Positions 1 through 64,000 of a stretch of 64,000 bases of DNA are shown one piece after another. The stretch is taken from NCBI GenBank assembly GCA_002499545.1, contig DAME01000004.1, positions 15,577 through 79,576 on the forward strand, read 5' to 3'. The stretch's first letter is position 1. The number at the start of each line of letters is the position of its first letter. The translations under genes were made by a program, and so were the position numbers. Under the pieces are notes generated by a model. That model did no database searches and was not told where the DNA came from. It worked only from the letters and a program-made list of their open reading frames with translations. This DNA is from Euryarchaeota archaeon UBA88. Its GTDB lineage: Archaea; Thermoplasmatota; Poseidoniia; Poseidoniales; Poseidoniaceae.

Positions 1-2
1 AT

Positions 3-1400
3 TCGGGCTCAATCGATGTCCGAGTACGGGTTTTCGCAGATGGGGCACTTGTCCGACTACAAACAATTGACCTCAATTCACGTATTGAATGGGTACGCAG
101 TGTTGAGGCAAGTCGAATCACAGAGGCATGCCAGAACCTCCTTCCAAACTCTTCGTGCACATCATCCATCACGATTCAAAACACCGGAAATGCAGCAGAT
201 GAGTTTGAATTTTCAATTCAAAGCAGTCCTATGCACCTCACTGCGACGCTTCTTACATCTTCTGTCGAATTGTCAGTTCAAGAAACCACGAATCTTGAAA
301 TTCTTCACGTTACGGCTCAATCAGACGCAAGAGCGTTCGTTAATGGGGACGTGGTAGTTGGAGTGTATCTCAAAGAGAGTTCGGTAGCCGTAATCGAATT
401 GCGAATCCCGGTGAACATTGCACCCGTTGTTCAATGGGAATTTTCAGACCTTGTTGAAGAAATTGACACCCAAGGGCGTCTTTCAATTGCCATGACATTG
501 CGAAATAGGGGGAACACAGATGACGGGTTGTTGGTCCAAATGCAATCTTCACATTCCACTGACATGTCGTTCATCCCACCAACCATCGCCGTATTCGAAG
601 ATGGCGTAGAATACCCGCGTTCGTTTGAGATAAGTAACATTTCAATTGGGGCAAACTTTACTCTACGTGCTTGGGTTGATTTACCTCAAGACCAGATTGC
701 GAATGGAACTTTGTGGCTAAACATCACCGTTCGATCACAGTTTGAACCCGATAAAGAATTCATATCTACCTCAACTGCTGATTATCTTGGTACGCCGTGG
801 CAGACTGAAGAACAACCCGATGGGTTCGATGTTCAAGCATTCCTTGTGACCGGTTGGGAACTGTTCAAGGCATGGGGGTTAATGCTGTTGGCAATTGCTG
901 TATCTGTGGCCATCATTACCGCATCAGTGAAGGCCCGTAAACAGCGCTCACTTGAACAACGAGAACTTGAAGAAATGCGTCGTCCAGTGGAACCAGAAGA
1001 AGTCGGTGATTGGATGGAAAAATTTCAGCAAAAAGCACCACAAGTGATCGAAGAACCTCGTTTGAAAGTGAGTACTGAAGAGTTTCAGCAAGCGTTCCAA
1101 TCTCGTGCTGGTGCGTACAAAACTGCGACCCAACCAGTCGATACACGGCTCACTCAGGCAGCCATCACGGTTCTTGATCATCACGATAAAAGTGAATTGA
1201 AATCAACTGCTGATTCCCTGCTAACTTCCATACAAGATCAGGGAATCTCAAAACCAGCACCTGAAAATCAAGTCCTCCATGCAGAAGATACTTCAACACA
1301 GCGAACGATTCGAAGCGATGAGCAGCCAATTGCATCAACTGCGCCAACCCAACAAGTATCGGTCCCCCTACCGATCGACTTGGATGATTTTGATGTATGA
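3..1400 (+). CDS. 5'-truncated surface protein with CARDB-like repeats, a C-terminal TM anchor and a ~160 aa cytoplasmic tail
   Basis: Frame 3 is open from base 3 with no stop (my translation begins SGSIDVRVRVFADGALV...SITIQNTGNAADEFEFSIQSSPMHL). The Met at 231 in the ORF track is therefore internal and the gene continues upstream of the window. Strands 'IQNTGNAADEF' and 'LRNRGNTDDGLLV' resemble the CARDB/NxxGN pattern. TM helix GLMLLAIAVSVAIITA is followed by a charged, low-complexity tail. Confidence 0.6.
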   Translation, partial: SGSIDVRVRVFADGALVRLQTIDLNSRIEWVRSVEASRITEACQNLLPNSSCTSSITIQNTGNAADEFEFSIQSSPMHLTATLLTSSVELSVQETTNLEILHVTAQSDARAFVNGDVVVGVYLKESSVAVIELRIPVNIAPVVQWEFSDLVEEIDTQGRLSIAMTLRNRGNTDDGLLVQMQSSHSTDMSFIPPTIAVFEDGVEYPRSFEISNISIGANFTLRAWVDLPQDQIANGTLWLNITVRSQFEPDKEFISTSTADYLGTPWQTEEQPDGFDVQAFLVTGWELFKAWGLMLLAIAVSVAIITASVKARKQRSLEQRELEEMRRPVEPEEVGDWMEKFQQKAPQVIEEPRLKVSTEEFQQAFQSRAGAYKTATQPVDTRLTQAAITVLDHHDKSELKSTADSLLTSIQDQGISKPAPENQVLHAEDTSTQRTIRSDEQPIASTAPTQQVSVPLPIDLDDFDV

Positions 1401-1409
1401 GGTTTCAGT

Positions 1410-2132
1410 ATGTGGAATGCAGGTGTTGATGAAGCCGGAAGAGGACCTGTCTTGGGGCCTCTGGTGGTTGGAGCAGTAGCCATTCCTGCTGATGATGTCC
1501 ACCTTCTGGAAGACCACGGAGTGAAAGATTCCAAGCACCTCACATTTAGCAAACGGCAGGCATTCGTCGAGTGGTTTCATGAACAAGCGGCGGAGCGTGG
1601 ATGGAAATATTCGCTCATCGTGTGTCCACCTGAACGTATAGATCACGGCGTTCAAACCACTGGATTGAACGTACTTGAGGTCGAGTTATTTGCAGAGGCA
1701 CTCAACGAACTACGTAGGTCAGTCGACAAGCCGATGACCATAATGAACGACGCTTGTGATGTCAATGAACAGCGATTCAGTGATCGCATTGCCGTGCGCT
1801 TAGAGCATTGGCCTTGGGAAAACTCCTCCATAGAATCACAGCATAAAGCCGATACCAATCACACCATCGTTGGAATGGCGAGTATTTTGGCAAAAGTTGA
1901 ACGAGACCGCCATATCCATTCACTCATTCAACAATTGAACATTCCACTCGGATCAGGGTACCCAAGCGACCCAAAAACACAGGCATCGTTGCATTTACTG
2001 CTTAATGCGGATGAGCCACACACGTGTTTACGATGGTCGTGGAAAACCGTAAAACGGGCGTGGAAAGAAATGCATGGTGTTGATGCACCTGCTCGGACGT
2101 ATGGAACTCAACAGCAACGTACGCTATTTTAG
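1410..2132 (+). CDS. rnhB: Ribonuclease HII
   Basis: The N-terminus AGVDEAGRGPVLGPLVVGAV matches the RNase HII catalytic motif (G-x-DEAGRGP-x-x-GPLV), and GSGYPSDP lies near the C-terminus. A GAGGT Shine-Dalgarno sits 6 nt upstream of the ATG. Confidence 0.95.
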   Translation: MWNAGVDEAGRGPVLGPLVVGAVAIPADDVHLLEDHGVKDSKHLTFSKRQAFVEWFHEQAAERGWKYSLIVCPPERIDHGVQTTGLNVLEVELFAEALNELRRSVDKPMTIMNDACDVNEQRFSDRIAVRLEHWPWENSSIESQHKADTNHTIVGMASILAKVERDRHIHSLIQQLNIPLGSGYPSDPKTQASLHLLLNADEPHTCLRWSWKTVKRAWKEMHGVDAPARTYGTQQQRTLF

Positions 2133-2194
2133 GAAAGTCAGCATTGTGAAGCGAGCAGTTGATGAGGAGACGCTGTCAGGGAAGTCTGAGTCAC

Positions 2195-3907
2195 ATGTCA
2201 TGGACACCCGATGAAACAACGCTCTCCATGTTCCGACATCTTGCTATTCAAAACGCTATTGAGTATGAAGGAAAAGCAGCCCCTGGCTCAGTTATCGGTC
2301 GGCTCATGGCGACTCGAAGTGATTTACGCCCCCACGGGAAAGTCATTTCTCCACTCATCGCAAAGGCGGTCGCAGAAGCCAACGCATTGGCTGCCAGCGA
2401 TGGACTCGAATCGCTTCAAAACATCTTGCAAATGGAAGCACCACACCTGCTTGAAAAACGAGAAAAGAAGGAACGACGGGAAGGTTTACCAGAATTGAAA
2501 AACGCAACCAAAGGAAAAGTCGTTCTACGATTTGCACCCAACCCAAATGGCCCAATGTCGTTTGGCCATGCTCGCGGAATGGTCATCAACGGCAGTTATG
2601 CGAAAGAGTGGGATGGTGAAATCATACTTCGATTCGATGACACCGATGCGGTAGTCAAGCCTCCGCTACCGAGTGCCTATGAGCAAATTGAACGTGAAGC
2701 AGAATGGCTCTTAGGTTTCAAACCCCATCGCATCGTTATTGCAAGCGAACGAATTCCACAGTATTACCAGCATGCAGAGGATATGCTTCAGCGAGGTTTC
2801 GGTTATGTGTGCCAATGCAGTGGAGAGGTATTTAGAGAATTCAGAGTGAGTAAAACAGAATGTCCGTGCAGAAACAATTCCGAGCGTTTGAACATCGAAT
2901 TGTGGAACAACATGTTGGATGGAACATTCAAACCCGGAGATGCAGTTGTACGGGTGAAGACTGCAATGGACCTGAAAAACCCAGCACTTCGCGATTGGCC
3001 TGCGCTTCGGATGCAAGATACCGTACAACATCCGCACCCGCGTCCGGGTATCGGTTCGAAATACCGTGTATGGCCGCTTCTAGATTTCCAAAGTGCTGTC
3101 GAGGATCACCTGCAAGGTGTCACACATATCATCCGTGGAAAGGACCTCATGGATTCTACACGCAAGCAAACACTTCTGTATCAGCACTTTGGGTGGTCGT
3201 ATCCGGAAACCATCTACTGGGGGAGAGTCAAAGTTCACGAATGGGGTGGATTTTCCACCTCACAAATGCGACGCGATATCGAATCAGGTGAATTCAGTGG
3301 ATGGGATGATCCACGGCTACCAACCTTGAGTGCACTGAAAAAGCGCGGAATTACTGCATCCGCATTACGAAATTTTTGGATTGAACTTGGCGTGACTCAA
3401 AAAGACATTTCCGTTCCCATTTCGTCACTGTTCGCTCACAACATCAAGTGCATTGATGACGATGCACCTCGTCTTGCATTCATTCGCGAACCTTGTAAGG
3501 TTCAGTTGGTTGGTGAACACGATGGTACGGTTGATGTCGATGTTCACCCCAACCATCCAACACGAGGAGTACGAACGTTCACCATGGACCAAGGCCCTTT
3601 ATGGATTGAACGTGAGGACTTCGAAAAACAATCAATTCGATTGAAGGGTTTTGCTGACGTTTCTACGACCGGAGAAATACTCACCATCGATTCCTTCCCA
3701 CGCTCTGACCGTCGCCCAATCGTTCATTGGGCACCCGATGTCAATACAAAGGATGCGACTTTAATCGTAGCTGAAGATGGCGAAATTCATCGTATTCAAG
3801 GACGGATGGAATCGCACGAATATCCTGTTGGCACCATGGTCCAACTTGAACGAATCGGCTATGGTCGGGTCTTAGACGATTCAACCGTCGTCTTCACCCA
3901 TGCTTGA
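2195..3907 (+). CDS. gltX: Glutamyl-tRNA synthetase, archaeal/eukaryotic-type class I
   Basis: VVLRFAPNPNGPMSFGHARG is a HIGH-like motif. The RFDDTD motif and the IIRGKDL/STRKQ region are typical of GluRS/GlnRS. The ORF track starts at TTG 2159. I prefer ATG 2195 (MSWTPDETTLSMFRHLAIQNAIEYEGKA), which fits archaeal GluRS N-termini. Confidence 0.9.
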   Translation: MSWTPDETTLSMFRHLAIQNAIEYEGKAAPGSVIGRLMATRSDLRPHGKVISPLIAKAVAEANALAASDGLESLQNILQMEAPHLLEKREKKERREGLPELKNATKGKVVLRFAPNPNGPMSFGHARGMVINGSYAKEWDGEIILRFDDTDAVVKPPLPSAYEQIEREAEWLLGFKPHRIVIASERIPQYYQHAEDMLQRGFGYVCQCSGEVFREFRVSKTECPCRNNSERLNIELWNNMLDGTFKPGDAVVRVKTAMDLKNPALRDWPALRMQDTVQHPHPRPGIGSKYRVWPLLDFQSAVEDHLQGVTHIIRGKDLMDSTRKQTLLYQHFGWSYPETIYWGRVKVHEWGGFSTSQMRRDIESGEFSGWDDPRLPTLSALKKRGITASALRNFWIELGVTQKDISVPISSLFAHNIKCIDDDAPRLAFIREPCKVQLVGEHDGTVDVDVHPNHPTRGVRTFTMDQGPLWIEREDFEKQSIRLKGFADVSTTGEILTIDSFPRSDRRPIVHWAPDVNTKDATLIVAEDGEIHRIQGRMESHEYPVGTMVQLERIGYGRVLDDSTVVFTHA

Positions 3908-3957
3908 CATCTCGGCAACACTGATATGATGCCACATACAGCGCATGCCGGTGCGAT

Positions 3958-4368
3958 ATGGTAAAGACGGTAGCAGATTTGAATCTCGACGATGAACACA
4001 TCACCATCGGAATGGATGATTCAATGGCTGAAGCTGCACGACGGCTCCTCTCAATATCTGGTGGAATACTGATCGTACTCGATAATGATTCAAAAACCAA
4101 AGGGATTCTTGGAAATCGTCAATTAATTAAGGCTCTCGCTGAAAACATCGATGCAACTTCTGTCAAATGTTCTGACTGGATGGAAATGGATTTTTTCGAA
4201 GCAGAAATGGATATGACGATTAAAAAATTGATGTCAGAAGTACAACAACGCTCACCTCAAGCCGTCGTTGCAATCGACGATGAGGGCGAATTCTGTGGAT
4301 ATTTTTCGCCATCAGATTACCAAGAAGCGGCAGAAATGCTGAATTCACTCAAAGAACTGAATCTTTGA
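3958..4368 (+). CDS. CBS-pair domain protein
   Basis: 136 aa with two CBS-like halves (ITIGMDDSMAEAARRLLSISGGILIVLDNDSKTKGILGNRQLIKAL and MTIKKLMSEVQQRSPQAVVAIDDEGEFCGYFSPSDY). GGTG lies 4 nt upstream of the ATG. Confidence 0.6.
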   Translation: MVKTVADLNLDDEHITIGMDDSMAEAARRLLSISGGILIVLDNDSKTKGILGNRQLIKALAENIDATSVKCSDWMEMDFFEAEMDMTIKKLMSEVQQRSPQAVVAIDDEGEFCGYFSPSDYQEAAEMLNSLKELNL

Positions 4369-6423
4369 TTAAGCTACGATTTTAATCACCCGACTGCAGC
4401 CAAGACATGCAAATCGAAGTGGGCGCTCATCGCTCGGTACAGGGTTTGGAGTCGAACAGGCAGGGCACGGTATTACAGGGGTAGTAACCGACATCGCCTC
4501 TTGAAGTACCTCTGTACGCGAACGCGGGCTTGTCACTGAAGTCACCCACCAAATCAGAATCGTGGTTCCTACTGATGCCCCGACAAAAAGAGGCGGGTAG
4601 GCTAAGAAATGAATGCCAGCAACCAATGGAACCAACACAAGCTCGACATAGAGAATTCCACGCTGACGTGTTTTAGTCAAACGAAGCGATGTGAAAAAGC
4701 CAATTACTAATCCAAACAGTACAATTAACGAAAGAGGGATTGGGCTGTGAACTGGTGAACTGGTAGGGGAGACCATTAATCGGAATTGGTCATCTTGGTC
4801 AATCCCCTGACCTTCAATTGTCAACGACTCGCCCCAGGGTAATCGTGAGTGAGAAAGTATGATTGACGATGTGCCGTCACCTGATAATGCTGCTCCGGAA
4901 AAGGAAGTTAAGCCAGATGTTGAACCTGTCAACATCAGTGAATAATCTGACCAAAGAGGGGATGGTTGAGCAATGATAAAACTACCCATCAGTGGAATTC
5001 GTTCGCCGTCAGCAACCACTTTGGTCGTTGAAATAACCAAGGTTATCGGATGGTTAACGACGTCAGATTCACCGTTCAAATCGACATTTATCGATAGCGT
5101 CTCAAATTCTTTGGTTTGATAGCCCAGTAGTTCTTCGACATCAAGCCCAAGACCAACACTCAGATAATACGCACACAATCCCGAGCCAGTGGCGCTCAAC
5201 ATTTGGCGTTCAAACTCTGTCACCTCAATCGATTCGAGGGTACGACTAACACGGTCGTCATCACTCACGCTTCCGGCATCAAAACTTTTCAAAACAGGGG
5301 AAAGTGATGTTACTTCGTCCCCGATGTGATCCATTCCCCACCGCATCCAAAATGCCATTTCTCCACTGACTTTGATACTGGTTTCACGCTCGATTTTCAG
5401 CTCGCCACCACTGGAAGCAAGTGAAAAAGTCCCCGTGATTTGCAGAGGGCTTCCATCACCATTGGTCTTCAAAGGTTCATCTGGCGGATAGTACGTACCG
5501 GTCCCACCACTGGAATCAAAGGTTTCAATTTCGAACGATGTGGAACCCGTGAGAGCAGCGGAGCCAGTCTGCAGAACGACTCGAATTTCGGCCTCTACCG
5601 ATTCCACACCACCCTTAGCACCTTGCCAAGTCCACGTGACTCGAACTCCTTCACCTTGCGTGGTTTCTATCGGGTCACCGGTTAGAGCGGTACCAGCAAT
5701 CCTCATTTCCAAAACATCTGATTTGGAAAGTATGTCCATCCCCCAATTGGAGTCAATGACAACTGAGAAGTAGACATCAGAACCCTCGACTTCAGGTTCA
5801 AGAAGCGTTAAATCCATCAGGGGAATTTCTGCTTCAATGTTGGAATCACTGTCTTCAGAACCCCACTGGAACTCAATTTTCGCTTCGCCTGTTGGCAGCG
5901 TGAAGACAATAGAACGAGCAGTCAATGTCAGTTCAATCAATCCGTTATCAGAGATTGAAGCAGCATCAATATCGATATCGAAGACGAGTGTACCCGTACC
6001 TTGTGCCAAAAATGAACTACCCGGATCTGTGGAGGCACTGAACGTTTGAGCACCGATTTTCAGTGTTGCAGTGGCGTTGACTTGAGCACCGGCAGCATCA
6101 CTCACCTCGTACGACATCGAAACCTTCCAAGTGTTCGCAGGTATCGTGCCAGGCCATACATTCGGTAAGGTCCACTTACCGACAGTTTCCTCCGACGTCA
6201 CCGCACTTGCGATTGTAGCAGACATTGTTGAATCACCGAGATCCTGTGTAAATGGCGACATACTTCCAGCCGATGCTGAACCGAGAAGATAGAGGTCAAC
6301 GGGTACTGAATCGCAGCAAACCAGCGTATCTTCAGCCGAAGCATCCCCTACATAGAGGTCCGCAAAAGGCGAAAACATCGAGAGAAGGAAGACCATCACA
6401 AATACAGTACAACGCGTAGACAT
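4369..6423 (-). CDS. Secreted-domain membrane protein with 3 C-terminal TM helices and a cytoplasmic zinc ribbon
   Basis: Signal peptide MSTRCTVFVMVFLLSMFSPFADLYVGDASA, then ~570 aa of Ser/Thr/Gly-rich beta-type sequence. Three TM helices follow, and the C-terminus is CPACSTPNPVPSDERPLRFACLGCSRV (CxxC...CxxC). The ORF-track start at 6435 is TTG. ATG 6423 is preceded by GGGTGA plus a 4 nt spacer, so I take 6423. Confidence 0.6.
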   Translation of the reverse strand: MSTRCTVFVMVFLLSMFSPFADLYVGDASAEDTLVCCDSVPVDLYLLGSASAGSMSPFTQDLGDSTMSATIASAVTSEETVGKWTLPNVWPGTIPANTWKVSMSYEVSDAAGAQVNATATLKIGAQTFSASTDPGSSFLAQGTGTLVFDIDIDAASISDNGLIELTLTARSIVFTLPTGEAKIEFQWGSEDSDSNIEAEIPLMDLTLLEPEVEGSDVYFSVVIDSNWGMDILSKSDVLEMRIAGTALTGDPIETTQGEGVRVTWTWQGAKGGVESVEAEIRVVLQTGSAALTGSTSFEIETFDSSGGTGTYYPPDEPLKTNGDGSPLQITGTFSLASSGGELKIERETSIKVSGEMAFWMRWGMDHIGDEVTSLSPVLKSFDAGSVSDDDRVSRTLESIEVTEFERQMLSATGSGLCAYYLSVGLGLDVEELLGYQTKEFETLSINVDLNGESDVVNHPITLVISTTKVVADGERIPLMGSFIIAQPSPLWSDYSLMLTGSTSGLTSFSGAALSGDGTSSIILSHSRLPWGESLTIEGQGIDQDDQFRLMVSPTSSPVHSPIPLSLIVLFGLVIGFFTSLRLTKTRQRGILYVELVLVPLVAGIHFLAYPPLFVGASVGTTILIWWVTSVTSPRSRTEVLQEAMSVTTPVIPCPACSTPNPVPSDERPLRFACLGCSRVIKIVA

Positions 6424-6491
6424 GACTTCACCCAAAACCTACGCAGCGCGCATGGCACATAATAGAAGCGATGATTCGGGATACAAATACA

Positions 6492-6842
6492 TCAGAGTGC
6501 TTTCTCGAGCAGTGCGCCAAGTTCTTTCTCAAACAGAGAAACAACCGCTTCACCGACCTCGCCCTGTAAATCATCGGGTAGGAGACGAAGACCGAGTCGA
6601 GTTGCGGCTCGAGTCGCCTTCAACTCAGCGTAAACGGTTCGTGCTTTGGTATGGAAGTAGTAGGCCACTGCCTCTTTGATTTCTGCTTTGAGTTCAGGGT
6701 CTTCCTCAACCTTGCTGCGTATGTGTGACTTGAGCTCATCTTTCACTAAGTCCCTGAATGCTTCAATGACCAAATCTTCAGTCGACATCAATTCTTGAAC
6801 TTGGTCACGTATGCTTCCTGTCAGTAAACGCTCGATGGCCAT
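6492..6842 (-). CDS. Hypothetical small acidic all-helical protein
   Basis: 116 aa ORF, co-oriented with and 25 bp downstream of the DHH-like gene. Its composition suggests an all-helical protein. No motif recognised. Confidence 0.45.
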   Translation of the reverse strand: MAIERLLTGSIRDQVQELMSTEDLVIEAFRDLVKDELKSHIRSKVEEDPELKAEIKEAVAYYFHTKARTVYAELKATRAATRLGLRLLPDDLQGEVGEAVVSLFEKELGALLEKAL

Positions 6843-6867
6843 ATCAACCGCAGGAGGTTATGAGGTT

Positions 6868-7791
6868 TCAACCCGTCGATGGGTCGTCGGGCACAAGATG
6901 GCCCGTTGAGAGGAAGATATCTGCCAATTTGGAAGCGTATATTTTAGAGGATGCTGCATCGTCTGGCCAGTCTTGTTGTGCAAGGAAAACATGGCTCATG
7001 ACATCGATGTTCGAGGTACCAATCACTAACCTGTGCCAGACCAATTCTTCGAGGCGAGGCGTTGACAGTCCCGGTTGAGTGAGTGTGGGTAAGACCAATT
7101 CACTCAGGGCCAGTGTACGCTCATCAACATCCATTGACGACCAGCCTTTTTGCAATCGCATCAGCATCCTTTGTGAAAGTCCAGGTACCATGTTGGGAGC
7201 AGGCTGCGGGACTTCTGGGAGTGGAACAATTCGAAGGGAACCCTCTTCTCGTAAGTGGTCACGAATCGAGGTATGAATCGGGTCGAACGTTGTGTCGAGC
7301 GCTTCACGGAGCCAAAGACCTGAGCCGGTGAACGGGCGTAAGAGTCGTACTTTCGAACCGTTGGGTACGAGTTGTGCGGCCATAGCAGCGCATTGCGCTA
7401 CAACATCAAGAGCCCCCCTGCGCTGATGCTGTTTTGAACCGAGTCGAACACTAACTGAAAGTGGTGTTATGTGGATATAGTCGGTTGATGGTAATTCTTC
7501 AAGCGACCACGTATCTTCGAACGGGTCGATGAAGACCAGAAGTCCCTCCTTCACTGGCTCGGGTTCAATCCTCTCATCGCGAGGGATGAATTTCCGTGAT
7601 GGAAGAAAGCGGCGCCGATACTTGACCCCAAGGTCAAGACATGCAGCCTCAACCATGGATAAAGCGAGTAATCCTTCTAGGTCTGAAGGTGCATGAATAT
7701 GAACCATTGATGAAGATTGAATCATTTCCGTATATTGAATGATGCGCTGCTTGATATCAGCAAATGGTGCGGTTAACAGCAAGTCGTTCAT
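6868..7791 (-). CDS. Degenerate DHH-family (RecJ/Cdc45-GAN-like) protein, catalytic motifs not conserved
   Basis: VHIHAPSDLEGLLALSMVEAACLDLG aligns by eye to DHH motif I (hhHxxxDxDGhxS) with the Asp residues replaced. LLVFIDPFED resembles motif II. YIHITP sits where DHH would be. It lies immediately downstream of rps15. ATG 7791 is preceded by GGTAGGTG plus 5 nt, and the ORF-track start at 7812 is GTG. Confidence 0.35.
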   Translation of the reverse strand: MNDLLLTAPFADIKQRIIQYTEMIQSSSMVHIHAPSDLEGLLALSMVEAACLDLGVKYRRRFLPSRKFIPRDERIEPEPVKEGLLVFIDPFEDTWSLEELPSTDYIHITPLSVSVRLGSKQHQRRGALDVVAQCAAMAAQLVPNGSKVRLLRPFTGSGLWLREALDTTFDPIHTSIRDHLREEGSLRIVPLPEVPQPAPNMVPGLSQRMLMRLQKGWSSMDVDERTLALSELVLPTLTQPGLSTPRLEELVWHRLVIGTSNIDVMSHVFLAQQDWPDDAASSKIYASKLADIFLSTGHLVPDDPSTG

Positions 7792-7849
7792 CAGCGCACC
7801 TACCCTGACCACGAGGTCACCGTAGAAGAAGTCTACAGTTCAGGGACTA

Positions 7850-8308
7850 TCACTCGACCATCAAGCGTAATTCTTCACGCTTGTATCGCCATTCAGATGG
7901 CAAACGTCCTTCAGATTTGTAGTAGTTAGCAAGACGACGAATTTTAGATTCCGTGATTTCAAGAGCACGCTTGTTGTGCAAATCCTTGTGGTTTCCGCTT
8001 CCAATGTGGTTGATGATTCCGACAGCTTGTCGCATTAAATTCATCATGTCTTCTGGATATGTACCGCCGATGTTGTTCTCAAGAAGAACACTACCGATGC
8101 GCTTTCCAAGGACCAATCGGGCGTTGGGAACTGCGTGTTGATCACGAAGAATAGTACCGATTGCCGCGGAGGTGTGACCTGCTTTTCCAAGGTCGATAAC
8201 GAGTTGTGTCACTTCGCTCTTATCGGTGTTTGACCACTCTGGTGCTTCACTGACGAAGGGCTTACTTGACCCGCTCTTTCCTTTGCGTGACTTGTACATA
8301 CGTGCCAT
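7850..8308 (-). CDS. rps15: 30S ribosomal protein S15 (uS15, S15P/S13e)
   Basis: 152 aa with MARMYKSRKGKSGS at the N-terminus and HKDLHNKRALEITESKIRRLANYYK in the C-terminal half. Length and sequence are typical of archaeal S15P. Confidence 0.95.
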   Translation of the reverse strand: MARMYKSRKGKSGSSKPFVSEAPEWSNTDKSEVTQLVIDLGKAGHTSAAIGTILRDQHAVPNARLVLGKRIGSVLLENNIGGTYPEDMMNLMRQAVGIINHIGSGNHKDLHNKRALEITESKIRRLANYYKSEGRLPSEWRYKREELRLMVE

Positions 8309-8421
8309 ACGAACATCTCCAAGGAAAACGGCGACTTGTCACCCCTTCTTAACCGCTCCGCTTCATCAACGGTCGGGGGGAATGGGCTCAATGATGTAGT
8401 GCGGCGCCAAAGACCGGTATA

Positions 8422-10239
8422 TCACAGCCTCTGATGAGATTTAGCAAGACGGCCGGGAGTCCCCGGCCATTCCCAGCCGGGAGCGTGGGCACGAGCCAAT
8501 CCGATGACGGTTTGGTCCTGATAAACGAGTAAATCACTGCCAGCTCGAATATTTTCATCGAACGATTCAACAAGTGCCCCAAAAATGTCACCCTTCCATT
8601 GAACTCCGGTACGCAAATGAACTTCAGGAAGTGCCTTGAGTTCTGCGAGCTGGGGAATCACTGCTTTTGGAAGTGAAAAACCACAGCGATCGGTTGACCA
8701 AAGTGCCATTTGATTTCCGTCACGCTCAAGCCGATATCTCGGTGGCTTTCCTCGCACTTTAAGACCATCAATCCACGCATCAGATTTCATTTGCTTTCGA
8801 GCAACGCTGGAGAAGTTATCCAGTAGAATCCGTTCGGTTTTTCTGCCACGTGCACTGAATTCATCCACTGCTTCTTTGACTGCTTGTGAGAGGCGTTCTA
8901 ACGCCTCGTGCGAGCCAGCAGAATCACCTTCACGGGTATTGATTATATCGATAGAAGAATGCGTAAATTCAATGCCGGAATGGTTGATAATGCGCTGATA
9001 GGAATGCCGACTGACAAGTGCATCAAACATTCTGGTGATACGGCTTAATTCATCGCCAGTCCAATCTCCGGTCACCGGTACATCGTATTGTGCCGCAGGC
9101 CACACCTCTTCGAGATCTCGAGGTACGAGACCTAGGGGTGAAGTGACCATCACTTCGTGGCAAGCACTGGTGCCAATGGCACGGATGAATCGTCCGTGAG
9201 ATTTTGAAAGCCTGTACGGTTTACGAGCAGAACACGGAAGAAGAATCAAAATAGTGTCGAGACCTTGCGGTGCACGGTACTGTGTGGAAAGGAATGACTC
9301 CCAATCAGTGATAATTGGGTCCGACTGTATCGAAACCGAATGGCACGGGAACGTGAATCCACGCTCGACGTGCGATGAGAGGAGTCCCGGTATGGTCTTG
9401 CAGTGGAGATCGTGACGACGAAGATGTTCTACCAAACGTGGGCTGTTCAGTGATTGACGATCAACCAGTGAACGAAGTTGATCGTCGGCCAGTGCTGCAC
9501 GAACCGAAGCAATGGCAAGTTCCCAATGCTTCACTTGTTGCTCCATTGAAACTCCTTCCTCCATTGATTCAACAGGGTATCTGGGCCCCTGCTCAGTTAA
9601 CAAGGCACCAGCAGCGTTGGCTTGCCGAGAGCGTGCGAGGTCGAATAAATCAACCCCGAACCATGCCAAAACTGCTACGTTATCAGGACCGCCTAGCCCG
9701 GGTGTCCAAAGCAGTGCACCAGGAAATCGGCGCTTCAATGTCGTGATTGCTTCGATCAGGCGACCTGGTTGTGCTGCCAACTGAACCGCATCAACCAAGA
9801 CGACAACATCTGGACTCAAATCCGGGTCGGTCAAGGCTGCATCGTGATTCAATCGTTGCCAAGAAACGGGGAGAAGTTGCCCAGTACCTGCTGGTTCGCC
9901 TGCATCTGCCTCATCAAGTGATGGTGGGAGGACGTGGCCAATCGACACTTCCCATCGGGGGGAAGGCGATGAAAAGTCAGGTGGAGAAAGAGGAAGTCGG
10001 GATTCGAATTGGAGCGTTGCTGGAATGGCATCGTCGGTCGATGATCGGAACGGAGCAAGACGAGCGTCTATGTCCTCATCTCCATCGAGTAGGACCAGAG
10101 CAGGCGTTGCTGCGATAGGGGATTTTCGGTCGCCCAGCGCCCATTGCCTGGCAAAGCGAAATCGCGCAGAAACGCTGCGACCAAGTCCATCCACCATGTA
10201 CCGTCCACACACCATCGCTTCTTCAAGCATTGGACACAT
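8422..10239 (-). CDS. arcS: Archaeosine synthase (TGT-like, ArcS/TgtA2) with C-terminal PUA domain
   Basis: LLPCSARKPYRLSKSH is an exact match to the PC-x3-KPY-x2-S-x2-H motif described for ArcS. The C-terminus (DLLVYQDQTVIGLARAHAPGWEW) is PUA-like. The maximal ORF begins at TTG 10305 and would overlap the divergent gene. The first ATG is 10239, with others at 10230, 10215 and 10197. The start is uncertain. Confidence 0.75.
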   Translation of the reverse strand: MCPMLEEAMVCGRYMVDGLGRSVSARFRFARQWALGDRKSPIAATPALVLLDGDEDIDARLAPFRSSTDDAIPATLQFESRLPLSPPDFSSPSPRWEVSIGHVLPPSLDEADAGEPAGTGQLLPVSWQRLNHDAALTDPDLSPDVVVLVDAVQLAAQPGRLIEAITTLKRRFPGALLWTPGLGGPDNVAVLAWFGVDLFDLARSRQANAAGALLTEQGPRYPVESMEEGVSMEQQVKHWELAIASVRAALADDQLRSLVDRQSLNSPRLVEHLRRHDLHCKTIPGLLSSHVERGFTFPCHSVSIQSDPIITDWESFLSTQYRAPQGLDTILILLPCSARKPYRLSKSHGRFIRAIGTSACHEVMVTSPLGLVPRDLEEVWPAAQYDVPVTGDWTGDELSRITRMFDALVSRHSYQRIINHSGIEFTHSSIDIINTREGDSAGSHEALERLSQAVKEAVDEFSARGRKTERILLDNFSSVARKQMKSDAWIDGLKVRGKPPRYRLERDGNQMALWSTDRCGFSLPKAVIPQLAELKALPEVHLRTGVQWKGDIFGALVESFDENIRAGSDLLVYQDQTVIGLARAHAPGWEWPGTPGRLAKSHQRL

Positions 10240-10281
10240 CCGAGGGCCTAAGTTCAAATCGAATTCGTTACAGGCAACACT

Positions 10282-12516
10282 ATGGTCGGAGACAGAAGCA
10301 GTCAACCGTCCATGCTGATGGCTTTCTTCTTGGTCGTTATGATGGCATGTCTCCTCTTACCTCTTTCCGCCGCACAGAGTGACGAAATGCAGGAGGAACA
10401 GACGCTTGATGGGCGGGTCACAGGTATTCTGATTGAGCCAAACACAACCTATCACAAAAACTGGACAATCGTGGAAGATGCTTGGGTGAGTTTCTCAATC
10501 TCATGCAATCAGTGCACGGCTGAACTTTCTCTCGATGGAACCGTGCATTCAACTTCAACAGACTTGACCGTCCAAGCACAATCTACCGGCGAAGTAGTGT
10601 TGAATGTCACCTCGCTGGAAACCGAGCATGTATCGCTATCGCTTGTTGAATCGATTGATGAAAACTATTCTTCCGTTCGCCCTGCTCCATCGCAGGCTAC
10701 TGAATCTGTCACGATCGAATCGTGCACTTCTGAAAACCGTTGCATCGACCCGAGCCGGAACCACCTTGATGGAATAGTCAACGGCGATTTCACATCAACT
10801 GGTTACCTTCGCGGCATCATTGAACAGAGCAATGCCGAATACATCCCCTTGGCAGTGACGGATGGGGACACACTTGAACTTCAATTACGCCACGCCATTC
10901 ACGATTTGAAAATCTCAGCCTACTTCCAAAATTCTACCAGTGAAACGTTGCTGGAATCAACGGTTGAAGCACCAACGGGATTGACAACAAATGCCGACAG
11001 TGATGCCATGTATGTTCACGTCGAAGAAGATGGACGTATTCTTCTCAAAGTTGAAAGCGAGGTCGTGAATGCTGCGTGGGTCATCAAAGCTATACGCTAC
11101 CAACAACTCATTCCGACTCCGCTTGTTGAAGACCAGAACAACATCAGTATTCGTGGACATCATCAAACCAGTTCCACACTTGAACTCACCGAGAGTCAGG
11201 CACTCAATTTCCTCGCATTGGTAAAACCAGTGGAACTCCGGATTGAGCAACTGAGTTCAGGGTCGTGGATCATGGGTGACTTGATTCAACTCGAAGCGGA
11301 AGTTCCCATCACTGCATACCCCTTGCCAAACATCAGTGCGGTTCGAATACACCTACACTCTTCTGTTCATTGGGTCGAAGTGAGCATTGCCAACTTCTCA
11401 GATTTTGGCTCCGGTCATGAAGCGCCATCTGTCCGCCCCTCGACATCAGCGGTGGACAATTCATCATGGCCGGATTTACCTCAAGTGAGTAGCCAACTTG
11501 TGGGACAATTAACCCTCCCTATTTTTGACACTGCAGACGTTTACCGATTGAATATCACTGGATGGGAGGATTCTCGTCACATGATTCAAGTCACTGTAGA
11601 AGGCAGTGAAATCGAAAATTTAACCGTCGAATTTTGGAGTATGGAGCAATCCACATGGGAAGTTTTGGAGACAAAAACCTCCGTCTTCCGAAACGGGAAA
11701 ATTCAACTCGCTATGGAAGTCGACCCCGGAACACATTTTGTGCGCATATCACTACCTGTAACCACCAACTTCACCGGCCATTCTTGGGGTGAGAATGTAC
11801 CGAGTATCGAATACTTTGTCTCATCAGCCTATACGCTTACTGATGAAGGATATGAACCGTATTTCCCACCTGATGAACATGCTGAAAAGTGGGGTGTACG
11901 ATCACGCTTCATCCTCGGTGTTCTTTTTTTAGCACCGGTCATCTACTTTGCAGTCAGTCTTTCACGTCAAAAGAAAGCAGCGGAATTGTTTGCCAATAAA
12001 TCAGAACAGCTCGAATGGTTCCGTAAACAAATGGATTCAGGAGAAGTGACGCCTACTCAATCACGTAAGAACCTCATTCGAGCACTCCAATCCATCACGC
12101 TACTTGATTGGGATCAAGCGAGTCGAGCATGGGGGAAGGCAAACCTCGAGCATCGAACCACGGATGCAGCCTTGGCAGTTTGGGCTCTTGATCGCCGACT
12201 CGCAACAACAGAAGGAAGCATTCCATTGATGGTTGGCATTCACGTCATCAAGGGTAACTGGGACCTTGCTGCACTGCGCTTCGATGCACCCGAGGGGAAG
12301 GGGTGGACGGTTGAAAACGTTCAACCCCGCTTCTTACATCGTGGTGAAGAAGTTTTCATCGATACCATGGCAGAAGGAAACAGGACGTTTGTCATGGTCG
12401 AATTAACCGGAACTGCTACCGCAGTCGATGTTGAACTAAATGGCCGCGTCGACGGGACTGCGACCGCCTCACGAATTCCAAAGACCCTCGCAGTTGAAGT
12501 ATTCGAAGAAGAATGA
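10282..12516 (+). CDS. Type I membrane protein: signal peptide, ~520 aa external domain, one TM, ~180 aa cytoplasmic domain
   Basis: Signal peptide MLMAFFLVVMMACLLLPLSAAQS. The external part contains many N-x-S/T sequons. TM helix FILGVLFLAPVIYFAVSL is followed by SRQKK and a structured-looking C-terminal domain ending EVFEEE. The alternative start is ATG 10312. Confidence 0.6.
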   Translation: MVGDRSSQPSMLMAFFLVVMMACLLLPLSAAQSDEMQEEQTLDGRVTGILIEPNTTYHKNWTIVEDAWVSFSISCNQCTAELSLDGTVHSTSTDLTVQAQSTGEVVLNVTSLETEHVSLSLVESIDENYSSVRPAPSQATESVTIESCTSENRCIDPSRNHLDGIVNGDFTSTGYLRGIIEQSNAEYIPLAVTDGDTLELQLRHAIHDLKISAYFQNSTSETLLESTVEAPTGLTTNADSDAMYVHVEEDGRILLKVESEVVNAAWVIKAIRYQQLIPTPLVEDQNNISIRGHHQTSSTLELTESQALNFLALVKPVELRIEQLSSGSWIMGDLIQLEAEVPITAYPLPNISAVRIHLHSSVHWVEVSIANFSDFGSGHEAPSVRPSTSAVDNSSWPDLPQVSSQLVGQLTLPIFDTADVYRLNITGWEDSRHMIQVTVEGSEIENLTVEFWSMEQSTWEVLETKTSVFRNGKIQLAMEVDPGTHFVRISLPVTTNFTGHSWGENVPSIEYFVSSAYTLTDEGYEPYFPPDEHAEKWGVRSRFILGVLFLAPVIYFAVSLSRQKKAAELFANKSEQLEWFRKQMDSGEVTPTQSRKNLIRALQSITLLDWDQASRAWGKANLEHRTTDAALAVWALDRRLATTEGSIPLMVGIHVIKGNWDLAALRFDAPEGKGWTVENVQPRFLHRGEEVFIDTMAEGNRTFVMVELTGTATAVDVELNGRVDGTATASRIPKTLAVEVFEEE

Positions 12517-12529
12517 GGTGAACTTCAGA

Positions 12530-13657
12530 TCAGCTTCTTCGCTCTTGAGCATCATCTATGATTCGTTCGATAAGGTCGTCAGGACCGAGGTCACCTTTCA
12601 ATTCTTGAAGAGACTTCTTGACTTTCTTGCTCACCTTTTTGGGCATGTGTAGCTTCAGCAAAACAATCACATCACCACGTCCACTGCCGCGGGTTCGAGG
12701 CAAACCTCGCTTCTTGATTTCAATCGTATCTCCAGAGTTCGAATACGCTGGAACTTTGATGGTCAAGTCTTTTCCATCGATGTGCTTCAAAGTCACGGTT
12801 GTTCCCAAAACTAACTCTGCATACCCAAGCGGCATTGACATGATCAAATCCGTCGTCGAACGTTCATACCACGGGTGTGGTTCGATTTCAATCTCAATAA
12901 ACAAATCTCCGGGTTCACCCTTGCCTTGCGGGGCCGGTTCACCCTTACCACGCATGCGAAGACGGGTTCCTGCTTCGCAACCAGCAGGAACTGCAAATCG
13001 CAAAGTCGACGATTTCAAGCTTTTACCGGTTCCGCGGCAAGAACCGCATCGCTCTTCAATCGAAGTTCCTCGTCCTTGGCACGAAGGACAATCACGAACG
13101 ACGTCCTGTACAAAAGGTCCTACTTGTTGACGCATACGGACTCGTCCTTGACCACTGCAGTCCTTACAGGTGACGACTTTACCGTCTTTAGCCCCCGTTC
13201 CATTGCAGTCACTGCATGGGACTGGAAGATCGAGTTCCATCTCTTCGCTGCTTCCCGAATAAATTTGTTCCAGATTCACCGTATGGTAGGTGCGAATATC
13301 ACTACCTCGACGGCTGTTGGAGCGAGCACGCCCCCCACCGCCACCAAAAATGTTGGAGAAAAAATCTCCTCCCAGAATGTCCTCAAGGTTGATGTTAAAG
13401 TTACCACTTCCAAATCCACCAAACGGTGATCCGCCCGGACCTGAATGTCCGAATCGGTCGTATTGAGCACGCTTTTCATCATCAGAAAGAACAGCATATG
13501 CTTCCTGTATATCCTTAAACATCTCTTCGGCATTCTCTTCAGTGCTGCGGTCAGGATGGTACTTTCGGGCGAGACTTCGGAACGCATTCTTTAGTTCCGA
13601 GGACGTGGCTGATTTTTCAACTCCGAGAACTTCGTAATAATCTCGTTTATCAGCCAT
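12530..13657 (-). CDS. dnaJ: Chaperone DnaJ (Hsp40, type I)
   Basis: J-domain DYYEVLGV...KYHPDR, then a G/F-rich linker. There are four zinc-finger repeats (CSDCNGTG, CKDCSGQG, CPSCQGRG, CGSCRGTG). AGGTGA lies 6 nt upstream of the ATG. Confidence 0.95.
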   Translation of the reverse strand: MADKRDYYEVLGVEKSATSSELKNAFRSLARKYHPDRSTEENAEEMFKDIQEAYAVLSDDEKRAQYDRFGHSGPGGSPFGGFGSGNFNINLEDILGGDFFSNIFGGGGGRARSNSRRGSDIRTYHTVNLEQIYSGSSEEMELDLPVPCSDCNGTGAKDGKVVTCKDCSGQGRVRMRQQVGPFVQDVVRDCPSCQGRGTSIEERCGSCRGTGKSLKSSTLRFAVPAGCEAGTRLRMRGKGEPAPQGKGEPGDLFIEIEIEPHPWYERSTTDLIMSMPLGYAELVLGTTVTLKHIDGKDLTIKVPAYSNSGDTIEIKKRGLPRTRGSGRGDVIVLLKLHMPKKVSKKVKKSLQELKGDLGPDDLIERIIDDAQERRS

Positions 13658-13722
13658 ATGGATTCACCTCTGTGCCAACGGGTTGCTAGGACCTCTTTCA
13701 ATATCTCGGATGATTACAGCAT

Positions 13723-14709
13723 TTAGGCATCGAGTCCACACGATAAGCAGAACGGCTCACCTTGAGGGATTATCGCATTGCATCCACGGCACATTGTGCC
13801 AGTTGGAGTTACGGTGACTTGTTGTGGTTGAGGATTCGTGGCGTTAAGTGGTGAAAGCATTGCCATTGCTTCAATGCTCTCGTCTGCGGTATTCGAGGTG
13901 GGGGTCGTTGGCGTATCCCAGGCATAGACTTTGGCCGTCTCCGGGTCCATAGCAGCGCTCTTACTCAGAGGGGGAAGGTCGTTCGAGACGACTGATTCAA
14001 TCATCCCGTCATCACTCAGCGTAGCAATTTTGAGTTCTGAATCGGACGCGGAAGCCATCTTGCGTATCGGTGCAACGGGTCGCTGAGCAACCACAGGAGC
14101 AGCCTTTGAGGCTGCCAAAAGGGCAGCTTGTCGCTGCTCGAGACGGCGTTCTTTGGCATCGCCACGGCCGAAAAGGCCGGTAACCATGTCAAGGAACGAA
14201 TCCATAGGACTTTTCCGACGAGTTGAACCGATGGTTGAATCAACTCGTTCGTCATAGTTTACATCACTTGAACGACCACGATTGGACTTACGGATTCGTT
14301 CTGATTCCAAAAGCAGGTCGACTTCGACTTTCTCATCTTCATGGAGTTCCATTTCAGGGGATTCGTTATCGATTGCAGACACGTTTTGAGAAAGAATGAC
14401 TTCGCCTTCAGGGCCTAAGTCAGAACCGAGAGGGACGTTCGTTTGCCAAACACCTGCTTCTTCCGCATCGTACACTTTCTTCATCGACTTCATAATTTTC
14501 GAACGGTGAAATTCATGATCTTTGACCGTCTTGGTTTTTCGGAAAAGGATAATTCCAAGCACTACGGCGATAAGATACCACACATATGCAAGCCTCGGCT
14601 CCACCTCAAACATTTGTCGAAGAGGCGTCACTGTCATGTGCACAGTAGCCATCAACAACAGCGGAAGAGCGGCAACACCACGAGCCGTTGCTTGCCTCTC
14701 TCGTGCCAT
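13723..14709 (-). CDS. Membrane protein (2 N-terminal TM) with a long low-complexity region and C-terminal zinc ribbon
   Basis: TM helices VAALPLLLMATVHM and YVWYLIAVVLGIILF. The C-terminus is CRGCNAIIPQGEPFCLSCG (zinc-ribbon pattern CxxC-x9-CxxC). AGGTGG lies 4 nt upstream of the ATG. Confidence 0.55.
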   Translation of the reverse strand: MARERQATARGVAALPLLLMATVHMTVTPLRQMFEVEPRLAYVWYLIAVVLGIILFRKTKTVKDHEFHRSKIMKSMKKVYDAEEAGVWQTNVPLGSDLGPEGEVILSQNVSAIDNESPEMELHEDEKVEVDLLLESERIRKSNRGRSSDVNYDERVDSTIGSTRRKSPMDSFLDMVTGLFGRGDAKERRLEQRQAALLAASKAAPVVAQRPVAPIRKMASASDSELKIATLSDDGMIESVVSNDLPPLSKSAAMDPETAKVYAWDTPTTPTSNTADESIEAMAMLSPLNATNPQPQQVTVTPTGTMCRGCNAIIPQGEPFCLSCGLDA

Positions 14710-14767
14710 AGTACCACCTTTCCCTCATACTCTTCACTCAAGTATGTTGTTACTTGTTGCTGTTGAA

Positions 14768-15799
14768 TCAACGGTCACTCGGGGCCCTACCGTCCCGAAG
14801 AAGTCCGTCAAGTAAGCCGATAGAAAAACTGCTGTGGAGCATGAGTAGGCAAAGAGGTACTCCAAGAATATTCGTCATTCGCCGTGTTTGGAATGTCGAA
14901 CGTATGCCCTCTAGTATCAACACTGCACCATACATTGTTGGCAGCACCCAGCCAAATGAAGGAAGGGTGACGGCCATTATCAAACTTAACAACGCACCAA
15001 TCCACGGGAGAAATTCGATAGCACTTGCACGTTGGGGGTGGCGGCGTACGACCTTCATCCGCCAAAATCCGTACCTATGTCCCATCCGCCACCATTTCAC
15101 AATGCCAGTCCGTTTGGTCATTGAAACCGATGTGGACGGAGTCCTGTGCAGGCGGTATCCCTGTTCAATCAATCGCATCGATAAATCACTGTCTTGGCTT
15201 GTGATAAACGAAGTATCCCAACCACCGACTGCTTCCAAAGCGGTTCGCAAATGCATAGCAAACGCTGGTGTCTGGGTAGCGCCGTCTTCCTTGAAAGAAG
15301 AGAATTGACCGCTGCCGCTGCCAAACGGTGAACTCAAGCATGCCTCAACCCATCCTTCTACAAAACCGTGCTCCCCCTTGCGAGGCTCGACACGAACCCC
15401 AAGTGCTGCAAGAGGACTAGAATCAATCGCTTCGACCCGTTTCCACTCTGCAATTCGTAGTTCGAGATGATTGGCTTCAACCGTAGAATGGCCAATCAAT
15501 TCCACACAATAACGAACCGATGGGGGGAGGAGTGTAAGAGCGAGGTTACGGGCCTCAGCGACGTACTTGCCGGGATTGTCATGCAACTCAATATGGGGTC
15601 CGCCACGTTCTTTACTGCGTGAAATCGCGTCCCTCACCAACGTGGCAGTGCTATCGGTTGAACCGCCATCAAGAACCAGAATCATGTGGTCCGACGAATC
15701 AATTGATTGATCCATCAGAGAATCAAGGCACGCAACGATGTATTCTGCTTCATTGAGAACTGGAAGAACCGTGCAAATCGACGGTCCATCACCACTCAT
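14768..15799 (-). CDS. Family 2 glycosyltransferase with C-terminal TM helices
   Basis: ICTVLPVLNEAEYIVACLDSLMDQS...ILVLDGGSTDST is the GT2 N-terminal signature, and SQDSDLSMRL is an ED-type motif. There are 3-4 C-terminal TM helices. The ORF-track start at 15850 is TTG. ATG 15799 gives the usual short N-terminus (MSGDGPSICTVLP). Confidence 0.85.
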   Translation of the reverse strand: MSGDGPSICTVLPVLNEAEYIVACLDSLMDQSIDSSDHMILVLDGGSTDSTATLVRDAISRSKERGGPHIELHDNPGKYVAEARNLALTLLPPSVRYCVELIGHSTVEANHLELRIAEWKRVEAIDSSPLAALGVRVEPRKGEHGFVEGWVEACLSSPFGSGSGQFSSFKEDGATQTPAFAMHLRTALEAVGGWDTSFITSQDSDLSMRLIEQGYRLHRTPSTSVSMTKRTGIVKWWRMGHRYGFWRMKVVRRHPQRASAIEFLPWIGALLSLIMAVTLPSFGWVLPTMYGAVLILEGIRSTFQTRRMTNILGVPLCLLMLHSSFSIGLLDGLLRDGRAPSDR

Positions 15800-15878
15800 G
15801 GTAGAACCAGTCGTAACTTGACTTTCACCCCTTCGCCTTGAAATGTCCAAAAAGGCATGTTCATGAGTGCGGCACGAT

Positions 15879-15884
15879 AGGAGG
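15879..15884 (+). promoter_or_regulatory. Shine-Dalgarno site AGGAGG for the COG1931-like gene
   Basis: AGGAGG lies 4 nt upstream of ATG 15889. Confidence 0.5.
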
Positions 15885-15888
15885 CATC

Positions 15889-16404
15889 ATGCAAGAACCA
15901 ATGCTCCGCCTCAACGGAGTGAATGAAAACCTCAAGATTCGCGTGGAAACCACGCTGCAAGGTCCAGATTCACCCGGAAAAGTGGCGAAGGCACTCCACG
16001 CTTTGTTTCCAGAATTTGCGATACCGCACCCCATTATTGAGCCTGAATTAGGCAGTGCAAACGACCAGCATTGGGCGTGTGATCAGGTGCCCCTTGACCA
16101 CTTTATCCAACAGCTCCACCGCCAACAAATATTGGATACTGCTTTGGATTACATGTCGACTCACTATGCTGATGGATCAACAATGTTCACCCTCTCACGG
16201 CAGGCTGCACTGGCAGGGAAAGTCGCTTTTCCGTTACCGACAGAGGTCCCACTTGGGGGGGTTATTACCGTTCACTTAGAAGGTGAAACACTTGCAGATT
16301 GGTTGGAAGCTGCAACCTGGCATCGCGGGCGTGATTCAGTTCCAAAATCAATACACGATGACCGCACTATGTCTGGAGATGGTGAAGCAGTCACGTGGAT
16401 TTGA
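15889..16404 (+). CDS. UPF0201/COG1931-like predicted RNA-binding protein
   Basis: LKIRVETTLQGPDSPGKVAKALHALFPEF resembles the family pattern v-v-a-v-PTED-x-KV-x-Al-nlFP. A later stretch, TLSRQAALAGKVAFPL...PLGGVITVHL, resembles the lnKQAA...PLGpI pattern. ATG 15889 is preceded by AGGAGG (15879-15884) with a 4 nt spacer. Confidence 0.45.
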   Translation: MQEPMLRLNGVNENLKIRVETTLQGPDSPGKVAKALHALFPEFAIPHPIIEPELGSANDQHWACDQVPLDHFIQQLHRQQILDTALDYMSTHYADGSTMFTLSRQAALAGKVAFPLPTEVPLGGVITVHLEGETLADWLEAATWHRGRDSVPKSIHDDRTMSGDGEAVTWI

Positions 16405-17443
16405 CCAGATAACCCGTCTTCCTCATCCACGCTACGATTGCTTCATCGTTTCCCAACCAATCCAGAGGAGAATCGTCGAGGATGTTTCGCCATTGAATCG
16501 ATTGATGTGATGTCCAGTGCTGTGAGTCCTCGAAAACGGGTGATGTGTCAACCCGGGTGCAAGGTATTGCATGGAGTGCAATGTCCGTATGTGAAAGGCT
16601 GTGGAAAAAGGTACCAATGGATTGATGGGCCTCTACTATCCAACCGAATTCCTCTCCAATTTCCCTTACAATCGCCGTTTGTTTTGATTCACCAGGCTCC
16701 ACCTTGCCACCGGGAAACTCCCATTTTGCACCGTGTACTGCGTCCGGAATTCGCTGTGCAACGAGGTACGAATCTTCGTTGGTTATCAAAGCACAAACAA
16801 CATTGAGAACAGGCCGGTACATCATCCGTTCAAGTATGTCTTCAACCAATGCCGTTCCGTCTTCAACACTGTATTGATCAGGGCCTGGGAGGTGAAGAAA
16901 AAAACATGGAATTGATGATCCAGATTGTGAATCAGGGCTTTGAAGCGTTGAGAGTGTGCGATACATGGTTTCATTGCAGAGAAAAGTCCCCGCATCCTCT
17001 GATAATTCCCATTCTGCTTTCCAATCAATGTTTTGCCATGCCTTGAGGGGGGCGCTGGACCAAACATCGCCGTTACCCGTAAGAGGACTGTCCACGATAC
17101 GCCGACCATCATTATCCGGGATTCGCATGGCGAGACGATCTTGTGCACGAGTTTCAAAACGTGGGATTGAGCATGAGTCGCATTGCCCAATGTGAAGAAT
17201 TGCATCCCAATGTTCACCATTCAGCAACCTGTGGGCAATTTCTACTGAACCTGTAGCGTCAACTGACAGAACTTTGGTCTCGATTTGGATGTTGATTGGC
17301 ACCTCACTATGCTGGCGTAAATCCTGCCAGGGGTCGATACATTCGAGTTGTTTGGGAAGTGATTCAACGACATCCTGCGAAATATTCCTTTCATGGGAGC
17401 CAAAGGGTTCGAAACCAGTTACCAGAACCCGAGCCATGGACAT
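16391..17443 (-). CDS. Fusion protein: pyrrolidone-carboxylate peptidase (C15, Pcp) N-domain + NUDIX (MutT-like) C-domain
   Basis: The N-domain has ARVLVTGFEPFGSHERNISQ, AGTFLCNETMY (catalytic Cys context) and FFLHLPG (His context). The C-domain has the NUDIX box GGKVEPGESKQTAIVREIGEEFG preceded by WEFPGG. ATG 17443 (MSMARVLVTGFEPFG) is preferred over the 17671 extension, which would overlap the divergent gene at 17475. Confidence 0.8.
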   Translation of the reverse strand: MSMARVLVTGFEPFGSHERNISQDVVESLPKQLECIDPWQDLRQHSEVPINIQIETKVLSVDATGSVEIAHRLLNGEHWDAILHIGQCDSCSIPRFETRAQDRLAMRIPDNDGRRIVDSPLTGNGDVWSSAPLKAWQNIDWKAEWELSEDAGTFLCNETMYRTLSTLQSPDSQSGSSIPCFFLHLPGPDQYSVEDGTALVEDILERMMYRPVLNVVCALITNEDSYLVAQRIPDAVHGAKWEFPGGKVEPGESKQTAIVREIGEEFGWIVEAHQSIGTFFHSLSHTDIALHAIPCTRVDTSPVFEDSQHWTSHQSIQWRNILDDSPLDWLGNDEAIVAWMRKTGYLVKST

Positions 17444-17474
17444 GCGTAGGTTCACCAGTTTTTGATACCTTGAC

Positions 17475-17864
17475 ATGAGGAACAGGGGGCATATTGACAA
17501 ATGCAGTACACCAGCGCGTGTCATGGCGCCCGAAGATTCGCAATCAGAGATGGTTGTAGAGGATGAGGCAAAAACCGTTTCCGACACGCGACCGGTGCGG
17601 TTGTTCCGTGAAATTTGGAAAGAATTCACATTTGGAGTTGGTGCTTGGGGGACGTTACGACCACTTTTCACTGCGCTGTTAGCAGCCGTGCCATTTTTAT
17701 TCTTAGGACAACACGTTAATCGACGTCATCAAAAAGCCATAGATTGGTCACTGTTACAGATTCCATTGGCTCTCACAATTGTACTGTGGTTTGGCTTATG
17801 GCTCTACTCAATTTTTGACGCTTGGCGTGAGGCGACTCAATTGATTTCACAATCGAGCGACTAA
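17475..17864 (+). CDS. Small membrane protein (2 TM), hypothetical
   Basis: 129 aa. TM helices LFTALLAAVPFLFLG and IPLALTIVLWFGLWLYSIF. Diverges from the Pcp-NUDIX gene. Its stop overlaps the stop of the convergent gene at 17861. Confidence 0.45.
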   Translation: MRNRGHIDKCSTPARVMAPEDSQSEMVVEDEAKTVSDTRPVRLFREIWKEFTFGVGAWGTLRPLFTALLAAVPFLFLGQHVNRRHQKAIDWSLLQIPLALTIVLWFGLWLYSIFDAWREATQLISQSSD

Positions 17865-18652
17865 GGTCGCCATAATTGGTTTTCAGCCTCAATTGCACCG
17901 CTTGCTAGTCCGGTCAAGTCATTGAGGTCGTCTTGGTCAAATTCGGTCGGGATTTCATTATCAAAGAAATTTCCAATGGTTCTGGATTCAATAGCCCAGT
18001 ACATCACGGATTCTTCATTGTTTGAGTGGTTAGGATGGTCGCTGTCTTCATGGTCAGCAGGCGAGGTGTAGACAGTATTCACAAGGCCAAGAAGATGCCC
18101 AAACTCGTGAATAACAACACTGTTCTCAACTTTTTCAGCAGACGGACGATTCAGAAAGCCACGTGCTTCTTGAACAGAATCCCCAAAAATCGCTACAGTG
18201 GAGGCATCCACCGCAACACCCAAGACGCTGTCATCGTCGTAGGTTCCAGCAGGGAGAATCATTTGCCAATACAGAGTAGAGCCATCCAGAGGATCGTGTG
18301 ATTTCAACTCCCACCCAGCATCGCGAACGTCTTGTGCACTCCACGAACCGTCACCCGGGAGTTGGGATTCTGTGAGGAGGATTTGAATCCCATTCGGCTT
18401 ATCACACACCGATTCCAATCGTTGTTTGAGAAGATCTGTGGTCGAGGATTCGGGCTCATATCCAGGATGGTAATCGATTTCCACGATCATCGACGTATAC
18501 TTGGAACCATCCAAACATGCAAGTGTCAGGCTGCCCGGGATTCCGTGATCTTCACCCAGATCAAGGAGATTGTCCGTCCCCATGCAGCCGCTGAGAGCAG
18601 GACAAATGAAGAGGATGAACAGTACGCTCCACGCTTGCTTCTGTTGCGCCAT
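17861..18652 (-). CDS. Secreted zinc metalloprotease lipoprotein, metzincin-like (HEXXH)
   Basis: The signal peptide ends in the lipobox-like LSGC. The active-site region is VIHEFGHLLGLVN (HEXXHXXGXXN), with SVMY downstream as a possible Met-turn. Confidence 0.65.
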   Translation of the reverse strand: MAQQKQAWSVLFILFICPALSGCMGTDNLLDLGEDHGIPGSLTLACLDGSKYTSMIVEIDYHPGYEPESSTTDLLKQRLESVCDKPNGIQILLTESQLPGDGSWSAQDVRDAGWELKSHDPLDGSTLYWQMILPAGTYDDDSVLGVAVDASTVAIFGDSVQEARGFLNRPSAEKVENSVVIHEFGHLLGLVNTVYTSPADHEDSDHPNHSNNEESVMYWAIESRTIGNFFDNEIPTEFDQDDLNDLTGLASGAIEAENQLWRP

Positions 18653-18687
18653 GGTGTAACGAAGCGGTCTTCATTTTCAAACCATTG

Positions 18688-19146
18688 TTACCATTCTTCT
18701 GGGATTTCCAGAGGAGAGAAAAGTTGACCCGGACCTTTGGCCTTGGATAGCTGTTGGCGGGAAAGTGCCTCCCAGGGTCGCAATGCGAGCAAACCCTCGG
18801 CTACCGAAGCATCGATTTCGACCAGCGTAACGCGTATCAATGTCGCTAAGATGTCCATGCGATCTTCATCGATAATGTTGAATATTTTTTCGAGTTCAAA
18901 GGAAAATCCTGTGTCACCTTGATCGGCTAATTCAATATCCCAAGGGTGGGTCACAGTTTCAGGGAATTCTTGGCCAGTTGCACGTATGTGCTCGTCAAGC
19001 GACCGTGAGAGACCTGCAATGTGCTTGCTGAGGACCAAACTCACTTCGATGAGTGGCATGTTCAATTGGTTGATGAGGTTGACAACTCGTTCCTGTAGGG
19101 TCACCATACCTTCGACCGCAGAATCTTCTCCGCTTGACATGGACAC
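18688..19146 (-). CDS. Small acidic cytoplasmic protein, hypothetical
   Basis: 152 aa with no signal peptide or TM. It starts 3 nt (GTG 19146) or 9 nt (ATG 19140) after the stop of the 1807 aa gene, so it is probably translationally coupled. It ends PLEIPEEW. Confidence 0.5.
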   Translation of the reverse strand: MSMSSGEDSAVEGMVTLQERVVNLINQLNMPLIEVSLVLSKHIAGLSRSLDEHIRATGQEFPETVTHPWDIELADQGDTGFSFELEKIFNIIDEDRMDILATLIRVTLVEIDASVAEGLLALRPWEALSRQQLSKAKGPGQLFSPLEIPEEW

Positions 19147-19149
19147 AAC

Positions 19150-22100
19150 TCACTTTTTCAAAGCCTCAACATACTGCCAGCCGAAGTGTTCCCACTGGTG
19201 TTGAGTCCAACCAGCTGGAAGTCCTGTTGGAGGAAGCGGTGGTGGTGCACGGGGCGCTGCTGCCACTGCCTGAACCGGTGCAGGTTGCTGCACAGTTGGC
19301 ACAGGGTCTGCTTGGATTGGTGGTTGTGACAAGGTTAGACCGGCTGGAGGGGGAACGTTGCTCATATCCAATTCGGGGATGGTTTTACCACCGTCGAGTT
19401 CTTCCAACACTTCGGCGGTTTGGTCTTCAGCAGCCACTTCAAAGGCTTCGGAACGGATACGTCTGTTCATGACGAGCATCCACATGGCCATACTCAACGA
19501 AAGAAGCGCAATCAAATACAGAACGATGCTGAAACGACCTTCTTGAGCCTGCTGAGCAAGAGCATCTCCATCACGAATTGTTTCTTCCTTGATGAGTAAC
19601 GGTGTCAGTGTTTTACGATCCATTTCCACTTCATCGACAAGCACAAGGAGGCGGAATTCAAGTGCATCACTGGAAGATCCATCTGCGACGGTGGAAAGCG
19701 TTCCAGTGACTGACTGACCGGCAGTTGCCACCGCATCATATCGAGCTACATCTTGCCAGAAACCACCTTCGACAGCGCGCTGCAGCACGAAAGCAACATC
19801 GCCCTTACCACCATCGTTCTTTACTTCAAAGTTCATACCAACCTCTTGATTTTCAACCGGACTAGGGTCGTCCCACGAAAAGGAACTCATGTCACTATCA
19901 AGGTCAATACTTGGTCCAAGAAGTGCCAAGGACCACGAAGCAATAGGCTCCGAGATTGAATTGCCAATCGTATCGAATGGATTACCCGCTGAATCCGAAC
20001 CTGAAACCCATACTTCGACGGTGTAGGAAGGTAGCAAAGTTGTCGCACCGGTATCAGTCAAGTCAAGACTCCCCGTCCAGAAAAATTGACCTCCGAACGG
20101 TGTCGTATCAGGAAGAGGGACACTTCCTCGTGAAATTTCTGCTTCACCAGCACGAACTCGGTAGTGAAGGACCGCAGGCTCGTCGAGATCAAACCCGTAA
20201 TCATCGAGCGTTTCCAACATGACCAAAAGGTCACCGCATGCTCCGATTGAGAGTGGTGAACTCGATGAAACATCGTTGAGTGAAATGGCTGAAATAGTTG
20301 GCCTCGAGTTGTCGACTGCCAAACGAACGCGTGGAATAACAGATGTTTCATCAAGTGCAAAACCGGGTAAATCATCCAACCCAAGTCGTAGATCAAGATG
20401 GCCCGATGGGACCGAAGGAATCAACAAGTCAAGGCTGAATTCACCGTCATCTCGTGTCGATGTGGTCCAAACATTATCGTAGTCACCAAAGGTAACGTCG
20501 AAAGCCCCAGCAGGTGCTGGCGTCTCATCTTCGGAAAACAGTACGCGACCGTTCACTCGAAGTGCTTGACCCGCACCAATGAGAGTTTCATCAAATTCCG
20601 TGTTGTAGTGGTTGGTTCCGTCACGTAACTCTACGGCGCGTATGTGACCGTCCATTGTGTCAAATCTGAAATCATTATCCAAACTCCAAGCATCGTTGCC
20701 AAAACCGGCTGTCGATTCGAAACACGGAGTCACCTCTCCAACATTACACGGTAAATCAGTCACGCTAATCTTCGGAATTATCAAGGATGCTCCGTCGGTA
20801 TCAAAAGATTCAGGGAATGTCCAGGTTAACTGGAATCGTGCTGAAATCTTGATGATGCTGTTGTTTTCTTCTGCAAGACTCACCGATGAATAAAGATTGG
20901 ACACAGCAATATTGGATGATCCGGATTCCATGGAAGCAACAGGAGCATCATCCAACCCTTTTGATAGGGTGATGTAAATGGACGATTCATCGTCATCAAA
21001 GTCTCCACCAAGGGCGAGTTGAATGTACTGAATATCTTGCCAACCGTTGCGGTCTGAAAGAACGATTTGGGCAGTGTAGGGTATGCCGGGGTGCAATGGT
21101 GCTCCATCATCGTGTCCGAGGATGGTTGAGTTGTCGAGATCGAGTTGAGGTTCAAATTCAACTCGGATTTGATAGGTCCCAAGATCGTTGTCCCAGTTGG
21201 GTGCTGTTTCGCCCGGCACATAGCCACAAGGGAGGGAACTGTCGGGGCATACTGGACCCCCGCCCATTGCAATGGCGTTTTGTTGAGGATCTGATCCGGT
21301 CACAAAGTAGGATACTTTCTGTCCGTGCTGGAGCATGGAGTCATCGATTAGACCATCGAAAATGTTGAGACCACCCGATTGAGTATCGGGCGAAGAGAGG
21401 GTCTTGAGTTCGTATTCGTCACTGTTGGGAAGACCGTCAAAGTTGTAATCACTGCATCCAATGGCTTCACTTGCTTTGCATCCAATCCAATAATTGAGCG
21501 TCAATTGCGTTGGAGGGTCGACTGAATCCTGAACGATAACACTGACTGCTTGTCCGCCCGGAGCAGGTGGTCCTGCATGGCGTTCAGAGCCATCAGACGG
21601 AGTTGACGAGAGTACCAGAGGCGAGTTTCCATCAAGGATTAGTCGAATGGTATTGTATCCTGCATTGGTGTAGGTTGAGCCGTTAGGTGTGTCAACGGCT
21701 TCAACATAGAACACCATTCCACCAGGCTCCGATTGAATTGGTGACTTGAAGGTAATGTTGTACTCTCCAAATGCTGGATTTTGCTCCTGAGCAAGCACCA
21801 TAGGCTCGCCAATTGGATCGCCATCATAGGTCACGTTCTGACCCAAAACTCGCAATGAAAATTGCCCTGCAAGAGGTGAAAGTTGGGAATTTTGGAAGTG
21901 GATTCCTCCGGTGAATGAAAGATTGAAACCGCCTCTTACCCAGTCCAAAGAATACAACTCTCTACCGGTCTCTTCAAAGACACGAAGACCGTCTAATTGT
22001 ATGTCGTTTTCAATCACGAGGTCCAAGCTTTCAGTTTCCCAAGCCGTAACGGCCAGCCCGAGGTCATCTTCAACAGAAACGAGTGCTTGGGTGCCCGATT

Positions 22101-24573
22101 CGTCATCCCACGACCAGTTTACCGTCATCGGAATACGTATTGCAACCATTCCGAATGAATCAGTGGTCGATGTACAATTGGCCACATCAAACTGAATGAT
22201 TCCATCACCATCGCTTACCACAGAGCATGCATCGCCGCGCTCCCAGTCGAAAGCTGGGTTTTCGCCGTACGAGTTATTGAGCGCAATGAGGACTTTCGTT
22301 ACTCTGTCTACTTCATCACTTGGAGCAACTCGAACCTCGAGATTTCGAGCAATACCATCTGGGGCGAGCATGCCACCCTCCATGCTAGCATCGATCACCC
22401 GTGTCTGCATCTTGTACGAGATGTCAATGTTTGAAATCTTAACACGGCCGGAAGTAGCTGCTTTAACTGCGATTGGAATCAAGACATCACCCTCGCCGTT
22501 CTCAGGAATAATGGAATTGAAAGAATCGACCAAGGTCGGTGCATTCTTTACATCTACCGAAACAACCGAATCGTCGCTGGCTATGACTGCTGATTCATTG
22601 AGGAAAAGCAGTGACTCCCAATCCCAAACCAAATCGTTACCGACATCCAACATAGGTCGGTCGGGGTAGCCTTCTTCATAATCAAGGGTGAATGAATCAA
22701 CAAGCGGTGTCAGTAGTGGGTCAGTGCTCGACATAGTTACCGCATATCGTATTGTGTCACCTGCTTCGGTCGACGGGAAACTGACCTCTTGATTGTTCGT
22801 TGCCGGAAGCCAGCTGGAACCATTATCGTTTGAGACTTGAACCAAAACAGAAGTTCCAACGGGAACATCCGCCACCCACGAAGGACGAACTTTACCGACT
22901 TTGGTTCCAGTAGTCAACGGGCTAGAAGTCCAACTTCCGGATTGAAGATATTCAGTTGAGTATTCGACATCAACCCACCAAGATACAGCCGTGGATCCAA
23001 TCAGTTGGGCTTTCCATACCAATTCTGTCCCCGGATAATCGAAGTGGATTGTCGAATTCGAAGTCACAGACTCCCAATGCGTGCCGTTGTCTGCAGAAAC
23101 CCAGTAATCAACTCGGTCGCCGACAGAAGCGGCTGACCAATATGTTTCAACGTTAACGCCGAGTACGGGGTCATCTGAATGAGTAACTGGGCCGTACCAC
23201 GTTGTTGTTCCAGGTGCTGGTGTCGTTTTGTATTGCCAACCGGTTCCATACTCTCGGTAGTACAACGTTGAAGATGCCCAAGTAGAGTAGCCGCAATCAA
23301 CGGTCACAAATCGGTTACCATCGTACTGCAAACCGTATCCGAGAGAAGACAGCAAACGTGTACCGGTTTGGGGGACTAGAGAAGTTGATGAACCTGAAAC
23401 GGCCCATGCTTCCAAATTGTCTTTATCGTTGCTCGAAGTTCCCTTTTGGCAGCGCATGAAAAAGGTTGTTTCGTTGACTTCAAGCCCACGGACTTGCTGT
23501 CCAGTTTTCCCGCATTCCCATGAACTACCAGACGATGAAGAGTAGGAATACATGTCTTCGCCGCGAGTATATTGTCCGTCGGCTTGGTCACCGAAAGTAT
23601 AGGGTACGATTCGTCGTTGAGCGTTGTGAACAATCCACACCTGGTCACTGGAACGGTCGTATGCAATTGCGGTATAATCCGAATACTGTGGTGAAACGTC
23701 GTACGAATCGATGCATGTCCAAGTATCATCACGTGAAATGTCGAGTTCTAACACACGATGATACTGCGTAGGTGCAGACGATGAGTAGTGATAGCGATAA
23801 CCAGAAAGAATTGCAAACATTCGTTCATCGTCGGTGATGGTCCAATCTCGGAATCCATAGCTTCCGTAGTAGGAACTAGGGTGCAAACTTGCAATCGTAC
23901 ACTCACCTTGGTCCAGAGTAATAACCGATTCTTTGGTTGCATTGTTCGGATACAAACGATGAACGATGTTGCTGAATGTAGAGGTGCTCCATGTCGACAT
24001 GAACAACCAGTCATGGTGCTTGAGAATAGCACCCTGACTCTGCTTCATCAAATTGGTTGATGTTTTGAGTACTTGTTGTGAAAATCGACTCTCAGTTGCG
24101 TTCGAGGTGTGCGGTTGGCGTATGGCGTACGATCCATTGTCCAGCCAAGCATCAGATTCGTTGTTGACAACTTCATCGTATCCGTGGGCAAAAAATTCGT
24201 TTGAAGTGTTAGAAAACGCCAAACTGAGGTCACCACTACGAGCATCAACAGAGGAAGAGGTCCCTTCAATCCAGTCATCTCTTTCATCGGCCATCGTCTG
24301 ACTCCACCCAGTTGCGGAGGCACCTGATAAGGTCATGGAAACATCGGTAACCAAAGCACCCTTTGGAACTGAAACCATGGCACCAGAGTCAGGATTAGCA
24401 CCTTGGTAGAGCGCCACGTATTCACTGGAACCATCGTGAAGAGTGTAAATGTGACGCGATACACCCGTCGCTTCAGCAGGAGTAATTACGTGGTCAGCAA
24501 GGGGGCTCATCGGTGCTAAAACCATGACTAAAAAGAGCAGCAACATTACGCCGCGCCCGTCTTCTCGCTTCAT
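19150..24573 (-). CDS. Giant surface protein (1807 aa): signal peptide, Asp-box (BNR-like) repeats, C-terminal TM and Pro-rich cytoplasmic tail
   Basis: Signal peptide GVMLLLFLVMVLAPMSPLA. Asp-box-like S-x-D-x-G-x-x-W motifs VSADNGTHW and VSNDNGSSW. TM helix FSIVLYLIALLSLSMAMWMLV near the C-terminus, then a P/A/Q-rich tail ending LPAGWTQHQWEHFGWQYVEALKK. AGGGGGGT lies 7 nt upstream of the ATG. Confidence 0.7.
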   Translation of the reverse strand: MKREDGRGVMLLLFLVMVLAPMSPLADHVITPAEATGVSRHIYTLHDGSSEYVALYQGANPDSGAMVSVPKGALVTDVSMTLSGASATGWSQTMADERDDWIEGTSSSVDARSGDLSLAFSNTSNEFFAHGYDEVVNNESDAWLDNGSYAIRQPHTSNATESRFSQQVLKTSTNLMKQSQGAILKHHDWLFMSTWSTSTFSNIVHRLYPNNATKESVITLDQGECTIASLHPSSYYGSYGFRDWTITDDERMFAILSGYRYHYSSSAPTQYHRVLELDISRDDTWTCIDSYDVSPQYSDYTAIAYDRSSDQVWIVHNAQRRIVPYTFGDQADGQYTRGEDMYSYSSSSGSSWECGKTGQQVRGLEVNETTFFMRCQKGTSSNDKDNLEAWAVSGSSTSLVPQTGTRLLSSLGYGLQYDGNRFVTVDCGYSTWASSTLYYREYGTGWQYKTTPAPGTTTWYGPVTHSDDPVLGVNVETYWSAASVGDRVDYWVSADNGTHWESVTSNSTIHFDYPGTELVWKAQLIGSTAVSWWVDVEYSTEYLQSGSWTSSPLTTGTKVGKVRPSWVADVPVGTSVLVQVSNDNGSSWLPATNNQEVSFPSTEAGDTIRYAVTMSSTDPLLTPLVDSFTLDYEEGYPDRPMLDVGNDLVWDWESLLFLNESAVIASDDSVVSVDVKNAPTLVDSFNSIIPENGEGDVLIPIAVKAATSGRVKISNIDISYKMQTRVIDASMEGGMLAPDGIARNLEVRVAPSDEVDRVTKVLIALNNSYGENPAFDWERGDACSVVSDGDGIIQFDVANCTSTTDSFGMVAIRIPMTVNWSWDDESGTQALVSVEDDLGLAVTAWETESLDLVIENDIQLDGLRVFEETGRELYSLDWVRGGFNLSFTGGIHFQNSQLSPLAGQFSLRVLGQNVTYDGDPIGEPMVLAQEQNPAFGEYNITFKSPIQSEPGGMVFYVEAVDTPNGSTYTNAGYNTIRLILDGNSPLVLSSTPSDGSERHAGPPAPGGQAVSVIVQDSVDPPTQLTLNYWIGCKASEAIGCSDYNFDGLPNSDEYELKTLSSPDTQSGGLNIFDGLIDDSMLQHGQKVSYFVTGSDPQQNAIAMGGGPVCPDSSLPCGYVPGETAPNWDNDLGTYQIRVEFEPQLDLDNSTILGHDDGAPLHPGIPYTAQIVLSDRNGWQDIQYIQLALGGDFDDDESSIYITLSKGLDDAPVASMESGSSNIAVSNLYSSVSLAEENNSIIKISARFQLTWTFPESFDTDGASLIIPKISVTDLPCNVGEVTPCFESTAGFGNDAWSLDNDFRFDTMDGHIRAVELRDGTNHYNTEFDETLIGAGQALRVNGRVLFSEDETPAPAGAFDVTFGDYDNVWTTSTRDDGEFSLDLLIPSVPSGHLDLRLGLDDLPGFALDETSVIPRVRLAVDNSRPTISAISLNDVSSSSPLSIGACGDLLVMLETLDDYGFDLDEPAVLHYRVRAGEAEISRGSVPLPDTTPFGGQFFWTGSLDLTDTGATTLLPSYTVEVWVSGSDSAGNPFDTIGNSISEPIASWSLALLGPSIDLDSDMSSFSWDDPSPVENQEVGMNFEVKNDGGKGDVAFVLQRAVEGGFWQDVARYDAVATAGQSVTGTLSTVADGSSSDALEFRLLVLVDEVEMDRKTLTPLLIKEETIRDGDALAQQAQEGRFSIVLYLIALLSLSMAMWMLVMNRRIRSEAFEVAAEDQTAEVLEELDGGKTIPELDMSNVPPPAGLTLSQPPIQADPVPTVQQPAPVQAVAAAPRAPPPLPPTGLPAGWTQHQWEHFGWQYVEALKK

Positions 24574-24644
24574 TTGTTTGACCCCCCTTCATTCGACCAT
24601 GCGGTGCGAGGGATTTGAAACATACCCCTGCACATGACGGTGCA

Positions 24645-27600
24645 TCATCCTGTTTGACGTGAATCATAACGGATTGGAGAGGAGTCCCCTCGAATTCCAT
24701 CTTCCTCATCATCATGGACTTCAAACCAGTCAACAAGCCAGTCTCCATCGGAATCCCAATTCGTTGGATCGGTACCTTCTGCGATATGGTCATCGTCCAA
24801 ATCCAGCAGATACCAACCGTATTCATGTTCTCCAACATCACGGACAGGAGCCGAATTTGGTGAACCGGTGTAGTAAATTTCCCAAGCATCGGTACGGTTA
24901 CCTGCAAGATGAACAACATCATTGCTCGAGTCAATAACGAGGAAATTGGTATCACGATCATCCACAATGTAGGCGAACCGAATATCGTTGGAAGAAGATT
25001 GATCCATTTTTAGGTAATTTTCGCTGCTAGCACCGGTGTCGTCAAGTTTGAGAAGTGATGCCCTCAATTGCCACCATTCGGTTACGATTTGTCCATCGTG
25101 AATCAATCCACTCAACCGAACTGCATTGGGTGATGAGAGGTCGGAATCGGTAATTGCATAAAATTCTTGGAAATTCGTGTACGGTTCGTAAACACACCCC
25201 GCCCCGGAACAGTCCCAATTTCCGTCTTCATCGGGGTCATAGTTTGCATCGATTGGATCAGCAGGGTTCATTGTGAACCAGGTGAAAGCAAGGTCGGGGC
25301 GAGATAGAATCCCTTCGGAGCCTTGCTGGGAAAGCGGCAAGCAGGAATTGGTTGCAGTCGTACATGCACCGCCAGTCGACGCATCAATCCACACGACTTT
25401 GATTTGCAGGAATGAACTGAAATTATCATTCGATTCATTCCAAGCCTTCGCATATTCAAACCAGTCAGGAAGCATGTCACCGTCTGTATCATTATCACTC
25501 GGATTGATTCCGTACTTGAAGACCTCACGCCCATCGGATAAATTGAAATCTTGAGTGTGAGAGGTTACCAATCCGTTTGATACGGTGGTAACATACGACA
25601 CGCTATCGGCATCTGAGTCATTTAGGTCCGGGCGTGTTTGATTATCCCACTCCATCCAATTGGTGAAAGGTAGATCGCCAATTCCAGGTTGAATTACAGC
25701 AGTACTTTGGGAGAATTCACGTCCGTCCCACGTACCTTGGACCGCAGGGATATCGAACGAAGTTCGGTCGTACCAACCATCGTGGTCACCGTCATAATTG
25801 ACATCCCAAGGATTCAACGGATTGGCAGCCCAATGGTTCTCAGTAGTCACATCGTCCATTCCGAATGTCGCATAGCAGTATTCCCAGCCATCCTCGATAC
25901 CATCGGAATCTGAATCCACGCTTGTGGGGTCGGCCACGCCAAGTAGAGTGCTGTTGAAGTTGTTCTCGTCGAATTCGTTAATCATGTCCATTCGATCGGC
26001 GCTTGCCTGACTCTTCGAAACAAAATCATTGTACAGTGACTGACGAGCTTCAATATAACTGAGGCCCTGTTCTTCAACATAAGCTTCAATAGCATCGGTT
26101 CCGAAATCCATGATTCCAATCGATGTTGGTACTGAAAAACGGTCGAGATACTTACCCCACGTTCGTGATTCCCATTCACGAAGATTCGTGAATCGTTCAT
26201 CCATTGAGAGATTTCCATCACCGTCGCAATCAAAACTATCGCCATCGGTATCGAGGTTGACGTCGCTGTCAATGAGTGGGTTCATACTCCAGCGATTCTC
26301 TTCAAGATCCCACACCGTGAACCAGTATTCAAATCCGTCATACATTCCATCGTCATCGGTATCTGGATTGGTCGGGTCTGTCATTCCAAGCAGCATTGAC
26401 AAAATGGGGTTCGGCGGGACGCCTGCCTGCCAGTCATTGAAATCTGCCAGCAAGCGCTTGCCACGGGTTTCCTTCGTGATGAGAATATTGAACACACGTT
26501 GAGCTTTCTCAGTCGGTTGCTGAACGTCGCCGTCGATGTGCAACAACGGAGCATCACTGGGGTGGTCGATTCCGTTTTCAGGACTTGAATTAGCTAGTGC
26601 AAACTCTTTGCTGTCAATCAAACCATCTCCATCGCCGTCAAAGTTCCCGTCACCTGCCACAAGAGGGTTCAGCGTCCACGTTTGTGCAGTGAGGTTCCAG
26701 GAAGTGAACAACTGTTCGATACCGTCGATCATTCCGTCGCCATCTGAATCGACGTTGTTTGGGTCAGCAGTCCATCCCGAGCGATTAATCTGGTCACTCG
26801 TGATGAATGAGCCAAAGGAGGATTCGACTGCATTTCCTGGCCACTGTTGGAGGGCGAAGGCCGAACCTACAGTCGTAACAAACCATTGTGGAGCTGAACG
26901 GTTCGCATTCGTTTCCGAATATTCTGGAGCAATGGCATTGTATTCTTCCCAATTCGCCATTCCATCATCATCAGCATCTTGCCAACGATCAACAGGGTCA
27001 AGGGGGTTCAAAGTCCACTCGTCAGCCAGCACATCCCAGCGAGCAAACCAAATTTCCCAGCCGTCTGGCATTCCGTCGTTATCCGAATCTGCATTGAGCG
27101 GATCTGATGCACCCACACTGGTGACGCTCTGGAGAGCCGTAACTGCTCCGGATGCGCGTTCACCAAATGTCGCTTCAGGTTCACCTTGCAAACTAATGTT
27201 GTCAAACAGGTCGGTTGTGAAACCGTTTGGAAGTGTTTCGCCGGAGAGAGTCTGGTTGTTCAAAAACAAATTCGAGCGAACGTGGAATTCCAAGTAGTTC
27301 ACGAATGCTTCTGAATCTTGCAAAATTCCGTCGTGGTTGATATCGTATCCGTCTCCATCTGGATTTTCAAATGCGTCCGACGCATTCAGTGGATTCACAC
27401 CTGTTCGAGAGGGGTCCCATGTGCAAGAACCACCTGATTCCCAGCCATCAGGGAGAGAATCCCCGTCAGAATCAATGTTGTTCGGATCAGCTTCAAACCA
27501 TTCGAGGCTTGAATTGACAGATTCGCCGTGAGATTCAAACAGCAGGCCTTCCGTTGCAGCACCTCGGACCAGTGACCACTGGTATTCACAGAGATTCGCT

Positions 27601-30398
27601 AAGCCGTCCCGATCAGCGTCCCAATTAGCATCTTCGGCACGATTCGGGTCCAACGTCCAGTTATTTCCTCCAGTAAAACTCGAACCGACCCATCGCCGAT
27701 GTTCGATTTCCCAACCATCCGGCATTCCATCCCCGTCACTGTCAGCGTTGGTGGGGTCAGTCCCCATGTCAGGACTGGAAAGAGCAAGGTACGTACTGTT
27801 CGCAGTCAATGTAGCGTCGTCGTCGCAAATGTATTCCATTTGCACTGAATAGTGACACCAGAGAGTAGTTGATTCGTAAAAGAATCCGAAGTACTCTTCA
27901 CCGTCACCAAGCCCATCACCGTCTGTATCACCAGCAGAAGGGTTGGTAGAATTGTATCCGTTTTCGGTCGTTGAAGTATAACGGAATTCATCGAGGTTCG
28001 TCCAAAGGCGTTCCAAAAATCCGTCATCGAGTTGATCAAGATCGAGTCCGTCGCCATCGGGGTCAAACAATGCGTCCCAAGGATCGGTAGGATCCAGGCC
28101 ATTCGCCACTTCCCAACCATCGGGCATTCCATCATTATCCGAGTCGTTTGCTCCGGGGTTCATGAGCTCTAAATTTGCATAACGACCAGGCGATGAACCA
28201 GCATACACAGTCGTATTACCGTCAAGCAACATCGTATTCAGCGCCACAATCTGCCCGTAAATTGGTGCTTCATCTTGCATCCCATAAACGGCAGAATAAT
28301 CACCGTCAATGGCCCATGTACCTCGTTGACTTCCGACCAAGATTTCATCACCAGTTGGATACAATGAATGGATGTTGTTGTACTCGCGAAGGTACTTCCC
28401 CTCGATACCAGGATGCTCCAAGAGACCGCTGTGGGAGATAGAATCGTCAATGATATTCAGCATGTGCACTCCGGAGGGTGTGCCGAACCACAACACTTGG
28501 GCGTTCGAGGAAGACGGGCCATCGAGTACCAGCGTTCGCACCTCAGCAGGATTAGCAACCATTCCAAACGACAAAGAACGTAGTTGGTCGATTTCTGTTG
28601 GATACGGGGTAATCTCAGTCGAGTAATAGAATCGCCATGACGGCTCAAATTCACCGCGTGCAGTGGATGTTTCGCCGATGAGAAGACCGTGATTTGTACC
28701 TACATATAGGGTATTTGCACCACCACCTGCAGGACCATGAGCGAGAGAGGAGACAGTGGAATTTGAAAGCCTCAAAGCCGACTCAAGACCTGTCGCTATC
28801 GAATAGATTTGGGAGATATCCGTGGAGGAAGTGACGTCAAACACCGCCCCTTCACCTGCAGAACCTAAGCCGAGAATCTGCGTGCTCTGACCCTCGACAT
28901 TGAGTTCAGTGATGGAAAAAATTTCTTCAGTCATCGACCAGTCCCATGTAGAAAGTTCTCCAAAGTCACCATTCGCTTGTATTGGAGCCGTAATCAGTCC
29001 GACATTGGATGCGAACGCCATGGCGAACATTGAGCCGTCAATTGAAAGAGGAATCCCCTGATGGAGTTCAACGCCTTGTGGCATCCAGTGGTCATAACTC
29101 GACATCGCAACATGGTCAATGACGGTTAATCCGTACCGAGTTGTAACGTACATCATCGATTCATCGACATCGATGTCTCGAACATCATGATGTATGAGAC
29201 TCACCGTGTCTGAGTCCGCAATAAATGAAAGAGGCATCGAACTCGAGAGTGCGTCAATGTCTCCGAGGGGAACCGTTTTCAAACCTGGAATCACAGAATT
29301 ACCGTTGTCTTCATGCACGAAGTATTCCTGAAGAGTGGACAAAGCCTCTCCGAAATCAAGAGCAGTGAGAGTTCGACTCACGTCCGGCGAGATACCCCCA
29401 TCCCTATTGGCGTCCCATCCATCGAGGTCCGGGTCAAGCAAAGCGTTGGTCCGGTTCAAAGGTTCAAGTCCAAAATGAACTTCCCATCCATCCGGAATTC
29501 CATCACCAAAGGAAGGGAAAAGACGACGCACGGAGAATCCATCCCAGTGATATCGGTCTGAATCTTCCAAAAGCGGGTCAGTTCCCAGCCATAGGTCTTC
29601 ATCGAGCACGTTGGTTGCATTCGTTGTACAAGCGGCAAGAAGATTCTGGAACGTTGCATTCGGTCCAGTAGGAATGTACGGCCAATTCTCGAACACTGAG
29701 CCGTCAGGGAGTGAGGCAGAACACCACAGACCGTCAAGTTCAGTGGTATGGTACGACGGAGCACCTTGGATATACTCTTCAGGCGAAGAGTAACGTTCAG
29801 TTGTCGATAATACACCATCTCGATTTACGTCAAACCCGTCTTCGTCGGGGTCATCGTACAAATCCGAAGCGTTTAATGGATTGAATTGTGGACAATCGTA
29901 TCGTAGAGTGATAGAGTCATACCCTCCAATTCGCTCACACATGTAGACTTCATAACCATCGGGCATGCCGTCACCATCGGTGTCTGAATTGCGTGGGTCA
30001 AGATAGGATCTTTCACCTTCACTGTCCACAATACCTGTCAAACCACGCGGAAATCCAGGAGCGGTACAATTTGCCGGATAGGGCCAACAATACTCTTCGG
30101 TAGAATTCAAGCCATCTCGATCGTTGTCTACAAGTGCGTCGGAGGCGTCGTCATTATTCATGCCGGGGATGATGACTTCTCTGCCGTCAACACTCGTCCA
30201 ATTCATCCATTCTTCGAACAGGTTTTCATGGACGTCAGGGATTTTGTCCCCGTCGGTATCCGTCGAAGGCGGCTTGGAACCATCGGTCGTATCTGGGTGG
30301 AGGTTTGAGACGGGTGAAACTGCTGGGAATTGAGACATAAACAGTAAACTTGCAACGACTGCAAGTGTTGTTAGAAGAGTGGTTAAACTTCGTCGCAT
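24645..30398 (-). CDS. Giant secreted calcium-binding-repeat protein (about 1917 aa) with thrombospondin type 3-like repeats and a central beta-propeller
   Basis: I count more than 20 D-x-D-x-D-G-x-x-D type motifs by eye, for example DSDGDGMPDGWE, DSDNDGMPDGWE, DTDDDGMYDGFE, DSDGDSLPDGWE and DADRDGLANLCE. The central region (about 28170-29300) has repeated xxGTxxGL blades (LYVGTNHGLLIG, LWFGTPSGVHML, ILVGSQRGTWAI, MYVTTRYGLTVI). I see no C-terminal TM. The start is uncertain: GTG 30485 (ORF track), ATG 30440/30437, or ATG 30398 (MRRSLTTLLTTLAVVASLLFMS, the best signal peptide). Confidence 0.7.
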   Translation of the reverse strand: MRRSLTTLLTTLAVVASLLFMSQFPAVSPVSNLHPDTTDGSKPPSTDTDGDKIPDVHENLFEEWMNWTSVDGREVIIPGMNNDDASDALVDNDRDGLNSTEEYCWPYPANCTAPGFPRGLTGIVDSEGERSYLDPRNSDTDGDGMPDGYEVYMCERIGGYDSITLRYDCPQFNPLNASDLYDDPDEDGFDVNRDGVLSTTERYSSPEEYIQGAPSYHTTELDGLWCSASLPDGSVFENWPYIPTGPNATFQNLLAACTTNATNVLDEDLWLGTDPLLEDSDRYHWDGFSVRRLFPSFGDGIPDGWEVHFGLEPLNRTNALLDPDLDGWDANRDGGISPDVSRTLTALDFGEALSTLQEYFVHEDNGNSVIPGLKTVPLGDIDALSSSMPLSFIADSDTVSLIHHDVRDIDVDESMMYVTTRYGLTVIDHVAMSSYDHWMPQGVELHQGIPLSIDGSMFAMAFASNVGLITAPIQANGDFGELSTWDWSMTEEIFSITELNVEGQSTQILGLGSAGEGAVFDVTSSTDISQIYSIATGLESALRLSNSTVSSLAHGPAGGGANTLYVGTNHGLLIGETSTARGEFEPSWRFYYSTEITPYPTEIDQLRSLSFGMVANPAEVRTLVLDGPSSSNAQVLWFGTPSGVHMLNIIDDSISHSGLLEHPGIEGKYLREYNNIHSLYPTGDEILVGSQRGTWAIDGDYSAVYGMQDEAPIYGQIVALNTMLLDGNTTVYAGSSPGRYANLELMNPGANDSDNDGMPDGWEVANGLDPTDPWDALFDPDGDGLDLDQLDDGFLERLWTNLDEFRYTSTTENGYNSTNPSAGDTDGDGLGDGEEYFGFFYESTTLWCHYSVQMEYICDDDATLTANSTYLALSSPDMGTDPTNADSDGDGMPDGWEIEHRRWVGSSFTGGNNWTLDPNRAEDANWDADRDGLANLCEYQWSLVRGAATEGLLFESHGESVNSSLEWFEADPNNIDSDGDSLPDGWESGGSCTWDPSRTGVNPLNASDAFENPDGDGYDINHDGILQDSEAFVNYLEFHVRSNLFLNNQTLSGETLPNGFTTDLFDNISLQGEPEATFGERASGAVTALQSVTSVGASDPLNADSDNDGMPDGWEIWFARWDVLADEWTLNPLDPVDRWQDADDDGMANWEEYNAIAPEYSETNANRSAPQWFVTTVGSAFALQQWPGNAVESSFGSFITSDQINRSGWTADPNNVDSDGDGMIDGIEQLFTSWNLTAQTWTLNPLVAGDGNFDGDGDGLIDSKEFALANSSPENGIDHPSDAPLLHIDGDVQQPTEKAQRVFNILITKETRGKRLLADFNDWQAGVPPNPILSMLLGMTDPTNPDTDDDGMYDGFEYWFTVWDLEENRWSMNPLIDSDVNLDTDGDSFDCDGDGNLSMDERFTNLREWESRTWGKYLDRFSVPTSIGIMDFGTDAIEAYVEEQGLSYIEARQSLYNDFVSKSQASADRMDMINEFDENNFNSTLLGVADPTSVDSDSDGIEDGWEYCYATFGMDDVTTENHWAANPLNPWDVNYDGDHDGWYDRTSFDIPAVQGTWDGREFSQSTAVIQPGIGDLPFTNWMEWDNQTRPDLNDSDADSVSYVTTVSNGLVTSHTQDFNLSDGREVFKYGINPSDNDTDGDMLPDWFEYAKAWNESNDNFSSFLQIKVVWIDASTGGACTTATNSCLPLSQQGSEGILSRPDLAFTWFTMNPADPIDANYDPDEDGNWDCSGAGCVYEPYTNFQEFYAITDSDLSSPNAVRLSGLIHDGQIVTEWWQLRASLLKLDDTGASSENYLKMDQSSSNDIRFAYIVDDRDTNFLVIDSSNDVVHLAGNRTDAWEIYYTGSPNSAPVRDVGEHEYGWYLLDLDDDHIAEGTDPTNWDSDGDWLVDWFEVHDDEEDGIRGDSSPIRYDSRQTG

Positions 30399-30630
30399 TC
30401 CATGACCTGCCCACAAAGCGTACGCTTCGCAATACATCATCCCTCTCACACCACTTATGAGGATGATGGAGCGATGTTCGTACACGCCTTCATTGATTCA
30501 CTCCTAAAATACGGATTTTTCTTTGACCTACGATGGATGGTGATGACCCACCCCCTCCCAAATGCAACTTCTCCAAGCGAACCAAGCGGTGTCTTCAAAG
30601 GCCTCTCGCGACCGCTGTGACATCGATACC

Positions 30631-31449
30631 ATGGGCATGACGCTAACGCATCTCGGAACTGGAAGTCGTGGAAATGCGACGCTCCTTGAAACCGAACATG
30701 CCAAAGTCATCATCGACCAGGGTTTTAGTGGAGTTCAATTTGAAAAGCGGCTCGGAAGAATGAACCTTGAACCCACCGATATTGACGCGATTTTCATCAC
30801 ACATCACCACGGAGACCACGGCGGAGGCGCAGCACTGGCACAGAAACGCTGGAGCATTCCCGTATGGGCCAATAAACGGACTGCTGAAGCCCTTGACCTC
30901 GACACTCAACTAACGAACTATTTTGAGGCCTTGGACATGATTGAAGCTGGAAAAGATTTGCAACTTCTTCCAGTACCCGTACCGCACGCCGATTCAGATA
31001 ACGTTGCGTTTGTAGCGAGCCATCATGGTCGTCGAGCAGCGGTCATCACTGACCTGGGTTCTTGGACCGATGAATTGGTGACACATGTGCGGGGTTGTGA
31101 GCACATTTCAATCGAAGCCAATTACGATGAAAAACGGTTGATGAACGGTCCGTATCCGTACTCGCTCAAAGAACGAATCAGTGGCAGAGGAGGTCACCTT
31201 TCAAACGATCAGACGGGTCAATTTTTGTCACTGGTCTGCACACCTGAGACAAAGAGCATAAGCTTAACTCACCTGTCTGGAAAAAACAATCTTCCACACC
31301 TCGCAGAATCGACTGTTTTGTATTATATCGAGGAAGTGTTTGGCGGCGATATATGGATTTGTGGTCAGGACGGGCCGGAACAGTCTCATTACATCGCCCA
31401 TGATGAATTGAAAGTAGAATTCAACGATAAAATCGCAGATCTTGGATGA
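30631..31449 (+). CDS. Metallo-beta-lactamase fold hydrolase
   Basis: LTHLGTGSRGNATLLE at the N-terminus and the HxHxDH motif ITHHHGDHGGG, with later His/Asp ligand contexts (VPHADSD, THLSGKNN). ATG 30631 is preferred over the 30562 extension. Confidence 0.75.
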   Translation: MGMTLTHLGTGSRGNATLLETEHAKVIIDQGFSGVQFEKRLGRMNLEPTDIDAIFITHHHGDHGGGAALAQKRWSIPVWANKRTAEALDLDTQLTNYFEALDMIEAGKDLQLLPVPVPHADSDNVAFVASHHGRRAAVITDLGSWTDELVTHVRGCEHISIEANYDEKRLMNGPYPYSLKERISGRGGHLSNDQTGQFLSLVCTPETKSISLTHLSGKNNLPHLAESTVLYYIEEVFGGDIWICGQDGPEQSHYIAHDELKVEFNDKIADLG

Positions 31450-31504
31450 ATACGATTTCCAATGAATCACCCCCCTATGGGGGGGTGTCAAGGTGAATGG
31501 CTAA

Positions 31505-32590
31505 ATGATACCCAGCCGTGAGGTGTCTGTGAACGCACAGCGCAAGCATTCCTCGAGCCCATCCCTTCGCAGGGATACACGGGCAGTGAGCGAAGTGCTT
31601 GGCGTAGTGATGATGCTTGCAATGGTTGTCACCATTATGGGCGGGGTTTGGATTTTCCTAAACCCCTACATTTCAGATTTCGAAGACAATACAAATTGGA
31701 ACAGCGCAACAGGTATTGCTGAACGGTTTGAAGACCGAATTGACGTAGCAGGTGGTGCTCCGGAGGGGACAGGTATCCGCCACACTCTTGCACTCCAATC
31801 AACAATGATACGGCCAATCGAAAAAGTAGAAACCTGGACAATAGCTGCTGATTTAGTTCCAAACGAACGCGTGACTGTCCGACATCTCAACACCTCAGTG
31901 GTAGGAATTTACGCCATGAATGAAACGGCTCGAAGTATCACCATCGAGACTCCGACACAAACAGAACACTTCGAGTTCAACAGTTCGCATCAAGAAGTTA
32001 CCATCAACCATACTTCATCACGCCAGCATTGGATGACGATCACCGTCTTCAACCACGAGGGGGAGCCACTTCATCGAAGCGTATCTTACATTGTTTCCGG
32101 AATACAAATCACGACGATGCTCGGTCTTGGAGAGCATCAAATCGCCCTCATGAACGATGCACGAGTTGAACGCTTTCCAAACGAACCGTGGTCGGTAACA
32201 CAGTTTCCGAACATTGAACTCGATACGTTGGTCAACGGTGAACACAGACTTTCTATGGTGCTCAATGATGTCACCATCAACGGCACACTCGGATCTGGAA
32301 ACAACATAGGAATGAACATGATTTCTCAAGGACCAATGACGCTTTTCACCGGACCTGCTTACGACGTCACCTTCACTGTCACAAACGCACTGAACGATGT
32401 CATCACACCCCAATACCACGACTATCTCCTGAACGATTATACCCTTCATCGAGCATCTGGAACGCTCGACACCTATGTTGGATACGCGCCGTATTTACGC
32501 GCCAGCGGAGCAGATGGTTTCACCGTCGAAACCCATGGAGCTCCGCTATACCTTGAAGTCGATGTGCAACGAGTGGAGGTTTCACGATGA
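31505..32590 (+). CDS. Archaeal type IV pilin-like protein (class III signal peptide), 361 aa
   Basis: The N-terminus RRDTRAVSEVLGVVMMLAMVVTIMGGVWIFL matches the archaeal pilin N-terminal pattern (basic residues, small residue, VSxVLGxxLMLAIxV). AGGTGA lies 8 nt upstream of the ATG. The stop overlaps the next start (ATGA). Confidence 0.6.
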   Translation: MIPSREVSVNAQRKHSSSPSLRRDTRAVSEVLGVVMMLAMVVTIMGGVWIFLNPYISDFEDNTNWNSATGIAERFEDRIDVAGGAPEGTGIRHTLALQSTMIRPIEKVETWTIAADLVPNERVTVRHLNTSVVGIYAMNETARSITIETPTQTEHFEFNSSHQEVTINHTSSRQHWMTITVFNHEGEPLHRSVSYIVSGIQITTMLGLGEHQIALMNDARVERFPNEPWSVTQFPNIELDTLVNGEHRLSMVLNDVTINGTLGSGNNIGMNMISQGPMTLFTGPAYDVTFTVTNALNDVITPQYHDYLLNDYTLHRASGTLDTYVGYAPYLRASGADGFTVETHGAPLYLEVDVQRVEVSR

Positions 32591-34797
32591 ACATCAACCT
32601 TCAACGCGATGAAGACGCAGTCTCCGCAGCTGTTGCAACGGTACTTCTGTTTGGTGGTGTTATCTCCATCATTGGTCTGATGATGGTCTCAATGATTCCG
32701 GTCATTGAAGAATTGGAAGGTTCCATTGAGCGGCACGACATGTCGTCGCAAATGTCGTTACTCGCCCACCAAACCGCTGCACTGAGTGAAACTGGCATGC
32801 CAGGAGACTCCACAGAAATTGAACTCATTCCGGTCGATGGACAATTGAAATGGAACATGATGCAGAGCAGCATGTGGTATTCTGCAACCTGGGCAGACGA
32901 TACCACATTCAGAGTCCAAGGTGCCCTCGATTATGATGATGAATTGAGTATTCGCCATCCTGAATCAATGAACACTGCCGTGTGCATTGACGATTTACGA
33001 TTGGGTCCTGCTAATCCGTATATCTTCACCGTGCCCAATTGGGTCGAAGGAGCAATCATGACTGCATCACCAGGACTGGCACTTCCGCTTGGACCAATTG
33101 AAATCGAAGTCTGGAACGAATTTGGCCGCCTATCACAACACGAACTCATGGTGGACGGCGTCCTTTCATTGGACCTCGAAACATTCGACAATATCTCAAT
33201 CCAGTCATCGCACATGCTCCACATGCTATACTCGCAAGGCACGGGTGGAACCGCTCTGATGACACCGAATGACCCAAGTCCAATCGACAGCACTGGCCGA
33301 TCATGGTCGATTCCACTTCCTGCAGGATCCAGCCAAATCCACGTTATCAGCGAACAAGCAAATCAGATTGTCATCTCAAATGAATCAAACACTGCCTACT
33401 TCGCACTCCCTAGTTCACAAAACCAAGTCGGTGTGGCGTTCTCTCACCAGTTTGAAACTGCCGTACAGAGCGTTGTTCACATCACTACCAGCACGGATGC
33501 GAGGATTTTACTCCAAACAAATCTCGACCTCGAATCTGGAAAAATGGCCTGGCCGAGTACAGACGGTCACTATCTTGGCCATTCGTTCATCACCCCACCA
33601 CTCGAAGGGGAAATGACATTCACAAACCCCGGAGCAGAAAGCGTGACCATCACGTGGAGAGGAGGAGGTTTGTCTGTCGCAGCAAATCAAAGCATTGGAT
33701 TTTCATGGCCTCCAGCAGGAATTAACGGAGCACCAATGCTTGACGCAAACGGAGATATTTCCGTTACATGGCAAGCAAACACCAATGGTTCTGGCGTGAT
33801 GTTGCAGTCCGCAGATGATACTGGAGCGTCATCAGGAAAGCAGCACACATTCCACATCCAAGGCGAACAAGACCATCATGCGGAGTTGTTTCGTTCCGGC
33901 ACCAATGCTGAGTGGAACCTCTCGGGTATAACAAACGCTAACGGAACACTGATCGATTCGACATCAACAACAGCAATCAATCTCTCTCAAGGCTCAAGCC
34001 AACTGAGAGTCGAAGACGGTCACCCCTTGCGCATTCACCTACGTGCAGGAACAAACGGGCTCATTCAGGCAATGCATGACGGAGCGCAACGTTGCGTGGC
34101 CATCAATGTTCAAGCCAGTGGCTGGATCTTAGCAGAACTACCCTGGCTGTCAATGAGTGGTAGAAGTGAAGTTGACCTCAAACGAGCGTGGGCTTCAGGA
34201 ACACACCCAGCCAGCATGCAAATCTCCCTTCTTGGTGTCAGTGGTGCATCAAACTACGCAACGCTCGGTACTGTTTGGGGATTCCATCTCTCACGCCTCA
34301 GTTACGAGTTTTCCTCATCGATCATGGGGATGGAAGTGGCATTCGTTGGCGGTGCTGTCGTGACGAACCATCCAGAGTTTGAACCCTACATCGTGGAGGC
34401 ACCATTGGATAGGGGTGGGCCCGGCCCTCGCTTTGCTGCTACCGTTCCATCACTCCATCCAACTGCGGATAGTGTTCAAGGAGCCGGTACCATGAATGTC
34501 GATATTGAACTAGTTGACCGGTCGTCATTGGCCTCAGCTGTCGCATATGAGGTTCGACGAGGCTGGTCAAGTCCGTACGGCGTTGCAATAGCCGACGCTT
34601 CTGCGGATGGATTAGAGTCAAGTGAAGATTGGACCATCTACCCCGGTCGAATTGACTTACTCACCGATTATGTTGGATGGGTTCCTGACCCTTCGTACGC
34701 CACATCAGAAGCCATTTGGCATACCAACGGCGAACCGATTCAATTCACTTTGCAAATGGCAGCTCTCAACGCCCACATGACGGAGGCAATATCGTGA
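32587..34797 (+). CDS. Large pilin-like / class III signal peptide protein, 736 aa
   Basis: The N-terminus QRDEDAVSAAVATVLLFGGVISIIGLMMVSMIPVI is a charged stretch followed by one hydrophobic helix. The rest of the protein is beta-rich. GGAGGT lies 6 nt upstream of the ATG. The start overlaps the previous stop. Confidence 0.5.
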   Translation: MNINLQRDEDAVSAAVATVLLFGGVISIIGLMMVSMIPVIEELEGSIERHDMSSQMSLLAHQTAALSETGMPGDSTEIELIPVDGQLKWNMMQSSMWYSATWADDTTFRVQGALDYDDELSIRHPESMNTAVCIDDLRLGPANPYIFTVPNWVEGAIMTASPGLALPLGPIEIEVWNEFGRLSQHELMVDGVLSLDLETFDNISIQSSHMLHMLYSQGTGGTALMTPNDPSPIDSTGRSWSIPLPAGSSQIHVISEQANQIVISNESNTAYFALPSSQNQVGVAFSHQFETAVQSVVHITTSTDARILLQTNLDLESGKMAWPSTDGHYLGHSFITPPLEGEMTFTNPGAESVTITWRGGGLSVAANQSIGFSWPPAGINGAPMLDANGDISVTWQANTNGSGVMLQSADDTGASSGKQHTFHIQGEQDHHAELFRSGTNAEWNLSGITNANGTLIDSTSTTAINLSQGSSQLRVEDGHPLRIHLRAGTNGLIQAMHDGAQRCVAINVQASGWILAELPWLSMSGRSEVDLKRAWASGTHPASMQISLLGVSGASNYATLGTVWGFHLSRLSYEFSSSIMGMEVAFVGGAVVTNHPEFEPYIVEAPLDRGGPGPRFAATVPSLHPTADSVQGAGTMNVDIELVDRSSLASAVAYEVRRGWSSPYGVAIADASADGLESSEDWTIYPGRIDLLTDYVGWVPDPSYATSEAIWHTNGEPIQFTLQMAALNAHMTEAIS

Positions 34798-35276
34798 TCA
34801 ATGGAAAACTGAAACGCGACGAGGTGGCTGCTGCAACCGAATTAGGTTACATTTTCACATTCCTGCTCGGTGTTCTACTCCTCACAATGTTCAGCTTATG
34901 GGCGTATGAAATTGAAACTGCAACCCGTGAACGATGGAATGTGAATGCGATTCAGTCGAATTTGGACGACCTTGCTGCGGCAGTAGAGCGAGCGGATGAA
35001 GCAAGCCGGATTGGATCAATCGAATATGCGGAAAAAGTCACGTGGAGACTTACAGAAGCTGATGAAAGTCGCTTAACGCTCACCCTCACGGATACGACGA
35101 TTGAACTCTATCATGAAGGAGGGGACCTGGACACCAATGTTTCGATTTCTGGAACGGGAGCTGGAACTCACCAAGGAAGTGTTTTGCTTGCTGGAGCGAC
35201 ATCGATTTGGGTCGTCCACTCCGATGGCGTGACTTCGATTCAATACGACCGTCCGCAGTCTGAAAAACAAGCCTAG
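34794..35276 (+). CDS. Small pilin-like protein, 160 aa (GTG start)
   Basis: GTG 34794 overlaps the stop of the previous gene (GTGA) and is preceded by GGAGG plus 7 nt. The N-terminus KRDEVAAATELGYIFTFLLGVLLLTMFSLWAY has the same charged-then-hydrophobic architecture. The ORF-track start at 34716 lies inside the preceding gene. Confidence 0.45.
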   Translation: MINGKLKRDEVAAATELGYIFTFLLGVLLLTMFSLWAYEIETATRERWNVNAIQSNLDDLAAAVERADEASRIGSIEYAEKVTWRLTEADESRLTLTLTDTTIELYHEGGDLDTNVSISGTGAGTHQGSVLLAGATSIWVVHSDGVTSIQYDRPQSEKQA

Positions 35277-37795
35277 CGGCCCATGACCGCAGCGTGCACT
35301 TGAGCCTGAACTTCACGCATGCGAGACTTTGCTCCGAGTTCTCGGAAGACGGCAAGAGCGCGTTGAAGGTATTCCATTCGACGTGGCTTGTCCGGTGCAA
35401 CGCCACCTAGGCGTGACAGAAGTTCGCCCATTTGCATTCGTAAGTCGTTAGCCTCAGCGATGACCAAGGCTTCACGGTAATGCTCCATTGCATCCTCCGC
35501 ACGGCCCGCATCCTGCAGTACTTCCCCAAGTAGAATCGTTATCTCGACCAGTGAAAGTAAATCTCCTGCTTGGCCCATGGTTTCTAATGCGCTGGAATAG
35601 TGGTGAGAGGCGACATCTGCATCACCAACCTTCGCGTAATAGCGACCAAGAACTGCTTGAGCACGAGCGTGAAGCAAAACATCGTTTTCGTTATCTGTTC
35701 GCTCAAAAGCAGCTAATGCATGGTCACGAGCACGGTCAATTTCGCCGAGTTCAATAAAGGCCCGCGCCAGAGTAAGTTGTGTACTAATCAGCGAAATATC
35801 GTCGGATTGTTGGAGAATCTTTTCTACTTCTCCATAGGCTTCAAGCGCCTTATTGCGATCATTCTTTCGACGGAGCAAGTACCCCATGTTGTTGTATGAA
35901 CGGGCTGCACCACGCTCGTCGCCAAATTCAATGAATTTTTCAAGAGCATCCCGGTGCATAGAGAGAGCTTTGTCTGCATCCCCTTGCTTCAATGCGATGT
36001 CCGCTAACGCTGCCAACACTTCAGCACCGAGCTTTGTTGCCTTGCCTGATTCAAGGTTTTGAGTGGAACGCAAAATCTCTTCAGCTTCAGAAAATCGACC
36101 CAAGAGAACGAGTAACTCACCTTGCTGCTGAAGAATTTGTGCTTTAATCGATACTTGGAGAGAATCCAGTGCGAGGTTTTCCATGAGACCGAGGAGTTCC
36201 ATGTGACCCTGGACAATCAAATCTCTACCTTCACCTGCTATCAGCAATGCGGCATTTTCGTGCTCATCGCTGCAAATCAGGTGGTAGATATGCTCAATGA
36301 TAATTTCAGCATTCTTGGATTGCTTCTGGTACCAAGTGCTGCATTTGGAGTGAAACTCTTTCTTCGTTTTTTCATCCAAGCTCCGCAAGAGAAATTCCCG
36401 AATGAGGTCGTGCACATCGTATGTATCAGTATCTGCGTGGCGTGCTAATCCCTGTTCAACTAGCGAATCAAGCTCATCGGTGTCCAAACCCTGTTCGGCC
36501 AATGCCGGCAACATTACTGGTTCACGGTAAATTGAAAGTGCGGAAAGAACGCGTTTCTGTTCAGCAGATAACTTCGAAAAAATCTCAACTGTAACATAGT
36601 TTTCCAACGTTTCATGAAATGCGCCTGCAGATGCACCCCGATTAATTAATTCCAATACCAAAGGATGTCCACGGGAAAGTCCGTGGATGTGGAGCCACTG
36701 CTGATCACCGAGGTCCTCGAAACTGCTGAGGAGGTGACGTCCCGCATCAGAATCGAGACCGTCGAGCGGTAGCACAAGACTCGCAATTCGTCCTTCAGCG
36801 TCTTTTGCAGGCACAACGGGTTTGAATGAACGAGAGAAAATGACCAGCCCAATCTCTTCTTCACTTCCAAGCAAACCCAAGGTCATCGCTTGAAAGGTCT
36901 GGTGCAAGGTGACATCAGCCACTTTGTGGAAGTCATCGATGACGATGAGCGTAGGAGTACCTTCGAGTGCATCGATTAACAACCGAGCAGCGTCGGCAGG
37001 TTTCGGGACGGGAGTTGCTGCAAGATAATCTGCAAAACTCGAATCACCAATATTCGCAAGCCAATCTGCTACTGCTTCAAAAAACGAGCGTGAACCTTCC
37101 CAGTCTTGGCAGCGGTGATAGAGAAGATTACGACGATGCATGAAGCGCTCAATGAGTTTCGAAGCAATCGTTGTTTTCCCAATACCGGCAATACCGGGAA
37201 CCAGGAGCGTGGTTGCACGCGCCTCAATCAAATTCGCCATATTATCAAGTTCTTTTTCTCGACCATAGAAGTGACGAAGTCGTGGGAGGTCACCAAGAGA
37301 GGTGACTAACTGTTTCTCCACATGCTTGGACAAATCTCGCTCGACCAAGTCAGCAGTCAGGGTACGGGTGTCGAGGACGCAATTATCATCCATGTAGCGT
37401 ATCACGTCAACAGGCCGCATGGAAAACGGGAGATGTTCGTTGAGTTCACCCAGCGTTGAAGTGATGATGGAACCGTCACTCATGATACTGCGGAGATTAA
37501 ATTCTCGCAGACGGTTCCAAGTATCTTCTGACAGGTGAATTCCTGAATCAGTAAGGAAGTAGGCCTTGCGTTTGCGCGACACACCCGTGACGTGGGCTTG
37601 GCGTTCAATGAGAAGGCCTTGGTCTTTCAACCCTGCAATAGCACGTGGTACGTTGGAGCGAGCAATCGCCACGGCGTTTGCAATCCCCATTTGAGAGAGC
37701 GCAAAAGGGACTTCAACACTGTTTTTGAAATCCGAATAATCCAGCAAATGAAGTAAGATCCTCTCTTGAACTCCAGGTTTGGGCTGAACAATCAT
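35273..37795 (-). CDS. wHTH - STAND/AAA NTPase - TPR regulator (MalT/AfsR-like architecture)
   Basis: The N-terminus is winged-helix-like (SQMGIANAVAIARSNVPRAIAGLKDQGLLIE). Then FYGREKELDNM...LLVPGIAGIGKTTIASK (Walker A) and TLIVIDDFHKV (Walker B). The C-terminal ~300 aa carries several TPR-like repeats (for example AARSYNNMGYLLRRKNDRNKALEAY). AGGTAGGTG lies 7 nt upstream of the ATG. Confidence 0.7.
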   Translation of the reverse strand: MIVQPKPGVQERILLHLLDYSDFKNSVEVPFALSQMGIANAVAIARSNVPRAIAGLKDQGLLIERQAHVTGVSRKRKAYFLTDSGIHLSEDTWNRLREFNLRSIMSDGSIITSTLGELNEHLPFSMRPVDVIRYMDDNCVLDTRTLTADLVERDLSKHVEKQLVTSLGDLPRLRHFYGREKELDNMANLIEARATTLLVPGIAGIGKTTIASKLIERFMHRRNLLYHRCQDWEGSRSFFEAVADWLANIGDSSFADYLAATPVPKPADAARLLIDALEGTPTLIVIDDFHKVADVTLHQTFQAMTLGLLGSEEEIGLVIFSRSFKPVVPAKDAEGRIASLVLPLDGLDSDAGRHLLSSFEDLGDQQWLHIHGLSRGHPLVLELINRGASAGAFHETLENYVTVEIFSKLSAEQKRVLSALSIYREPVMLPALAEQGLDTDELDSLVEQGLARHADTDTYDVHDLIREFLLRSLDEKTKKEFHSKCSTWYQKQSKNAEIIIEHIYHLICSDEHENAALLIAGEGRDLIVQGHMELLGLMENLALDSLQVSIKAQILQQQGELLVLLGRFSEAEEILRSTQNLESGKATKLGAEVLAALADIALKQGDADKALSMHRDALEKFIEFGDERGAARSYNNMGYLLRRKNDRNKALEAYGEVEKILQQSDDISLISTQLTLARAFIELGEIDRARDHALAAFERTDNENDVLLHARAQAVLGRYYAKVGDADVASHHYSSALETMGQAGDLLSLVEITILLGEVLQDAGRAEDAMEHYREALVIAEANDLRMQMGELLSRLGGVAPDKPRRMEYLQRALAVFRELGAKSRMREVQAQVHAAVMGR

Positions 37796-37853
37796 GATTC
37801 CGCACCTACCTCAATACTCTTCAATACTTTCGCTGGATTGCGCTTTCCACACA

Positions 37854-40800
37854 TCACTGATCAGGAGTGTAATTTGGGTCTGGAACCCAAGTATTTGCTT
37901 CTGAATCCCATAGCCAGCCCGGATGTTGAGCGGTTTGAGCGGCAGGAGCTGCTGCTTGAACAGCAGCAGGTGTGCTCACAGTGGCCTTGGGTTGGGCTTG
38001 TGCCAGTGATTCTTGTCGAGCTTTGGCCCACGCATACGGGTCTGCAGTTTCTTGGCTTTCAGTAGCGAGAAGTTCTTCTTCAAAATCTTCGTATTCTACT
38101 TGGAGGAAGAACATTCCAACGCCAACCAGTGCCAAGATAGCCACGATTACACCAACGATGAGTAAAACGTTACTGCTTGAATCATCACCAGAACTGAGAC
38201 TCATTTGGAACAATGCATCGCCTGGCTCGTTTGGTGTAGAATACACTTGGTCATCCATTTCGAAGATCACATCGCGAACTCCAGTGATTCCAGAAAGTTG
38301 AGCACTGGTAATTTCCATCGACCAAGTCGAATCTGAATTGACACGAGTCTGGTTAATTCTAAAGCCGTTGATGTTATCGAAACGAGCTTCAATGAGACTG
38401 TCTGGAAGTCCCGTACCGGTAAACTTGGCCGGAGAGGAAGCAGTAATCGGACCTGAACCGTCACGGGAAACCGTGAAGGAAACTTCGATTACCAAAATAT
38501 TCACTTTGTAGGAATATGCAACTGAGTCGTACGCATCTCTGGCTTCAAACATTAATCCCATGAGTGACCACTCCGAGATAGAATCGGGCAAACCTGTGAC
38601 GAATGCCGGGTCGTATTTGGCAACACCGTTTGGAGAAAGTGTGATGAAATCAGCGTAATTGTCGTCGTCGAGGTTGGTCGCATCATCGAAGATGTCAAAG
38701 GTTAATCCATTGGTTTCTCCTTCACCACCGTCAGCGTCAGAAAAGAAATCCATGAGATCGATTGACTTACCACCATTGCATCGGTCAAACTTGGTTGGGT
38801 TTGAGTCACAGTACAGCGTAATGGTGTTACTCCAGCCAGTGGAATTAAAGACAGGAACGATGTTATCAGCATCTGTTGGATTGTCGATGGTGATACGAAT
38901 CCGTTCTTCGGTTGAAAAGTTGCTTCCATCCCATGCTTTAACCACAAGTTCGTATTGTTGGTCGTGGATGAGGTCAGACGTATCCCATGTTGTGTACCAT
39001 GCACCGTTTGGAGCAAAGTTTGTCACTGGATTTGGACCGTTGTTGACGACCGAGCCACTGGCGAGGTCAAAGATGTCAATTTCCACACGGGTCACGATTC
39101 CATCGTTGTCCAAAGCGACTCCCTGGATGATTTGGTCTTCTGCTGCACGTAGGACATCAGAGTTCAGTGGTTCTGAAAGCTGGACAAACGGAATTGCGTT
39201 ATCGGTATTGATTGTGAGGGTGCGGGATTCATAGTTGCAATCAGTCCATCCTGTCTTAACATCACAAAAGTCACTGTCTGCAGCCCATATTTTGAACGAG
39301 TATTCACCCGAAGGCAAATCTTGGAAGTTCCACTCATAGGCCCAAACAATGGAACCTGAAATGTCGAAGTTTGCGTTGTATCCGTTCGGGCCGTTGACAT
39401 CGAACCAAATGGACGTGATGTCGCTTCCCCAAGTCCCGGAATACGGGTCACTGGCAGTTCCGGTGAATGTCAGCTTACCGTTGTCGTGCAGGGAACCGTC
39501 GTTGGGTGTTTCAACCAGAATACTTGGAGCAACGAGGTTTAACTTGTATTTGCGAACTTCAATCGGCGAGTAGTCCAATCCATCATAAGAACGGACACGG
39601 AACGTCACGTCACCCTCACCTTCTGGATGAGCGGAAAGATCCCAGTTAAAACTCCATGTTTTGAACGGATGGTTTGATTTCGTGATTTCGCCGTTAGCGC
39701 CCGATGTGTCGACGGCTGAATACCAGTCGGTTGAACCCGGTGGCTGAACTTCAACTCGCTTGATGAGACCAAATTGGTTTTGATACGATACAATGTCAAG
39801 TGGGTATGGTCCAGAAATTCCATCCCATGAACTACCGGTCAACTGGACAGTTGTTGCAAAGGAAAAACCGTCGTTTTGTGATACTGTGACGCTCGGCTTG
39901 AGATTATCGAGATTGATTACATCGTCAATTGAACCACTCAGGACAAAGTCAAACTCTTTCTGACCTTTGCTGAATTTGAAAGCCTCGACGCTGTAGAATG
40001 GAAGCTCCCGGCCATTGAGGCAGTCTGCATCGTCTTCGTCAGTTGTGGCATCACCATCGTTATCGTAGCCATCTGAGCAGGTGTTTTCGGTGATGATAAT
40101 TGGATTCCCAGTACCGTCATTGGTTCCCGGTATCGGTACTGCAATGTCACCAACAAGATGATTCCAATTTCGGTCTAGAAGGAAATCCGAAGGTAGAGAA
40201 ACCTCCGGAGTAAAGCCGAATGCATCGGTTTGCATGGTGTACAATGGAAGACCAGTTGCATCCCGGATAATTACGGTAGCGTCGGCAACGTTACTGTTCT
40301 TAGCCTTCACTTGGTAACGCACAAGTTCACCTTCTCGAACTTGTGAACCCCAAGCAGAGTTTTGATTTTGAACGTGAATCTTAGACGAATCGAAATTTTG
40401 CAGGTCTGCGTATGAGAAGACGGTCGAATTTTCAACAACCTCGAGCGCCATTGGCATGAAAGCAGGTGGCATGATTGCAGTACTAGGAACAAGCAAGCAT
40501 TCATCCAAAACGAATGGGCATTCTGGTCCCAGCCAGCTCAGGTGAACAGGATACAGTTCCCCATCCCCTGGGTCTGGAATGTATTCAGATTGAACAATCA
40601 CTCGAGATTCAGTGATGTTGTACACTTGTGAAGCATTCGAGTAAGTGTTACCAGAAAAGTATCCAATTGATCCGTACTTACTTCCATAATTGTCATCGTA
40701 CAGTGAAATATTTGCACCAAAACCACCGACTTCAATCGTGTTTCGCTGCGCATTGACGATACTGCCTTTCATTCGAATTCCGTCACCGGCATTGTTAACG

Positions 40801-42221
40801 ATGGTGTTGTCGTAAATTGTTGCAGACGACATGAAGACGTGAACTGCTGGGCAAAGGAAGTCTCCGTCATACATTTGGGAGTTGCAGGTACCGGTGTTGT
40901 TCGAAATCTGATTGTTTGCAAGGTACAATCGTGCAGCAACTGGAGTGGGCACGTTCCAACCTTGGTCGTTGAAGTGGTACTCACCAATGAGCACGGCTTC
41001 TTTAGCAGTGTCTTGAATCGTGTTGTTTTCCGCAATGACGTCAGAGGTACCGTAAATCCACAGACCGTTCCAACCACCAATCGGTCCAATCACGTTGTTG
41101 TGAGCTTGAACCATCGAAGAACGAATACCGAAACCTGAACCTCCGCTTGCACCAGAAATCGTGTTTCGGCTTGCTTGAACAATAGCTCCATCGTACGCAG
41201 TGATGCCTGTGCCTTCGTCTGTAGTGATTTCATTGTCGTTAAGATACAGGGTGTGATTGATTGTACCGGTCACTTTGTGAGAGTTTGTGTCAATACCACT
41301 GCACTTCGTAACAACGGATGAGTTTGAAAATGATCCTGAGCTCTCCTTCATGAACAGGCCATAGGCATTGTCTTTCAAATCCAGATTTGTCATGTCGATA
41401 TAAGTTCCTTCCATGTAGATGAGAGAACGACCGCCGCCCTGTGTACCACATTCTGCTTGTGTATTACCGGTAAATTCTGAGTCACGAATTTGCATTGTCG
41501 CCAATATTCCAGCGCCAGCATTGTAAGCGAGAATCGCAGCAGCATCATAGCCGTTGCCGTCTGTACCCAAGACAAAAGTCGAATCGGTGATAATCGGGGC
41601 TGCAAAGTCGATTGCAAGAACGTTTGAAGTGTTAATATCTTGGAATGAAAGACCGGTGGCGGTGGTGGTTGAACCATCGAAAACGAGCACACCGTACTGC
41701 TTTCCTGACGATTGTGAAGTTTCGAATGGGATGCCGTATGCGTTTTCGAAGTGAGCGTACTGGATTGAAGTTACAGCTTGATTGATTGTTGAACGAATAA
41801 TCATACCGGAACCGCATGATGTATCAGCATTGTAATTTGGATTGTTGGTGTTGTTGGAATAGCAACGACCGATAATGCTCGTGTCGCTTGGGTCTGACCA
41901 AACGAATCGTGCTTGGTTTGAGGATGAACCTTGGCTTGATCCACAGGATGTATCACCAATACAGATTGCACCTTCAACGTCGATATAGGTTCCATAAGGA
42001 ATATTGACGGTCGTACCTGCATTCACGATGAGTTTAGCACCCTCTGCAACAACAACGTCGCCGTTGAGGTTCATTGTACCGGTCCAGGTTTCCGTACCGG
42101 TAATCGTACCCGCTTTGGTTTCGTTCACTGCAGAGACGGTTGGTATGGCCATAAGGCCGGTTAATGTCGATAACAGAAAAATTGTGACCAACGATATGCT
42201 TTTTGCCGAAGTACTGTTCAT
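37854..42221 (-). CDS. Giant surface protein (1455 aa): right-handed parallel beta-helix (PbH1/NosD-like) + Ig-like domains + C-terminal TM anchor
   Basis: Signal peptide SLVTIFLLSTLTGLMAIPTVSA. PbH1-type repeats (SRNTISGASGGSGFGIRS, AENNTIQDTAKEAVLIGE, IYDNTIVNNAGDGIRMKGS). A CSDGYDNDGDATTDEDDADC motif. Ig-like modules follow (FTGTASDPYSG...). TM helix LLIVGVIVAILALVGVGMFFL, with the tail ending HPGWLWDSEANTWVPDPNYTPDQ. ATG 42221 is preceded by GAGGTG (42230-42235). Confidence 0.75.
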   Translation of the reverse strand: MNSTSAKSISLVTIFLLSTLTGLMAIPTVSAVNETKAGTITGTETWTGTMNLNGDVVVAEGAKLIVNAGTTVNIPYGTYIDVEGAICIGDTSCGSSQGSSSNQARFVWSDPSDTSIIGRCYSNNTNNPNYNADTSCGSGMIIRSTINQAVTSIQYAHFENAYGIPFETSQSSGKQYGVLVFDGSTTTATGLSFQDINTSNVLAIDFAAPIITDSTFVLGTDGNGYDAAAILAYNAGAGILATMQIRDSEFTGNTQAECGTQGGGRSLIYMEGTYIDMTNLDLKDNAYGLFMKESSGSFSNSSVVTKCSGIDTNSHKVTGTINHTLYLNDNEITTDEGTGITAYDGAIVQASRNTISGASGGSGFGIRSSMVQAHNNVIGPIGGWNGLWIYGTSDVIAENNTIQDTAKEAVLIGEYHFNDQGWNVPTPVAARLYLANNQISNNTGTCNSQMYDGDFLCPAVHVFMSSATIYDNTIVNNAGDGIRMKGSIVNAQRNTIEVGGFGANISLYDDNYGSKYGSIGYFSGNTYSNASQVYNITESRVIVQSEYIPDPGDGELYPVHLSWLGPECPFVLDECLLVPSTAIMPPAFMPMALEVVENSTVFSYADLQNFDSSKIHVQNQNSAWGSQVREGELVRYQVKAKNSNVADATVIIRDATGLPLYTMQTDAFGFTPEVSLPSDFLLDRNWNHLVGDIAVPIPGTNDGTGNPIIITENTCSDGYDNDGDATTDEDDADCLNGRELPFYSVEAFKFSKGQKEFDFVLSGSIDDVINLDNLKPSVTVSQNDGFSFATTVQLTGSSWDGISGPYPLDIVSYQNQFGLIKRVEVQPPGSTDWYSAVDTSGANGEITKSNHPFKTWSFNWDLSAHPEGEGDVTFRVRSYDGLDYSPIEVRKYKLNLVAPSILVETPNDGSLHDNGKLTFTGTASDPYSGTWGSDITSIWFDVNGPNGYNANFDISGSIVWAYEWNFQDLPSGEYSFKIWAADSDFCDVKTGWTDCNYESRTLTINTDNAIPFVQLSEPLNSDVLRAAEDQIIQGVALDNDGIVTRVEIDIFDLASGSVVNNGPNPVTNFAPNGAWYTTWDTSDLIHDQQYELVVKAWDGSNFSTEERIRITIDNPTDADNIVPVFNSTGWSNTITLYCDSNPTKFDRCNGGKSIDLMDFFSDADGGEGETNGLTFDIFDDATNLDDDNYADFITLSPNGVAKYDPAFVTGLPDSISEWSLMGLMFEARDAYDSVAYSYKVNILVIEVSFTVSRDGSGPITASSPAKFTGTGLPDSLIEARFDNINGFRINQTRVNSDSTWSMEITSAQLSGITGVRDVIFEMDDQVYSTPNEPGDALFQMSLSSGDDSSSNVLLIVGVIVAILALVGVGMFFLQVEYEDFEEELLATESQETADPYAWAKARQESLAQAQPKATVSTPAAVQAAAPAAQTAQHPGWLWDSEANTWVPDPNYTPDQ

Positions 42222-42258
42222 AGATTGTACACCTCTTAGTTTGTCCATCACAATGACG

Positions 42259-42268
42259 GATATAATAC
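42259..42268 (-). promoter_or_regulatory. Candidate archaeal TATA box for the beta-helix surface protein gene
   Basis: The minus strand reads GTATTATATC about 40-46 nt upstream of ATG 42221. A transcription start ~25 nt downstream would leave a short leader containing the GAGGTG SD. Confidence 0.3.
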
Positions 42269-42391
42269 TGCGCCTCATATGTCGGCCTTGAAGTATCAAA
42301 TAACGATAAATGTATCAATAATATCTCCCTTAGAGTATCAGAACGGGCTATTCGTATCGTATTTCCGTGCAGATTTAGGCCTTCGAAATCG

Positions 42392-43612
42392 TCAGCAACT
42401 CGAATCAATCAGTCCTAATTCATTGTACCAAGAAAGCGCTTGCAACTGACCGTAGCCCCAACGATTGTCATGCGCAACTTCTGAACTGTATGCATAGGCA
42501 GAATTCATCAAAGCAGTTTTGACCACATCAATACATGACCCGTTTGATGTCGAACTTGGCCTATATTCGGGATATGCTTCCAACAAAAGAGCCAGCGCAC
42601 CGGTTACAAATACCGTAGAATCAGATGTACCACTGCTGGAAAACCAGGTATCGTCTGAACCAGTGCTGACGATGTATTGACCTGGTGCGATGATTTCTGG
42701 TTTGAGATGTGGCGATGACCGCAACGAACCATCTGGTAAGATTTGCGATCCAGCTGACGAATTCACCCACACCGATTGACTTTCAGTAGATGCTCCGACC
42801 GTGATGACTCGGGGTACATTCCCCGGTACTGAAACCAATCCATCATCTTCTGCACCTCCGTCGTTACCGGCTGCGGCCACGACGTAGATGCCGGAATCAA
42901 GTGCTCGTCGCACAGAAGATACACTGGCACCCTCCGTTCGCATGTCGACGCTCTGTTCACCTCCCAGTGAGAGTGAGATAATATCTGCATTGAATGCGTC
43001 TTGACACCATTGAATTGCATCAGCGACGGTTTCTTCGGTGCCACTGTTGAGATCGTTTTCATCAGCTCCAAGGGCCGCAGCCATTGCCAGGGTTACGTTC
43101 GGAGCGATCCCAATCTGGTGCTCCTGTGACACTAAAATTCCGGCCATCAGCGTTCCATGAGCGATAAAACCGTAGTCCACAGGTGCATTCGACGATCCGA
43201 GAAAATCTTTGAATCGAACATCTACCTGTGAAAGCGCAGAATGGCTCAAGTCGATACCAGTATCGACCATGCACACTCGAATGCCCTCGCCGCTGAGACC
43301 AAAATCTGCCAACTCATCGAGTTCTGACTGCTCTACAGCCCACTCTGATTTGGGCGGGTTCAATTCAATGAAGAGCAGTCCTGAATCCCACACGACCAGC
43401 AATACACCAACCAACAAAGCGAACAAGACCCCGTTAGCGATGACGCTCTTACGCCGTCGAAGAGTCGGCAATGGCTCTGCGCTTCGAGGGGCCCATCCCG
43501 TTACTTCAGAGCGCCATTCGTTCTGAAAGCCAACAGCAGATGGGTCAATGGCTGACATGATCCTTGAGTCTTCAGGTTCGGGGAGGAGTTCGAACTTGTC
43601 TATTCCTTCCAT
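42392..43612 (-). CDS. Membrane-anchored subtilisin-like serine protease (S8)
   Basis: Catalytic triad contexts VCMVDTGIDLSH (Asp), HGTLMAGIL (His) and SGTSDSTVFVTGALALL (Ser). N-terminal TM helix VLFALLVGVLLVVW. ATG 43612 is preceded by GAGGTG (43619-43624) plus 6 nt. The ORF-track GTG start at 43621 lies inside that SD. Confidence 0.85.
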   Translation of the reverse strand: MEGIDKFELLPEPEDSRIMSAIDPSAVGFQNEWRSEVTGWAPRSAEPLPTLRRRKSVIANGVLFALLVGVLLVVWDSGLLFIELNPPKSEWAVEQSELDELADFGLSGEGIRVCMVDTGIDLSHSALSQVDVRFKDFLGSSNAPVDYGFIAHGTLMAGILVSQEHQIGIAPNVTLAMAAALGADENDLNSGTEETVADAIQWCQDAFNADIISLSLGGEQSVDMRTEGASVSSVRRALDSGIYVVAAAGNDGGAEDDGLVSVPGNVPRVITVGASTESQSVWVNSSAGSQILPDGSLRSSPHLKPEIIAPGQYIVSTGSDDTWFSSSGTSDSTVFVTGALALLLEAYPEYRPSSTSNGSCIDVVKTALMNSAYAYSSEVAHDNRWGYGQLQALSWYNELGLIDSSC

Positions 43613-43618
43613 CCAAGG

Positions 43619-43624
43619 CACCTC
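43619..43624 (-). promoter_or_regulatory. Shine-Dalgarno site GAGGTG for the subtilisin gene
   Basis: GAGGTG lies 6 nt upstream of ATG 43612. The same hexamer recurs upstream of several other starts in the window (42230-42235; AGGTGG at 59620-59625). Confidence 0.5.
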
Positions 43625-43678
43625 AATACTGCTACCAACTGCCGCTCAGCAGTTCAGGGTATAATGTATTGTACTTCA

Positions 43679-46600
43679 TCAGAATCGAGTTGTGTTACGT
43701 CCATTACGTGCGAGTTTAACACCGCCATAGACAACCAAGAATCCGAGAAGTAGAATTCCAAATGTCAGCAGAGGAGAATCATCACTTTCGACGAAAACCT
43801 CGTACTTGATTGAAAAGTCGATGACCTTTTCTCCATCTTCACCGATTTGTTGGGTGACATAATCACTTTCCTCACCGACAACTTCGACCTTGACTTCGTA
43901 ACGGACTGTGGCAGATGCATCTTCCGCACTGATAGCAAAGACGACTTGTTCGGTACTCTTTGCACCGATACTGACCGTCTGGCTACCCAAATCAATATCC
44001 GTTCCTTGTATACTTGCAGATACAACAAGGTTCGAAGTGCTGAGATATCCATCATTGTACACCGGAATCACAAGGTCGCCAGCTTCTCCATCTCGCTTGT
44101 CGGAAAGGAGAATGATTTGAGATTGGTCAACCGATAATCGAATGTCGGACTTTGTGAATTCAACGTCGAACGACTCACTTGTCACGCCATCTTCACTGGT
44201 TACTGTAACAGTTAGCGTAGGTGTTCCAGTGAAGTTCTCTGCAGCATAAGCGGTGAACAGTTGCGATCGTACACCGTCCTTTGGAATGGTGACATTTGAG
44301 ATTGGTGGAGTGACTTCCCATCCATCAGGTATGTTATCAGCAAGCGTTATCGAAAATGTATCGTCGCCGTTACCCGTGTTCGTAAGCGTAAATCCAAACG
44401 TGTTGCTTCCGCCGTCAGCGATTCCAACTTCAGACTCCACATCGGAAATTTCGAGACCGTGTTGCTTTGGAACCTGAACAGTGAAGGCAAGTTCGCTTGA
44501 TGCAACACCGTCAGAGTTCAAAATGAGCTTCAACTTGTGTGCTTCTTCCAAGTGCCAAACTTCTGATTGGTTGGCAACCAGTACACGAACTCGAAGAACC
44601 ATCGAATCTTGGACGCTGTCATCAGCGCTATTGTTTCCAATTCCGAGTGTGACATCCTGACTGCTTTCAAATCCAGTACCGTTCCAGAACTCAACAGACC
44701 AATCTGCTTCATCAGGAGAGGACAGAACCTGACCGGACATGGTGAACAGATCAGAAACTTCTGTTCCGTCATACTTGATGTCAACACTGAACTCGACAGC
44801 ATCGTAGCTTTCACCACTTTCAACAGCCATGAAGTCGAGCATGGAACCATTGACGAGCGTCGCATTGACAACCGTATCACTCACCATCGACAAAGATGTG
44901 TCGGAGTTGATTGAACGACTGTATGATAGATTCACGGCAATTCGACCTTCAGCGATGTTGGCCACCGATCCACCAATGTAATCCATTTCAAGCAGTAAAT
45001 CATGTTGCAATGTAGTGAAAGATGAATCCATCGTAACTTCTTGTGAAGGCAGTAGAATGCTAATTTCACCATCGGCATCTACTGGCATATCCCATTCGAT
45101 GCCCTCTCCAATTCCAAACGTGACTGAAACGGTCTCGTTCAGATAGGATGCGCCATCACTTGCGGAACCAGCATGATGCTGAGCCACAGGGTATTCCGAG
45201 GTCCATACTGTGGTCAAATCAACCCAACCACCGAGGGACATCTCGAGGTCCAAAATAGCACCTTCTGAGATACTTGCATCGAGAAGACCGACCGCAACAC
45301 CTCCGCCATTGACACTAGGATTGGCTTGGGTTACCACGACAATCCACTCACCTGGTGAAATAACTGCAGACCAAGAGAGTTGGTCGTTTTCAAAGGTAGA
45401 GTCGACAGAAATCGCCTCACCGGACATTCCCGAAGAAGGATACAGAACAACACTGGCACCGTCGAGGCGCATTGCATCATTGATATCGGTAACATTACCC
45501 GAGACCGGAACGTTACCTGCCATCATTTCCAAGTCGTGAGAAACTGGTTCTGAGTAGACTGGATAAGCGCTTGAGTTCGAAATGTTGTACACTTCAGTAG
45601 CAAACCCTTCCTTTGAGACTGAGACTTGGTATTCATCTTGAATTGGCACAAACAAGGTCCAAACACCGTATTCATCGGTCGTTACAATAGACTCGAATTC
45701 AGTATTATTCATTCCAATGACTTGAACGGTCGTGTTCGCGATACCTTCAGTTCCGTCAGGAATATCGTCAGCATCAAGGTCCCAGAATACTTTACCACCA
45801 ATTTCAACTTCAAGTTCGGCTGTTTGCAATGGTAGAACGAGTGTTCCGTTGTCTGCATCGTCGGTTGTGAACGGCGAACCTGATGTATCGAGCGACCACT
45901 GCTTTTGTGGATTCGATTCATTCAAGAACAAACTCCAGTTTCCTGGCATCAATTGATCGGTGATGTTACCTGATGTGTCACTCTTTGCGAGCGTCACATT
46001 GCCGAGTCCGTCATGGCTCACTGCGGTCACTCGAATACTCGACATGTTAGCTTCAGTCCCGTATTCTTGTAGCTGGAATTCGACTGTTACAACGTCCACA
46101 GTTCGTAGAGGAACACCGGTACGTAGCGACGAATCTGCACCGACTGTGAGAGAATATCGAAGGGTTTCGGTGCTCTCGTTGTCAGCGATGAACGGTGCCA
46201 CGATTGCAATCCAATCGCCTGCAGAGACGTATGCGGAGAACGAACCGTTCTCATCAGATTCAATGTTAAACCACTCATCGGCAACATCGTTACGAAGCAA
46301 GAATTGCTTGGCAATGCCGTCACCTGAGTTATTGGTTAGAACCCCCGTCACGAGGTATTCATTGCGCATTGGAACCGCAATTGGTTCGTCATAGGTTTCC
46401 AAACCAATCAAAATTGGGTCTTGAGCAGAGGTCGTGATGAGAGGTGAATCTGTAGCATTTTCATCAGTAGCAGTTGTTGCGTTGAACACTATGTTGTAAA
46501 TTCCTGGCTCAAGAGTTAGCGTAAGAATTCCGTCAGACGTGTAGTCATCAGCAGTTACATTCACTTGGCTGCCGTGTGTATTGAGAGGAACTAAACTGAA

Positions 46601-49600
46601 AGCAGGTGATACCTTGGTTCCGTTTTCGAAGGCTCCGTCGTCACCCGAATCCATGAACACATTGAGCGTAACGTCCGTGAACGCTGGGTTCACGAACAGT
46701 TCGACAGGCGTAGGCATTCCATCGGTTTCTACTAAGATGTTGTAGTCCTCAACCGTTGTCGAATTCAAGACAGCGTCTTCAACTGTGAAGTCCCAGGCAC
46801 CTTCTTGCAGACTAAACATGAACATTCCAGAATCAGTGATCGTAGTGCGAAGTTCAAGTCCATCTGAATTGGTTGCAACGACTGTTTGCGCGTCGAAACC
46901 TGGCACTATACCTTCCCACAATGATTCGTTGTCATAGAGATACACAAATCCATTGGTACTCACACTGGGTTCAAGGTATTGCAATCCCGAATCAAATTCA
47001 GGCAGTCCTTCGAGAACGATGACCTGTCCAGTGACCCATTGTGAGGTTGTACTGAATGCCGACATGTGGAAGGTGTTTCCACTCGGAAGTTGAATGCTGT
47101 AATTACCGTTCGAATCAGTGGTTGCTGGGAAATGAAGTTCAGAGGATGTGAAGTCTATTGTTAGACTCGGAACCGGAACGCTTTCCATTAGTTTCAGGTC
47201 TTCAGACTTTTCAGACCATTGGGAATACGTTTCGTCGAGACCACTGTTCATGACCCGAATCGTACCGTTAACCCAAGTTGCAATTGCATAGCTGCTGGTC
47301 ATCGAGAGGTCTTCCTGTGCTAATGAGAAGGAATCAAACAGGATGTAATCTTCAGCAGTTTGATCAGATATCGTGTAGTCTCCCATTGGAAGTTCGATTT
47401 CAACACCACCAGTTTCATTGGATACCGCATCGATTGCAGGGAACGTTGGGTCGTCATTGGTGAACGTCACAGTGCGCATGGAAATGTTCGCATACGGTTC
47501 CTGCGTGAGTGGATCAACCGGTGAAGCCAGTTGGAGGGTCACATCATGCATTTCAGGAACGCTCATCAATAATGAGAAATTTTCAGACGTATCACGGACG
47601 ATCAGTGTTTGGTTCAACTCATACCATCCATCGCCGTCGATGTCGACTCGATAGAAGTATTCGCCTGATGCGAGAGGCCCGAAACTAAAGTTCCCTTCCT
47701 CGTCAGTGGTTTCAAACATTGATTGTTCTGTACCGAGTGCAATATCGACCAATTCAATTTTCTGACCTACGAATGGTATTTCGAAAAAGTCGTCGAGTGT
47801 ATCTTGGAAGATAGAACCAGGCATCGTCATAGCGAGGTCATAGGTTGGTTCGACACCAACATTCACCGGATCTGGTAGAAGTACTTCCTTACCGTTCTCG
47901 AGTTGAGCGATCATGTGGTATATACCAGGTGTAAGACCCGTGATGTAGAACGAACCAGGTTGGACCATTGGCCCAGAGAAAGAACCAACGCCGACAAACA
48001 GTCCGGTTCCGTTGAATGTCCCGGTACCTGCGTATGAACCCGAGGCTTCGAAAGAGTCACCTTCGTGCTCAGTTACAAGCGTCGAAACTCCATCGGATGT
48101 GAGCCGTCCATTTGCTTCGATTACACCGTCCAGCAAGTACATCATTTCATCAGCATCTTGCAGACAAAGCGTTTCATTCTCCGGCATCGGTGCAGTACTG
48201 TTATCGAGACAGGATGCGACCGTATCTTGTCCAACCCATGAGGCGATCAAGGTACCCTTGCCGCTCCAAGTACCGTTGCTGGTGTAAACACGCTGATCAC
48301 CGATGGAGCGAGTGAATGTTCCGGTGAAGTCCCGGACAAATGCCACTCCGTCGCTGTCGAATGTTCCGTTCTCGGTGAACGTTACTTCACCAGAACCCTG
48401 TAAGATTCTGCTATCGGTAGAGGTGAACGAACCGTTGGTTGTTGTCAAAGTATAGTTCTCAGTCATCGACCAAATGTTGCGTAGAATGAAATCTGTAGAG
48501 ATAAGAGCATCACCGTCAAACGATTCATCGCCTGACCAAGTGACAAGTCCAGATACGCCGCTGCTTTGCACGGCGATATCGAAGGTAGAAGTCACTGGTT
48601 CAAGGCGGTCAGCCTGTGCACCAGAAACATTGTACTGAGTTTCACCAAGCCAGCTCATGTTAGCAACTTCACCGAGAATAGCGGTGATGTCATTGATTTG
48701 GCGGTCTTCATTGGTAGGACTCAAAATGTCTCCAAGAATTTGTTCAATGTAGCCTTGAGTTTGGCCGTTTGAGCGCAGACTGTCTTGAGCGACTGTTGGG
48801 TCGTAAACACCCGCAAAGGCGCTCACGCGGATGCTACCAGCAGGTGCATCAAACGACCAGTGTCCGTTCTCATCTGAATCGACCATTCCGATTGGAATCC
48901 AATAGGTATCAGGATCCAAATCTTCGCTGTCTTCGCCAGAGAACGCGTCACGCTCGATGAGCAGTCGAACATTTGGTAGTCCCTCGCCGTTATCGCTCAT
49001 GGTAACTTGACCGCTGATTTCAGCTCCCGAGTAGTACTTCAGAATCTTTACGTCCGTGTTTGCGTTCCAAAGGTTGGCTTGTTGTTCCTGCATCGTCACG
49101 GATGAATTTGCTTCAGCACTGTACCAGTTAGCGATTACAAAGTGATTGGTCATTGCACCCGGGAGTGCCGGAGCACGAGCCAAGACGCTTCCTGGACTAC
49201 CGTAATCACCAGCATACTGAGCCTGTCCAGCAATCCATCGAAGAGTGGATGAGGGTTGTGGATTGGATGAACCTGAATCGATTCCGAGGGTCGATGCGCC
49301 GTATCCAACATAGTTTCGGGCAAGCATGGTGTCAAAGAACTCAGGGTTGTGGTCGACGCGGATATCTTGAACCTGAAGTGGCTCAACGTCGGCGCCTGAT
49401 TGCTGATTGAGATAATCTTGCGTAATGGCCGCATCGACTTCCTCTCGAGTCATTTCATCTTGGAATTCACCGCGAGTTGTTTCGTAAACCTCAGTCATGT
49501 ACGTTGCCATGTCTTGACCGCTGAGAATTGTAGGTGCTCCGAAGATACCGGTTGGTTGGCCGCTGTTGTAGTTGTAGTCCGCAGTGTTACGACCTGCCTT

Positions 49601-52600
49601 AGGGTACAAGCGGTTGTCGACAGCAAAGTATCGGATTTCGTGATTTCGGTCAATCATATCGCCTGGAGCCCCGTCATAGTTTTGAACGCTGTAGATTTCG
49701 AGCTGCATCAATTCATGGTACATGTCGAAGATTTCATCGCTTGTCAAAGCGTTATCAAAGAGTTGTACCGTTAGAGCAAGGCGAGCATTCTTTCGATGAA
49801 TGTTGGTTGCCACGGAATCATATTCATCAACGAGGTCAGCAGTGTACCAGTAGTCACCGATAATGTAGTGAGTCGTATCGAGTGTGGTGTCTTGACCAGA
49901 TCGAATGTTGTTGGTGAAGGTTCGGTCTGCTTCGGACTTCTCAGACCATTCGCCGTCAACACAGCTAGCAGAAAGGGAGTCGGTGCACACAATAGGCTCG
50001 CCACCCTTGTAGATTCTCCAGTACGGTGTCGAATCGTCATATATTCCGTCGACTTGGTGGTGCCCTACCGCCATTACGACATCAGAATTGGTTTCGATAA
50101 CTGCATAACTGCTCGCTTCAATCAAGTCGATCATTTGCTCGTTGTTGGTGTTCATGGTGATGTCGTTGAACAATTCCATCTGCGATGATTCGACCAAGAA
50201 ATTGTCGACGACGCCTGAGAAACCGTTCGTGAATTGTTCTGTGCCGGTTTTCTCAGCCATGTACGAGATGTCACCTTGAGCAAGTTGCCAGATAAACATC
50301 GAAGTCAAATCTTCCTGAGTGCGTGCGAGTAGCATGTTACCAGTTGCAGGAATTCCAGATTGGAAGTTGTCTGAGACTGACGGGTGTTCACCACTTTCAA
50401 GAGCAGCGAATCCATAGTCCCACCACGATACGAAAGCGGGTTTGTCAGAGTACTGCATGAGACAGGCAGCTGTAGCCGCATCCCAGATACCATCAACATC
50501 GATACAGGATGCTTGGTCAGTAATGCCGTCATGGAGTACGTCTTGTTCTGACAGCCATTGATGCGCATAGTTCCAACCTTGTGATTCGAAGGTTGAGCCG
50601 AAGTATCCGAGGTAACTGTTACCGGCATAGGCAGCATCATCGAGAAGTGAAAATCCACCAATTTCCCAACGCATGATGTCAGGGATGATGTTGTAGATGG
50701 TCTCATCAAGGTTTGATTCGTCGTTGCTTCGTGGCATTGCAGCATCCAGTCCATATGTGGCTTGCTGACCAAAGAGCATGACCATAATCAAAAGAATTGC
50801 AGAGAACGATGGTGTGCGCCAAACGGCAATTCGCGCTCCGCGAATACGGTCTTCTGGTGCACGTACACCCAGTTTCTTCCACGTGCGTACCAAACCATCC
50901 CAGTTCGCCCACTTCCACAGCGATACGATACCCCAAGCGCCAAGTACGGCGATTGCTGGAGTTGCGTTGAAACTGAAACGAGCGGCGGTCCACGCCATGA
51001 ATGAGGCAGTGATAATCCACACACCGAAAACAAGTTTGATCTGCTTTCTTTCACGCAGTGCTGACCAAAGACAAAGGACACCCATGATCAGCGAAAGGAG
51101 GAACGTGATCGGACCAAACTCCGCAAACATTCGCCCACGAGGAGGGGCATTTGCTTCCGCAACAGTTCCAAAAATCTTGGTTTTGGTGAAGTAACCGCTA
51201 CCAGTGAACAGAACATCCCACGCATTGGAGAGGTTTGCTTGCTTGAGCAGCCAAAGAACCGTAAAGAAAAGCAAACCTGCTCCAGCAAGAACACCAAGAA
51301 TTAGCAACCATGGCTTATCTCGGAATCCAGTTGTCACGAAGCTGATAGCAATCGTGAAGAAGAAGATAAACAAGAATGGTTGAAGTCCAGTTCCGTCAAG
51401 AACCAAGTCGATTTGCGGATGGGCAAACCACGGTAGAGCCATCATGAGGTTCACGCTTAACATGGTGAGGAACAAGACATTCAACGTGGTCGAATCACGG
51501 CGACGGAACATGTTCAGAGCCACTTGGGCAGCGTATGCTAAGAACAGAATCGATGGACCTACAACGAATCCTTTCCATCCCAGAGAAACTACACCGAACG
51601 ATACACCTGCGAGCACTGCCGCTGCCATTGCAGCCTGACGTTGCTGTACTACAGCGGAGAAAGATGCGAGGAACGAACGCAGTGACGGCGAGGATTGCTT
51701 GAGCAAGCGTTCTGAGCCAGCGTATTTGACTGCGCGCAACCAAAACAGGAATCCGAGAGAGATGAACAGCATGATGAATGCATCGTGGTCAGCTAATCCC
51801 CACGTGGTGTGACTCACGTGAGCAGGCATGAATGCAATGAGCCAAGCAGCAACAACTGCGGCTTTTTCGTTGATGTGTTCCTTGGCGATGAGAGCGACTG
51901 GATAAATGGTCAAAGCTCCGTAAATTGCAGGCAGGGATAGGATAGCCCACCAAACTGCATCGCCGTTGTCAAAGAACGGTCCAAGAAGCGTTGCAAGGAT
52001 TGCAATCGACCAGGTGAACAACGGAGGTCGAGGGTTGATACCGCCGATTGGATAGTAGCGATCAGCATCGTAAATCATGTGAGCATTGTTCGCTAGGATA
52101 TAGTCGACGACTCGCTTCATGTACCAGGGGTCAGAACCTCCTGTCATGTCCCACTCGCCTGTTCCAGTCGAGTTCATGGAGGGCACGATGTACCACTGCA
52201 TGCGGATGATAAGACCGAACATGAAAGCAAGACCAATCATGATACCTGCCCAGTGTTGATTCCAAAACAGACGTGCACCGGAGTACTCGTGGTCATCTCG
52301 GTTCGACCATCCGCCCCAGCGATCGTGTGTTGAGATTGAATAGATTCCAACACCGAGGAAGAACGTGACGCCAACCCAAATCAGGCTGCCCCAGTTTCCT
52401 TCGAGCATCGAAGAAGTGAACAATCCAGCATCGTACCACGTCGAAACGAGGTAAAGCATCCACATTGAGCCAAGCGTCATGGCACGAGTATGCCAACGCT
52501 CAGCAAACATTCCTGCAACGATAAGCGAGACCATGCCAGTGAACAATGCAGGCCAAAAACCGAAGTAACCGTGGTATCCTTCAATCACTGAAACTCCAAG

Positions 52601-53362
52601 TTGGTCCGCTTCAGAGACTTGGCCAAAGTGCCAAAGGCTTGCGGATTGAGCAAAAATCCAAACAAATAGAGCTGCTTGAAGAGGTAGGTTGTGCTTGTTC
52701 ATCAAGGAACCTTTTTGATCGTTTAGGAAACTAAACCATCCAGACTCGCTTGCAGGAGTGATTCGTCCACGAGCAAATGTTGCCAACAATGTTCCGATTA
52801 AGAGGAAGATGACGACGTATGAAAAGAACACATAACCAACGGCTTGGTTGCGCAAGTTGATGGTTGATGCATAGCTCACCTGTTCGCCGTCTGCAGCGAC
52901 ATTGATGATGTTTGGAAGAGTACCAAGAGCCTCAGTTGCAGCAACGATACCGACGTTGATACCCATTGTGGCGAAGACCAAAATGGTTGCAAACTCATAG
53001 CGCCCACGTGATGACATGAAGTGAACTCCGAACATCACTACAGCGAACTGCAATGCAGTGAATGCACTGTAGTCAAGCCCAGTGATAATTTGTGAACCAA
53101 TCAAGGCAAAGACCAATGTAGAGAGGGAGAGAGTGGTCGGTGACAAGGAATTGGGAGAGGAACGAGTGAGCACCATTGGAGCGAGCCCCAACAGGCCGGC
53201 AATCCCGACGATGAACATCGGTGCCAAGTTCTCAGTGTTCAACCCGTCTTCGATGCCGACGAGTTGGATGGCTGCGAGTGCTAGCAAGACTGCAAGTGGG
53301 GCAATAAGCCATCCAAGAGCAGGTGCCGGCGCAGTGCTTTGTGTGCCAGTTTTTTTATCCAT
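43679..53362 (-). CDS. aglB: Giant AglB/STT3-type oligosaccharyltransferase (3227 aa) with extra N-terminal TM bundle, repeat-rich external extension and C-terminal TM anchor
   Basis: The WWDYG motif (FVSWWDYGFAALESGEHP) is at 50411-50425. The first-loop motif GGSDPWYMKRVVDY is at about 52100-52150. GLADHDAF lies in a later loop. About ten predicted TM helices precede the STT3 core. After WWDYG come ~2240 aa with many CarboxypepD_reg-like modules (for example ISGQVTMSDNGEGLPNVRLLIE...DENGHWSFDAPAGSIRVSA, TTDEEGNFSFGPLASGEYFYRV, TTDSNGNYSIQLPSGNTFHMSA) and a CARDB-like module (FGFTLTNTGNGDDTFSITL). The terminal TM helix is LLTFGILLLGFLVVYGGV. ATG 53362 is preceded by GAGGG and an A-run. The ORF-track start at 53419 is GTG. 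Confidence 0.85.
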   Translation of the reverse strand: MDKKTGTQSTAPAPALGWLIAPLAVLLALAAIQLVGIEDGLNTENLAPMFIVGIAGLLGLAPMVLTRSSPNSLSPTTLSLSTLVFALIGSQIITGLDYSAFTALQFAVVMFGVHFMSSRGRYEFATILVFATMGINVGIVAATEALGTLPNIINVAADGEQVSYASTINLRNQAVGYVFFSYVVIFLLIGTLLATFARGRITPASESGWFSFLNDQKGSLMNKHNLPLQAALFVWIFAQSASLWHFGQVSEADQLGVSVIEGYHGYFGFWPALFTGMVSLIVAGMFAERWHTRAMTLGSMWMLYLVSTWYDAGLFTSSMLEGNWGSLIWVGVTFFLGVGIYSISTHDRWGGWSNRDDHEYSGARLFWNQHWAGIMIGLAFMFGLIIRMQWYIVPSMNSTGTGEWDMTGGSDPWYMKRVVDYILANNAHMIYDADRYYPIGGINPRPPLFTWSIAILATLLGPFFDNGDAVWWAILSLPAIYGALTIYPVALIAKEHINEKAAVVAAWLIAFMPAHVSHTTWGLADHDAFIMLFISLGFLFWLRAVKYAGSERLLKQSSPSLRSFLASFSAVVQQRQAAMAAAVLAGVSFGVVSLGWKGFVVGPSILFLAYAAQVALNMFRRRDSTTLNVLFLTMLSVNLMMALPWFAHPQIDLVLDGTGLQPFLFIFFFTIAISFVTTGFRDKPWLLILGVLAGAGLLFFTVLWLLKQANLSNAWDVLFTGSGYFTKTKIFGTVAEANAPPRGRMFAEFGPITFLLSLIMGVLCLWSALRERKQIKLVFGVWIITASFMAWTAARFSFNATPAIAVLGAWGIVSLWKWANWDGLVRTWKKLGVRAPEDRIRGARIAVWRTPSFSAILLIMVMLFGQQATYGLDAAMPRSNDESNLDETIYNIIPDIMRWEIGGFSLLDDAAYAGNSYLGYFGSTFESQGWNYAHQWLSEQDVLHDGITDQASCIDVDGIWDAATAACLMQYSDKPAFVSWWDYGFAALESGEHPSVSDNFQSGIPATGNMLLARTQEDLTSMFIWQLAQGDISYMAEKTGTEQFTNGFSGVVDNFLVESSQMELFNDITMNTNNEQMIDLIEASSYAVIETNSDVVMAVGHHQVDGIYDDSTPYWRIYKGGEPIVCTDSLSASCVDGEWSEKSEADRTFTNNIRSGQDTTLDTTHYIIGDYWYTADLVDEYDSVATNIHRKNARLALTVQLFDNALTSDEIFDMYHELMQLEIYSVQNYDGAPGDMIDRNHEIRYFAVDNRLYPKAGRNTADYNYNSGQPTGIFGAPTILSGQDMATYMTEVYETTRGEFQDEMTREEVDAAITQDYLNQQSGADVEPLQVQDIRVDHNPEFFDTMLARNYVGYGASTLGIDSGSSNPQPSSTLRWIAGQAQYAGDYGSPGSVLARAPALPGAMTNHFVIANWYSAEANSSVTMQEQQANLWNANTDVKILKYYSGAEISGQVTMSDNGEGLPNVRLLIERDAFSGEDSEDLDPDTYWIPIGMVDSDENGHWSFDAPAGSIRVSAFAGVYDPTVAQDSLRSNGQTQGYIEQILGDILSPTNEDRQINDITAILGEVANMSWLGETQYNVSGAQADRLEPVTSTFDIAVQSSGVSGLVTWSGDESFDGDALISTDFILRNIWSMTENYTLTTTNGSFTSTDSRILQGSGEVTFTENGTFDSDGVAFVRDFTGTFTRSIGDQRVYTSNGTWSGKGTLIASWVGQDTVASCLDNSTAPMPENETLCLQDADEMMYLLDGVIEANGRLTSDGVSTLVTEHEGDSFEASGSYAGTGTFNGTGLFVGVGSFSGPMVQPGSFYITGLTPGIYHMIAQLENGKEVLLPDPVNVGVEPTYDLAMTMPGSIFQDTLDDFFEIPFVGQKIELVDIALGTEQSMFETTDEEGNFSFGPLASGEYFYRVDIDGDGWYELNQTLIVRDTSENFSLLMSVPEMHDVTLQLASPVDPLTQEPYANISMRTVTFTNDDPTFPAIDAVSNETGGVEIELPMGDYTISDQTAEDYILFDSFSLAQEDLSMTSSYAIATWVNGTIRVMNSGLDETYSQWSEKSEDLKLMESVPVPSLTIDFTSSELHFPATTDSNGNYSIQLPSGNTFHMSAFSTTSQWVTGQVIVLEGLPEFDSGLQYLEPSVSTNGFVYLYDNESLWEGIVPGFDAQTVVATNSDGLELRTTITDSGMFMFSLQEGAWDFTVEDAVLNSTTVEDYNILVETDGMPTPVELFVNPAFTDVTLNVFMDSGDDGAFENGTKVSPAFSLVPLNTHGSQVNVTADDYTSDGILTLTLEPGIYNIVFNATTATDENATDSPLITTSAQDPILIGLETYDEPIAVPMRNEYLVTGVLTNNSGDGIAKQFLLRNDVADEWFNIESDENGSFSAYVSAGDWIAIVAPFIADNESTETLRYSLTVGADSSLRTGVPLRTVDVVTVEFQLQEYGTEANMSSIRVTAVSHDGLGNVTLAKSDTSGNITDQLMPGNWSLFLNESNPQKQWSLDTSGSPFTTDDADNGTLVLPLQTAELEVEIGGKVFWDLDADDIPDGTEGIANTTVQVIGMNNTEFESIVTTDEYGVWTLFVPIQDEYQVSVSKEGFATEVYNISNSSAYPVYSEPVSHDLEMMAGNVPVSGNVTDINDAMRLDGASVVLYPSSGMSGEAISVDSTFENDQLSWSAVISPGEWIVVVTQANPSVNGGGVAVGLLDASISEGAILDLEMSLGGWVDLTTVWTSEYPVAQHHAGSASDGASYLNETVSVTFGIGEGIEWDMPVDADGEISILLPSQEVTMDSSFTTLQHDLLLEMDYIGGSVANIAEGRIAVNLSYSRSINSDTSLSMVSDTVVNATLVNGSMLDFMAVESGESYDAVEFSVDIKYDGTEVSDLFTMSGQVLSSPDEADWSVEFWNGTGFESSQDVTLGIGNNSADDSVQDSMVLRVRVLVANQSEVWHLEEAHKLKLILNSDGVASSELAFTVQVPKQHGLEISDVESEVGIADGGSNTFGFTLTNTGNGDDTFSITLADNIPDGWEVTPPISNVTIPKDGVRSQLFTAYAAENFTGTPTLTVTVTSEDGVTSESFDVEFTKSDIRLSVDQSQIILLSDKRDGEAGDLVIPVYNDGYLSTSNLVVSASIQGTDIDLGSQTVSIGAKSTEQVVFAISAEDASATVRYEVKVEVVGEESDYVTQQIGEDGEKVIDFSIKYEVFVESDDSPLLTFGILLLGFLVVYGGVKLARNGRNTTRF

Positions 53363-53429
53363 TTTTTTTCCCTCAAAGGTGTTTACGCGACAGCAGCAAG
53401 GCTGAAGCGTCTTCGCCACTGAAGACCCT

Positions 53430-53438
53430 CTTTTAATG
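53430..53438 (-). promoter_or_regulatory. Candidate TATA box upstream of aglB
   Basis: The minus strand reads CATTAAAAG. A transcription start ~25 nt downstream would fall after GTG 53419, which favours ATG 53362 as the start. A second A/T box (minus-strand TTTAAAAA) lies at about 53481-53488. Confidence 0.25.
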
Positions 53439-53514
53439 ATGACGCATCGAGGGTAACGCTCAATTTAGCGCAGTACCCCATTTTTAAACGCCATTGAGTG
53501 GAGAAAAATACGGT

Positions 53515-54798
53515 TTAATCTCGAGCCGTTAAAGCGCGAAATCCTATGTCTTTTCGATAGTGTGCGCCTTCCAGAGAAAGAGAAGTAATTAGAGCGTAGG
53601 CTTGCCCTACTGCTACCTCAAGCGACGCTGCTTGAGCAGTGCACGAGAGTACCCGCCCTCCGGTGGAAATTAGATTGCCTTCTTCATCAAAACCAGTACC
53701 AGCATGATTCACCCACGCGCCGGTATTAGAGGCTGGATGATGAGCAGGAACTCCGTGAATTCTACGCCCTTTTTTAGGCGATTGCGGGTAGCCTTCAGCA
53801 GCCAAAACCACGGTGACTGCATGCGATGTATTGAATTCTATATCGAGTGATGAAAGGCGATCTTGGGATGTCGCTAAGAGAAGATCAAATACATCGCTCT
53901 TCACCAATGGAAGCGTGATTTGACACTCTGGATCTCCAAATCGTACGTTGAATTCTACAACGCTGGGCATTCCAGAATCTGGAATCATTAATCCGACATA
54001 CAGAACTCCTCTGTAGGGAGTCGAAAGGTCCGACAGATAGTCGTGCATCGGCTGGACAATCGTGTCGATGGTCGTTTGGCGAACCAGTTCAGTCACGACT
54101 GGTGCGGGACAATAGGCACCCATACCACCCGTATTTGGACCTAAATCACCGTCGAAGGCACGCTTGTGATCTTGACTTGCAGGGAGACAAACAAATCCGG
54201 AACCATCCATGACCACCAACATGCTTGCTTCTTCACCAACGAGGAATTCTTCGAGTAACACCTGCCCATCAGATTCTATTGATTCGAGAATGAAGGCTCT
54301 TGCCTCAGAACGTTGCTCGGTCACTACTACGCCCTTTCCCCCTGCAAGTACATCGCGCTTCACGACCCACGGTTTTCCAGAAAAATCATCCAGTGCTGCC
54401 TCAATATCGGAATTCGAATTGAGTACGTGATAGTCAGCTGTCGGAACATTCGCGGCACGCATGATGCTCTTGGCGTACAGTTTCGAACCCTCTAAATGTG
54501 CAAGCGCTTGAACCGGACCGAAACATGGAATCTTTGCATCTGCGAGCCGATCAGCAAGTCCTTGACACAGCGGTGCTTCAGGCCCAACGACAACCAAATC
54601 AGCGTCGATCGATTGTGCAAGGCTAATCAGTCCTTCTACGTCAGAAGCAGAAACCGAATGATTGGTGACGAACGAAGCAGTCCCAGCATTGCCAGGAGTG
54701 CAGTGAATGGTCTTCACACGGGGTGACTCGTGCATGCTCATGCAGAGTGCGTGCTCCCTACCGCCACCGCCAACGACTAAAACTGTGGAGTCTGCCAT
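53515..54798 (-). CDS. purD: Phosphoribosylamine--glycine ligase (GAR synthetase)
   Basis: MADSTVLVVGGGGREHAL matches the PurD N-terminus. ATP-grasp region: KPWVVKRDVLAGGKGVVV, GPNTGGMGAYCP and EFNVRFGDPE. ATG 54798 is preferred over the 54861 extension. Confidence 0.95.
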   Translation of the reverse strand: MADSTVLVVGGGGREHALCMSMHESPRVKTIHCTPGNAGTASFVTNHSVSASDVEGLISLAQSIDADLVVVGPEAPLCQGLADRLADAKIPCFGPVQALAHLEGSKLYAKSIMRAANVPTADYHVLNSNSDIEAALDDFSGKPWVVKRDVLAGGKGVVVTEQRSEARAFILESIESDGQVLLEEFLVGEEASMLVVMDGSGFVCLPASQDHKRAFDGDLGPNTGGMGAYCPAPVVTELVRQTTIDTIVQPMHDYLSDLSTPYRGVLYVGLMIPDSGMPSVVEFNVRFGDPECQITLPLVKSDVFDLLLATSQDRLSSLDIEFNTSHAVTVVLAAEGYPQSPKKGRRIHGVPAHHPASNTGAWVNHAGTGFDEEGNLISTGGRVLSCTAQAASLEVAVGQAYALITSLSLEGAHYRKDIGFRALTARD

Positions 54799-54932
54799 GG
54801 AACTCTTGCAGCACACGCACCACATAATCCCATCGCGACACACGGCTGCCAAATCGTTCACATCTGCGGTTCGGTAGGGGATGATTCAAAGGCCGTCCGA
54901 TAAGGGAGACAAGCACGCACGTTGGTGATACT

Positions 54933-55586
54933 ATGGAATTCCTACCCCTCTGCCTCCTTACGCTCTGGCTCTATCTGCCAGGTTTCTTAGCCAATACTTT
55001 TGCAATGATGTGGGGCAAATGGCTCCCTAAGACGGGGTACGGGCCGTGGCCAATTGATGGAGGACGTACCCTTTCTGACGGAAATCGTATGCTGGGTGAT
55101 GGTAAAACGTGGAATGGACTCATTGGCGGTTCACTTACCTCTGGACTGTTGTGCATGCTAATTGTGGTTTCAATGGGTGATGTGCCTGGGGTTGGTACGC
55201 CTATTGGTGAGGGAGGAATTTTCACCCACCCGCTTCAAGGTGCATCAGGTGCATGGTTTTCGATTGGAGGAGATTTAGGCACTGCGTTTATACTCGGAAC
55301 ATTCCTCGGCTTTTTCTGTTTGGTCGGCGACAGTACTGGTTCGTTTGTTAAGCGTCGTCGAGGTCTCAAGCGGGAAGGAAATATCTCTTCAAAAGCACCC
55401 CTGCTTGACACTCTACCGTTCGCAATCATGGTCTTCCTTGCAGGTCAACTCTTCCTCGGAACTTCGGTTCTGGCTGACAGTGAGCTTCGTTTACCAATGC
55501 TTGCCTTGGTGCTTTTCACACCTGTATTACACAGGTCATTCAATCTCTTCGGCTACAAGATTGGATGGAAAGACGTACCGTACTAA
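54933..55586 (+). CDS. carS: CDP-archaeol synthase (CDP-2,3-bis-O-geranylgeranyl-sn-glycerol synthase)
   Basis: 217 aa polytopic membrane protein. PIDGGRTLSDGNRMLGDGKTWNGLIGG matches the CarS/DUF46 signature (PiD-x-g...G-x-r-hLG-x-gKTw-x-G). Later motif: GDSTGSFVKRR. Confidence 0.75.
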   Translation: MEFLPLCLLTLWLYLPGFLANTFAMMWGKWLPKTGYGPWPIDGGRTLSDGNRMLGDGKTWNGLIGGSLTSGLLCMLIVVSMGDVPGVGTPIGEGGIFTHPLQGASGAWFSIGGDLGTAFILGTFLGFFCLVGDSTGSFVKRRRGLKREGNISSKAPLLDTLPFAIMVFLAGQLFLGTSVLADSELRLPMLALVLFTPVLHRSFNLFGYKIGWKDVPY

Positions 55587-55627
55587 ACTGGCGTAAAACT
55601 TTAACCGGTTTTCGATAACGTGAATTC

Positions 55628-57307
55628 ATGCGAACTACCCTATCCATCACCCTGCTGCTCCTCCTCTCGTCGCTTAGCGGACTGGCAGTCGTTCACGCTC
55701 AACCACCCAGCGACGGAATGTCAGTGACCGTTTCAGCAGATGAAACTTGGAGCAATCCAGCATCGATGGACGGAAATCTCATTGTCGCCAGTGGAGCGAC
55801 GCTCACCATTGAAGATGAACTTTCAATTTCCAAAGACAGCACCATCACTGTTGACGAAGGTGGAACCCTGGTCTTAACCGGTGAACTCACTGGTGCAGAT
55901 TTGGACGCTGGAATTGCAACTGGTTTTGGCATGACTGAATTACACTTGAATTTCGGAGACCTCGCTGATACAGGCCAAGTCCGAATCAACTTTGACCAAA
56001 CAATTCCTGACACTGCAATGCTCAACGTAACTGTTGGAGATTCGACTATTGACGCTGTAGGAAGCGACCACGTATCCATTGACGCATCGCTCAACGGCAG
56101 TGATATCGTCGTGGAATTACACACCTATTACGTGTTCCAAATTCAAGTCACATCGGTTCAGGCATTGCATTCGGGAAGTTCAGGACCAGCCATTATTCAA
56201 GCAGAAAATATCAACCACTCCAACGGAACCTTGGTGTGGAACAGTGCCTCATTCGACATGAATATCCAAGGAAGTTTCGAGGCATCCGGTGCCGTTATTT
56301 ATGGCGCTGATATTGTGTGTGGAGGCTCGTGTGAGTTCACTACAAGTTCACTGATTGGGAGTGCTCCAGTCAACGTTGAAAATGGAACTTCCATCACCGT
56401 TGAACAATCCTTGATTCAAGGAAGTCGAAGTGATGAAGACATCATAGTGCACGACCTTGCAGAAATTACCTACACCAACACGACCGGTACGGGTGGGTTC
56501 ACCGATGGATGGATTCGACTTCTCTCTCAACGAGTGATTAACAGCAATGCTGGAAACATGACCGTACATCAAACCGGAATCGGTTACGGTGGATATGACC
56601 GTGACGACATTACCAGTGAAGATGGAAGTGTTGATATCGGCGGCAGTGAATTCAGTCGAATCGTCGAATGGCTTGACCCAAATGGCGTATATCACAGCGA
56701 AGATGCTGAAATTACGTTCACGCTCAGTTCAGGATGGGGTGATTTCGCACTTACCATCGACGCTCCAATGACGCCTATCGCGGAAGTCACGGTCCCACTC
56801 CCATACATCGAAGTTGTATCCATTGACTTAGAAGATACCACTGCTGATGTAGGACGGAGTATTGGTGGAATGGTGAAGGTTCGGAACACTGGTGGAGCGT
56901 CCGCTATCGTGAACATCTGGTGTTACATTGACGGAAACCTCACTTCGACCACATCACTCACAACGACGCTTGAACCCAATCAAGAAAAGGAGTTACCGGT
57001 CTCATGGTGGGCGAACTCTGCCGGGCCACAAATCCTCACGTGCAAGACCCTGATTCCCGATATTCTTGATTCAGTTGCCGAAGAAATCACCAACCTTCAA
57101 GGTGGCAACTCTGGCGAAGTAGGATGGATTGATGTTGAAGAAAGTGAAGACGTACCCATCCTCGTATTCGCACTGATTGCAGTCATGGTGATCGTTGCCA
57201 CCATGCTCTTGGTACGGAACATCAACAGAACCGAAGAAAAGCAATACATCGAGAATGTAGAAACTCCTGAAACTATTTGGGACAAGACATCTTCAGAAGA
57301 AGAGTGA
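55628..57307 (+). CDS. Surface protein: signal peptide, beta-helix-like N-region, CARDB-like module, C-terminal TM anchor
   Basis: Signal peptide TLSITLLLLLSSLSGLAVVHA. LIVASGATLTIEDELSISKDSTITVDEGGTLVL resembles the N-region of the 1455 aa beta-helix protein. CARDB-like GGMVKVRNTGGASAIVNIWCYIDG. TM helix ILVFALIAVMVIVATMLLV. The acidic tail ends SSEEE. Confidence 0.6.
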   Translation: MRTTLSITLLLLLSSLSGLAVVHAQPPSDGMSVTVSADETWSNPASMDGNLIVASGATLTIEDELSISKDSTITVDEGGTLVLTGELTGADLDAGIATGFGMTELHLNFGDLADTGQVRINFDQTIPDTAMLNVTVGDSTIDAVGSDHVSIDASLNGSDIVVELHTYYVFQIQVTSVQALHSGSSGPAIIQAENINHSNGTLVWNSASFDMNIQGSFEASGAVIYGADIVCGGSCEFTTSSLIGSAPVNVENGTSITVEQSLIQGSRSDEDIIVHDLAEITYTNTTGTGGFTDGWIRLLSQRVINSNAGNMTVHQTGIGYGGYDRDDITSEDGSVDIGGSEFSRIVEWLDPNGVYHSEDAEITFTLSSGWGDFALTIDAPMTPIAEVTVPLPYIEVVSIDLEDTTADVGRSIGGMVKVRNTGGASAIVNIWCYIDGNLTSTTSLTTTLEPNQEKELPVSWWANSAGPQILTCKTLIPDILDSVAEEITNLQGGNSGEVGWIDVEESEDVPILVFALIAVMVIVATMLLVRNINRTEEKQYIENVETPETIWDKTSSEEE

Positions 57308-57336
57308 GTTCAAACAATGATTCGATGGGGTATGTA

Positions 57337-58587
57337 TCAGCAGGTTTCCATCGTTCGTTGGGCCTTGTCGGAATCAAAATCAAGTTCCCACGAATTGCTG
57401 CTAACATAAATGCCAGTTGCTGAAGAATCTTGATCAGTCATACCTTCATAGAACTCGTTGGAAATGATGATTTCAAACGTATAACAACCAGCGCCTTCAT
57501 AGAACGAATCTTTCTGTAAGTATTCCGTGTTGAGCGAGTCCGTAGCAGTTCCAGGAAGCCCAAGCCAGCCGTTGGTCTTGCCGCTCTTTGAGCCTCCAAC
57601 ACTGCTGGACCACGTTGCATCTAATCCATCCACGGAAATGAGTGGAGAAGTGTACCGAGTGGTTGTCCCCTCCTTGACAGCGAGTTGAACGGTATAGTCT
57701 GATGCCAGAGCAAGAAGTTTCAGGTTGGTCATGGAATGCTCGCCACCCTCCAGTGTACCCTCGTCTGGATTGAACAGTCCAAAGATTGATTCGACGATGA
57801 GGCCGTCGACTTCAGTCGTGGTTGTACTCCCCGATGTTTGGGTCTTGAGAACCTCACTAATTCGTGCACCTGAATTGAGTACTTCACGGTTCATTATCGA
57901 ATCGGTGATGGTAGCAGACGCGGTTTGGTCGTCATCAGAGACAACATCAATCACGTATGATTTGAGTGATGCTACTGTATAGTCTTGGGCATTGCCCTCA
58001 AAGAAGGCGCTGAAGGGTGCTTTGAATTTCACTCGATCGTTCGAGAGTTCCTTGGTATCCGACCACACCTCTGCCCCATCAACGCTAATGGTAGCAGTTG
58101 CTGAGTCAAACGTACCTCGTACATAGAAAGTGACTTCATTGCTTTCTTCACTCATCCCAATTTCTGTGAGAGCCATTGATGAATCGGATGGTACCATGAC
58201 AAGTGCAACATATGGACCTGCAGCGACCAGAAGGGCGATAACGACTGAAATGCCGATCTTAACGGTGTTCAGTTCACCTCCCAGCAAGCGGTCTGACTGT
58301 ACCAGCAAGCCGATTCCGACAAGGAGAACGACACAGACAATCAAGAGACCAGCCGCACCACCTTGGAGGGCTAAAATACCACCAAGTAAGATTCCAACCC
58401 ATCCTGCAATGTTGAGCTTTTGCGACAAGTCTGGATTTGCCTCGGAAGCGACTTGTGACGGAACTTTAGAGTTCTTCGATACCGAGTCGCCCGTGGAGAC
58501 TGCGACTGGTTTAGGTTTCGTGGCTACAACTTTTGTTGCCTCATCTTCAGTCTTGCTCGCATTAGCTTTGTCAAGTAATCCACCCAT
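57337..58587 (-). CDS. Membrane protein (3-4 TM after a Lys/Ser-rich N-region) with ~280 aa external domain, hypothetical
   Basis: TM helices IAGWVGILLGGILAL, GLLIVCVVLLVGIGLLV and ISVVIALLVAAGPYVALVMV. ATG 58587 is preceded by AGGGGA plus 6 nt. The ORF-track start at 58593 is TTG. Confidence 0.5.
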   Translation of the reverse strand: MGGLLDKANASKTEDEATKVVATKPKPVAVSTGDSVSKNSKVPSQVASEANPDLSQKLNIAGWVGILLGGILALQGGAAGLLIVCVVLLVGIGLLVQSDRLLGGELNTVKIGISVVIALLVAAGPYVALVMVPSDSSMALTEIGMSEESNEVTFYVRGTFDSATATISVDGAEVWSDTKELSNDRVKFKAPFSAFFEGNAQDYTVASLKSYVIDVVSDDDQTASATITDSIMNREVLNSGARISEVLKTQTSGSTTTTEVDGLIVESIFGLFNPDEGTLEGGEHSMTNLKLLALASDYTVQLAVKEGTTTRYTSPLISVDGLDATWSSSVGGSKSGKTNGWLGLPGTATDSLNTEYLQKDSFYEGAGCYTFEIIISNEFYEGMTDQDSSATGIYVSSNSWELDFDSDKAQRTMETC

Positions 58588-58687
58588 CGTCAATCCCCTG
58601 TATACCGCCGTTTAGCGAAGGGGATTATCAAGGCGACCCCTCTTGGAGTCAAGAATCGTTGATTCAACGGGCAGGTACGGTAAGCCG

Positions 58688-59614
58688 TTACAGCCCGGGT
58701 GCGGATTCATACCACACGCCTTCCTCTTCTTCCCTGTCATCCGCCAGTCGCCGTCCGGCAACTGCCGCTGCAAGAGCGAGCATTGAGAGGGCAGGAACTA
58801 CTTCGAAACCTGGCAGATAGACACCACGGACGTAGACGGTGATCATTTGAGATTCACGAAGGCATCCACCGTTGTTGCATGCGAATTCAGATTCTGCGTA
58901 GAAGTCGAGAACGTGGTATGCATCGCTCCAGCCTTGGGTTTTCGGTGTTCGTGCCATGACTCGAACTTTGGTTGCGGTTGGGATAGCGTCAATTTGCACC
59001 TTCACAGCTGGCAAGTTAATGGTGAAACCTGCTTCTTCGAGTGATTCACGGCTTGATTCGGAAATACCGACCTTCATGAAATCAATCTGGTTTCCAAGAT
59101 TGTACACTTTGAACTCAAAGTTCTTGTCTTTCTTGGGCATGAGTTGAACGAAAGGTTCGACTGCTTCGACCTGAACCAGTGAATACTGCATGATGTTGAC
59201 AATCATGTTGTTCTGAGACGAAGCGGTATTTGGTGGAGGCAAGCTGTTGATTTCTTGAACTTGAGCAGACACGGAAAGAGTACGACTTTGCATGACCATG
59301 TACGGAGTTGCACGGACTGAAATCTGGAAATCGACTTCAGAACCTGCGCCAATGTACATGTCACCAGGCGCTGCAGTCGCTAATCCGTCGCTTGTGACAA
59401 GAATACTGATCTTTTCTTGCCAGGTGGTAGGATTGCTAGCGGTACAGGTGGTAAATCCGTTGTACGTCGAACCTGGCTTTACTTCAATGTTAATCGAAAT
59501 GGGTGCACAGGAAAGTGATACTGCGGCGGTCGGAGCCTGAGCGGATGCGGGAACTGCAACGAGCATCACTGAACAGAGGTAAAGGGCAATTAGAAACAGA
59601 GCACGCTTTAGCAT
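58688..59614 (-). CDS. Secreted protein with PGF-CTERM-like C-terminal sorting/anchor signal
   Basis: Signal peptide MLKRALFLIALYLCSVMLVAVPASAQA. The C-terminus is LPGFEVVPALSMLALAAAVAGRRL followed by ADDREEEEGVWYESAPGL. ATG 59614 is preceded by AGGTGG (59620-59625) plus 5 nt. The ORF-track GTG 59623 lies inside that SD. Confidence 0.6.
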   Translation of the reverse strand: MLKRALFLIALYLCSVMLVAVPASAQAPTAAVSLSCAPISINIEVKPGSTYNGFTTCTASNPTTWQEKISILVTSDGLATAAPGDMYIGAGSEVDFQISVRATPYMVMQSRTLSVSAQVQEINSLPPPNTASSQNNMIVNIMQYSLVQVEAVEPFVQLMPKKDKNFEFKVYNLGNQIDFMKVGISESSRESLEEAGFTINLPAVKVQIDAIPTATKVRVMARTPKTQGWSDAYHVLDFYAESEFACNNGGCLRESQMITVYVRGVYLPGFEVVPALSMLALAAAVAGRRLADDREEEEGVWYESAPGL

Positions 59615-59679
59615 ATTGGCCACCTATCAATCAAGCCCAGTGATGAGACCCTCATAACCGTTGTGCCAAGATGGCTCGT

Positions 59680-59684
59680 AAAAA
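59680..59684 (-). terminator. Oligo-T tract downstream of the tRNA (candidate archaeal terminator)
   Basis: The minus strand reads GTGTTTTTAC. The T5 run begins 23 nt after the tRNA 3' end. Confidence 0.3.
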
Positions 59685-59706
59685 CACCGAGGTTGGTGGT
59701 TGAGAA

Positions 59707-59780
59707 GTGGGCCTGAAGGGATTTGAACCCTTGGCCGCCCGGTTATGAGCCGGGTGCTCTAACCAACTAAGCTACAGGCC
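59707..59780 (-). tRNA. tRNA with anticodon CAT (elongator Met or AUA-reading Ile2); not an initiator
   Basis: The reverse complement reads GGGCCTGTAGCTTAGTTGGTTAGAGCACCCGGCTCATAACCGGGCGGCCAAGGGTTCAAATCCCTTCAGGCCCA. It has a 7 bp acceptor stem GGGCCTG/CAGGCCC, anticodon stem CCCGG/CCGGG, loop CTCATAA, T-arm AAGGG-TTCAAAT-CCCTT and discriminator A. G1-C72 and the lack of a GGG/CCC anticodon stem argue against an initiator. CCA is not encoded. Confidence 0.95.
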
Positions 59781-59825
59781 CCAATCTAAAGCGGGAGACC
59801 ACAATCTCAAGAACTTACCTCTCCG

Positions 59826-61127
59826 TCACTCAAACTGTGAAAGGGAAGACTGAGAGGGTTTAATCCATTCTCGTACACTGACTTCAATTTCATCTCGGAC
59901 TGACTCAGGAACAAATACCAAGGCTCGTTCCTGTGGTTGTGTTAACGAACGGATAAGAGGCGAATGGTCCGCTGCATCTCGACCGTCCTCAAGCATGATG
60001 CCTTGTTCATAGGGCATGTATCCACGCTTGGAGATTCGCGCCGTAATCACGTCCATCGAAGACGAGTACCCAAGCCGTTCAATAAGTTCGTTCAATCGAG
60101 AAAGAACGACGCTGACCATTTCGGTCGTCAGACCCTCAATCCGTAATGACTTATGGAAATCCCGTCGCGATAAAAGACGCTTCGCATAGTGAGACAGTTC
60201 CGTATCGGGATGCTCGGCCCAATCAGGTAGGGCAACCCGAATGTGCGAGTCATTCAATGCTGCGTAGCCTTTTGCATCCAGCGACGTATTCATCAGCATG
60301 TTGTGCAGTGAAGGCGTAAGTTCGAGTGTTTGATGCCCAGCAAGATAGCGGGCCCGAGCCAACATTCGCACCAAATAATTTTGAGTCAGCATGTTGACTT
60401 TGTGGAAATAGACTTGATGGTACATGTGGTACCGAGTTACGAGGTATGCTTCAATAGCCGGAAGACCCCAGGACTTGACGTAAAAATGACCGTCTTCTCC
60501 AACTCGCAATGCTCGAATGACTCGTGCCACATCAAATCCACCAATTTGAGCCCCCGTATTGGCTTGGTCGCGAATCATGTAATCCATTCTGTCAACGTCC
60601 AATTGACTGGCAACGATTTCTTTCATGAATGCGGGAATTGGGACCCCTGCATGTTCACTTTGACCGTCTAGAAGCGCAAATAATCGGTCTCGACGGCTTG
60701 AACCGAGAACATCAACCAATGCTTGGCCTACTTCTGTTTCATCGGAAGCGAGTAAGACCCGACCCCAGTGTTCGTGTGAATGATAGGTCGCAAATACATC
60801 GGGTGTTTCTAAAAGATGGGAAAAAGGCGGATGGCCAATATCATGGAGCAAGGCTGCTAACTGAATCAATTCTGCATCGTCTTTGGAAACGAGGTCTGGT
60901 TGCGCTTCGCCAAGTGATTGTAACAGTTGCCCTGCAAGGTGATAAGCACCCAATGAATGAGAAAAGCGGCTGTGGTTTGCTGCCGGAAACACATACTCGC
61001 ATGTCGACAGTTGCTGTATAGATCGAAGACGCTGGAATTCGCGAGTATCAATAATTTTCGCGTGGTTCGCAGGGACGAGAATATCTTTGTGAATCTCATC
61101 ACGAATCACTCGGTCACGCATGGCCAT
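59826..61127 (-). CDS. HD-domain phosphohydrolase (COG1078 / dNTP triphosphohydrolase-like)
   Basis: FQRLRSIQQL...RFSHSLGAYHLA and AALLHDIGHPPFSH form an HD motif. DVDRMDYMIRD lies downstream. ATG 61127 or 61121 is preferred over the 61244 extension. Confidence 0.8.
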   Translation of the reverse strand: MAMRDRVIRDEIHKDILVPANHAKIIDTREFQRLRSIQQLSTCEYVFPAANHSRFSHSLGAYHLAGQLLQSLGEAQPDLVSKDDAELIQLAALLHDIGHPPFSHLLETPDVFATYHSHEHWGRVLLASDETEVGQALVDVLGSSRRDRLFALLDGQSEHAGVPIPAFMKEIVASQLDVDRMDYMIRDQANTGAQIGGFDVARVIRALRVGEDGHFYVKSWGLPAIEAYLVTRYHMYHQVYFHKVNMLTQNYLVRMLARARYLAGHQTLELTPSLHNMLMNTSLDAKGYAALNDSHIRVALPDWAEHPDTELSHYAKRLLSRRDFHKSLRIEGLTTEMVSVVLSRLNELIERLGYSSSMDVITARISKRGYMPYEQGIMLEDGRDAADHSPLIRSLTQPQERALVFVPESVRDEIEVSVREWIKPSQSSLSQFE

Positions 61128-61244
61128 CCCCACAATGCCGTCTGCTTTTCCGTTAAAAAGAACCCGCTTTGTTCTGCGATTACGGTAAGTGAAACCGTTA
61201 TTGCGAAGCACAAGGCCTAAACATCGAACAGCAGTGACCCACAC

Positions 61245-62999
61245 ATGGCAGATGCTCTCAAGGACATAATGCTAAAAATAACGGATGAAAATCCCGCAAC
61301 ACGTGGCCAGAAACTCTGGGTCATGTTCGCTCTTGCAATGTTCTTGGTAGCATCGCTGAACTGGTATGCCATGGTCCGTGAACCCAAAGTTGTCGATATC
61401 GAAGATTTGATTGAGCACACCAACACCGTTGTCATCGTCGAGGGGAAGGTCATTTCTTGGATTGAAGACAGGTACGGCAACGGTGAAGACCGAGTCGATC
61501 TTGTTCTTGAAGATGAAACTGGTGTCATTCAAGTGCGATGGTTTTCGACTGGAACCATACCGCCAATCGGCACCAACGTCACAGTGATGGGCGATGTCGT
61601 GGATTATAACGGCCGATTTTTCCTTCAATCAACCGGTTCAGGCGCCATGTGGTGGGAAGCAAGCGACCTTCCAGTACTTGAACGAGTCTCGCTTTCTGAC
61701 CTCGCAGTTGCCCCAACCGATTACATCGATCAAATCGTCACTGTAACCGGGTTTATCGGAGAATCGATTAGCCCCGATGCTATCTACACCTCAGCCTATC
61801 TCACCGACCATCCAGGAAACGCTGCCCATCAAATGCAATTGTTGATTCAATCTGCAACTGGTCGGTGGATTGAAAGCGACTCAAAAGTCGAAATTAGCGG
61901 CATACTCACCTACCAAGAAACAAGTCTGCGCTGGGCACTGCTCACTCAAGGACCCAACATTCTCATCGACAACAGTTACCAGCCACCCGTCAATCGACTC
62001 GATTGGTCGATGGAGTCTACTTGGAGCTATGATTCTGGATCTATGGTCAACATCGCCGGAACGCTCATCATCGAAGGAGGAGAATGGACCCTGTTTGGGC
62101 CCAGCGGAAATTCCGTATGCGTGATTCCAACGCAGGCTGACACGACTGCATCGCTGAACGGCTCCTACAACGGTACTGTGTTCGATGCACTTGGGCGTTT
62201 GATGTGGAGCGATGACAGAAATACATGGTGCATTGATGCGAATGAAGGTGGAGGTGAAAACCTCGTCAACCCAATGAGTGCGCTGACCATGCAAGCACTT
62301 CTGTCCGCAGACCCCGCCTCAATGCTTGTGACTCCAGATAAAACATACACCATCAACACGTACATGAAGTATGCATTTGAGCCTCTCGACACTGAAGGAT
62401 ACTTCGTAGATACCCAAACCTACACCTTTGGACAAACAACCATTGCGATGACATTCCCCGGCGCCCGGACTGAATGGATTGAAGCAGGTCAAGGTATCGT
62501 AGCGAACGTTACCGTCGCATGGGATGACAGCGACATGCGGATGCGCCTCATGGTCAGTTCATACAACCTCACCGGCAGCCCACCTTCCCCTTCGACGCTG
62601 TTGTGGGATGACGGTGCTACGCAGTGGGGTTATTCAAAAAATCAATTCGTTCTGTTGGATGGAAAAGCCGTTCAACGCGACGATGGATGGTACCTCGAAC
62701 GACCAGGTTCTGAACAATCGGTCAAGTTGAACGTTCAGCTCAATGCCATTGGCACCGATTCACTGCACGAAAATCAATCACTTACTTGGACTGGTCGACT
62801 GCGTGAAATCGAACATCCTACGCAACTCGCCATCGTGTTTTCACTCGATGAGGCTGACGCATTGGACACCGACGGCGACCGATTAGGCAACAGCCTCGAG
62901 GATGCAACTGGATACAACCCCTATGCCGCAGATTCTGACGGTGATGGTGTCGATGACCGACAAGAACTCATCGATAGCCAAGAGGCTGCGAACGCTTGA
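61245..62999 (+). CDS. N-terminally anchored external protein with OB-fold-like modules and a calcium-repeat C-terminus
   Basis: TM helix LWVMFALAMFLVASLNWYAMV. OB-like segments VVIVEGKVISWIEDRYG...VDLVLEDETGVIQVRW...VTVMGDVVDYNGRFFLQ and IVTVTGFIGESISP...VEISGILTYQETSLRWAL. The C-terminus is DTDGDRLGNSLEDATGYNPYAADSDGDGVDDRQE. Confidence 0.5.
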   Translation: MADALKDIMLKITDENPATRGQKLWVMFALAMFLVASLNWYAMVREPKVVDIEDLIEHTNTVVIVEGKVISWIEDRYGNGEDRVDLVLEDETGVIQVRWFSTGTIPPIGTNVTVMGDVVDYNGRFFLQSTGSGAMWWEASDLPVLERVSLSDLAVAPTDYIDQIVTVTGFIGESISPDAIYTSAYLTDHPGNAAHQMQLLIQSATGRWIESDSKVEISGILTYQETSLRWALLTQGPNILIDNSYQPPVNRLDWSMESTWSYDSGSMVNIAGTLIIEGGEWTLFGPSGNSVCVIPTQADTTASLNGSYNGTVFDALGRLMWSDDRNTWCIDANEGGGENLVNPMSALTMQALLSADPASMLVTPDKTYTINTYMKYAFEPLDTEGYFVDTQTYTFGQTTIAMTFPGARTEWIEAGQGIVANVTVAWDDSDMRMRLMVSSYNLTGSPPSPSTLLWDDGATQWGYSKNQFVLLDGKAVQRDDGWYLERPGSEQSVKLNVQLNAIGTDSLHENQSLTWTGRLREIEHPTQLAIVFSLDEADALDTDGDRLGNSLEDATGYNPYAADSDGDGVDDRQELIDSQEAANA

Positions 63000-63008
63000 G
63001 GTGACACC

Positions 63009-64000
63009 ATGCTTGAAGCCTACTTTCATGAACTGAGTTGGATGCTTGCAGCTCTGTTCTTCGGAGTTGGAATGGGTACATTGACTGGGATCATTCCGGG
63101 ATTCCACGTCAACAATGTTGCGCTGATTTTACTCGCTTTGGCGCCTGCTCTGCTCGATTTGGGAATTCCTCTTTCAGCTGTTGCGGGAATCATTGTTTCA
63201 ACAGGTACAGTGCACACATTCCTCAACTACATTCCATCCGCTTTAATCGGCGCCCCAGATGCAGATCAAGCACTCTCTCTACTACCGGGTCACCGCATGC
63301 TGATTTCCGGAAACGCTGCACGTGGAGTTGCGTACTCTGCCAGAGGTTCTCAACTTGGTTTATTCCTTTCACTACCATTGATTGTGCTGGCACGCATCGC
63401 CTTTGGCCCTGAACTTGGATGGTATGACCAACTTCGATCGGTTCTTCCATTCATTTTGCTGACGATTTCAATCCTACTTCTCGCCACTGAAACAACACGA
63501 CTCGATTGGCCAAAGTGGATTCAAACAATCACTCGTGGGAGACTTGGAACCGATTCACGCGTCGCTGGTTTCGTCTCCGCAACTGCCTTCTTCTTGCTCT
63601 CGGGCTTCTTTGGATGGACCGTGCTGGGTGACTCATCACTTCCCGCATCTTCCCCAGTTGGAATGCCGGGGGCTAGTTTACTACTGCCAAGTCTCGCTGG
63701 GCTGTTCGGAATTGCGAACCTGCTCGACATCTATGCAACGACTTCTCACCTCCCTCCACAGAAAGAAAACTGGGATTTACCACCGGTCAAACCTCTGATT
63801 ATGCCGTGCTTTTGGTCGGGTGTTGCAGGTGCATCGATGGGAGTTTTGCCCGGCATGACCGCATCGCAAGCTACGGTTCTGGTGATGGGTGGTCGAAACG
63901 TCGCTGCAAAACTTCAGGGTAAGCAAGGGTTTGGAATGGATTGGGAAACACGAAGGCTCACCGACATGACTGATGACGAACTCTTGGAAGTCGCTAAAGC
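63009..64000 (+). CDS. 3'-truncated polytopic membrane protein, TctA/DUF112-like (COG1784)
   Basis: This gene is absent from the ORF track because no stop is reached. My translation from ATG 63009 (MLEAYFHELSWMLAALFFGVGMGTLTGIIPGFHVNNVALILLALAP...LLPGHRMLISGNAARGVAYS...) stays open to base 64000. The G-x-IPG-x-H-x-N and LPGHRML motifs resemble the TctA-family pattern. Confidence 0.45.
   Translation, partial: MLEAYFHELSWMLAALFFGVGMGTLTGIIPGFHVNNVALILLALAPALLDLGIPLSAVAGIIVSTGTVHTFLNYIPSALIGAPDADQALSLLPGHRMLISGNAARGVAYSARGSQLGLFLSLPLIVLARIAFGPELGWYDQLRSVLPFILLTISILLLATETTRLDWPKWIQTITRGRLGTDSRVAGFVSATAFFLLSGFFGWTVLGDSSLPASSPVGMPGASLLLPSLAGLFGIANLLDIYATTSHLPPQKENWDLPPVKPLIMPCFWSGVAGASMGVLPGMTASQATVLVMGGRNVAAKLQGKQGFGMDWETRRLTDMTDDELLEVAK

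Follow-up and report, generated by a model that had tools for sequence, protein, structure and literature searches.

We describe here a block of four co-oriented genes, found in a Poseidoniaceae (MGIIa) archaeon, which encodes two giant exported proteins (G1 and G2), a small cytoplasmic protein (S150) and a lipoprotein resembling zinc metalloproteases (Mzn). The block is inherited across the order Poseidoniales with modular losses, and its products form four orphan families, none of the four (0/4) belonging to a curated family. Our favoured explanation, which we hold with somewhat less than even confidence, is that the block is an ancestral, vertically inherited, Poseidoniales-specific operon for a constitutive cell-surface complex; what it encodes is probably a permanent component of the cell surface and not a variable adhesin. 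Marine Group II (Poseidoniales) are the most abundant archaea of the surface ocean, and our literature search found no paper on a G1-G2-S150-Mzn operon. The window is the whole stretch of 64,000 nucleotides that was analysed, and the features discussed below are located in it as follows.

17475..17864, plus strand: convergent small membrane-protein gene (orf129), 129 aa, overlapping the Mzn stop codon by 4 nt
17861..18652, minus strand: Mzn, 263 aa, lipoprotein-type zinc metalloprotease-like protein, from motifs and sub-threshold profile matches
18688..19140, minus strand: S150, 150 aa, acidic, Cys-free, helical and cytoplasmic, from the ORF and AF2 model
19150..24573, minus strand: G2, 1807 aa, type-I membrane giant with Sec signal, all-beta ectodomain, TM helix and tail
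19153..19467, minus strand: G2 cytoplasmic tail, 105 residues, from tail alignments
19468..19533, minus strand: G2 transmembrane helix, residues 1681-1702, from hydropathy; kept in homologues
22810..23097, minus strand: two Asp-box motifs of G2 (SADNGTHW and SNDNGSSW), in consecutive ~88-aa beta domains
24645..30398, minus strand: G1, 1917 aa, secreted, with a Sec-type signal peptide and without a C-terminal anchor
25881..29984, minus strand: G1 region with 11 strict DxDxDGxxDxxE (TSP3-type) repeats, from a regular expression and Pfam TSP3_bac
28164..29156, minus strand: G1 residues 415-745, ~7 blade-like 'x-G-T/S-x-x-G-L' repeats, from sequence motifs
30312..30398, minus strand: G1 N-terminal signal region, MRRSLTTLLTTLAVVASLLFMSQFPAVSP, a hydrophobic segment
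30399..30561, no strand: divergent intergenic region of 163 nt between G1 and the metallo-beta-lactamase-fold gene, read from the sequence
30562-31449, plus strand: conserved metallo-beta-lactamase-fold (MBL) gene, divergent from G1; upstream boundary of the block

The gene block and its products

The four minus-strand open reading frames listed in an earlier note on this DNA are all present, and its gaps of 71, 3 and 35 nt hold for the starts that it assumed. The second of these becomes 9 nt on moving the start of the small gene, most likely to ATG 19140, which gives a 150-aa product identical to database protein P0001; the median for this gap is 10 nt across 88 loci. The median gaps within the block are 67, 10 and 37 nt, and the next co-directional gene is 350 nt away. 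Short gaps between genes on the same strand are ordinary in prokaryotes; the persistence of co-orientation and short gaps across ~140 independent loci exceeds chance. At the 3′ boundary of the operon stands orf129, for which 82 tblastn matches were obtained across the loci searched for it, always on the opposite strand. The intergenic region upstream of G1 is presumed to be the operon promoter region, with a TATTTTA element near 30506-30512. Insertions are confined to the outside of the block, at its edges, as with the 5.9 kb that separate Mzn from orf129 at two loci (L041 and L051). Synteny across the order extends over the entire ~35-kb neighbourhood, which takes in the MBL gene and pilin-like genes on the upstream side and C15/NUDIX, GT2, DnaJ, ArcTGT and S15 on the downstream side, so that linkage taken by itself is weak as evidence of a common function. 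Class III signals are present in genes at 31505-34797, near the block.

The G1 start (MRRS...) agrees with homologue N-termini, whose consensus across lineages is MRR[SK]Q[ST]-h(15)-F[MVI]SQ. The protein is very acidic (net charge -268), with 30 N-x-S/T sequons and 16 Cys, and it was correctly described at the outset as unanchored, in that a signal peptide was found and a C-terminal anchor was not. Its further description as a calcium-repeat and propeller protein holds as regards the repeats. TSP3_bac (PF18884) matches 6/6 tested homologues (best E 1.4e-14) and gives 24.5 bits for the window protein, the cut-off being 25, and G1 is predicted to bind calcium as a TSP3 repeat protein. The propeller consists of the ~7 blade-like sequence motifs, which make residues 415-745 a putative beta-propeller. 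Matches in NCBIfam are at the level of the repeats only, to CglD and MtsD, and a G1 profile found no sequence relative in the PDB. A class III signal on G1 was rejected, since homologues carry MRR[SK]Q with no conserved [KR]-[GA] site.

Cleavage of the G2 signal is likely near AEA, and homologue signals have a Sec-type c-region (..SP.A...AEAA). Here too a class III (type IV pilin-like) signal was rejected, the 'RG' of the window not being conserved (RS, RA and K variants in homologues). The AF2 model of residues 27-1226 is all beta (mean pLDDT 77.1), and Foldseek matched it at low TM-score to tandem beta-sandwich arrays; the matches listed include mastigoneme, alpha2-macroglobulin and complement MG domains, and Ig tandems, with no enzyme-like match among them. 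Searches of Pfam, NCBIfam and PDB sequences gave no hit for G2, and every database homologue is named 'hypothetical'. The label 'Asp-box protein' given earlier is accurate for two SxDxGxxW motifs (residues 493-500 and 581-588), both invariant in 21 homologues, and extends no further than these: Pfam BNR (PF02012) gave sub-threshold matches in 6/21 homologues, and the model places the two motifs in two consecutive beta domains and not in a sialidase-type propeller. The TM anchor and the Pro-rich cytoplasmic tail are both present, as claimed. The tail comprises a juxtamembrane 'DQT..V', a Pro-rich linker and PPLPPTGLPxGWTxxQWxxFGWQY (19153-19245), of which the GW[ST]xxQ core occurs in all lineages, and MGIIb tails have an extra EF-hand-like loop. 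These conserved motifs indicate that the tail is functional.

S150 ends in an invariant GPGQLFSPLEIPExW (18691-18735). Its AF2 model is a helical bundle (pLDDT 80.6, pTM 0.73) with no match among PDB folds at E<=0.001, and no hit was found in Pfam, NCBIfam, PADLOC or PHROGs. The family comprises just 129 clusters (50% identity) among 1.84 billion representatives, and no relatives by sequence or fold were found outside Poseidoniales. What the earlier note had listed as a 152-aa protein is thus a small orphan family and not a housekeeping one, and its gene adjoins that of G1 or G2 in all 140 of the 140 loci whose upstream side could be examined.

The lipoprotein signal reported for Mzn is confirmed by an LSGC lipobox (...CPALSGC, 18584-18595) whose G22 and C23 are invariant in 22 homologues, and lipidation is predicted. 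Its designation as a metzincin (matrixins M10, reprolysin-like M12B, pappalysin M43) is only partly upheld. The motif HEFGHLLGLVN...H.ED...HS.N..SVMYW (17996-18109) combines HExxHxxG with a conserved Met-containing turn, S215-V216-M217-Y218, which is invariant, lies inside a sub-threshold Reprolysin_2 alignment and is by sequence a candidate Met-turn. However, the usual third-zinc-ligand position is held by N192, invariant in the 22 homologues, in place of His or Asp, which rules out a canonical HEXXHXXGXX(H/D); either of two invariant His residues downstream, H201 or H209, is a candidate replacement ligand. Mzn also differs from metzincins in a His-rich 25-residue insert ahead of the Met-turn and in being lipobox-tethered, in an archaeon. 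All of its scores lie below Pfam cut-offs: M10 (PF00413) gives 19.6 bits against a cut-off of 24, covering 16 residues around HEXXH. Such sub-threshold matches were obtained for M10 in 22/22 homologues and also for reprolysin-like, M43 and DUF4953 profiles of the metzincin clan; PDB sequences gave no hit.

Inheritance and losses across the Poseidoniales

We compared 173 related loci, of which 138 could be scored on both sides of the block. These carry G2-S150-Mzn (77 loci), G2-S150 without Mzn (22) or G1-S150 (39), and G1 lies upstream of G2 in every G2-S150-Mzn locus that extends far enough. Conserved linkage, which the earlier note had set as a check on its proposal, is therefore found in 77 of the 138. 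The carriers of G2-S150-Mzn are every scorable MGIIa locus and two deep-branching lineages; on the DnaJ tree the four-gene form occupies MGIIa and two deep branches (L087/88 and L089/90), and the loss of Mzn and the loss of G2 each fall in one clade. By locus-level count Mzn is absent from every MGIIb-like locus, where S150 lies directly against the convergent gene and leaves no space for it. In a monophyletic MGIIb subclade (39 loci) there is no G2 at the locus and S150 directly follows G1, tightly apposed and in places overlapping, and the C-terminal motif of S150 is kept with or without G2. Given these modular losses, the invariant core of the system is G1 and S150.

The losses bear directly on the working arrangement first suggested for the four proteins. 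That S150 acts through the G2 tail is weakened by the 39 G2-less loci, which keep S150 with an intact C-terminal motif beside G1, so that S150 is not dependent on that tail. The same loci tell against G1 needing G2 as a holder, since G1 stays where G2 has gone. Finally, the absence of Mzn from all MGIIb-like loci means that proteolytic processing is not integral to the system, and Mzn is accessory to the block.

Median identity to the window (65-69 loci) is 67.5% for G1, 65.5% for G2, 62.8% for S150 and 60.5% for Mzn, the comparison medians being 69.1% for DnaJ and 39-53% for its other neighbours. In the farthest relatives, full-length identity is still 43-48% for G1 and G2, and both are single copy at the locus, with one cluster per complete assembly sampled. 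With background divergence removed, distances co-vary for G1-G2 (partial r 0.71), S150-G1 (0.42) and S150-G2 (0.35), in a mirror-tree signal that is inflated for long proteins and draws on data points that are not independent; the genes of the block show more residual rate co-variation with one another than with orf129, the control.

What the block might build

The block was originally read as an apparatus for adhesion or particle capture, in which G2 holds G1, S150 binds the Pro-rich tail of G2 and Mzn releases or processes the complex, and we allow this an appreciable, if minor, chance of being right. TSP3 repeats and stalks made of tandem beta-sandwiches are features typical of adhesins; the conservation of the G2 tail, the co-varying distances of G1 and G2 and the tight G2-S150 spacing also speak for it, and Poseidoniales 'thrombospondin genes' have already been tied to adhesion (PMC6461757). 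This reading is opposed by the retention of S150 beside G1 in the 39 loci without G2, by the lack of Mzn in all MGIIb-like loci and by the failure of the AF2 model and PDB fold search to reveal a recognisable proline-binding fold in S150. Adhesins are usually variable, and it is unusual for them to be conserved at the level of DnaJ, as are G1 and G2, which are single copy at the locus and set among housekeeping genes. This conservation and copy number therefore fit a constitutive surface component better than adhesion or particle capture.

It is improbable, in our view, that the four are mere neighbours in a syntenic, streamlined genome, having a strand but not a function in common, with other targets for S150 and Mzn. 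Synteny does reach far past the four genes, and Mzn and G2 have each been lost while the rest stays. However, gaps are far tighter inside the block than outside, insertions occur at its edges only, S150 is tightly apposed to G1 after G2 loss, and residual rates co-vary more strongly in the block than with orf129. All four families are moreover orphans, an exhaustive profile search for S150 having returned a restricted family only, with the ranges of G1, G2 and Mzn sampled less fully.

A release system like Lap of Pseudomonas and relatives, in which a cytoplasmic signal entering via S150 or the G2 tail would act through G2 to control Mzn cleavage of G1 off the cell, is very improbable indeed: the parts list is analogous to LapA/LapG/LapD (10.1101/2020.05.11.089839, PMC4694147), combining a giant surface protein that binds calcium, a dedicated protease of the envelope and a TM link to cytoplasmic input, and MGIIb G2 tails have EF-hand-like loops, but there is no homology to Lap components (Pfam, NCBIfam), LapG being a cysteine protease, LapA a T1SS RTX protein and LapD a c-di-GMP binder, export is by Sec signals and not T1SS, the ~1650-aa G2 ectodomain is unlike a signalling receptor, Mzn is missing from half of the lineages here and EF-hand tails occur in exactly the lineages without Mzn. 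On such a reading, Ca2+ would be the signal read via the EF-hand by the G2 tail in MGIIb.

Under the constitutive-complex explanation that we prefer, G1 would be exported by Sec and, once outside the cell, be stiffened by its numerous calcium sites of the TSP3 type; N-glycosylation of G1 is also probable. G2 would be exported and held in the membrane by its C-terminal helix, with an ectodomain in which tandem beta-sandwich domains form a stalk that bears a propeller-like head, and would probably dock G1 by physical contact where both exist. S150 would be made in the cytoplasm by coupled translation directly after the last giant gene. Most likely it is a factor devoted to the biogenesis or coupling of the giant(s), acting as a chaperone in their export or assembly (a role that we purely infer) or else as a regulator, and it is probably not solely an adaptor for the G2 tail. 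Mzn, as a membrane-tethered extracellular zinc protease, would mature or turn over the complex in MGIIa, and would be dispensable outside that group. Against a constitutive complex of this kind, G2 has been lost in a whole clade, at odds with its being an indispensable anchor, and G1 in the G2-less clade is without visible surface retention. G2 or Mzn may also be encoded at another site in MGIIb genomes. The complex itself may serve as a coat, form an S-layer or make the surface adhesive.

Relation to known surface proteins

The Myxococcus proteins CglD and MtsD (NF033765, NF047639) resemble G1 as large exported proteins with DxDxDGxxDxxE calcium-repeat arrays and a role in adhesion or cohesion. 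G1 differs in matching the repeats only (58.6 bits against a cut-off of 400, and 23.8 against 800), in lacking a VWA domain and in being archaeal, and the remainder of the protein is unrelated.

An analogy in architecture only is with SlaA/SlaB, the two-component archaeal S-layer of Sulfolobales (PMC10903991, PMC6911244). In both operons the gene for a large outer glycoprotein that lacks an anchor comes first and that for a partner held by a C-terminal TM helix second, and in both systems the exported proteins are acidic and rich in beta structure and sequons and belong to the only envelope layer of an archaeon. Several differences set the two apart. SlaA/SlaB show no sequence match to G1 or G2 (PDB profiles) and are not among the Foldseek matches listed for G2; G1 and G2 are both ~1800-1900 aa, G1 is built of TSP3 calcium repeats, and the cytoplasmic tail of G2, ~105 aa long, is conserved; the operon also encodes a cytoplasmic partner and a protease; and one clade dispenses with G2. 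S-layer proteins usually evolve fast, and high conservation is therefore not specific to a lattice.

We regard as rather unlikely, though worth stating, the more specific proposal that G1 and G2 together are the S-layer-like envelope of Poseidoniales, a calcium-stabilised two-component coat coupled to the cytoplasm via the G2 tail and, more universally, S150. If it were true, an archaeal surface layer would be linked across the membrane to a dedicated cytoplasmic protein of unseen fold, and G1 and G2 would be the long-sought cell-envelope proteins of the uncultured Poseidoniales.

Anatomy and neighbourhood of the four-gene block

The block consists of four minus-strand ORFs, whose positions agree with those in the earlier note:

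24645-30398, minus strand: G1, a secreted giant of 1917 aa with TSP3 repeats; its start (MRRS...) is supported by the N-termini of homologues
19150-24573, minus strand: G2, an anchored giant of 1807 aa; ORF as placed in the earlier note
start most probably ATG 19140, minus strand: S150, an acidic cytoplasmic protein of 150 aa, identical to the database protein P0001
17861-18652, minus strand: Mzn, a protein of 263 aa with an LSGC lipobox and the motif HEFGHLLGLVN...SVMYW

With the most probable S150 start, the gap after G2 is 9 nt and not the 3 nt reported before. Readthrough of the G2 stop codon into S150 was considered and rejected: the genes share a reading frame in the window, a relation that is not kept at other loci. 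An Rfam search of the window found no non-coding RNA in the block, its sole match being a tRNA at 59708-59781. Other genes of the window encode a CDP-archaeol synthase, an archaeal/eukaryotic-type S15, an archaeosine-TGT-like DUF5591 protein and archaeal pilin-like proteins, and the relatives of S150 are labelled Poseidoniaceae, Poseidonia or Poseidoniales; together these identify the window as DNA of Marine Group IIa. Two contigs with the archaeal cluster, L063 (CAXQWT010000018.1) and L086 (NZEQ01000036.1), are assigned to bacterial MAGs (Salipiger bermudensis and Verrucomicrobiales), probably through binning error.

A scan of GTDB species genomes gave 80 loci, all from MGIIa, in which the order G2-S150-Mzn is identical in every sufficiently long locus and G1 lies upstream wherever the locus extends that far. 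Tracing distant S150 relatives (31-43% identity) added two lineages with G1-G2-S150-Mzn, one of 68% GC (L087 and L088; 3.0-Mb contig) and one of 43% GC (L089 and L090). Synteny extends upstream to a divergent MBL-fold gene and two pilin-like DUF7289 genes, and downstream to C15/NUDIX, a small ORF, GT2, DnaJ, ArcTGT and S15. Since the whole neighbourhood is syntenic, linkage alone is weak evidence of shared function. The four genes nevertheless stand out as one unit: median gaps are 67, 10 and 37 nt within the block but 350 nt to the next gene of the same orientation, a convergent gene bounds the block, and all insertions seen lie just outside it.

Several features of the surroundings deserve mention in their own right:

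17475-17864, plus strand: conserved gene for a 129-aa membrane protein, convergent to Mzn and overlapping its stop codon by 4 nt
16391-17671, minus strand: C15/NUDIX ORF, mechanically called from GTG 17671, overlapping the 129-aa gene
30562-34797, plus strand: divergent MBL-fold gene and two large pilin-like DUF7289 proteins of 361 and 736 aa
43679-53419, minus strand: ORF of 3246 aa
42392-43621, minus strand: subtilase S8, following the 3246-aa ORF
37854-42299, minus strand: beta-helix/Big_7 protein of 1481 aa

The C15/NUDIX ORF as called (426 aa) is probably over-extended, its homologues having 314-345 aa. The interval between Mzn and the convergent gene may be a local insertion hotspot in an otherwise rigid region: two MGIIa species carry 5.9 kb there (L041, 7025-12510; L051, 11266-16761), and L087 (11616-12733) and L088 (11475-12611), which share the same neighbourhood and are placed by the DnaJ tree next to the MGIIb-like clade, have two extra opposite-strand genes. 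The pilin-like proteins carry class III signals (e.g. RA|VSEVLGVV) and, with the MBL-fold gene, keep their synteny with the operon in MGIIa and L090/L091; L093, which lacks G2, also lacks them, and there the MBL gene has a TPR/AAA gene directly beside it. The last three genes listed (37854-53419, minus strand) form a second giant/protease pairing, not paralogous to G1 or G2.

Modular loss within the block

A metagenome scan seeded with MGIIb-type S150 added 80 further loci, bringing the total to 173, and arrangement was classified for the 138 with both flanks scorable. The order G2-S150-Mzn occurs in 77 of these; 22 have G2-S150 without Mzn, among them the Thalassarchaeaceae MAG L092; and in 39 S150 directly follows G1, with both G2 and Mzn absent. 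Linkage of all four genes is conserved in MGIIa and two deep lineages. At every MGIIb-like locus the convergent gene lies directly against S150 and leaves no room for Mzn. Loci without G2 have a full-length G1 homologue (query residues 1-1916) that ends in ...SPIRYDDR and has gained no anchor. We found no case of S150 apart from a G1 or G2 gene; G1 and S150 are the invariant core. In a neighbour-joining tree of DnaJ, MGIIa and the two deep branches have the four-gene form; loci without Mzn group in a single clade, and nested within it those without G2 form one subclade. Judged at the locus, the simplest history starts from an ancestor with four genes, from which Mzn was lost once and G2 once, at a later time.

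A membrane GT2 glycosyltransferase three genes downstream (window 14768-15850, minus strand) is found wherever G2 is and is missing in exactly the 39 G2-less loci (including L093 and L115-L170). This joint loss probably happened once, at the level of the clade, and so lends little support to a functional link, for instance that the enzyme glycosylates G2.

Features of the four proteins

None of the four proteins attains a curated-family threshold, and the database homologues retrieved with S150 and G2 are all labelled 'hypothetical'. The earlier description of G1 as lacking a visible anchor, and of G2 as having one together with a tail, is borne out by sequence features. G1 carries a Sec-type signal and lacks any hydrophobic segment at its C-terminus; it has a net charge of -268, 30 N-x-S/T sequons, 11 strict TSP3-type DxDxDGxxDxxE repeats and about seven blade-like motifs in residues 415-745. 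Its family matches are TSP3_bac repeats and repeat-level matches to CglD and MtsD only, and a profile search of the PDB gave a single, spurious match to neocarzinostatin. G2 starts with a Sec-type signal, contains two invariant Asp-boxes and ends in a TM helix (residues 1681-1702) followed by a tail of 105 residues. Class III (pilin-type) signals were considered for the giants because G2 of the window has 'GRG|VM' and pilin-like genes adjoin, and were excluded by the N-termini of homologues. G2 matched nothing in Pfam or NCBIfam and nothing meaningful among PDB sequences in a profile search; 21 homologues gave faint BNR, MG4, CARDB and CzcE signals only. An AF2 model of residues 27-1226, built from an alignment of 40 sequences (mean pLDDT 77.1), is all beta: it shows a sandwich at the N-terminus, a region in which units of four strands recur, and beta-sandwich domains in a long row. 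Foldseek matched it in the PDB, with low TM-scores, to a Chlamydomonas mastigoneme, MG arrays of alpha2-macroglobulin and complement, and Ig tandems, and to no enzyme; on this modelled fold, therefore, G2 looks like a stalk-type surface protein.

The G2 tail keeps two motifs in all lineages, a juxtamembrane DQT..V and a C-terminal one centred on GW[ST]xxQ, a pattern that points to a functional tail. A SHOCT-like reading of GW[ST]xEQ was unsupported by Pfam. MGIIb tails have in addition a loop resembling an EF-hand, DSDGNRYLTAEEL; its Pfam score is sub-threshold (EF-hand_6, E 0.003-0.05), and it is absent from MGIIa tails. These MGIIb tails (L092, L095, L099, L107, L131 and others) are longer, and the loop, canonical-looking as FFDSDGNRYLTAEEL or FDADGNGYLRQSEL, falls within the final ~60 codons.

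AF2 predicts S150 with good confidence (pLDDT 80.6, pTM 0.73) as a helical bundle in which an acidic loop is disordered and the C-terminal peptide is extended. Foldseek found no PDB match at E<=0.001, and Pfam, NCBIfam, PADLOC and PHROGs gave none. Membership of a known family, housekeeping or other, was rejected on this ground and on that of an exhaustive profile search of 1.84 billion representatives, which reached just its own small family of 129 clusters, many of them fragments. These share MPLIEVSLV, DRMDILDTLIR and a C-terminal G.LFSP...P.D[FW]. The last of these, G.LFSP(L)(E/D)(I/L)P(E)D(W/F) (window 18691-18735, minus strand), is nearly invariant family-wide and sits at the extreme C-terminus, placed like a docking peptide; it may loosely resemble the C-terminal 'LDIPxF' peptide of FtsZ, a lead only.

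Mzn had been called a metzincin lipoprotein. The LSGC lipobox and HEXXH motif agree with this, but metzincin-clan matches are sub-threshold in all 22 of 22 homologues and an invariant Asn occupies the canonical third-ligand position, followed by a His-rich insert and an invariant SVMY. A profile search of PDB sequences found no relative.

A proposed constitutive surface complex and its alternatives

Median identity to the window is 67.5% for G1 and 65.5% for G2, close to that of DnaJ (69.1%) and above that of other neighbours (39-53%); at the greatest distance both giants are still 43-48% identical over their full length. Both are single-copy at the locus, have no paralogues among the other giant genes of the window and lie amid housekeeping genes. 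Variable adhesins are not usually so conserved, single-copy and housekeeping-flanked, and we therefore favour a constitutive surface complex over a variable adhesin. Since conservation this high is also atypical of S-layers, the complex may or may not form a lattice. The architecture of G1/G2 recalls the SlaA/SlaB operon (PMC10903991; PMC6911244), with no homology. Rinke et al. (PMC6461757) mention, at KO level, 'thrombospondin genes' that are widespread in Poseidoniales and linked to adhesion; these are very probably G1. Our literature search found no published description of the operon, G2, S150 or Mzn.

We envisage that Sec exports G1 and G2, that G2 remains anchored and projects a beta-sandwich stalk, and that calcium would rigidify G1, which would join G2 where G2 exists. 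S150, translated straight after the last giant gene, would be a dedicated cytoplasmic biogenesis or coupling factor, and Mzn, lipid-tethered at the outer face of the membrane, would trim or turn over the complex in MGIIa. As a whole this mechanism, which adds contacts and activities that we infer to the observed gene anatomy, inheritance pattern and modular losses, is put forward tentatively.

The earlier note instead proposed a capture apparatus, with G1 held by G2, S150 bound to the G2 tail and the protease acting on the complex. We consider this rather unlikely. S150 keeps its tight coupling and C-terminal motif in loci without G2 and therefore cannot act only via the G2 tail; the protease, which half of the lineages lack at the locus, cannot be integral; and the giants are single-copy at the locus and about as conserved as DnaJ. 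G1 dispenses with G2 in 39 loci, although where both occur their residual divergence co-varies strongly (partial r 0.71, against 0.05-0.29 for a control gene, with protein length and non-independent points as caveats). Mere synteny would fit a neighbourhood that is syntenic throughout, but is improbable given the far tighter gaps inside the block, its convergent boundary gene and the restriction of insertions to its outside. A Lap-like regulated-release circuit is hardly credible, mainly because EF-hand tails occur in precisely those lineages that lack the protease.

Among the archaea of the sunlit ocean the Poseidoniales predominate; to our knowledge they have never been cultured, and so we know of nothing established about their cell envelope. 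The operon is single-copy at the locus, inherited across the order and conserved at the level of a chaperone gene, yet its proteins are orphans, among them S150, a predicted new small-protein fold with a nearly invariant C-terminal peptide. MGIIa and MGIIb are known to be ecologically split, and the stepwise loss in MGIIb, first of Mzn and later of G2, is a natural experiment that can be related to that split. If the favoured constitutive complex does build the cell surface, the operon would define the first contact for viruses (magroviruses) and grazers, how these cells stick to particles, and the antigens by which they might be labelled or captured.

Follow-up and report, generated by a model that had tools for sequence, protein, structure and literature searches.

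Three overlapping genes in the genome of a Poseidoniaceae (MGIIa) archaeon, which belongs to the Poseidoniales, or marine group II, encode proteins annotated at NCBI as "hypothetical protein" (CMA63_03450/55/60). The locus raises the question of whether these proteins are type IV pilin-like and, if so, what they could build and which machinery would serve them. We analyzed the window (the whole 64 kb stretch of DNA, with 31.5 kb before and 28.7 kb after the trio) together with the corresponding loci of related species. The reading that we favor, to which we assign a probability of about one half, is that the trio is a set of type IV pilin-like minor pilins or tip adhesins with class III signal peptides, served in trans.

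Gene structure and conservation of the trio

The genes and their translation signals are located as follows:

31491..31496, plus strand: SD-like sequence AGGTGA, 8 nt ahead of the ATG of gene 1
31505..32590, plus strand: gene 1, ORF of 361 aa, ATG start
32575..32579, plus strand: gene 2 SD (GGAGG), within the 3' end of gene 1, 7 nt before the gene 2 start
32587..34797, plus strand: gene 2, ORF of 736 aa, ATG start
34782..34786, plus strand: gene 3 SD (GGAGG), within the 3' end of gene 2, 7 nt before the gene 3 start
34794..35276, plus strand: gene 3, ORF of 160 aa from GTG 34794

Start and stop codons overlap at both junctions (ATGA at 32587-32590 between genes 1 and 2, GTGA at 34794-34797 between genes 2 and 3), so the three consecutive overlapping genes of the original prediction are present as described. 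It had also given each gene a GGAGG-type SD of its own, which holds for genes 2 and 3 but not for gene 1, whose AGGTGA is SD-like only. An AGGT[G/C]AATGGCTAA-ATG context is seen again ahead of gene 1 in most loci.

The trio and its gene order are kept in 85/85 species loci examined, with gene 1 retained in 83 of them and the remaining two contigs ending before gene 1. The NTGA overlap was found at all 76 junctions between genes 1 and 2 and at 74 of the 78 junctions between genes 2 and 3; motifs resembling an SD accompany 66/76 and 72/78 of them, respectively. Gene 3 is the most conserved member (61-88% identity). Overlaps of this kind would lead to synthesis of the three proteins in roughly equal amounts, as in the 1:1:1 minor-pilin or tip-adhesin set that we consider most likely.

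An exhaustive profile search with gene 1 among 1.84 billion sequences retrieved only 112 representatives at E<=1e-3, nearly all of which are from Poseidoniales or are fragments, and no relatives of the ectodomain outside Poseidoniales. No type IV pilus (T4P) machinery was found beside the distant full-length relatives P0323 and P0336, both of which are on short contigs, and scans of metagenomes yielded no relatives of P0323.

N-terminal signal peptides and predicted processing sites

All three products have a single hydrophobic segment, which is N-terminal and preceded by a leader of 27 (gene 1), 11 (gene 2) or 12 aa (gene 3). The layout noticed at the outset, a charged start followed by a single hydrophobic helix, is thus found in all three. 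The segments are the following (arrows mark predicted or putative cleavage):

31505..31585, plus strand: gene 1 predicted leader, residues 1-27; predicted cleavage RA↓VS
31586..31660, plus strand: gene 1 H-domain, residues 28-52, followed by an all-beta ectodomain
32587..32619, plus strand: gene 2 predicted leader, residues 1-11; predicted cleavage DA↓VS
32620..32706, plus strand: gene 2 H-domain, from residue 12; long helix to about residue 68
34794..34829, plus strand: gene 3 leader, residues 1-12, variable; putative cleavage [A/G]↓AATELGY
34830..34907, plus strand: gene 3 H-domain, residues 13-38, invariant across orthologs

Site logos built from about 85 species reveal a pattern common to all three proteins, L(-7), D(-4) and [A/G](-1), in which a variable leader is followed by an invariant hydrophobic stretch. 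At position -1, gene 1 has A in 65 and G in 18 orthologs, gene 2 has A in 62, G in 10 and S in 3, and gene 3 has A in 75 and G in 13; no residue other than A, G or S occurs there. Position -2, at which a charged residue has been described as critical for archaeal prepilin peptidases (PMC4371748), is R in gene 1 (R in 67/83 and charged in 69/83 orthologs) and D in gene 2 (E/D in 57/75). In gene 3, D is found at -4 in 86/88 orthologs, and position -2 is V here and charged in only 42/88 (uncharged in 52%), which makes processing of this protein uncertain.

Profile searches gave weak but consistent indications of N-terminal homology to pilins for genes 1 and 2. The gene 1 product scored 23.9 bits against Pilin_N (PF07790; gathering cut-off 25.2) and 22.5 bits against DUF7289 (PF23960; cut-off 27), and that of gene 2 scored 26.5 bits against DUF7289 over residues 11-90, just under the cut-off of 27. 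These matches are limited to the first 55-80 residues of the proteins and, in the case of DUF7289, to positions 1-79 of a 238-position profile, that is, to its N-terminal third. Neither gene 2 nor gene 3 matched Pilin_N in the Pfam scan, and the gene 3 product of the window has no Pfam match at all. Homologs fare better. P0262, a gene 1 homolog, reaches 28.2 bits with Pilin_N and P0323 reaches 39.1 bits with DUF7289, both above cut-off; 27 of 30 gene 1 homologs match both families at E<=0.01, and 28 of 29 gene 2 homologs match DUF7289 (best E 7.3e-9, above cut-off). Among gene 3 homologs, 2/16 weakly match DUF7266 (best E 0.0013). The expected family matches are therefore seen above curated cut-offs in the homologs and below them in the window proteins themselves, and the hallmarks of class III signal peptides are present in genes 1 and 2, while the -2 residue of gene 3 departs from them.

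The leaders and helices of genes 1 and 2 align with each other (hhalign, E 4e-4), and at their N-termini the two look like diverged paralogs; the gene 3 leader and H-domain are in register with both, in an alignment that is not significant. The gene 1 profile also falls in register, again not significantly (E 0.6), with the N-terminus of PilA2 of Natrinema, a pilin with a solved structure.

One can ask whether the three products are plain type II signal-anchor proteins outside type IV pilus biology, whose N-terminal resemblance to pilins arose by convergence. The sub-threshold matches of the window proteins, which lie within a low-complexity hydrophobic segment, would fit such an origin, as would ectodomains confined to Poseidoniales. 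However, three unrelated ectodomains share one leader-end pattern with A, G or S at -1 over 85 species, homologs pass the curated Pilin_N and DUF7289 cut-offs, and the residues before the helix are constrained beyond the needs of a mere anchor. We consider simple anchors very improbable.

Ectodomains

Medium-quality AF2 models were obtained for genes 1 and 2. The gene 1 model (mean pLDDT 66.5) consists of a helix at residues 25-52 and beta strands; that of gene 2 has a helix at 9-68, a confident beta region at 140-560 and a low-confidence part at 567-736. Over residues of about 140-560, gene 2 appears to consist of beta domains in tandem; its C-terminal region (564-723) is highly conserved. 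In a Foldseek search of the PDB, the best matches of gene 1 were generic Ig-like sandwiches, of which none reached E<=0.001; gene 2 matched jelly-roll/cupin-type folds with low TM scores (<=0.14), and no pilin, archaellin or adhesin came up for either. PDB sequence searches gave nothing significant. Judging from the models, the ectodomains beyond the helix are all-beta and have no specific structural or sequence relative. N-glycosylation sequons are not enriched compared to shuffled sequence.

The sizes of these proteins had been pointed out as far above those of typical major pilins. As an oddity this is not supported: pilin-like proteins of 250-550 aa, all-beta and found in Euryarchaea, have already been predicted to be minor pilins (arCOG02911; PMC4858521; Makarova et al. 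2016). The arCOG02911/DUF7289 proteins resemble the trio in their FlaFind-type N-terminus, variable length, Ig-like all-beta body and proneness to duplication, and gene 1 fits arCOG02911 in size and fold class. They differ in that arCOG02911 genes usually lie beside an ATPase/TadC pair and a major pilin gene, neither of which is near the trio.

Assembly machinery

Pfam searches of all window ORFs of >=150 aa detected no T2SSE/FlaI, T2SSF/FlaJ/TadC or A24 peptidase. Among the large window ORFs, a genuine Walker A motif was seen only in that of the STAND NTPase next to the trio; a further candidate ATPase, ORF 57337-58593, was rejected, its Walker A motif being due to chance in a secreted-type, beta-rich protein. 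A giant STT3 protein is the only window product with more than 4 TM segments. The statement that no T4P ATPase, platform protein or prepilin peptidase lies nearby is thus borne out for the 64 kb window. It is no anomaly, though, since euryarchaeal pilins are usually encoded apart from the ATPase/TadC module, and ATPase/TadC modules work with pilin sets encoded in trans (PMC4858521, PMC4371748); the pilA1-6 genes of Haloferax volcanii, for example, are unlinked to pilB3C3 (PMC4371748).

T4P-type machinery for the trio must be supplied in trans, and its presence in this organism is taken from the clade literature. An archaellum operon (FlaB/G/H/I/J) has been reported in all MGIIa genomes, and additional flaI, flaJ and tadC genes in North Sea MGIIa MAGs (PMC6461757, PMC6336850, PMC6864105). 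Our literature searches yielded no paper on DUF7289 or on pilins of Poseidoniales, and none that mentions a prepilin peptidase for MGII.

Apart from the trio, the 64 kb window contains no candidate pilin, and hence no gene for a major pilin, which fits an accessory pilin set. The same observation could also mean that the operon makes its own filament, with the gene 3 product as the major subunit and the products of genes 1 and 2 as accessory or tip subunits. At 160 aa, gene 3 encodes a protein of major-pilin size, in which the sequence suggests a long N-terminal helix and then a small beta domain, and its strong conservation would suit such a role. Yet it is the final gene of an operon coupled by start/stop overlaps, a position that points to equimolar production and not to an excess. 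Its product frequently has no charge at -2 and does not match Pilin_N. Moreover, characterized archaeal major pilins are usually encoded by stand-alone genes that are monocistronic or highly expressed (PMC4371748, PMC4858521). A filament built from gene 3 therefore seems decidedly unlikely.

Genomic neighborhood

Upstream of the trio, two further features were identified:

30562..31449, plus strand: gene for an MBL-fold metallo-hydrolase, 295 aa from ATG 30562
31468..31487, plus strand: hairpin with an 8-bp G/C stem, CACCCCCC-TATG-GGGGGGTG, in the spacer between the MBL gene and gene 1, read from the sequence

Homologs of the MBL protein are called as 269-272 aa, in agreement with a start at ATG 30631. 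The protein matches Lactamase_B_2 (2.4e-16) and Lactamase_B (1.8e-14) in Pfam and has neither a signal peptide nor a TM segment. In 80/85 loci, as well as in the divergent lineages L087, L091 and L092, its gene immediately precedes gene 1 in the same orientation, at a distance of mostly 29-56 nt (1 nt in L091). It is probably the first gene of the trio's transcription unit; a functional link is uncertain. The spacer hairpin, with a folding energy of -18 to -22 kcal/mol, is restricted to the nearest clade; the spacers of more distant lineages lack it.

Two other roles were considered and rejected. A defense system found no support in PADLOC, which had no match for the trio and generic matches only for the MBL and STAND proteins. 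DNA uptake by pilin-like proteins and an MBL nuclease (cf. ComEC) was dismissed because the MBL protein is generic and lacks TM segments and a signal peptide; the MBL gene beside P0336 is a member of a different subfamily in divergent orientation, and lends no support to the idea.

The trio sits in a deeply conserved block comprising the MBL hydrolase, a STAND HTH-TPR regulator convergent to the trio, giant secreted proteins and a giant AglB. The non-T4P genes of the block, which include those for two giant secreted proteins, a beta-helix giant, a subtilase and the giant STT3/AglB, could point to another role for the trio. One such role would be that of a membrane-anchored complex which forms no filament, similar to FlaF/FlaG or the Sulfolobus bindosome. 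Its members, with or without leader cleavage, would be held in the membrane by their N-terminal helices, and the complex, in the space beneath the envelope, would anchor, organize or help export the neighboring giant surface proteins. Rigid synteny with giant surface genes across 85 species and divergent lineages would agree with this, as would the non-canonical -2 residue of gene 3 and the lack of both major pilin and machinery genes nearby. Some trio homologs also carry the JGI labels "FlaG/FlaF family" or "flagellin-like", and the trio shares with FlaF/FlaG an N-terminal hydrophobic helix and a beta-sandwich, as well as, for gene 3, small size. Identity with FlaF/FlaG was nevertheless rejected for lack of sequence similarity: the trio has no match to PF01917, and neither FlaF/FlaG nor archaellins appear among PDB sequence matches at E<=10. 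The archaellum operon, with a FlaG of its own, is reported to lie elsewhere in MGIIa genomes (PMC6336850). Furthermore, the trio has no solute-binding domain, synteny in one order may reflect only stable genome architecture, and the strict A/G at -1 together with the RAVS and DAVS sites speaks for processing. On balance, we regard a non-filament complex as unlikely.

Relation to known pilin sets

Among the closest parallels to the trio are the adhesion pilins PilA1-PilA6 of H. volcanii (Pfam Pilin_N), which are PibD substrates with FlaFind-predicted sites (PMC4371748, Table 1). RAVS of gene 1 corresponds to the sites of PilA4-6 and DAVS of gene 2 to those of PilA1/3, and the mature N-terminal pattern VS-x-V-[IL]-G-V also occurs in trio proteins. 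As in the case of the trio, the genes of these pilins lie away from the pilB3-pilC3 assembly genes (PMC4371748). However, PilA proteins are small major pilins, each of which can build a pilus alone, whereas the products of genes 1 and 2 have 361 and 736 aa and their similarity to PilA ends after ~55-80 residues.

The Epd minor pilins EpdA/B/C of Methanococcus maripaludis offer a precedent for an accessory pilin set, being encoded by clustered genes away from the major pilin and jointly needed for piliation (PMC4858521, PMC4371748). They differ from the trio in being small EppA substrates with Q at +1, and have no sequence relationship to it.

Bacterial systems provide a functional analogy only. 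In GspH-I-J-K of the T2SS and FimU-PilVWX with PilY1 of T4aP, a low-copy cap primes the filament and carries the adhesin. Like the trio, these complexes bring together a small number of pilin-like proteins that are expressed jointly and of which one far exceeds the others in size; they differ in that no homology was detected and archaeal signal-peptide rules apply to the trio.

Proposed function and significance

In the minor-pilin or tip-adhesin reading that we prefer, the three proteins would be inserted into the membrane by Sec, and a PibD/FlaK-type peptidase encoded elsewhere would cut after the A/G at -1, at RA↓VS in gene 1 and DA↓VS in gene 2 and, less certainly, at A↓AATELGY in gene 3. 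Through their N-terminal hydrophobic helices, exposed by this cut, the trio proteins may then associate into a heteromeric minor-pilin or tip complex of low copy number. It would sit on, or prime, a type IV pilus-like filament (an adhesion pilus or the archaellum) whose assembly would rely on a FlaI/PilB-FlaJ/TadC pair acting in trans, and the tandem-beta ectodomain of the 736-aa protein would be the adhesive part. The analysis shows the gene structure, its coupling and conservation, the layout of the signal peptides and the N-terminal homology to Pilin_N and DUF7289; from these we infer cleavage, complex formation, filament association and adhesion. A role as minor pilins, tip adhesins or a pseudopilus is plausible.

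A bolder version, which we consider highly unlikely, makes the trio the core of a surface organelle specific to Poseidoniales instead of a pilus accessory; the three proteins would form a short pseudopilus-like stalk that anchors or presents the flanking giant TSP3-repeat and beta-helix proteins, with the MBL gene co-transcribed, the convergent STAND HTH-TPR protein exerting control and the giant AglB providing glycosylation.

Marine group II archaea are abundant and uncultured, and are thought to attach to particles and algae. To our knowledge, the adhesion factors discussed for them so far are only the archaellum operon, thrombospondin-like proteins and flotillins. The trio leaves knowledge of archaeal type IV pili unchanged, being one more lineage-specific pilin set in trans. 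Conserved across the family, it adds candidates for adhesion or tip functions, among them a protein whose ectodomain spans 700 aa, and these could be tracked in metatranscriptomes and metaproteomes. If the organelle described above were real, the locus would equip the most abundant archaea of the surface ocean with a dedicated module for attachment to particles.

Archaeal Origin and Gene Structure of the Trio

The window DNA is of archaeal origin. It has a GC content of about 49% and encodes CDP-archaeol synthase, an archaeosine tRNA-ribosyltransferase-type DUF5591 domain and an S15 protein with an S13/S15 N-terminal domain. The closest relatives of all three pilin-like proteins are found in Candidatus Poseidoniales/Poseidoniaceae, i.e., marine group IIa (MGIIa) archaea, and the exact proteins have NCBI entries, annotated as hypothetical (CMA63_03450/55/60), from a MAG named 'Euryarchaeota archaeon'. 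The three open reading frames lie where the original prediction had placed them:

31505-32590 (+), gene 1, 361 aa
32587-34797 (+), gene 2, 736 aa
34794-35276 (+), gene 3, 160 aa, GTG start

The start/stop overlaps (ATGA at 32587-32590 and GTGA at 34794-34797) are genuine, and each product has, as proposed, one hydrophobic segment, located at the N-terminus. Each gene had also been assigned its own GGAGG-type Shine-Dalgarno (SD) sequence; this holds for genes 2 and 3, where GGAGG is found 7 nt before the start, but not for gene 1, which is preceded by AGGTGA instead.

Relatives of gene 2 are present in 228 GTDB species genomes; 80 loci retrieved from that scan and 5 obtained by contig look-ups make up the 85-locus set used below. 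In CM001443.1 (2.06 Mb), gene 2 is located at about 1,429,805-1,432,033. In 85/85 loci, the three genes are directly adjacent and in unchanged order. An NTGA start/stop overlap is present at 76/76 gene 1/gene 2 junctions and at 74 of the 78 gene 2/gene 3 junctions, with an SD-like motif upstream of most of them. Since the overlaps are kept across loci, translational coupling of the trio is a selected feature, most simply read as ensuring equimolar synthesis of partners. The gene directly upstream on the same strand codes for a generic, cytoplasmic MBL-fold metallo-hydrolase (MBL). The spacer between MBL and gene 1 is 0-56 nt long across loci and contains an SD sequence and no obvious promoter; it is therefore likely that MBL and genes 1, 2 and 3 are carried on one four-gene transcript. 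The same spacer houses a strongly stable hairpin with an 8-bp G/C stem (CACCCCCC-TATG-GGGGGGTG, window positions 31468-31487 (+), about -18 to -22 kcal/mol), which is kept in the nearest clade only.

Putative Prepilin Leaders

Alignments of each of the three families reveal a shared layout, in which a charged, poorly conserved leader, its last residue being small, precedes an invariant hydrophobic stretch. Cleavage-site logos were built over about 85 species. The predicted mature forms would start at V28, V12 and A13 of genes 1, 2 and 3.

Consensus around the predicted cleavage sites (arrow), with counts at positions -1 and -2
Gene 1: L-R-R-D-E-R-[A/G] ↓ VSEVLGV; -1, A65/G18; -2 charged in 69/83
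Gene 2: L-x-R-D-E-E-[A/G/S] ↓ VSAAVATVLLF; -1, A62/G10/S3; -2 charged in 57/75
Gene 3: L-x-x-D-T-x-[A/G] ↓ AATELGYIFTF; -1, A75/G13; -2 charged in 42/88

By the published rules, archaeal prepilins carry G, A or S at -1, and their -2 residue is charged (PMC4371748). The predicted sites of genes 1 and 2 are identical to RAVS and DAVS, the FlaFind-predicted Haloferax volcanii sites tabulated for PilA4-6 and PilA1/3 (PMC4371748, Table 1). Gene 3 follows the -1 rule; its -2 residue is V in this genome and is uncharged in about half of the orthologs, which makes its processing uncertain. L(-7), D(-4) and [A/G](-1) are common to all three proteins despite unrelated ectodomains, as would be expected if a single enzyme recognised all three leaders. 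Next to this shared pattern, we consider it highly improbable that the trio consists of plain signal-anchor proteins. A crude FlaFind-like scan of ORFs of at least 60 aa in the whole 64 kb retrieved no pilin candidate besides the trio.

Homology to Pilin_N and DUF7289 is located at the N-termini. The signal is seen throughout the gene 1 and gene 2 homologs, while the window proteins themselves fall just under Pfam's curated cut-offs (gene 1, Pilin_N 23.9 bits vs. a cut-off of 25.2, and DUF7289 22.5 bits; gene 2, DUF7289 26.5 bits vs. 27); the gene 3 protein of the window has no Pfam match. Both Pilin_N and DUF7289 are matched by 27/30 gene 1 homologs, and DUF7289 by 28 of 29 gene 2 homologs (best E 7.3e-9). 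More distant homologs pass the cut-offs (P0262, Pilin_N 28.2 bits; P0323, DUF7289 39.1 bits). All these matches are confined to the first 55-85 residues. In profile-profile comparisons, genes 1 and 2 align over the leader and helix only (E 4e-4). The gene 3 profile is in register with the same region of both, and the gene 1 profile with the N-terminal part of PilA2, a Natrinema pilin with a solved filament structure; neither alignment is significant (E 0.6 for the latter, over a short segment).

When 1.84 billion representatives were searched exhaustively with a gene 1 profile, only 112 relatives were retrieved, nearly all from Poseidoniales or fragments, so the ectodomains are lineage-specific. 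Two distant, non-syntenic gene 1 relatives, P0336 and P0323, are each followed by a pilin-like gene (L090:2478-2990 and L086:5928-6347); the N-terminus of one of these neighbours resembles that of gene 2 (REAVAPVVATMLL), and the N-terminus of the other that of gene 3 (IDYIMVFAISLMFF). Pilin-like gene pairs thus exist outside the Poseidoniales block.

Predicted Structures

In the AF2 model of gene 1 (mean pLDDT 66.5), residues 25-52 form an N-terminal helix, and after it come all-beta domains, for which Foldseek retrieved generic Ig-like sandwiches only, none at E<=0.001. In the gene 2 model, the N-terminal helix is 60 residues long, and a tandem-beta region (about 140-560) is predicted with confidence; the proteins matched in the PDB are of generic jelly-roll or sandwich type (TM<=0.14). 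The best-conserved ectodomain segments, 296-338 of gene 1 and 564-723 of gene 2, are those that AF2 leaves unmodelled (pLDDT 24-41), and it is possible that they serve as subunit interfaces.

Filament Machinery Is Likely Provided in Trans

The claim that no ATPase, platform or peptidase gene lies nearby was borne out by Pfam scans, a Walker A check and TM counts. No T2SSE/FlaI-type ATPase, T2SSF/FlaJ/TadC platform or A24 peptidase was detected by Pfam in any window ORF of at least 150 aa. Among large ORFs, a true Walker A motif is present only in the adjoining STAND NTPase, and the giant STT3 protein is the only window ORF product with more than four TM segments.

This absence, presented as striking in the original prediction, is in fact ordinary. 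In Euryarchaea, ATPase/TadC modules are commonly served by pilin sets encoded in trans: in H. volcanii, none of pilA1-6 is linked to pilB3C3 (PMC4858521, PMC4371748). Predicted minor pilins of arCOG02911 are 250-550 aa long, all-beta, duplicated and FlaFind-positive (same sources). FlaFind positives number 47 in H. volcanii alone. An archaellum operon with FlaH/I/J has been reported for all MGIIa genomes, and extra flaI, flaJ and tadC genes for North Sea MGIIa MAGs (PMC6461757, PMC6336850, PMC6864105); the clade therefore has machinery that could act in trans. A named MGII prepilin peptidase was not found in the literature. With coupling that points to equimolar partners, a dedicated filament with the short gene 3 product as its major subunit seems distinctly unlikely.

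The Surrounding Block

Across the 85 loci, the block around the trio is strictly conserved, and the retrieved stretches of more divergent lineages show the same arrangement. Its order is as follows:

19150-30485 (-), a pair of giant secreted proteins, both acidic, one of 1807 aa and one of 1946 aa, the latter with bacterial TSP3 (thrombospondin type 3) repeats
directly upstream of the trio (+), MBL-fold hydrolase
31505-35276 (+), the trio
35273-37795 (-), STAND-type protein, 840 aa, with N-terminal HTH, AAA_16 P-loop and C-terminal TPR, MalT-like
opposite strand, 1481-aa beta-helix protein, then S8 subtilase
43679-53419 (-), 3246-aa protein with 12 or more TM segments, in which a very long region containing CarboxypepD_reg-like repeats is fused to an STT3/AglB oligosaccharyltransferase core (PF02516, 1.7e-16; AglB_core-like)

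The 1807-aa giant has no Pfam match. The giants adjoin the trio in most of the 85 loci (77 for the 1946-aa gene, 60 for the 1807-aa gene). One can imagine a membrane-anchored, non-filament complex tied to these flanking giant surface proteins; this reading would accommodate the conserved neighbourhood, and we regard it as unlikely, if the least so of the alternatives.

The STAND gene is convergent to gene 3, their stop codons overlapping at 35273-35276, and occupies this position in 84/85 loci; its product may regulate the block. The STT3 gene adjoins the S8 subtilase and beta-helix giant genes in most Poseidoniaceae loci. A complete block (giant genes, MBL, trio, STAND, beta-helix, S8 and STT3) is also present on a contig labelled 'Verrucomicrobiales bacterium ARS100' (L049, NZEQ01000036.1), which is probably mis-binned. 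Farther along the window, a 584-aa protein (61245-62999 (+)) with one N-terminal TM segment gives weak matches (E 0.003-0.03) to OB-fold families and to DUF4131, the N-terminal domain of ComEC.

Proposed Role of the Trio

The reading that we favor, with a probability of about 0.5, is that the trio is a co-translated type IV pilin-like set. Its leaders would be removed by a PibD/FlaK-type peptidase, and the mature proteins would assemble into a minor-pilin or tip-adhesin complex of low copy number, sitting on a filament assembled in trans, with the 736-aa gene 2 protein as the presumed adhesive part. The trio would bear mainly on particle attachment by marine group II archaea.

Follow-up and report, generated by a model that had tools for sequence, protein, structure and literature searches.

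The locus described here lies within a window of 64,000 nucleotides, the whole stretch of DNA that was analyzed, from a Marine Group II (MGII) archaeon of the Poseidoniaceae. Members of this group are some of the most abundant archaea in surface seawater; to our knowledge none has been cultured, and we know of no characterization of their cell envelope. Four consecutive minus-strand genes occupy positions 35273-53362 and were confirmed as open reading frames: a giant oligosaccharyltransferase, AglB (43679-53362; 3227 aa from an ATG, within an ORF extending to a GTG at 53419), an S8 protease (42392-43621; 409 aa from a GTG, or 406 aa from an ATG at 43612), a beta-helix surface protein (37854-42221; 1455 aa from an ATG, within an ORF extending to a TTG at 42299) and a STAND regulator (35273-37795; 840 aa). 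Features of these genes and of the gaps between them are given below on the same strand. With the starts as called, the intergenic gaps of 57, 170 and 58 bp in the initial annotation were reproduced, and a GAGG(T/G) Shine-Dalgarno-like motif stands 7-10 nt 5' of each ATG. Domains and topology also uphold the gene identities proposed there, namely an oligosaccharyltransferase, a membrane-anchored S8 protease, a beta-helix/Ig-like surface protein and a wHTH/STAND/TPR regulator-like NTPase. A fifth co-oriented gene, purD (53515-54861), absent from that annotation, lies directly upstream. We found no description of the four-gene cluster in the searchable literature.

AglB belongs to the STT3 family (PF02516, 61.2 bits against a cut-off of 24.5) and also matches CarboxypepD_reg in Pfam. 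Its motifs DPWY (411), DHD (525) and WWDYG (980) align with the GG-DPWY, D-H acidic and WWDYG motifs of Archaeoglobus fulgidus AglB (3WAJ); an AglB_core-like match is weak (20 bits against a cut-off of 27), and beyond WWDYG the alignment to solved AglBs is poor. Judged by these three motifs, the protein appears to be a catalytically intact oligosaccharyltransferase, and it is probably the general N-glycosylating enzyme of the cell. The chain begins with about eight extra transmembrane helices (aa 1-390), followed by the STT3 core (aa ~393-1040, nt 50243-52186), an extracellular beta-sandwich extension of about 2150 aa (nt 43775-50242) and a second transmembrane anchor (aa 3197-3215). The canonical A. 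fulgidus AglB-L (875 residues) is likewise a multi-spanning STT3 protein with a DPWY-type first acidic loop, a second acidic motif and WWDYG, but the giant AglB is about 3.7 times longer and it alone has the additional N-terminal helices, the sequon-rich extension and the second anchor. It contains 50 sequons, an enrichment of z +5.8, and its orthologs span 2744-3257 aa.

The S8 protein matches PF00082 at 128.8 bits (cut-off 21.8), and D120, H155, N253 and S333, the Asp-His-Ser triad and oxyanion Asn of a subtilase, are invariant among 13 orthologs. A single N-terminal transmembrane helix (aa ~59-85), preceded by an RRRK stretch, separates a cytoplasmic N-terminus (aa 1-58, nt 43448-43621) from an extracellular catalytic domain (aa 111-391) that has no I9 propeptide. 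S8 is a type-II membrane-anchored subtilase with its active site facing outward. The 58 cytoplasmic residues are conserved among orthologs to the same degree as the catalytic domain, with the motif LPEPxDxRILSAIDPSxVGFQxxWRxEVTGWAP, and only the ortholog carrying this N-terminus is tied to the locus. Its paralogs and further close relatives are found in unrelated genomic surroundings. The best NCBIfam match of S8 is mycosin (MycP), although at 109.7 bits it falls below the cut-off of the mycosin equivalog (TIGR03921, 278.75). Mycosins are membrane-anchored subtilases dedicated to type VII secretion, with a C-terminal anchor and no classical I9 propeptide. S8 is similarly tethered, similarly lacks that propeptide and is likewise encoded in a conserved envelope locus, but its anchor is N-terminal, its host is an archaeon and there are no secretion-system genes near it.

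The surface protein carries a signal peptide (aa 1-31), a right-handed beta-helix (aa ~31-545, nt 40587-42131), an acidic Cys/Asp repeat followed by Ig/FN3-like domains, a transmembrane helix (aa 1352-1370) and, last, 85 aa of cytoplasmic tail (nt 37857-38111). It is a type-I membrane protein. Pfam detects Beta_helix (PF13229, 42.7 bits against a cut-off of 25.9) and Big_7. An AF2 model of the beta-helix region consists of all-beta coils and has the fold named (pLDDT 89.9, pTM 0.89), and the Ig-like region reaches a pLDDT of about 80. Foldseek matches of the protein are to generic beta-helix and FN3 folds; those of the beta-helix are weak (E 1e-5 to 1e-3, TM at most 0.38, about 10% identity), and the PfbA adhesin, PL6 alginate lyases, the AlgE4 epimerase and phage tailspike depolymerases are its nearest neighbors by fold-level likeness only. 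No catalytic motif shared with these neighbors was identified, and neither an enzymatic nor an adhesin role can therefore be assigned. In the tail, the motifs FFxVEYE, DPYAWAK and HPGWLWDxxxNxWVPDP are kept in both MGIIa and MGIIb, while the linker is of low complexity and variable. A second giant surface protein, whose gene (19150-24573) lies at a distance of 13 kb, resembles this one in the architecture of its tail.

The initial annotation had described the surface protein as rich in N-x-S/T sequons, a description that does not hold: 16 are observed against 18.8 expected from shuffled sequences (z -0.7), and orthologs have a median of 12 (z -0.85). It is probably N-glycosylated by AglB, as many other exported proteins would be, and it may be trimmed by the S8 protease, location and topology being what points to this; no observation supports a dedicated link between either enzyme and the surface protein. 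A precedent for genomic association of an archaeal oligosaccharyltransferase with glycoprotein substrates and with a membrane peptidase acting on surface proteins is the archaeosortase A/PGF-CTERM system and its associated AglB, an association taken here from the name of an NCBIfam model (TIGR04154). The peptidase of that system is an archaeosortase as opposed to the serine subtilase of the MGII locus. The giant AglB is not a member of the archaeosortase-A-associated subfamily (179.5 bits against a cut-off of 450), and the surface protein, which ends in a transmembrane helix and an 85-aa tail with no PGF motif, was rejected as an archaeosortase/PGF-CTERM substrate, since such substrates terminate in PGF, a transmembrane helix and a tail that is short and basic.

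In the regulator, Pfam matches AAA_16 and TPR_12 (72 bits against a cut-off of 30.1), together with a MalT-like TPR match slightly under its cut-off (43 bits, cut-off 45) and a sub-threshold HTH_Crp_2 (20.9 bits, cut-off 27). From the N-terminus it comprises a predicted winged HTH (aa ~1-90), a NOD whose Walker A motif is GIAGIGKT (201) and whose Walker B motif is LIVIDD (283), and a TPR sensor (aa ~540-840). Its best PDB match is 6MFV, Pyrococcus horikoshii PH0952 (E 2.6e-23 over aa 170-484), described as a putative transcription factor that has a TPR sensor and, at its N-terminus, an ArsR-like effector (PMC6468293). The two are alike in having a NOD with both Walker motifs, an arm, a TPR sensor and, as predicted for the MGII protein, an N-terminal winged-helix effector, and the regulator appears by sequence to belong to a PH0952/MalT-like STAND clade of predicted transcription factors. 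The regulator is better conserved than any of the other three proteins; conservation of its residues 1-80 lies at 84-93%, and the predicted winged HTH is almost invariant from MGIIa to MGIIb. We know of no inducer, target or operator for PH0952, whereas the MGII regulator comes with a candidate operator and with a genomic partner that is conserved.

Order and strand of the four genes are consistent in 80 of 80 GTDB species loci, with all four genes complete in 64 and the other 16 cut by contig ends. The same order is found in MGIIb and other distant loci in which S8 identity falls to 41%, and the linkage is kept across the whole order Poseidoniales. The neighborhood common to MGIIa (the window) and the MGIIb MAG SIMO Bin 19-2 also includes carS, purD, an MBL hydrolase, a giant ORF, DnaJ and ArcS. 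Since purD, carS, the MBL hydrolase, DnaJ and ArcS are syntenic too, gene order alone is no proof of a module, and as these unrelated neighbors are equally syntenic, a functional link among the four genes is something we infer. The preserved neighborhood favors an explanation that we consider possible, if decidedly on the minority side, in which synteny comes without shared function: a housekeeping oligosaccharyltransferase would adjoin an ectoprotease that digests high-molecular-weight protein for nutrition, a surface protein serving as an adhesin or in the binding or degradation of carbohydrate, and a MalT-like regulator sensing a substrate-derived small molecule. The fold neighbors of the beta-helix would suit such a role, as would the finding that the highly transcribed genes of MGII include peptidases, among them a subtilase, which fits protein degradation (PMC9723583). 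However, the fold matches are weak and generic and no catalytic motif was identified in the beta-helix, among S8 proteins just the ortholog that carries the conserved cytoplasmic N-terminus belongs to the locus while its paralogs lie elsewhere, and the four genes never separate although downstream gene content varies by clade (some have a pilin-like trio and others do not). Should the four genes be mere neighbors, the main remaining interest would be the giant AglB and the promoter architecture.

The uniform placement of the locus bears also on anti-virus defense of an Avs-like or IetAS-like kind, pairing a STAND NTPase with a protease, a reading that we consider very improbable. STAND NTPases that carry TPR sensors do occur in defense systems, as do subtilase partners, and PADLOC gave weak generic matches (subtilase; IetS, E 1.4e-5; a TPR model; the candidate models PDC-S27 and PDC-S73, E 2-5e-4), but no defense-specific PADLOC model was matched. 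Furthermore, the locus lies in the core genome at uniform GC and in the same place in every relative rather than in a variable island, the STAND protein falls with the PH0952 transcription factor clade and has a predicted N-terminal DNA-binding domain, and the protease domain is extracellular.

Upstream of aglB, a predicted promoter and 5' leader (53363-53440) are kept from MGIIa to MGIIb. This region contains a TATA-like TTAAAA (53431-53436), a conserved GTGGCnAA segment, GAGGG before the ATG and a small hairpin, CAGC-N6-GCTG (53391-53404), of which RNAalifold retains 4 bp with two compensatory changes (in the species loci L004 and L024). S8, 57 bp downstream of aglB, is probably co-transcribed with it; the gap between the two holds a hairpin (mean z -1.15) and, in close relatives, an ATTATA-like motif, which makes a separate S8 transcript possible.

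In the gap between S8 and the surface-protein gene, three direct TGATAC boxes (42335-42340, 42312-42317 and 42293-42298, minus strand), spaced by 23 and 19 bp, stand upstream of the presumed surface-protein promoter, a TATA-like TATTATAT within a conserved GCGCAGTATTATAT element (42260-42267, minus strand). Across orthologs the promoter is preceded by two to five direct TGATAY boxes on one DNA face, with spacings of 19 bp (98 times) and 23 bp (38 times). Within the 64-kb window paired boxes occur only in this gap (2 matches against 0.2 expected); orthologous gaps hold 3.04 forward boxes where 0.20 are expected, compared with 0.04 on the reverse strand, and 143 of the 172 paired boxes in 1.58 Mb of loci fall inside it. 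Of 80 orthologous gaps, 65 contain the element GCAGTRTTATAT; in 64 of the 65 it follows the last box by 32-33 bp, and it mostly precedes the ATG by 42-44 nt. Boxes are absent from four MGIIb loci with two distinct gene arrangements (L081-L084) and from the GC-rich L087, in all of which the recognition helix of the regulator is nevertheless identical. Between the surface-protein gene and the regulator, orthologous loci have a median gap of 21.5 bp (minimum -17), and 70 of 72 have no TATA-like motif there. We regard the box array as a candidate operator for the adjacent regulator; a regulatory link to the surface-protein gene is plausible, given that the array stands specifically before that gene and the regulator follows close behind it. 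MalT-type activators, which resemble the regulator more distantly than PH0952 does, multimerize on repeated boxes upstream of promoters, an arrangement that the TGATAY array resembles, although the DNA-binding domain of MalT is C-terminal and that predicted for the MGII regulator is N-terminal.

Since a conserved promoter-like element stands before aglB and another before the surface-protein gene, the four genes probably do not form one operon. In a published MGIIb metatranscriptome, in which two samples are informative, all four are transcribed at similar levels and above their flanks: coverage in FN66/FN71 is 0.35/0.38 for aglB, 0.18/0.16 for S8, 0.16/0.18 for the surface-protein gene and 0.19/0.18 for the regulator, compared with 0/0.08 for purD and 0.01/0.05 for the MBL hydrolase (PMC9723583, Table S3). 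The published DESeq2 table, a single test of low power, gives +2.05 for aglB, +1.91 for the surface-protein gene and -0.05 for the regulator. In that test aglB and the surface-protein gene go up together but the regulator does not, which speaks, at this low power, against one module and also against a shared operon of surface protein and regulator. The surface-protein transcript is moderate and equals that of the regulator, unlike that of a major structural envelope protein, which accords with the explanation by synteny without shared function.

The initial annotation had suggested a self-contained module making, glycosylating, maturing and regulating a single envelope structure. Conserved linkage and the plausible regulator-target link agree with this idea; the separate predicted promoters, the syntenic neighbors, a surface protein that is not enriched in sequons and an AglB with the motifs of a general oligosaccharyltransferase do not. 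We put about even weight on a conserved envelope locus of at least two transcription units, aglB-S8 and surface protein-regulator, as opposed to one dedicated module. The first unit would comprise aglB, expressed from its own promoter and leader, with S8 following; the second would be a bicistronic operon of the surface-protein gene and the regulator behind the TGATAY boxes. An inducer would bind the TPR sensor, upon which the STAND core would exchange ADP for ATP and multimerize, and the N-terminal winged helices would then switch on the promoter through cooperative binding to the box array. In this way the regulator would control both the surface protein and itself, and this operon is probably autoregulated. 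Such a locus offers handles on the MGII envelope, in the form of an oligosaccharyltransferase of about 3,200 residues with its own sequon-decorated array, a tethered protease, a type-I surface protein with a conserved tail and a transcription factor of the PH0952 family. With direct TGATAY boxes as candidate operator and an adjacent candidate target, the target of a member of this family becomes directly testable.

Beyond transcriptional control by an inducer, the conservation of the cytoplasmic segments raises the prospect of trans-membrane signaling, which we view as unlikely. Here the surface protein would be a sensor, and its tail (DPYAWAK ... HPGWLWDxxxNxWVPDP), the S8 N-terminus or both would hold the regulator at the membrane through its TPR domain, much as MalK sequesters MalT, until proteolysis or a ligand outside frees the regulator to multimerize on the TGATAY boxes, with feedback on synthesis of the surface protein. 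The proteolysis would be cleavage or shedding of the ectodomain by the anchored S8 protease, which would release or activate the regulator. TPR domains commonly bind peptide termini. The tail motifs persist from MGIIa to MGIIb despite the variable linker, the S8 N-terminus is as conserved as the catalytic domain, and the regulator is the best conserved of the four proteins, all of which would suit docking. Were it true, this would supply the first inducer, partner and operator for the orphan PH0952 family and a new kind of archaeal outside-in signaling. Against it, the second giant surface protein (19150-24573) shares the tail architecture, and the tail may therefore have a general anchoring or sorting role.

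Four consecutive minus-strand ORFs, separated by gaps of 57, 170 and 58 bp, were reproduced in the interval 35273-53362. They encode the oligosaccharyltransferase (OST) AglB (43679-53362, 3227 aa from ATG), an S8 protease (42392-43621, 409 aa), a beta-helix surface protein (37854-42221, 1455 aa from ATG) and a wHTH-STAND-TPR regulator (35273-37795, 840 aa), with a GAGG(T/G) Shine-Dalgarno-like motif ahead of each ATG. The domain assignments of the initial annotation are borne out by domain scores: STT3 (61 bits), CarboxypepD_reg and Ig-like domains in AglB, Peptidase_S8 (129 bits) in the protease, Beta_helix (43 bits) and Big_7 in the surface protein, and AAA_16/nSTAND, TPR_12 and a weak Crp-like HTH in the regulator. 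Each of the four proteins falls in a known family. In the open literature we found neither the four-gene cluster nor a giant Marine Group II AglB described; the genes have already been annotated piecemeal in published MAGs (PMC9723583).

A locus scan limited to a single genome for each GTDB species yielded 80 loci (S8 identity 52-72%), nearly all labeled as Poseidoniales or as broader marine Euryarchaeota/Thermoplasmatota. Order and strand were identical in 80/80, all four genes being present in 64 and the other 16 ending at contig ends. Remoter orthologues (41-47% identity), among them those of Thalassarchaeaceae (MGIIb), were reached via a search of 50%-identity representatives, and all lie in the arrangement purD-AglB-S8-surface protein-STAND, with AglB lengths of 2744-3257 aa. 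Among the best matches listed in the searches, the cluster was not found outside the Poseidoniales. Loss of gene order in relatives, the main result that would have refuted the proposal of a self-contained envelope module, is thus not seen, and the four-gene observation is solid and order-wide. The synteny, however, extends to the whole neighborhood rather than the cluster alone: purD, a fifth co-oriented gene directly upstream of the cluster, always keeps this position, and the MGIIb MAG SIMO Bin 19-2 mirrors the window with carS, purD, aglB, S8, an unannotated 4.2-kb gene, TPR/arCOG03047, MBL, a giant ORF and, further on, dnaJ and arcS (PMC9723583 Table S3). Order conservation alone therefore cannot show a functional module, and pure synteny of four functionally independent genes is one rival to the two-unit model described below. 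Two cluster-bearing contigs occur in bacteria-labeled MAGs (L049, Salipiger bermudensis; L065, uncultured Rhodobiaceae) and are probably misbinned.

The cluster is flanked by carS, a CARDB protein, pilin-like genes, an MBL hydrolase and two more giant surface proteins. CDP-archaeol synthase and archaeal pilins serve as archaeal markers in the window, GC content is uniform, and related loci carry the name Candidatus Poseidoniaceae, Marine Group IIa. Housekeeping genes, among them RNase HII, GluRS, DnaJ and an ArcS-like gene, occupy the wider window, which places the locus within the core genome; a reading of the four genes as a defence system was rejected on this location and on a defence-model search. 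An Rfam scan of the window gave tRNA-Met as the sole match. Between the regulator gene and the MBL hydrolase gene lies a convergent trio at 31505-35276 (plus strand), encoding three proteins whose N-termini are of class-III-signal or pilin-like type (361 aa, 736 aa and 186 aa, the second with DUF7289). Every MGIIa-type locus has the trio; MGIIb loci lack it, MBL there directly following the regulator gene, and this is the single change adjoining the cluster between the two types.

Transcriptional architecture was read from the intergenic sequences of ~70-86 orthologous loci. A TATA-like ATTAAAAGAGG, conserved from MGIIa to MGIIb, stands ~70 nt upstream of the aglB ATG and is followed by a conserved leader (element and leader at 53363-53440, minus strand). 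Together these suggest that aglB is transcribed from its own promoter and that purD lies outside the unit. The leader contains a small hairpin or palindrome (53391-53404), a possible cis-regulatory RNA or palindromic binding site for a protein; 4 bp with two compensatory changes and a covariation term of -0.12 are too little to call a structured RNA, and it may equally be a palindrome in the DNA. The AglB-to-S8 gap (median 57 bp) often carries a hairpin, here AACTGC-N6-GCAGTT just past the aglB stop codon (43637-43654, minus strand). In many orthologous loci hairpins occupy the same place with unrelated sequences, and given the weak folding statistics of this gap (mean z -1.15; 32% of gaps below -1.5) a conserved structure was not accepted.

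The S8-to-surface-protein gap (median 187 bp) carries 2-5 direct TGATAY boxes per locus (42293-42340, minus strand, in the window, and likewise in the orthologous loci L001-L080, L090 and L091). Boxes in the forward orientation number 3.04 per locus, where 0.20 would be expected, and those on the reverse strand 0.04, with sharp spacing peaks at 19 and 23 bp. In 64/65 loci a conserved TATA-like GCGCAGTATTATAT element follows 32-33 bp downstream of the last box, mostly 42-44 nt upstream of the surface-protein ATG. Paired boxes are found only in this gap within the 64-kb window, and in 143/172 cases within it across 1.58 Mb of related loci, most of the others having the same position on contigs too short for the surface-protein gene. 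The following gap, between the surface-protein and regulator genes, is short (median 21.5 bp, minimum -17) and hardly ever holds a TATA-like motif, which suggests that these two genes are co-transcribed. Conserved promoter-like elements ahead of both aglB and the surface-protein gene disfavor a single operon, and a two-unit model is best supported by the sequences: one unit would comprise aglB, probably together with S8, and the other the surface-protein and regulator genes behind a promoter with an upstream direct-repeat array, with the TATTATAT element as the expected new transcript start.

A candidate binder of this array is the regulator itself, which among solved structures best matches PH0952 of P. 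horikoshii (E 2.6e-23) and has intact Walker A and Walker B motifs. PH0952 belongs to the MalT/APAF1-like STAND proteins; its published description as a putative transcription factor assigns it an ArsR-like effector at the N-terminus and a TPR sensor (PMC6468293); no description of targets for PH0952-like factors was found in the open literature. Because a STAND factor of the PH0952/MalT type multimerises when activated, and because the regulator is encoded in the same putative operon, it would be a natural candidate for binding the repeats. Contrary to this, the boxes are absent from the MGIIb loci L081-L084 although the recognition helix is identical there; they are also degenerate in the GC-rich locus L087.

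Published expression data for SIMO Bin 19-2 (normalized transcript coverage for FN66/FN71, the two samples that were informative; PMC9723583 Table S3) give 0.35/0.38 for aglB, 0.18/0.16 for S8, 0.16/0.18 for the surface protein and 0.19/0.18 for the regulator, with 0/0.08 for the flanking purD and 0.01/0.05 for the flanking MBL. These values are compatible with similar expression of the four genes. According to the DESeq2 table of that study, two of the genes go up in samples with the genus active, aglB by +2.05 (adjusted p 0.06) and the surface-protein gene by +1.91 (p 0.08); the regulator does not (-0.05), and S8 is not listed. The data are too sparse to establish co-regulation.

The AglB core can be aligned to the solved A. 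fulgidus AglB, with GG-DPWY (411), a second acidic motif (525) and WWDYG (980), and looks catalytically competent by these motifs. Compared with the 875-residue A. fulgidus protein it is ~3.7x longer, having ~8 extra TM helices ahead of the core and, after it, a ~2150-aa extracellular beta-sandwich extension that ends in a second TM anchor. The view of the surface protein as sequon-rich did not survive a composition control (16 observed vs 18.8 expected, z -0.7; orthologues, median 12, z -0.85), although conserved positions for some of the sites make glycosylation of the protein probable. Sequon enrichment in the window is highest for AglB itself (50 sequons, z +5.8; orthologues, median 50, z 3.9 to 10.3), and ~15 of its sites are kept in at least 85% of sequences, nearly all within the extracellular extension; the enzyme may rank as a major glycosylated component of the cell surface in its own right. 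This AglB shows all the traits of a general OST, and no sequence here is as dense in sequons as its own extension; dedication of the OST to the neighboring surface protein is unsupported. The self-contained module is only partly supported. The closest association on record between an OST and a peptidase that processes surface proteins is archaeosortase A/PGF-CTERM with a TIGR04154 AglB; that system was rejected here, since this AglB scores below the TIGR04154 cut-off, the peptidase class differs and a PGF-CTERM signal is absent.

The surface protein has a signal peptide, a right-handed beta-helix (confident model, pLDDT 89.9), Ig/FN3-like domains and, at its C-terminus, a TM helix followed by an 85-aa cytoplasmic tail (37857-38111, minus strand; tail peptide HPGWLWDSEANTWVPDPNY) whose motifs FFxVEYE, DPYAWAK and HPGWLWDxxxNxWVPDP are kept order-wide. 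A further and unlikely rival to the two-unit model is a trans-membrane signalling module centred on this conserved tail and the TPR sensor of the regulator. Sequence comparison of the surface protein with solved structures gave no match, and Foldseek returned only generic matches, namely the PfbA adhesin, PL6 lyases, AlgE4 and phage tailspikes (TM <=0.38) for the beta-helix, and FN3 arrays. With only such generic folds and a transcript level equal to that of the regulator, a role as the major S-layer protein is not supported, and the transcript data argue against the surface protein being a very abundant structural protein. In the tail, a P/A/Q-rich linker precedes the terminal HPGWLWDxxxNxWVPDP, and a 1807-aa surface protein 13 kb away (tail 19150-19450, minus strand) has the same design with terminal PAGWTQHQWEHFGWQY; the tail may be a common cytoplasmic docking motif of giant type-I surface proteins. 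A 1946-aa neighbor (24645-30485, minus strand) carries thrombospondin-type-3-like acidic repeats with MPDGWE motifs, and aa 737-761 of the beta-helix protein form one acidic double-disulfide repeat resembling them; both are probably calcium-binding surface modules.

The S8 protease has an invariant Asp-His-Asn-Ser set, and its 58-aa cytoplasmic N-terminus, as conserved as the catalytic domain, together with an RRRK stretch followed by a single TM helix, predicts an ectoprotease tethered via its N-terminus. It scores far under the mycosin cut-off. Its nearest relatives without the conserved N-terminus (P0422, P0436, P0141) and S8 paralogues lie in unrelated gene contexts; one MGII paralogue, at 10001-11968 of locus L088, is fused to a phosphodiesterase/metalloenzyme domain amid housekeeping genes, unrelated to the cluster.
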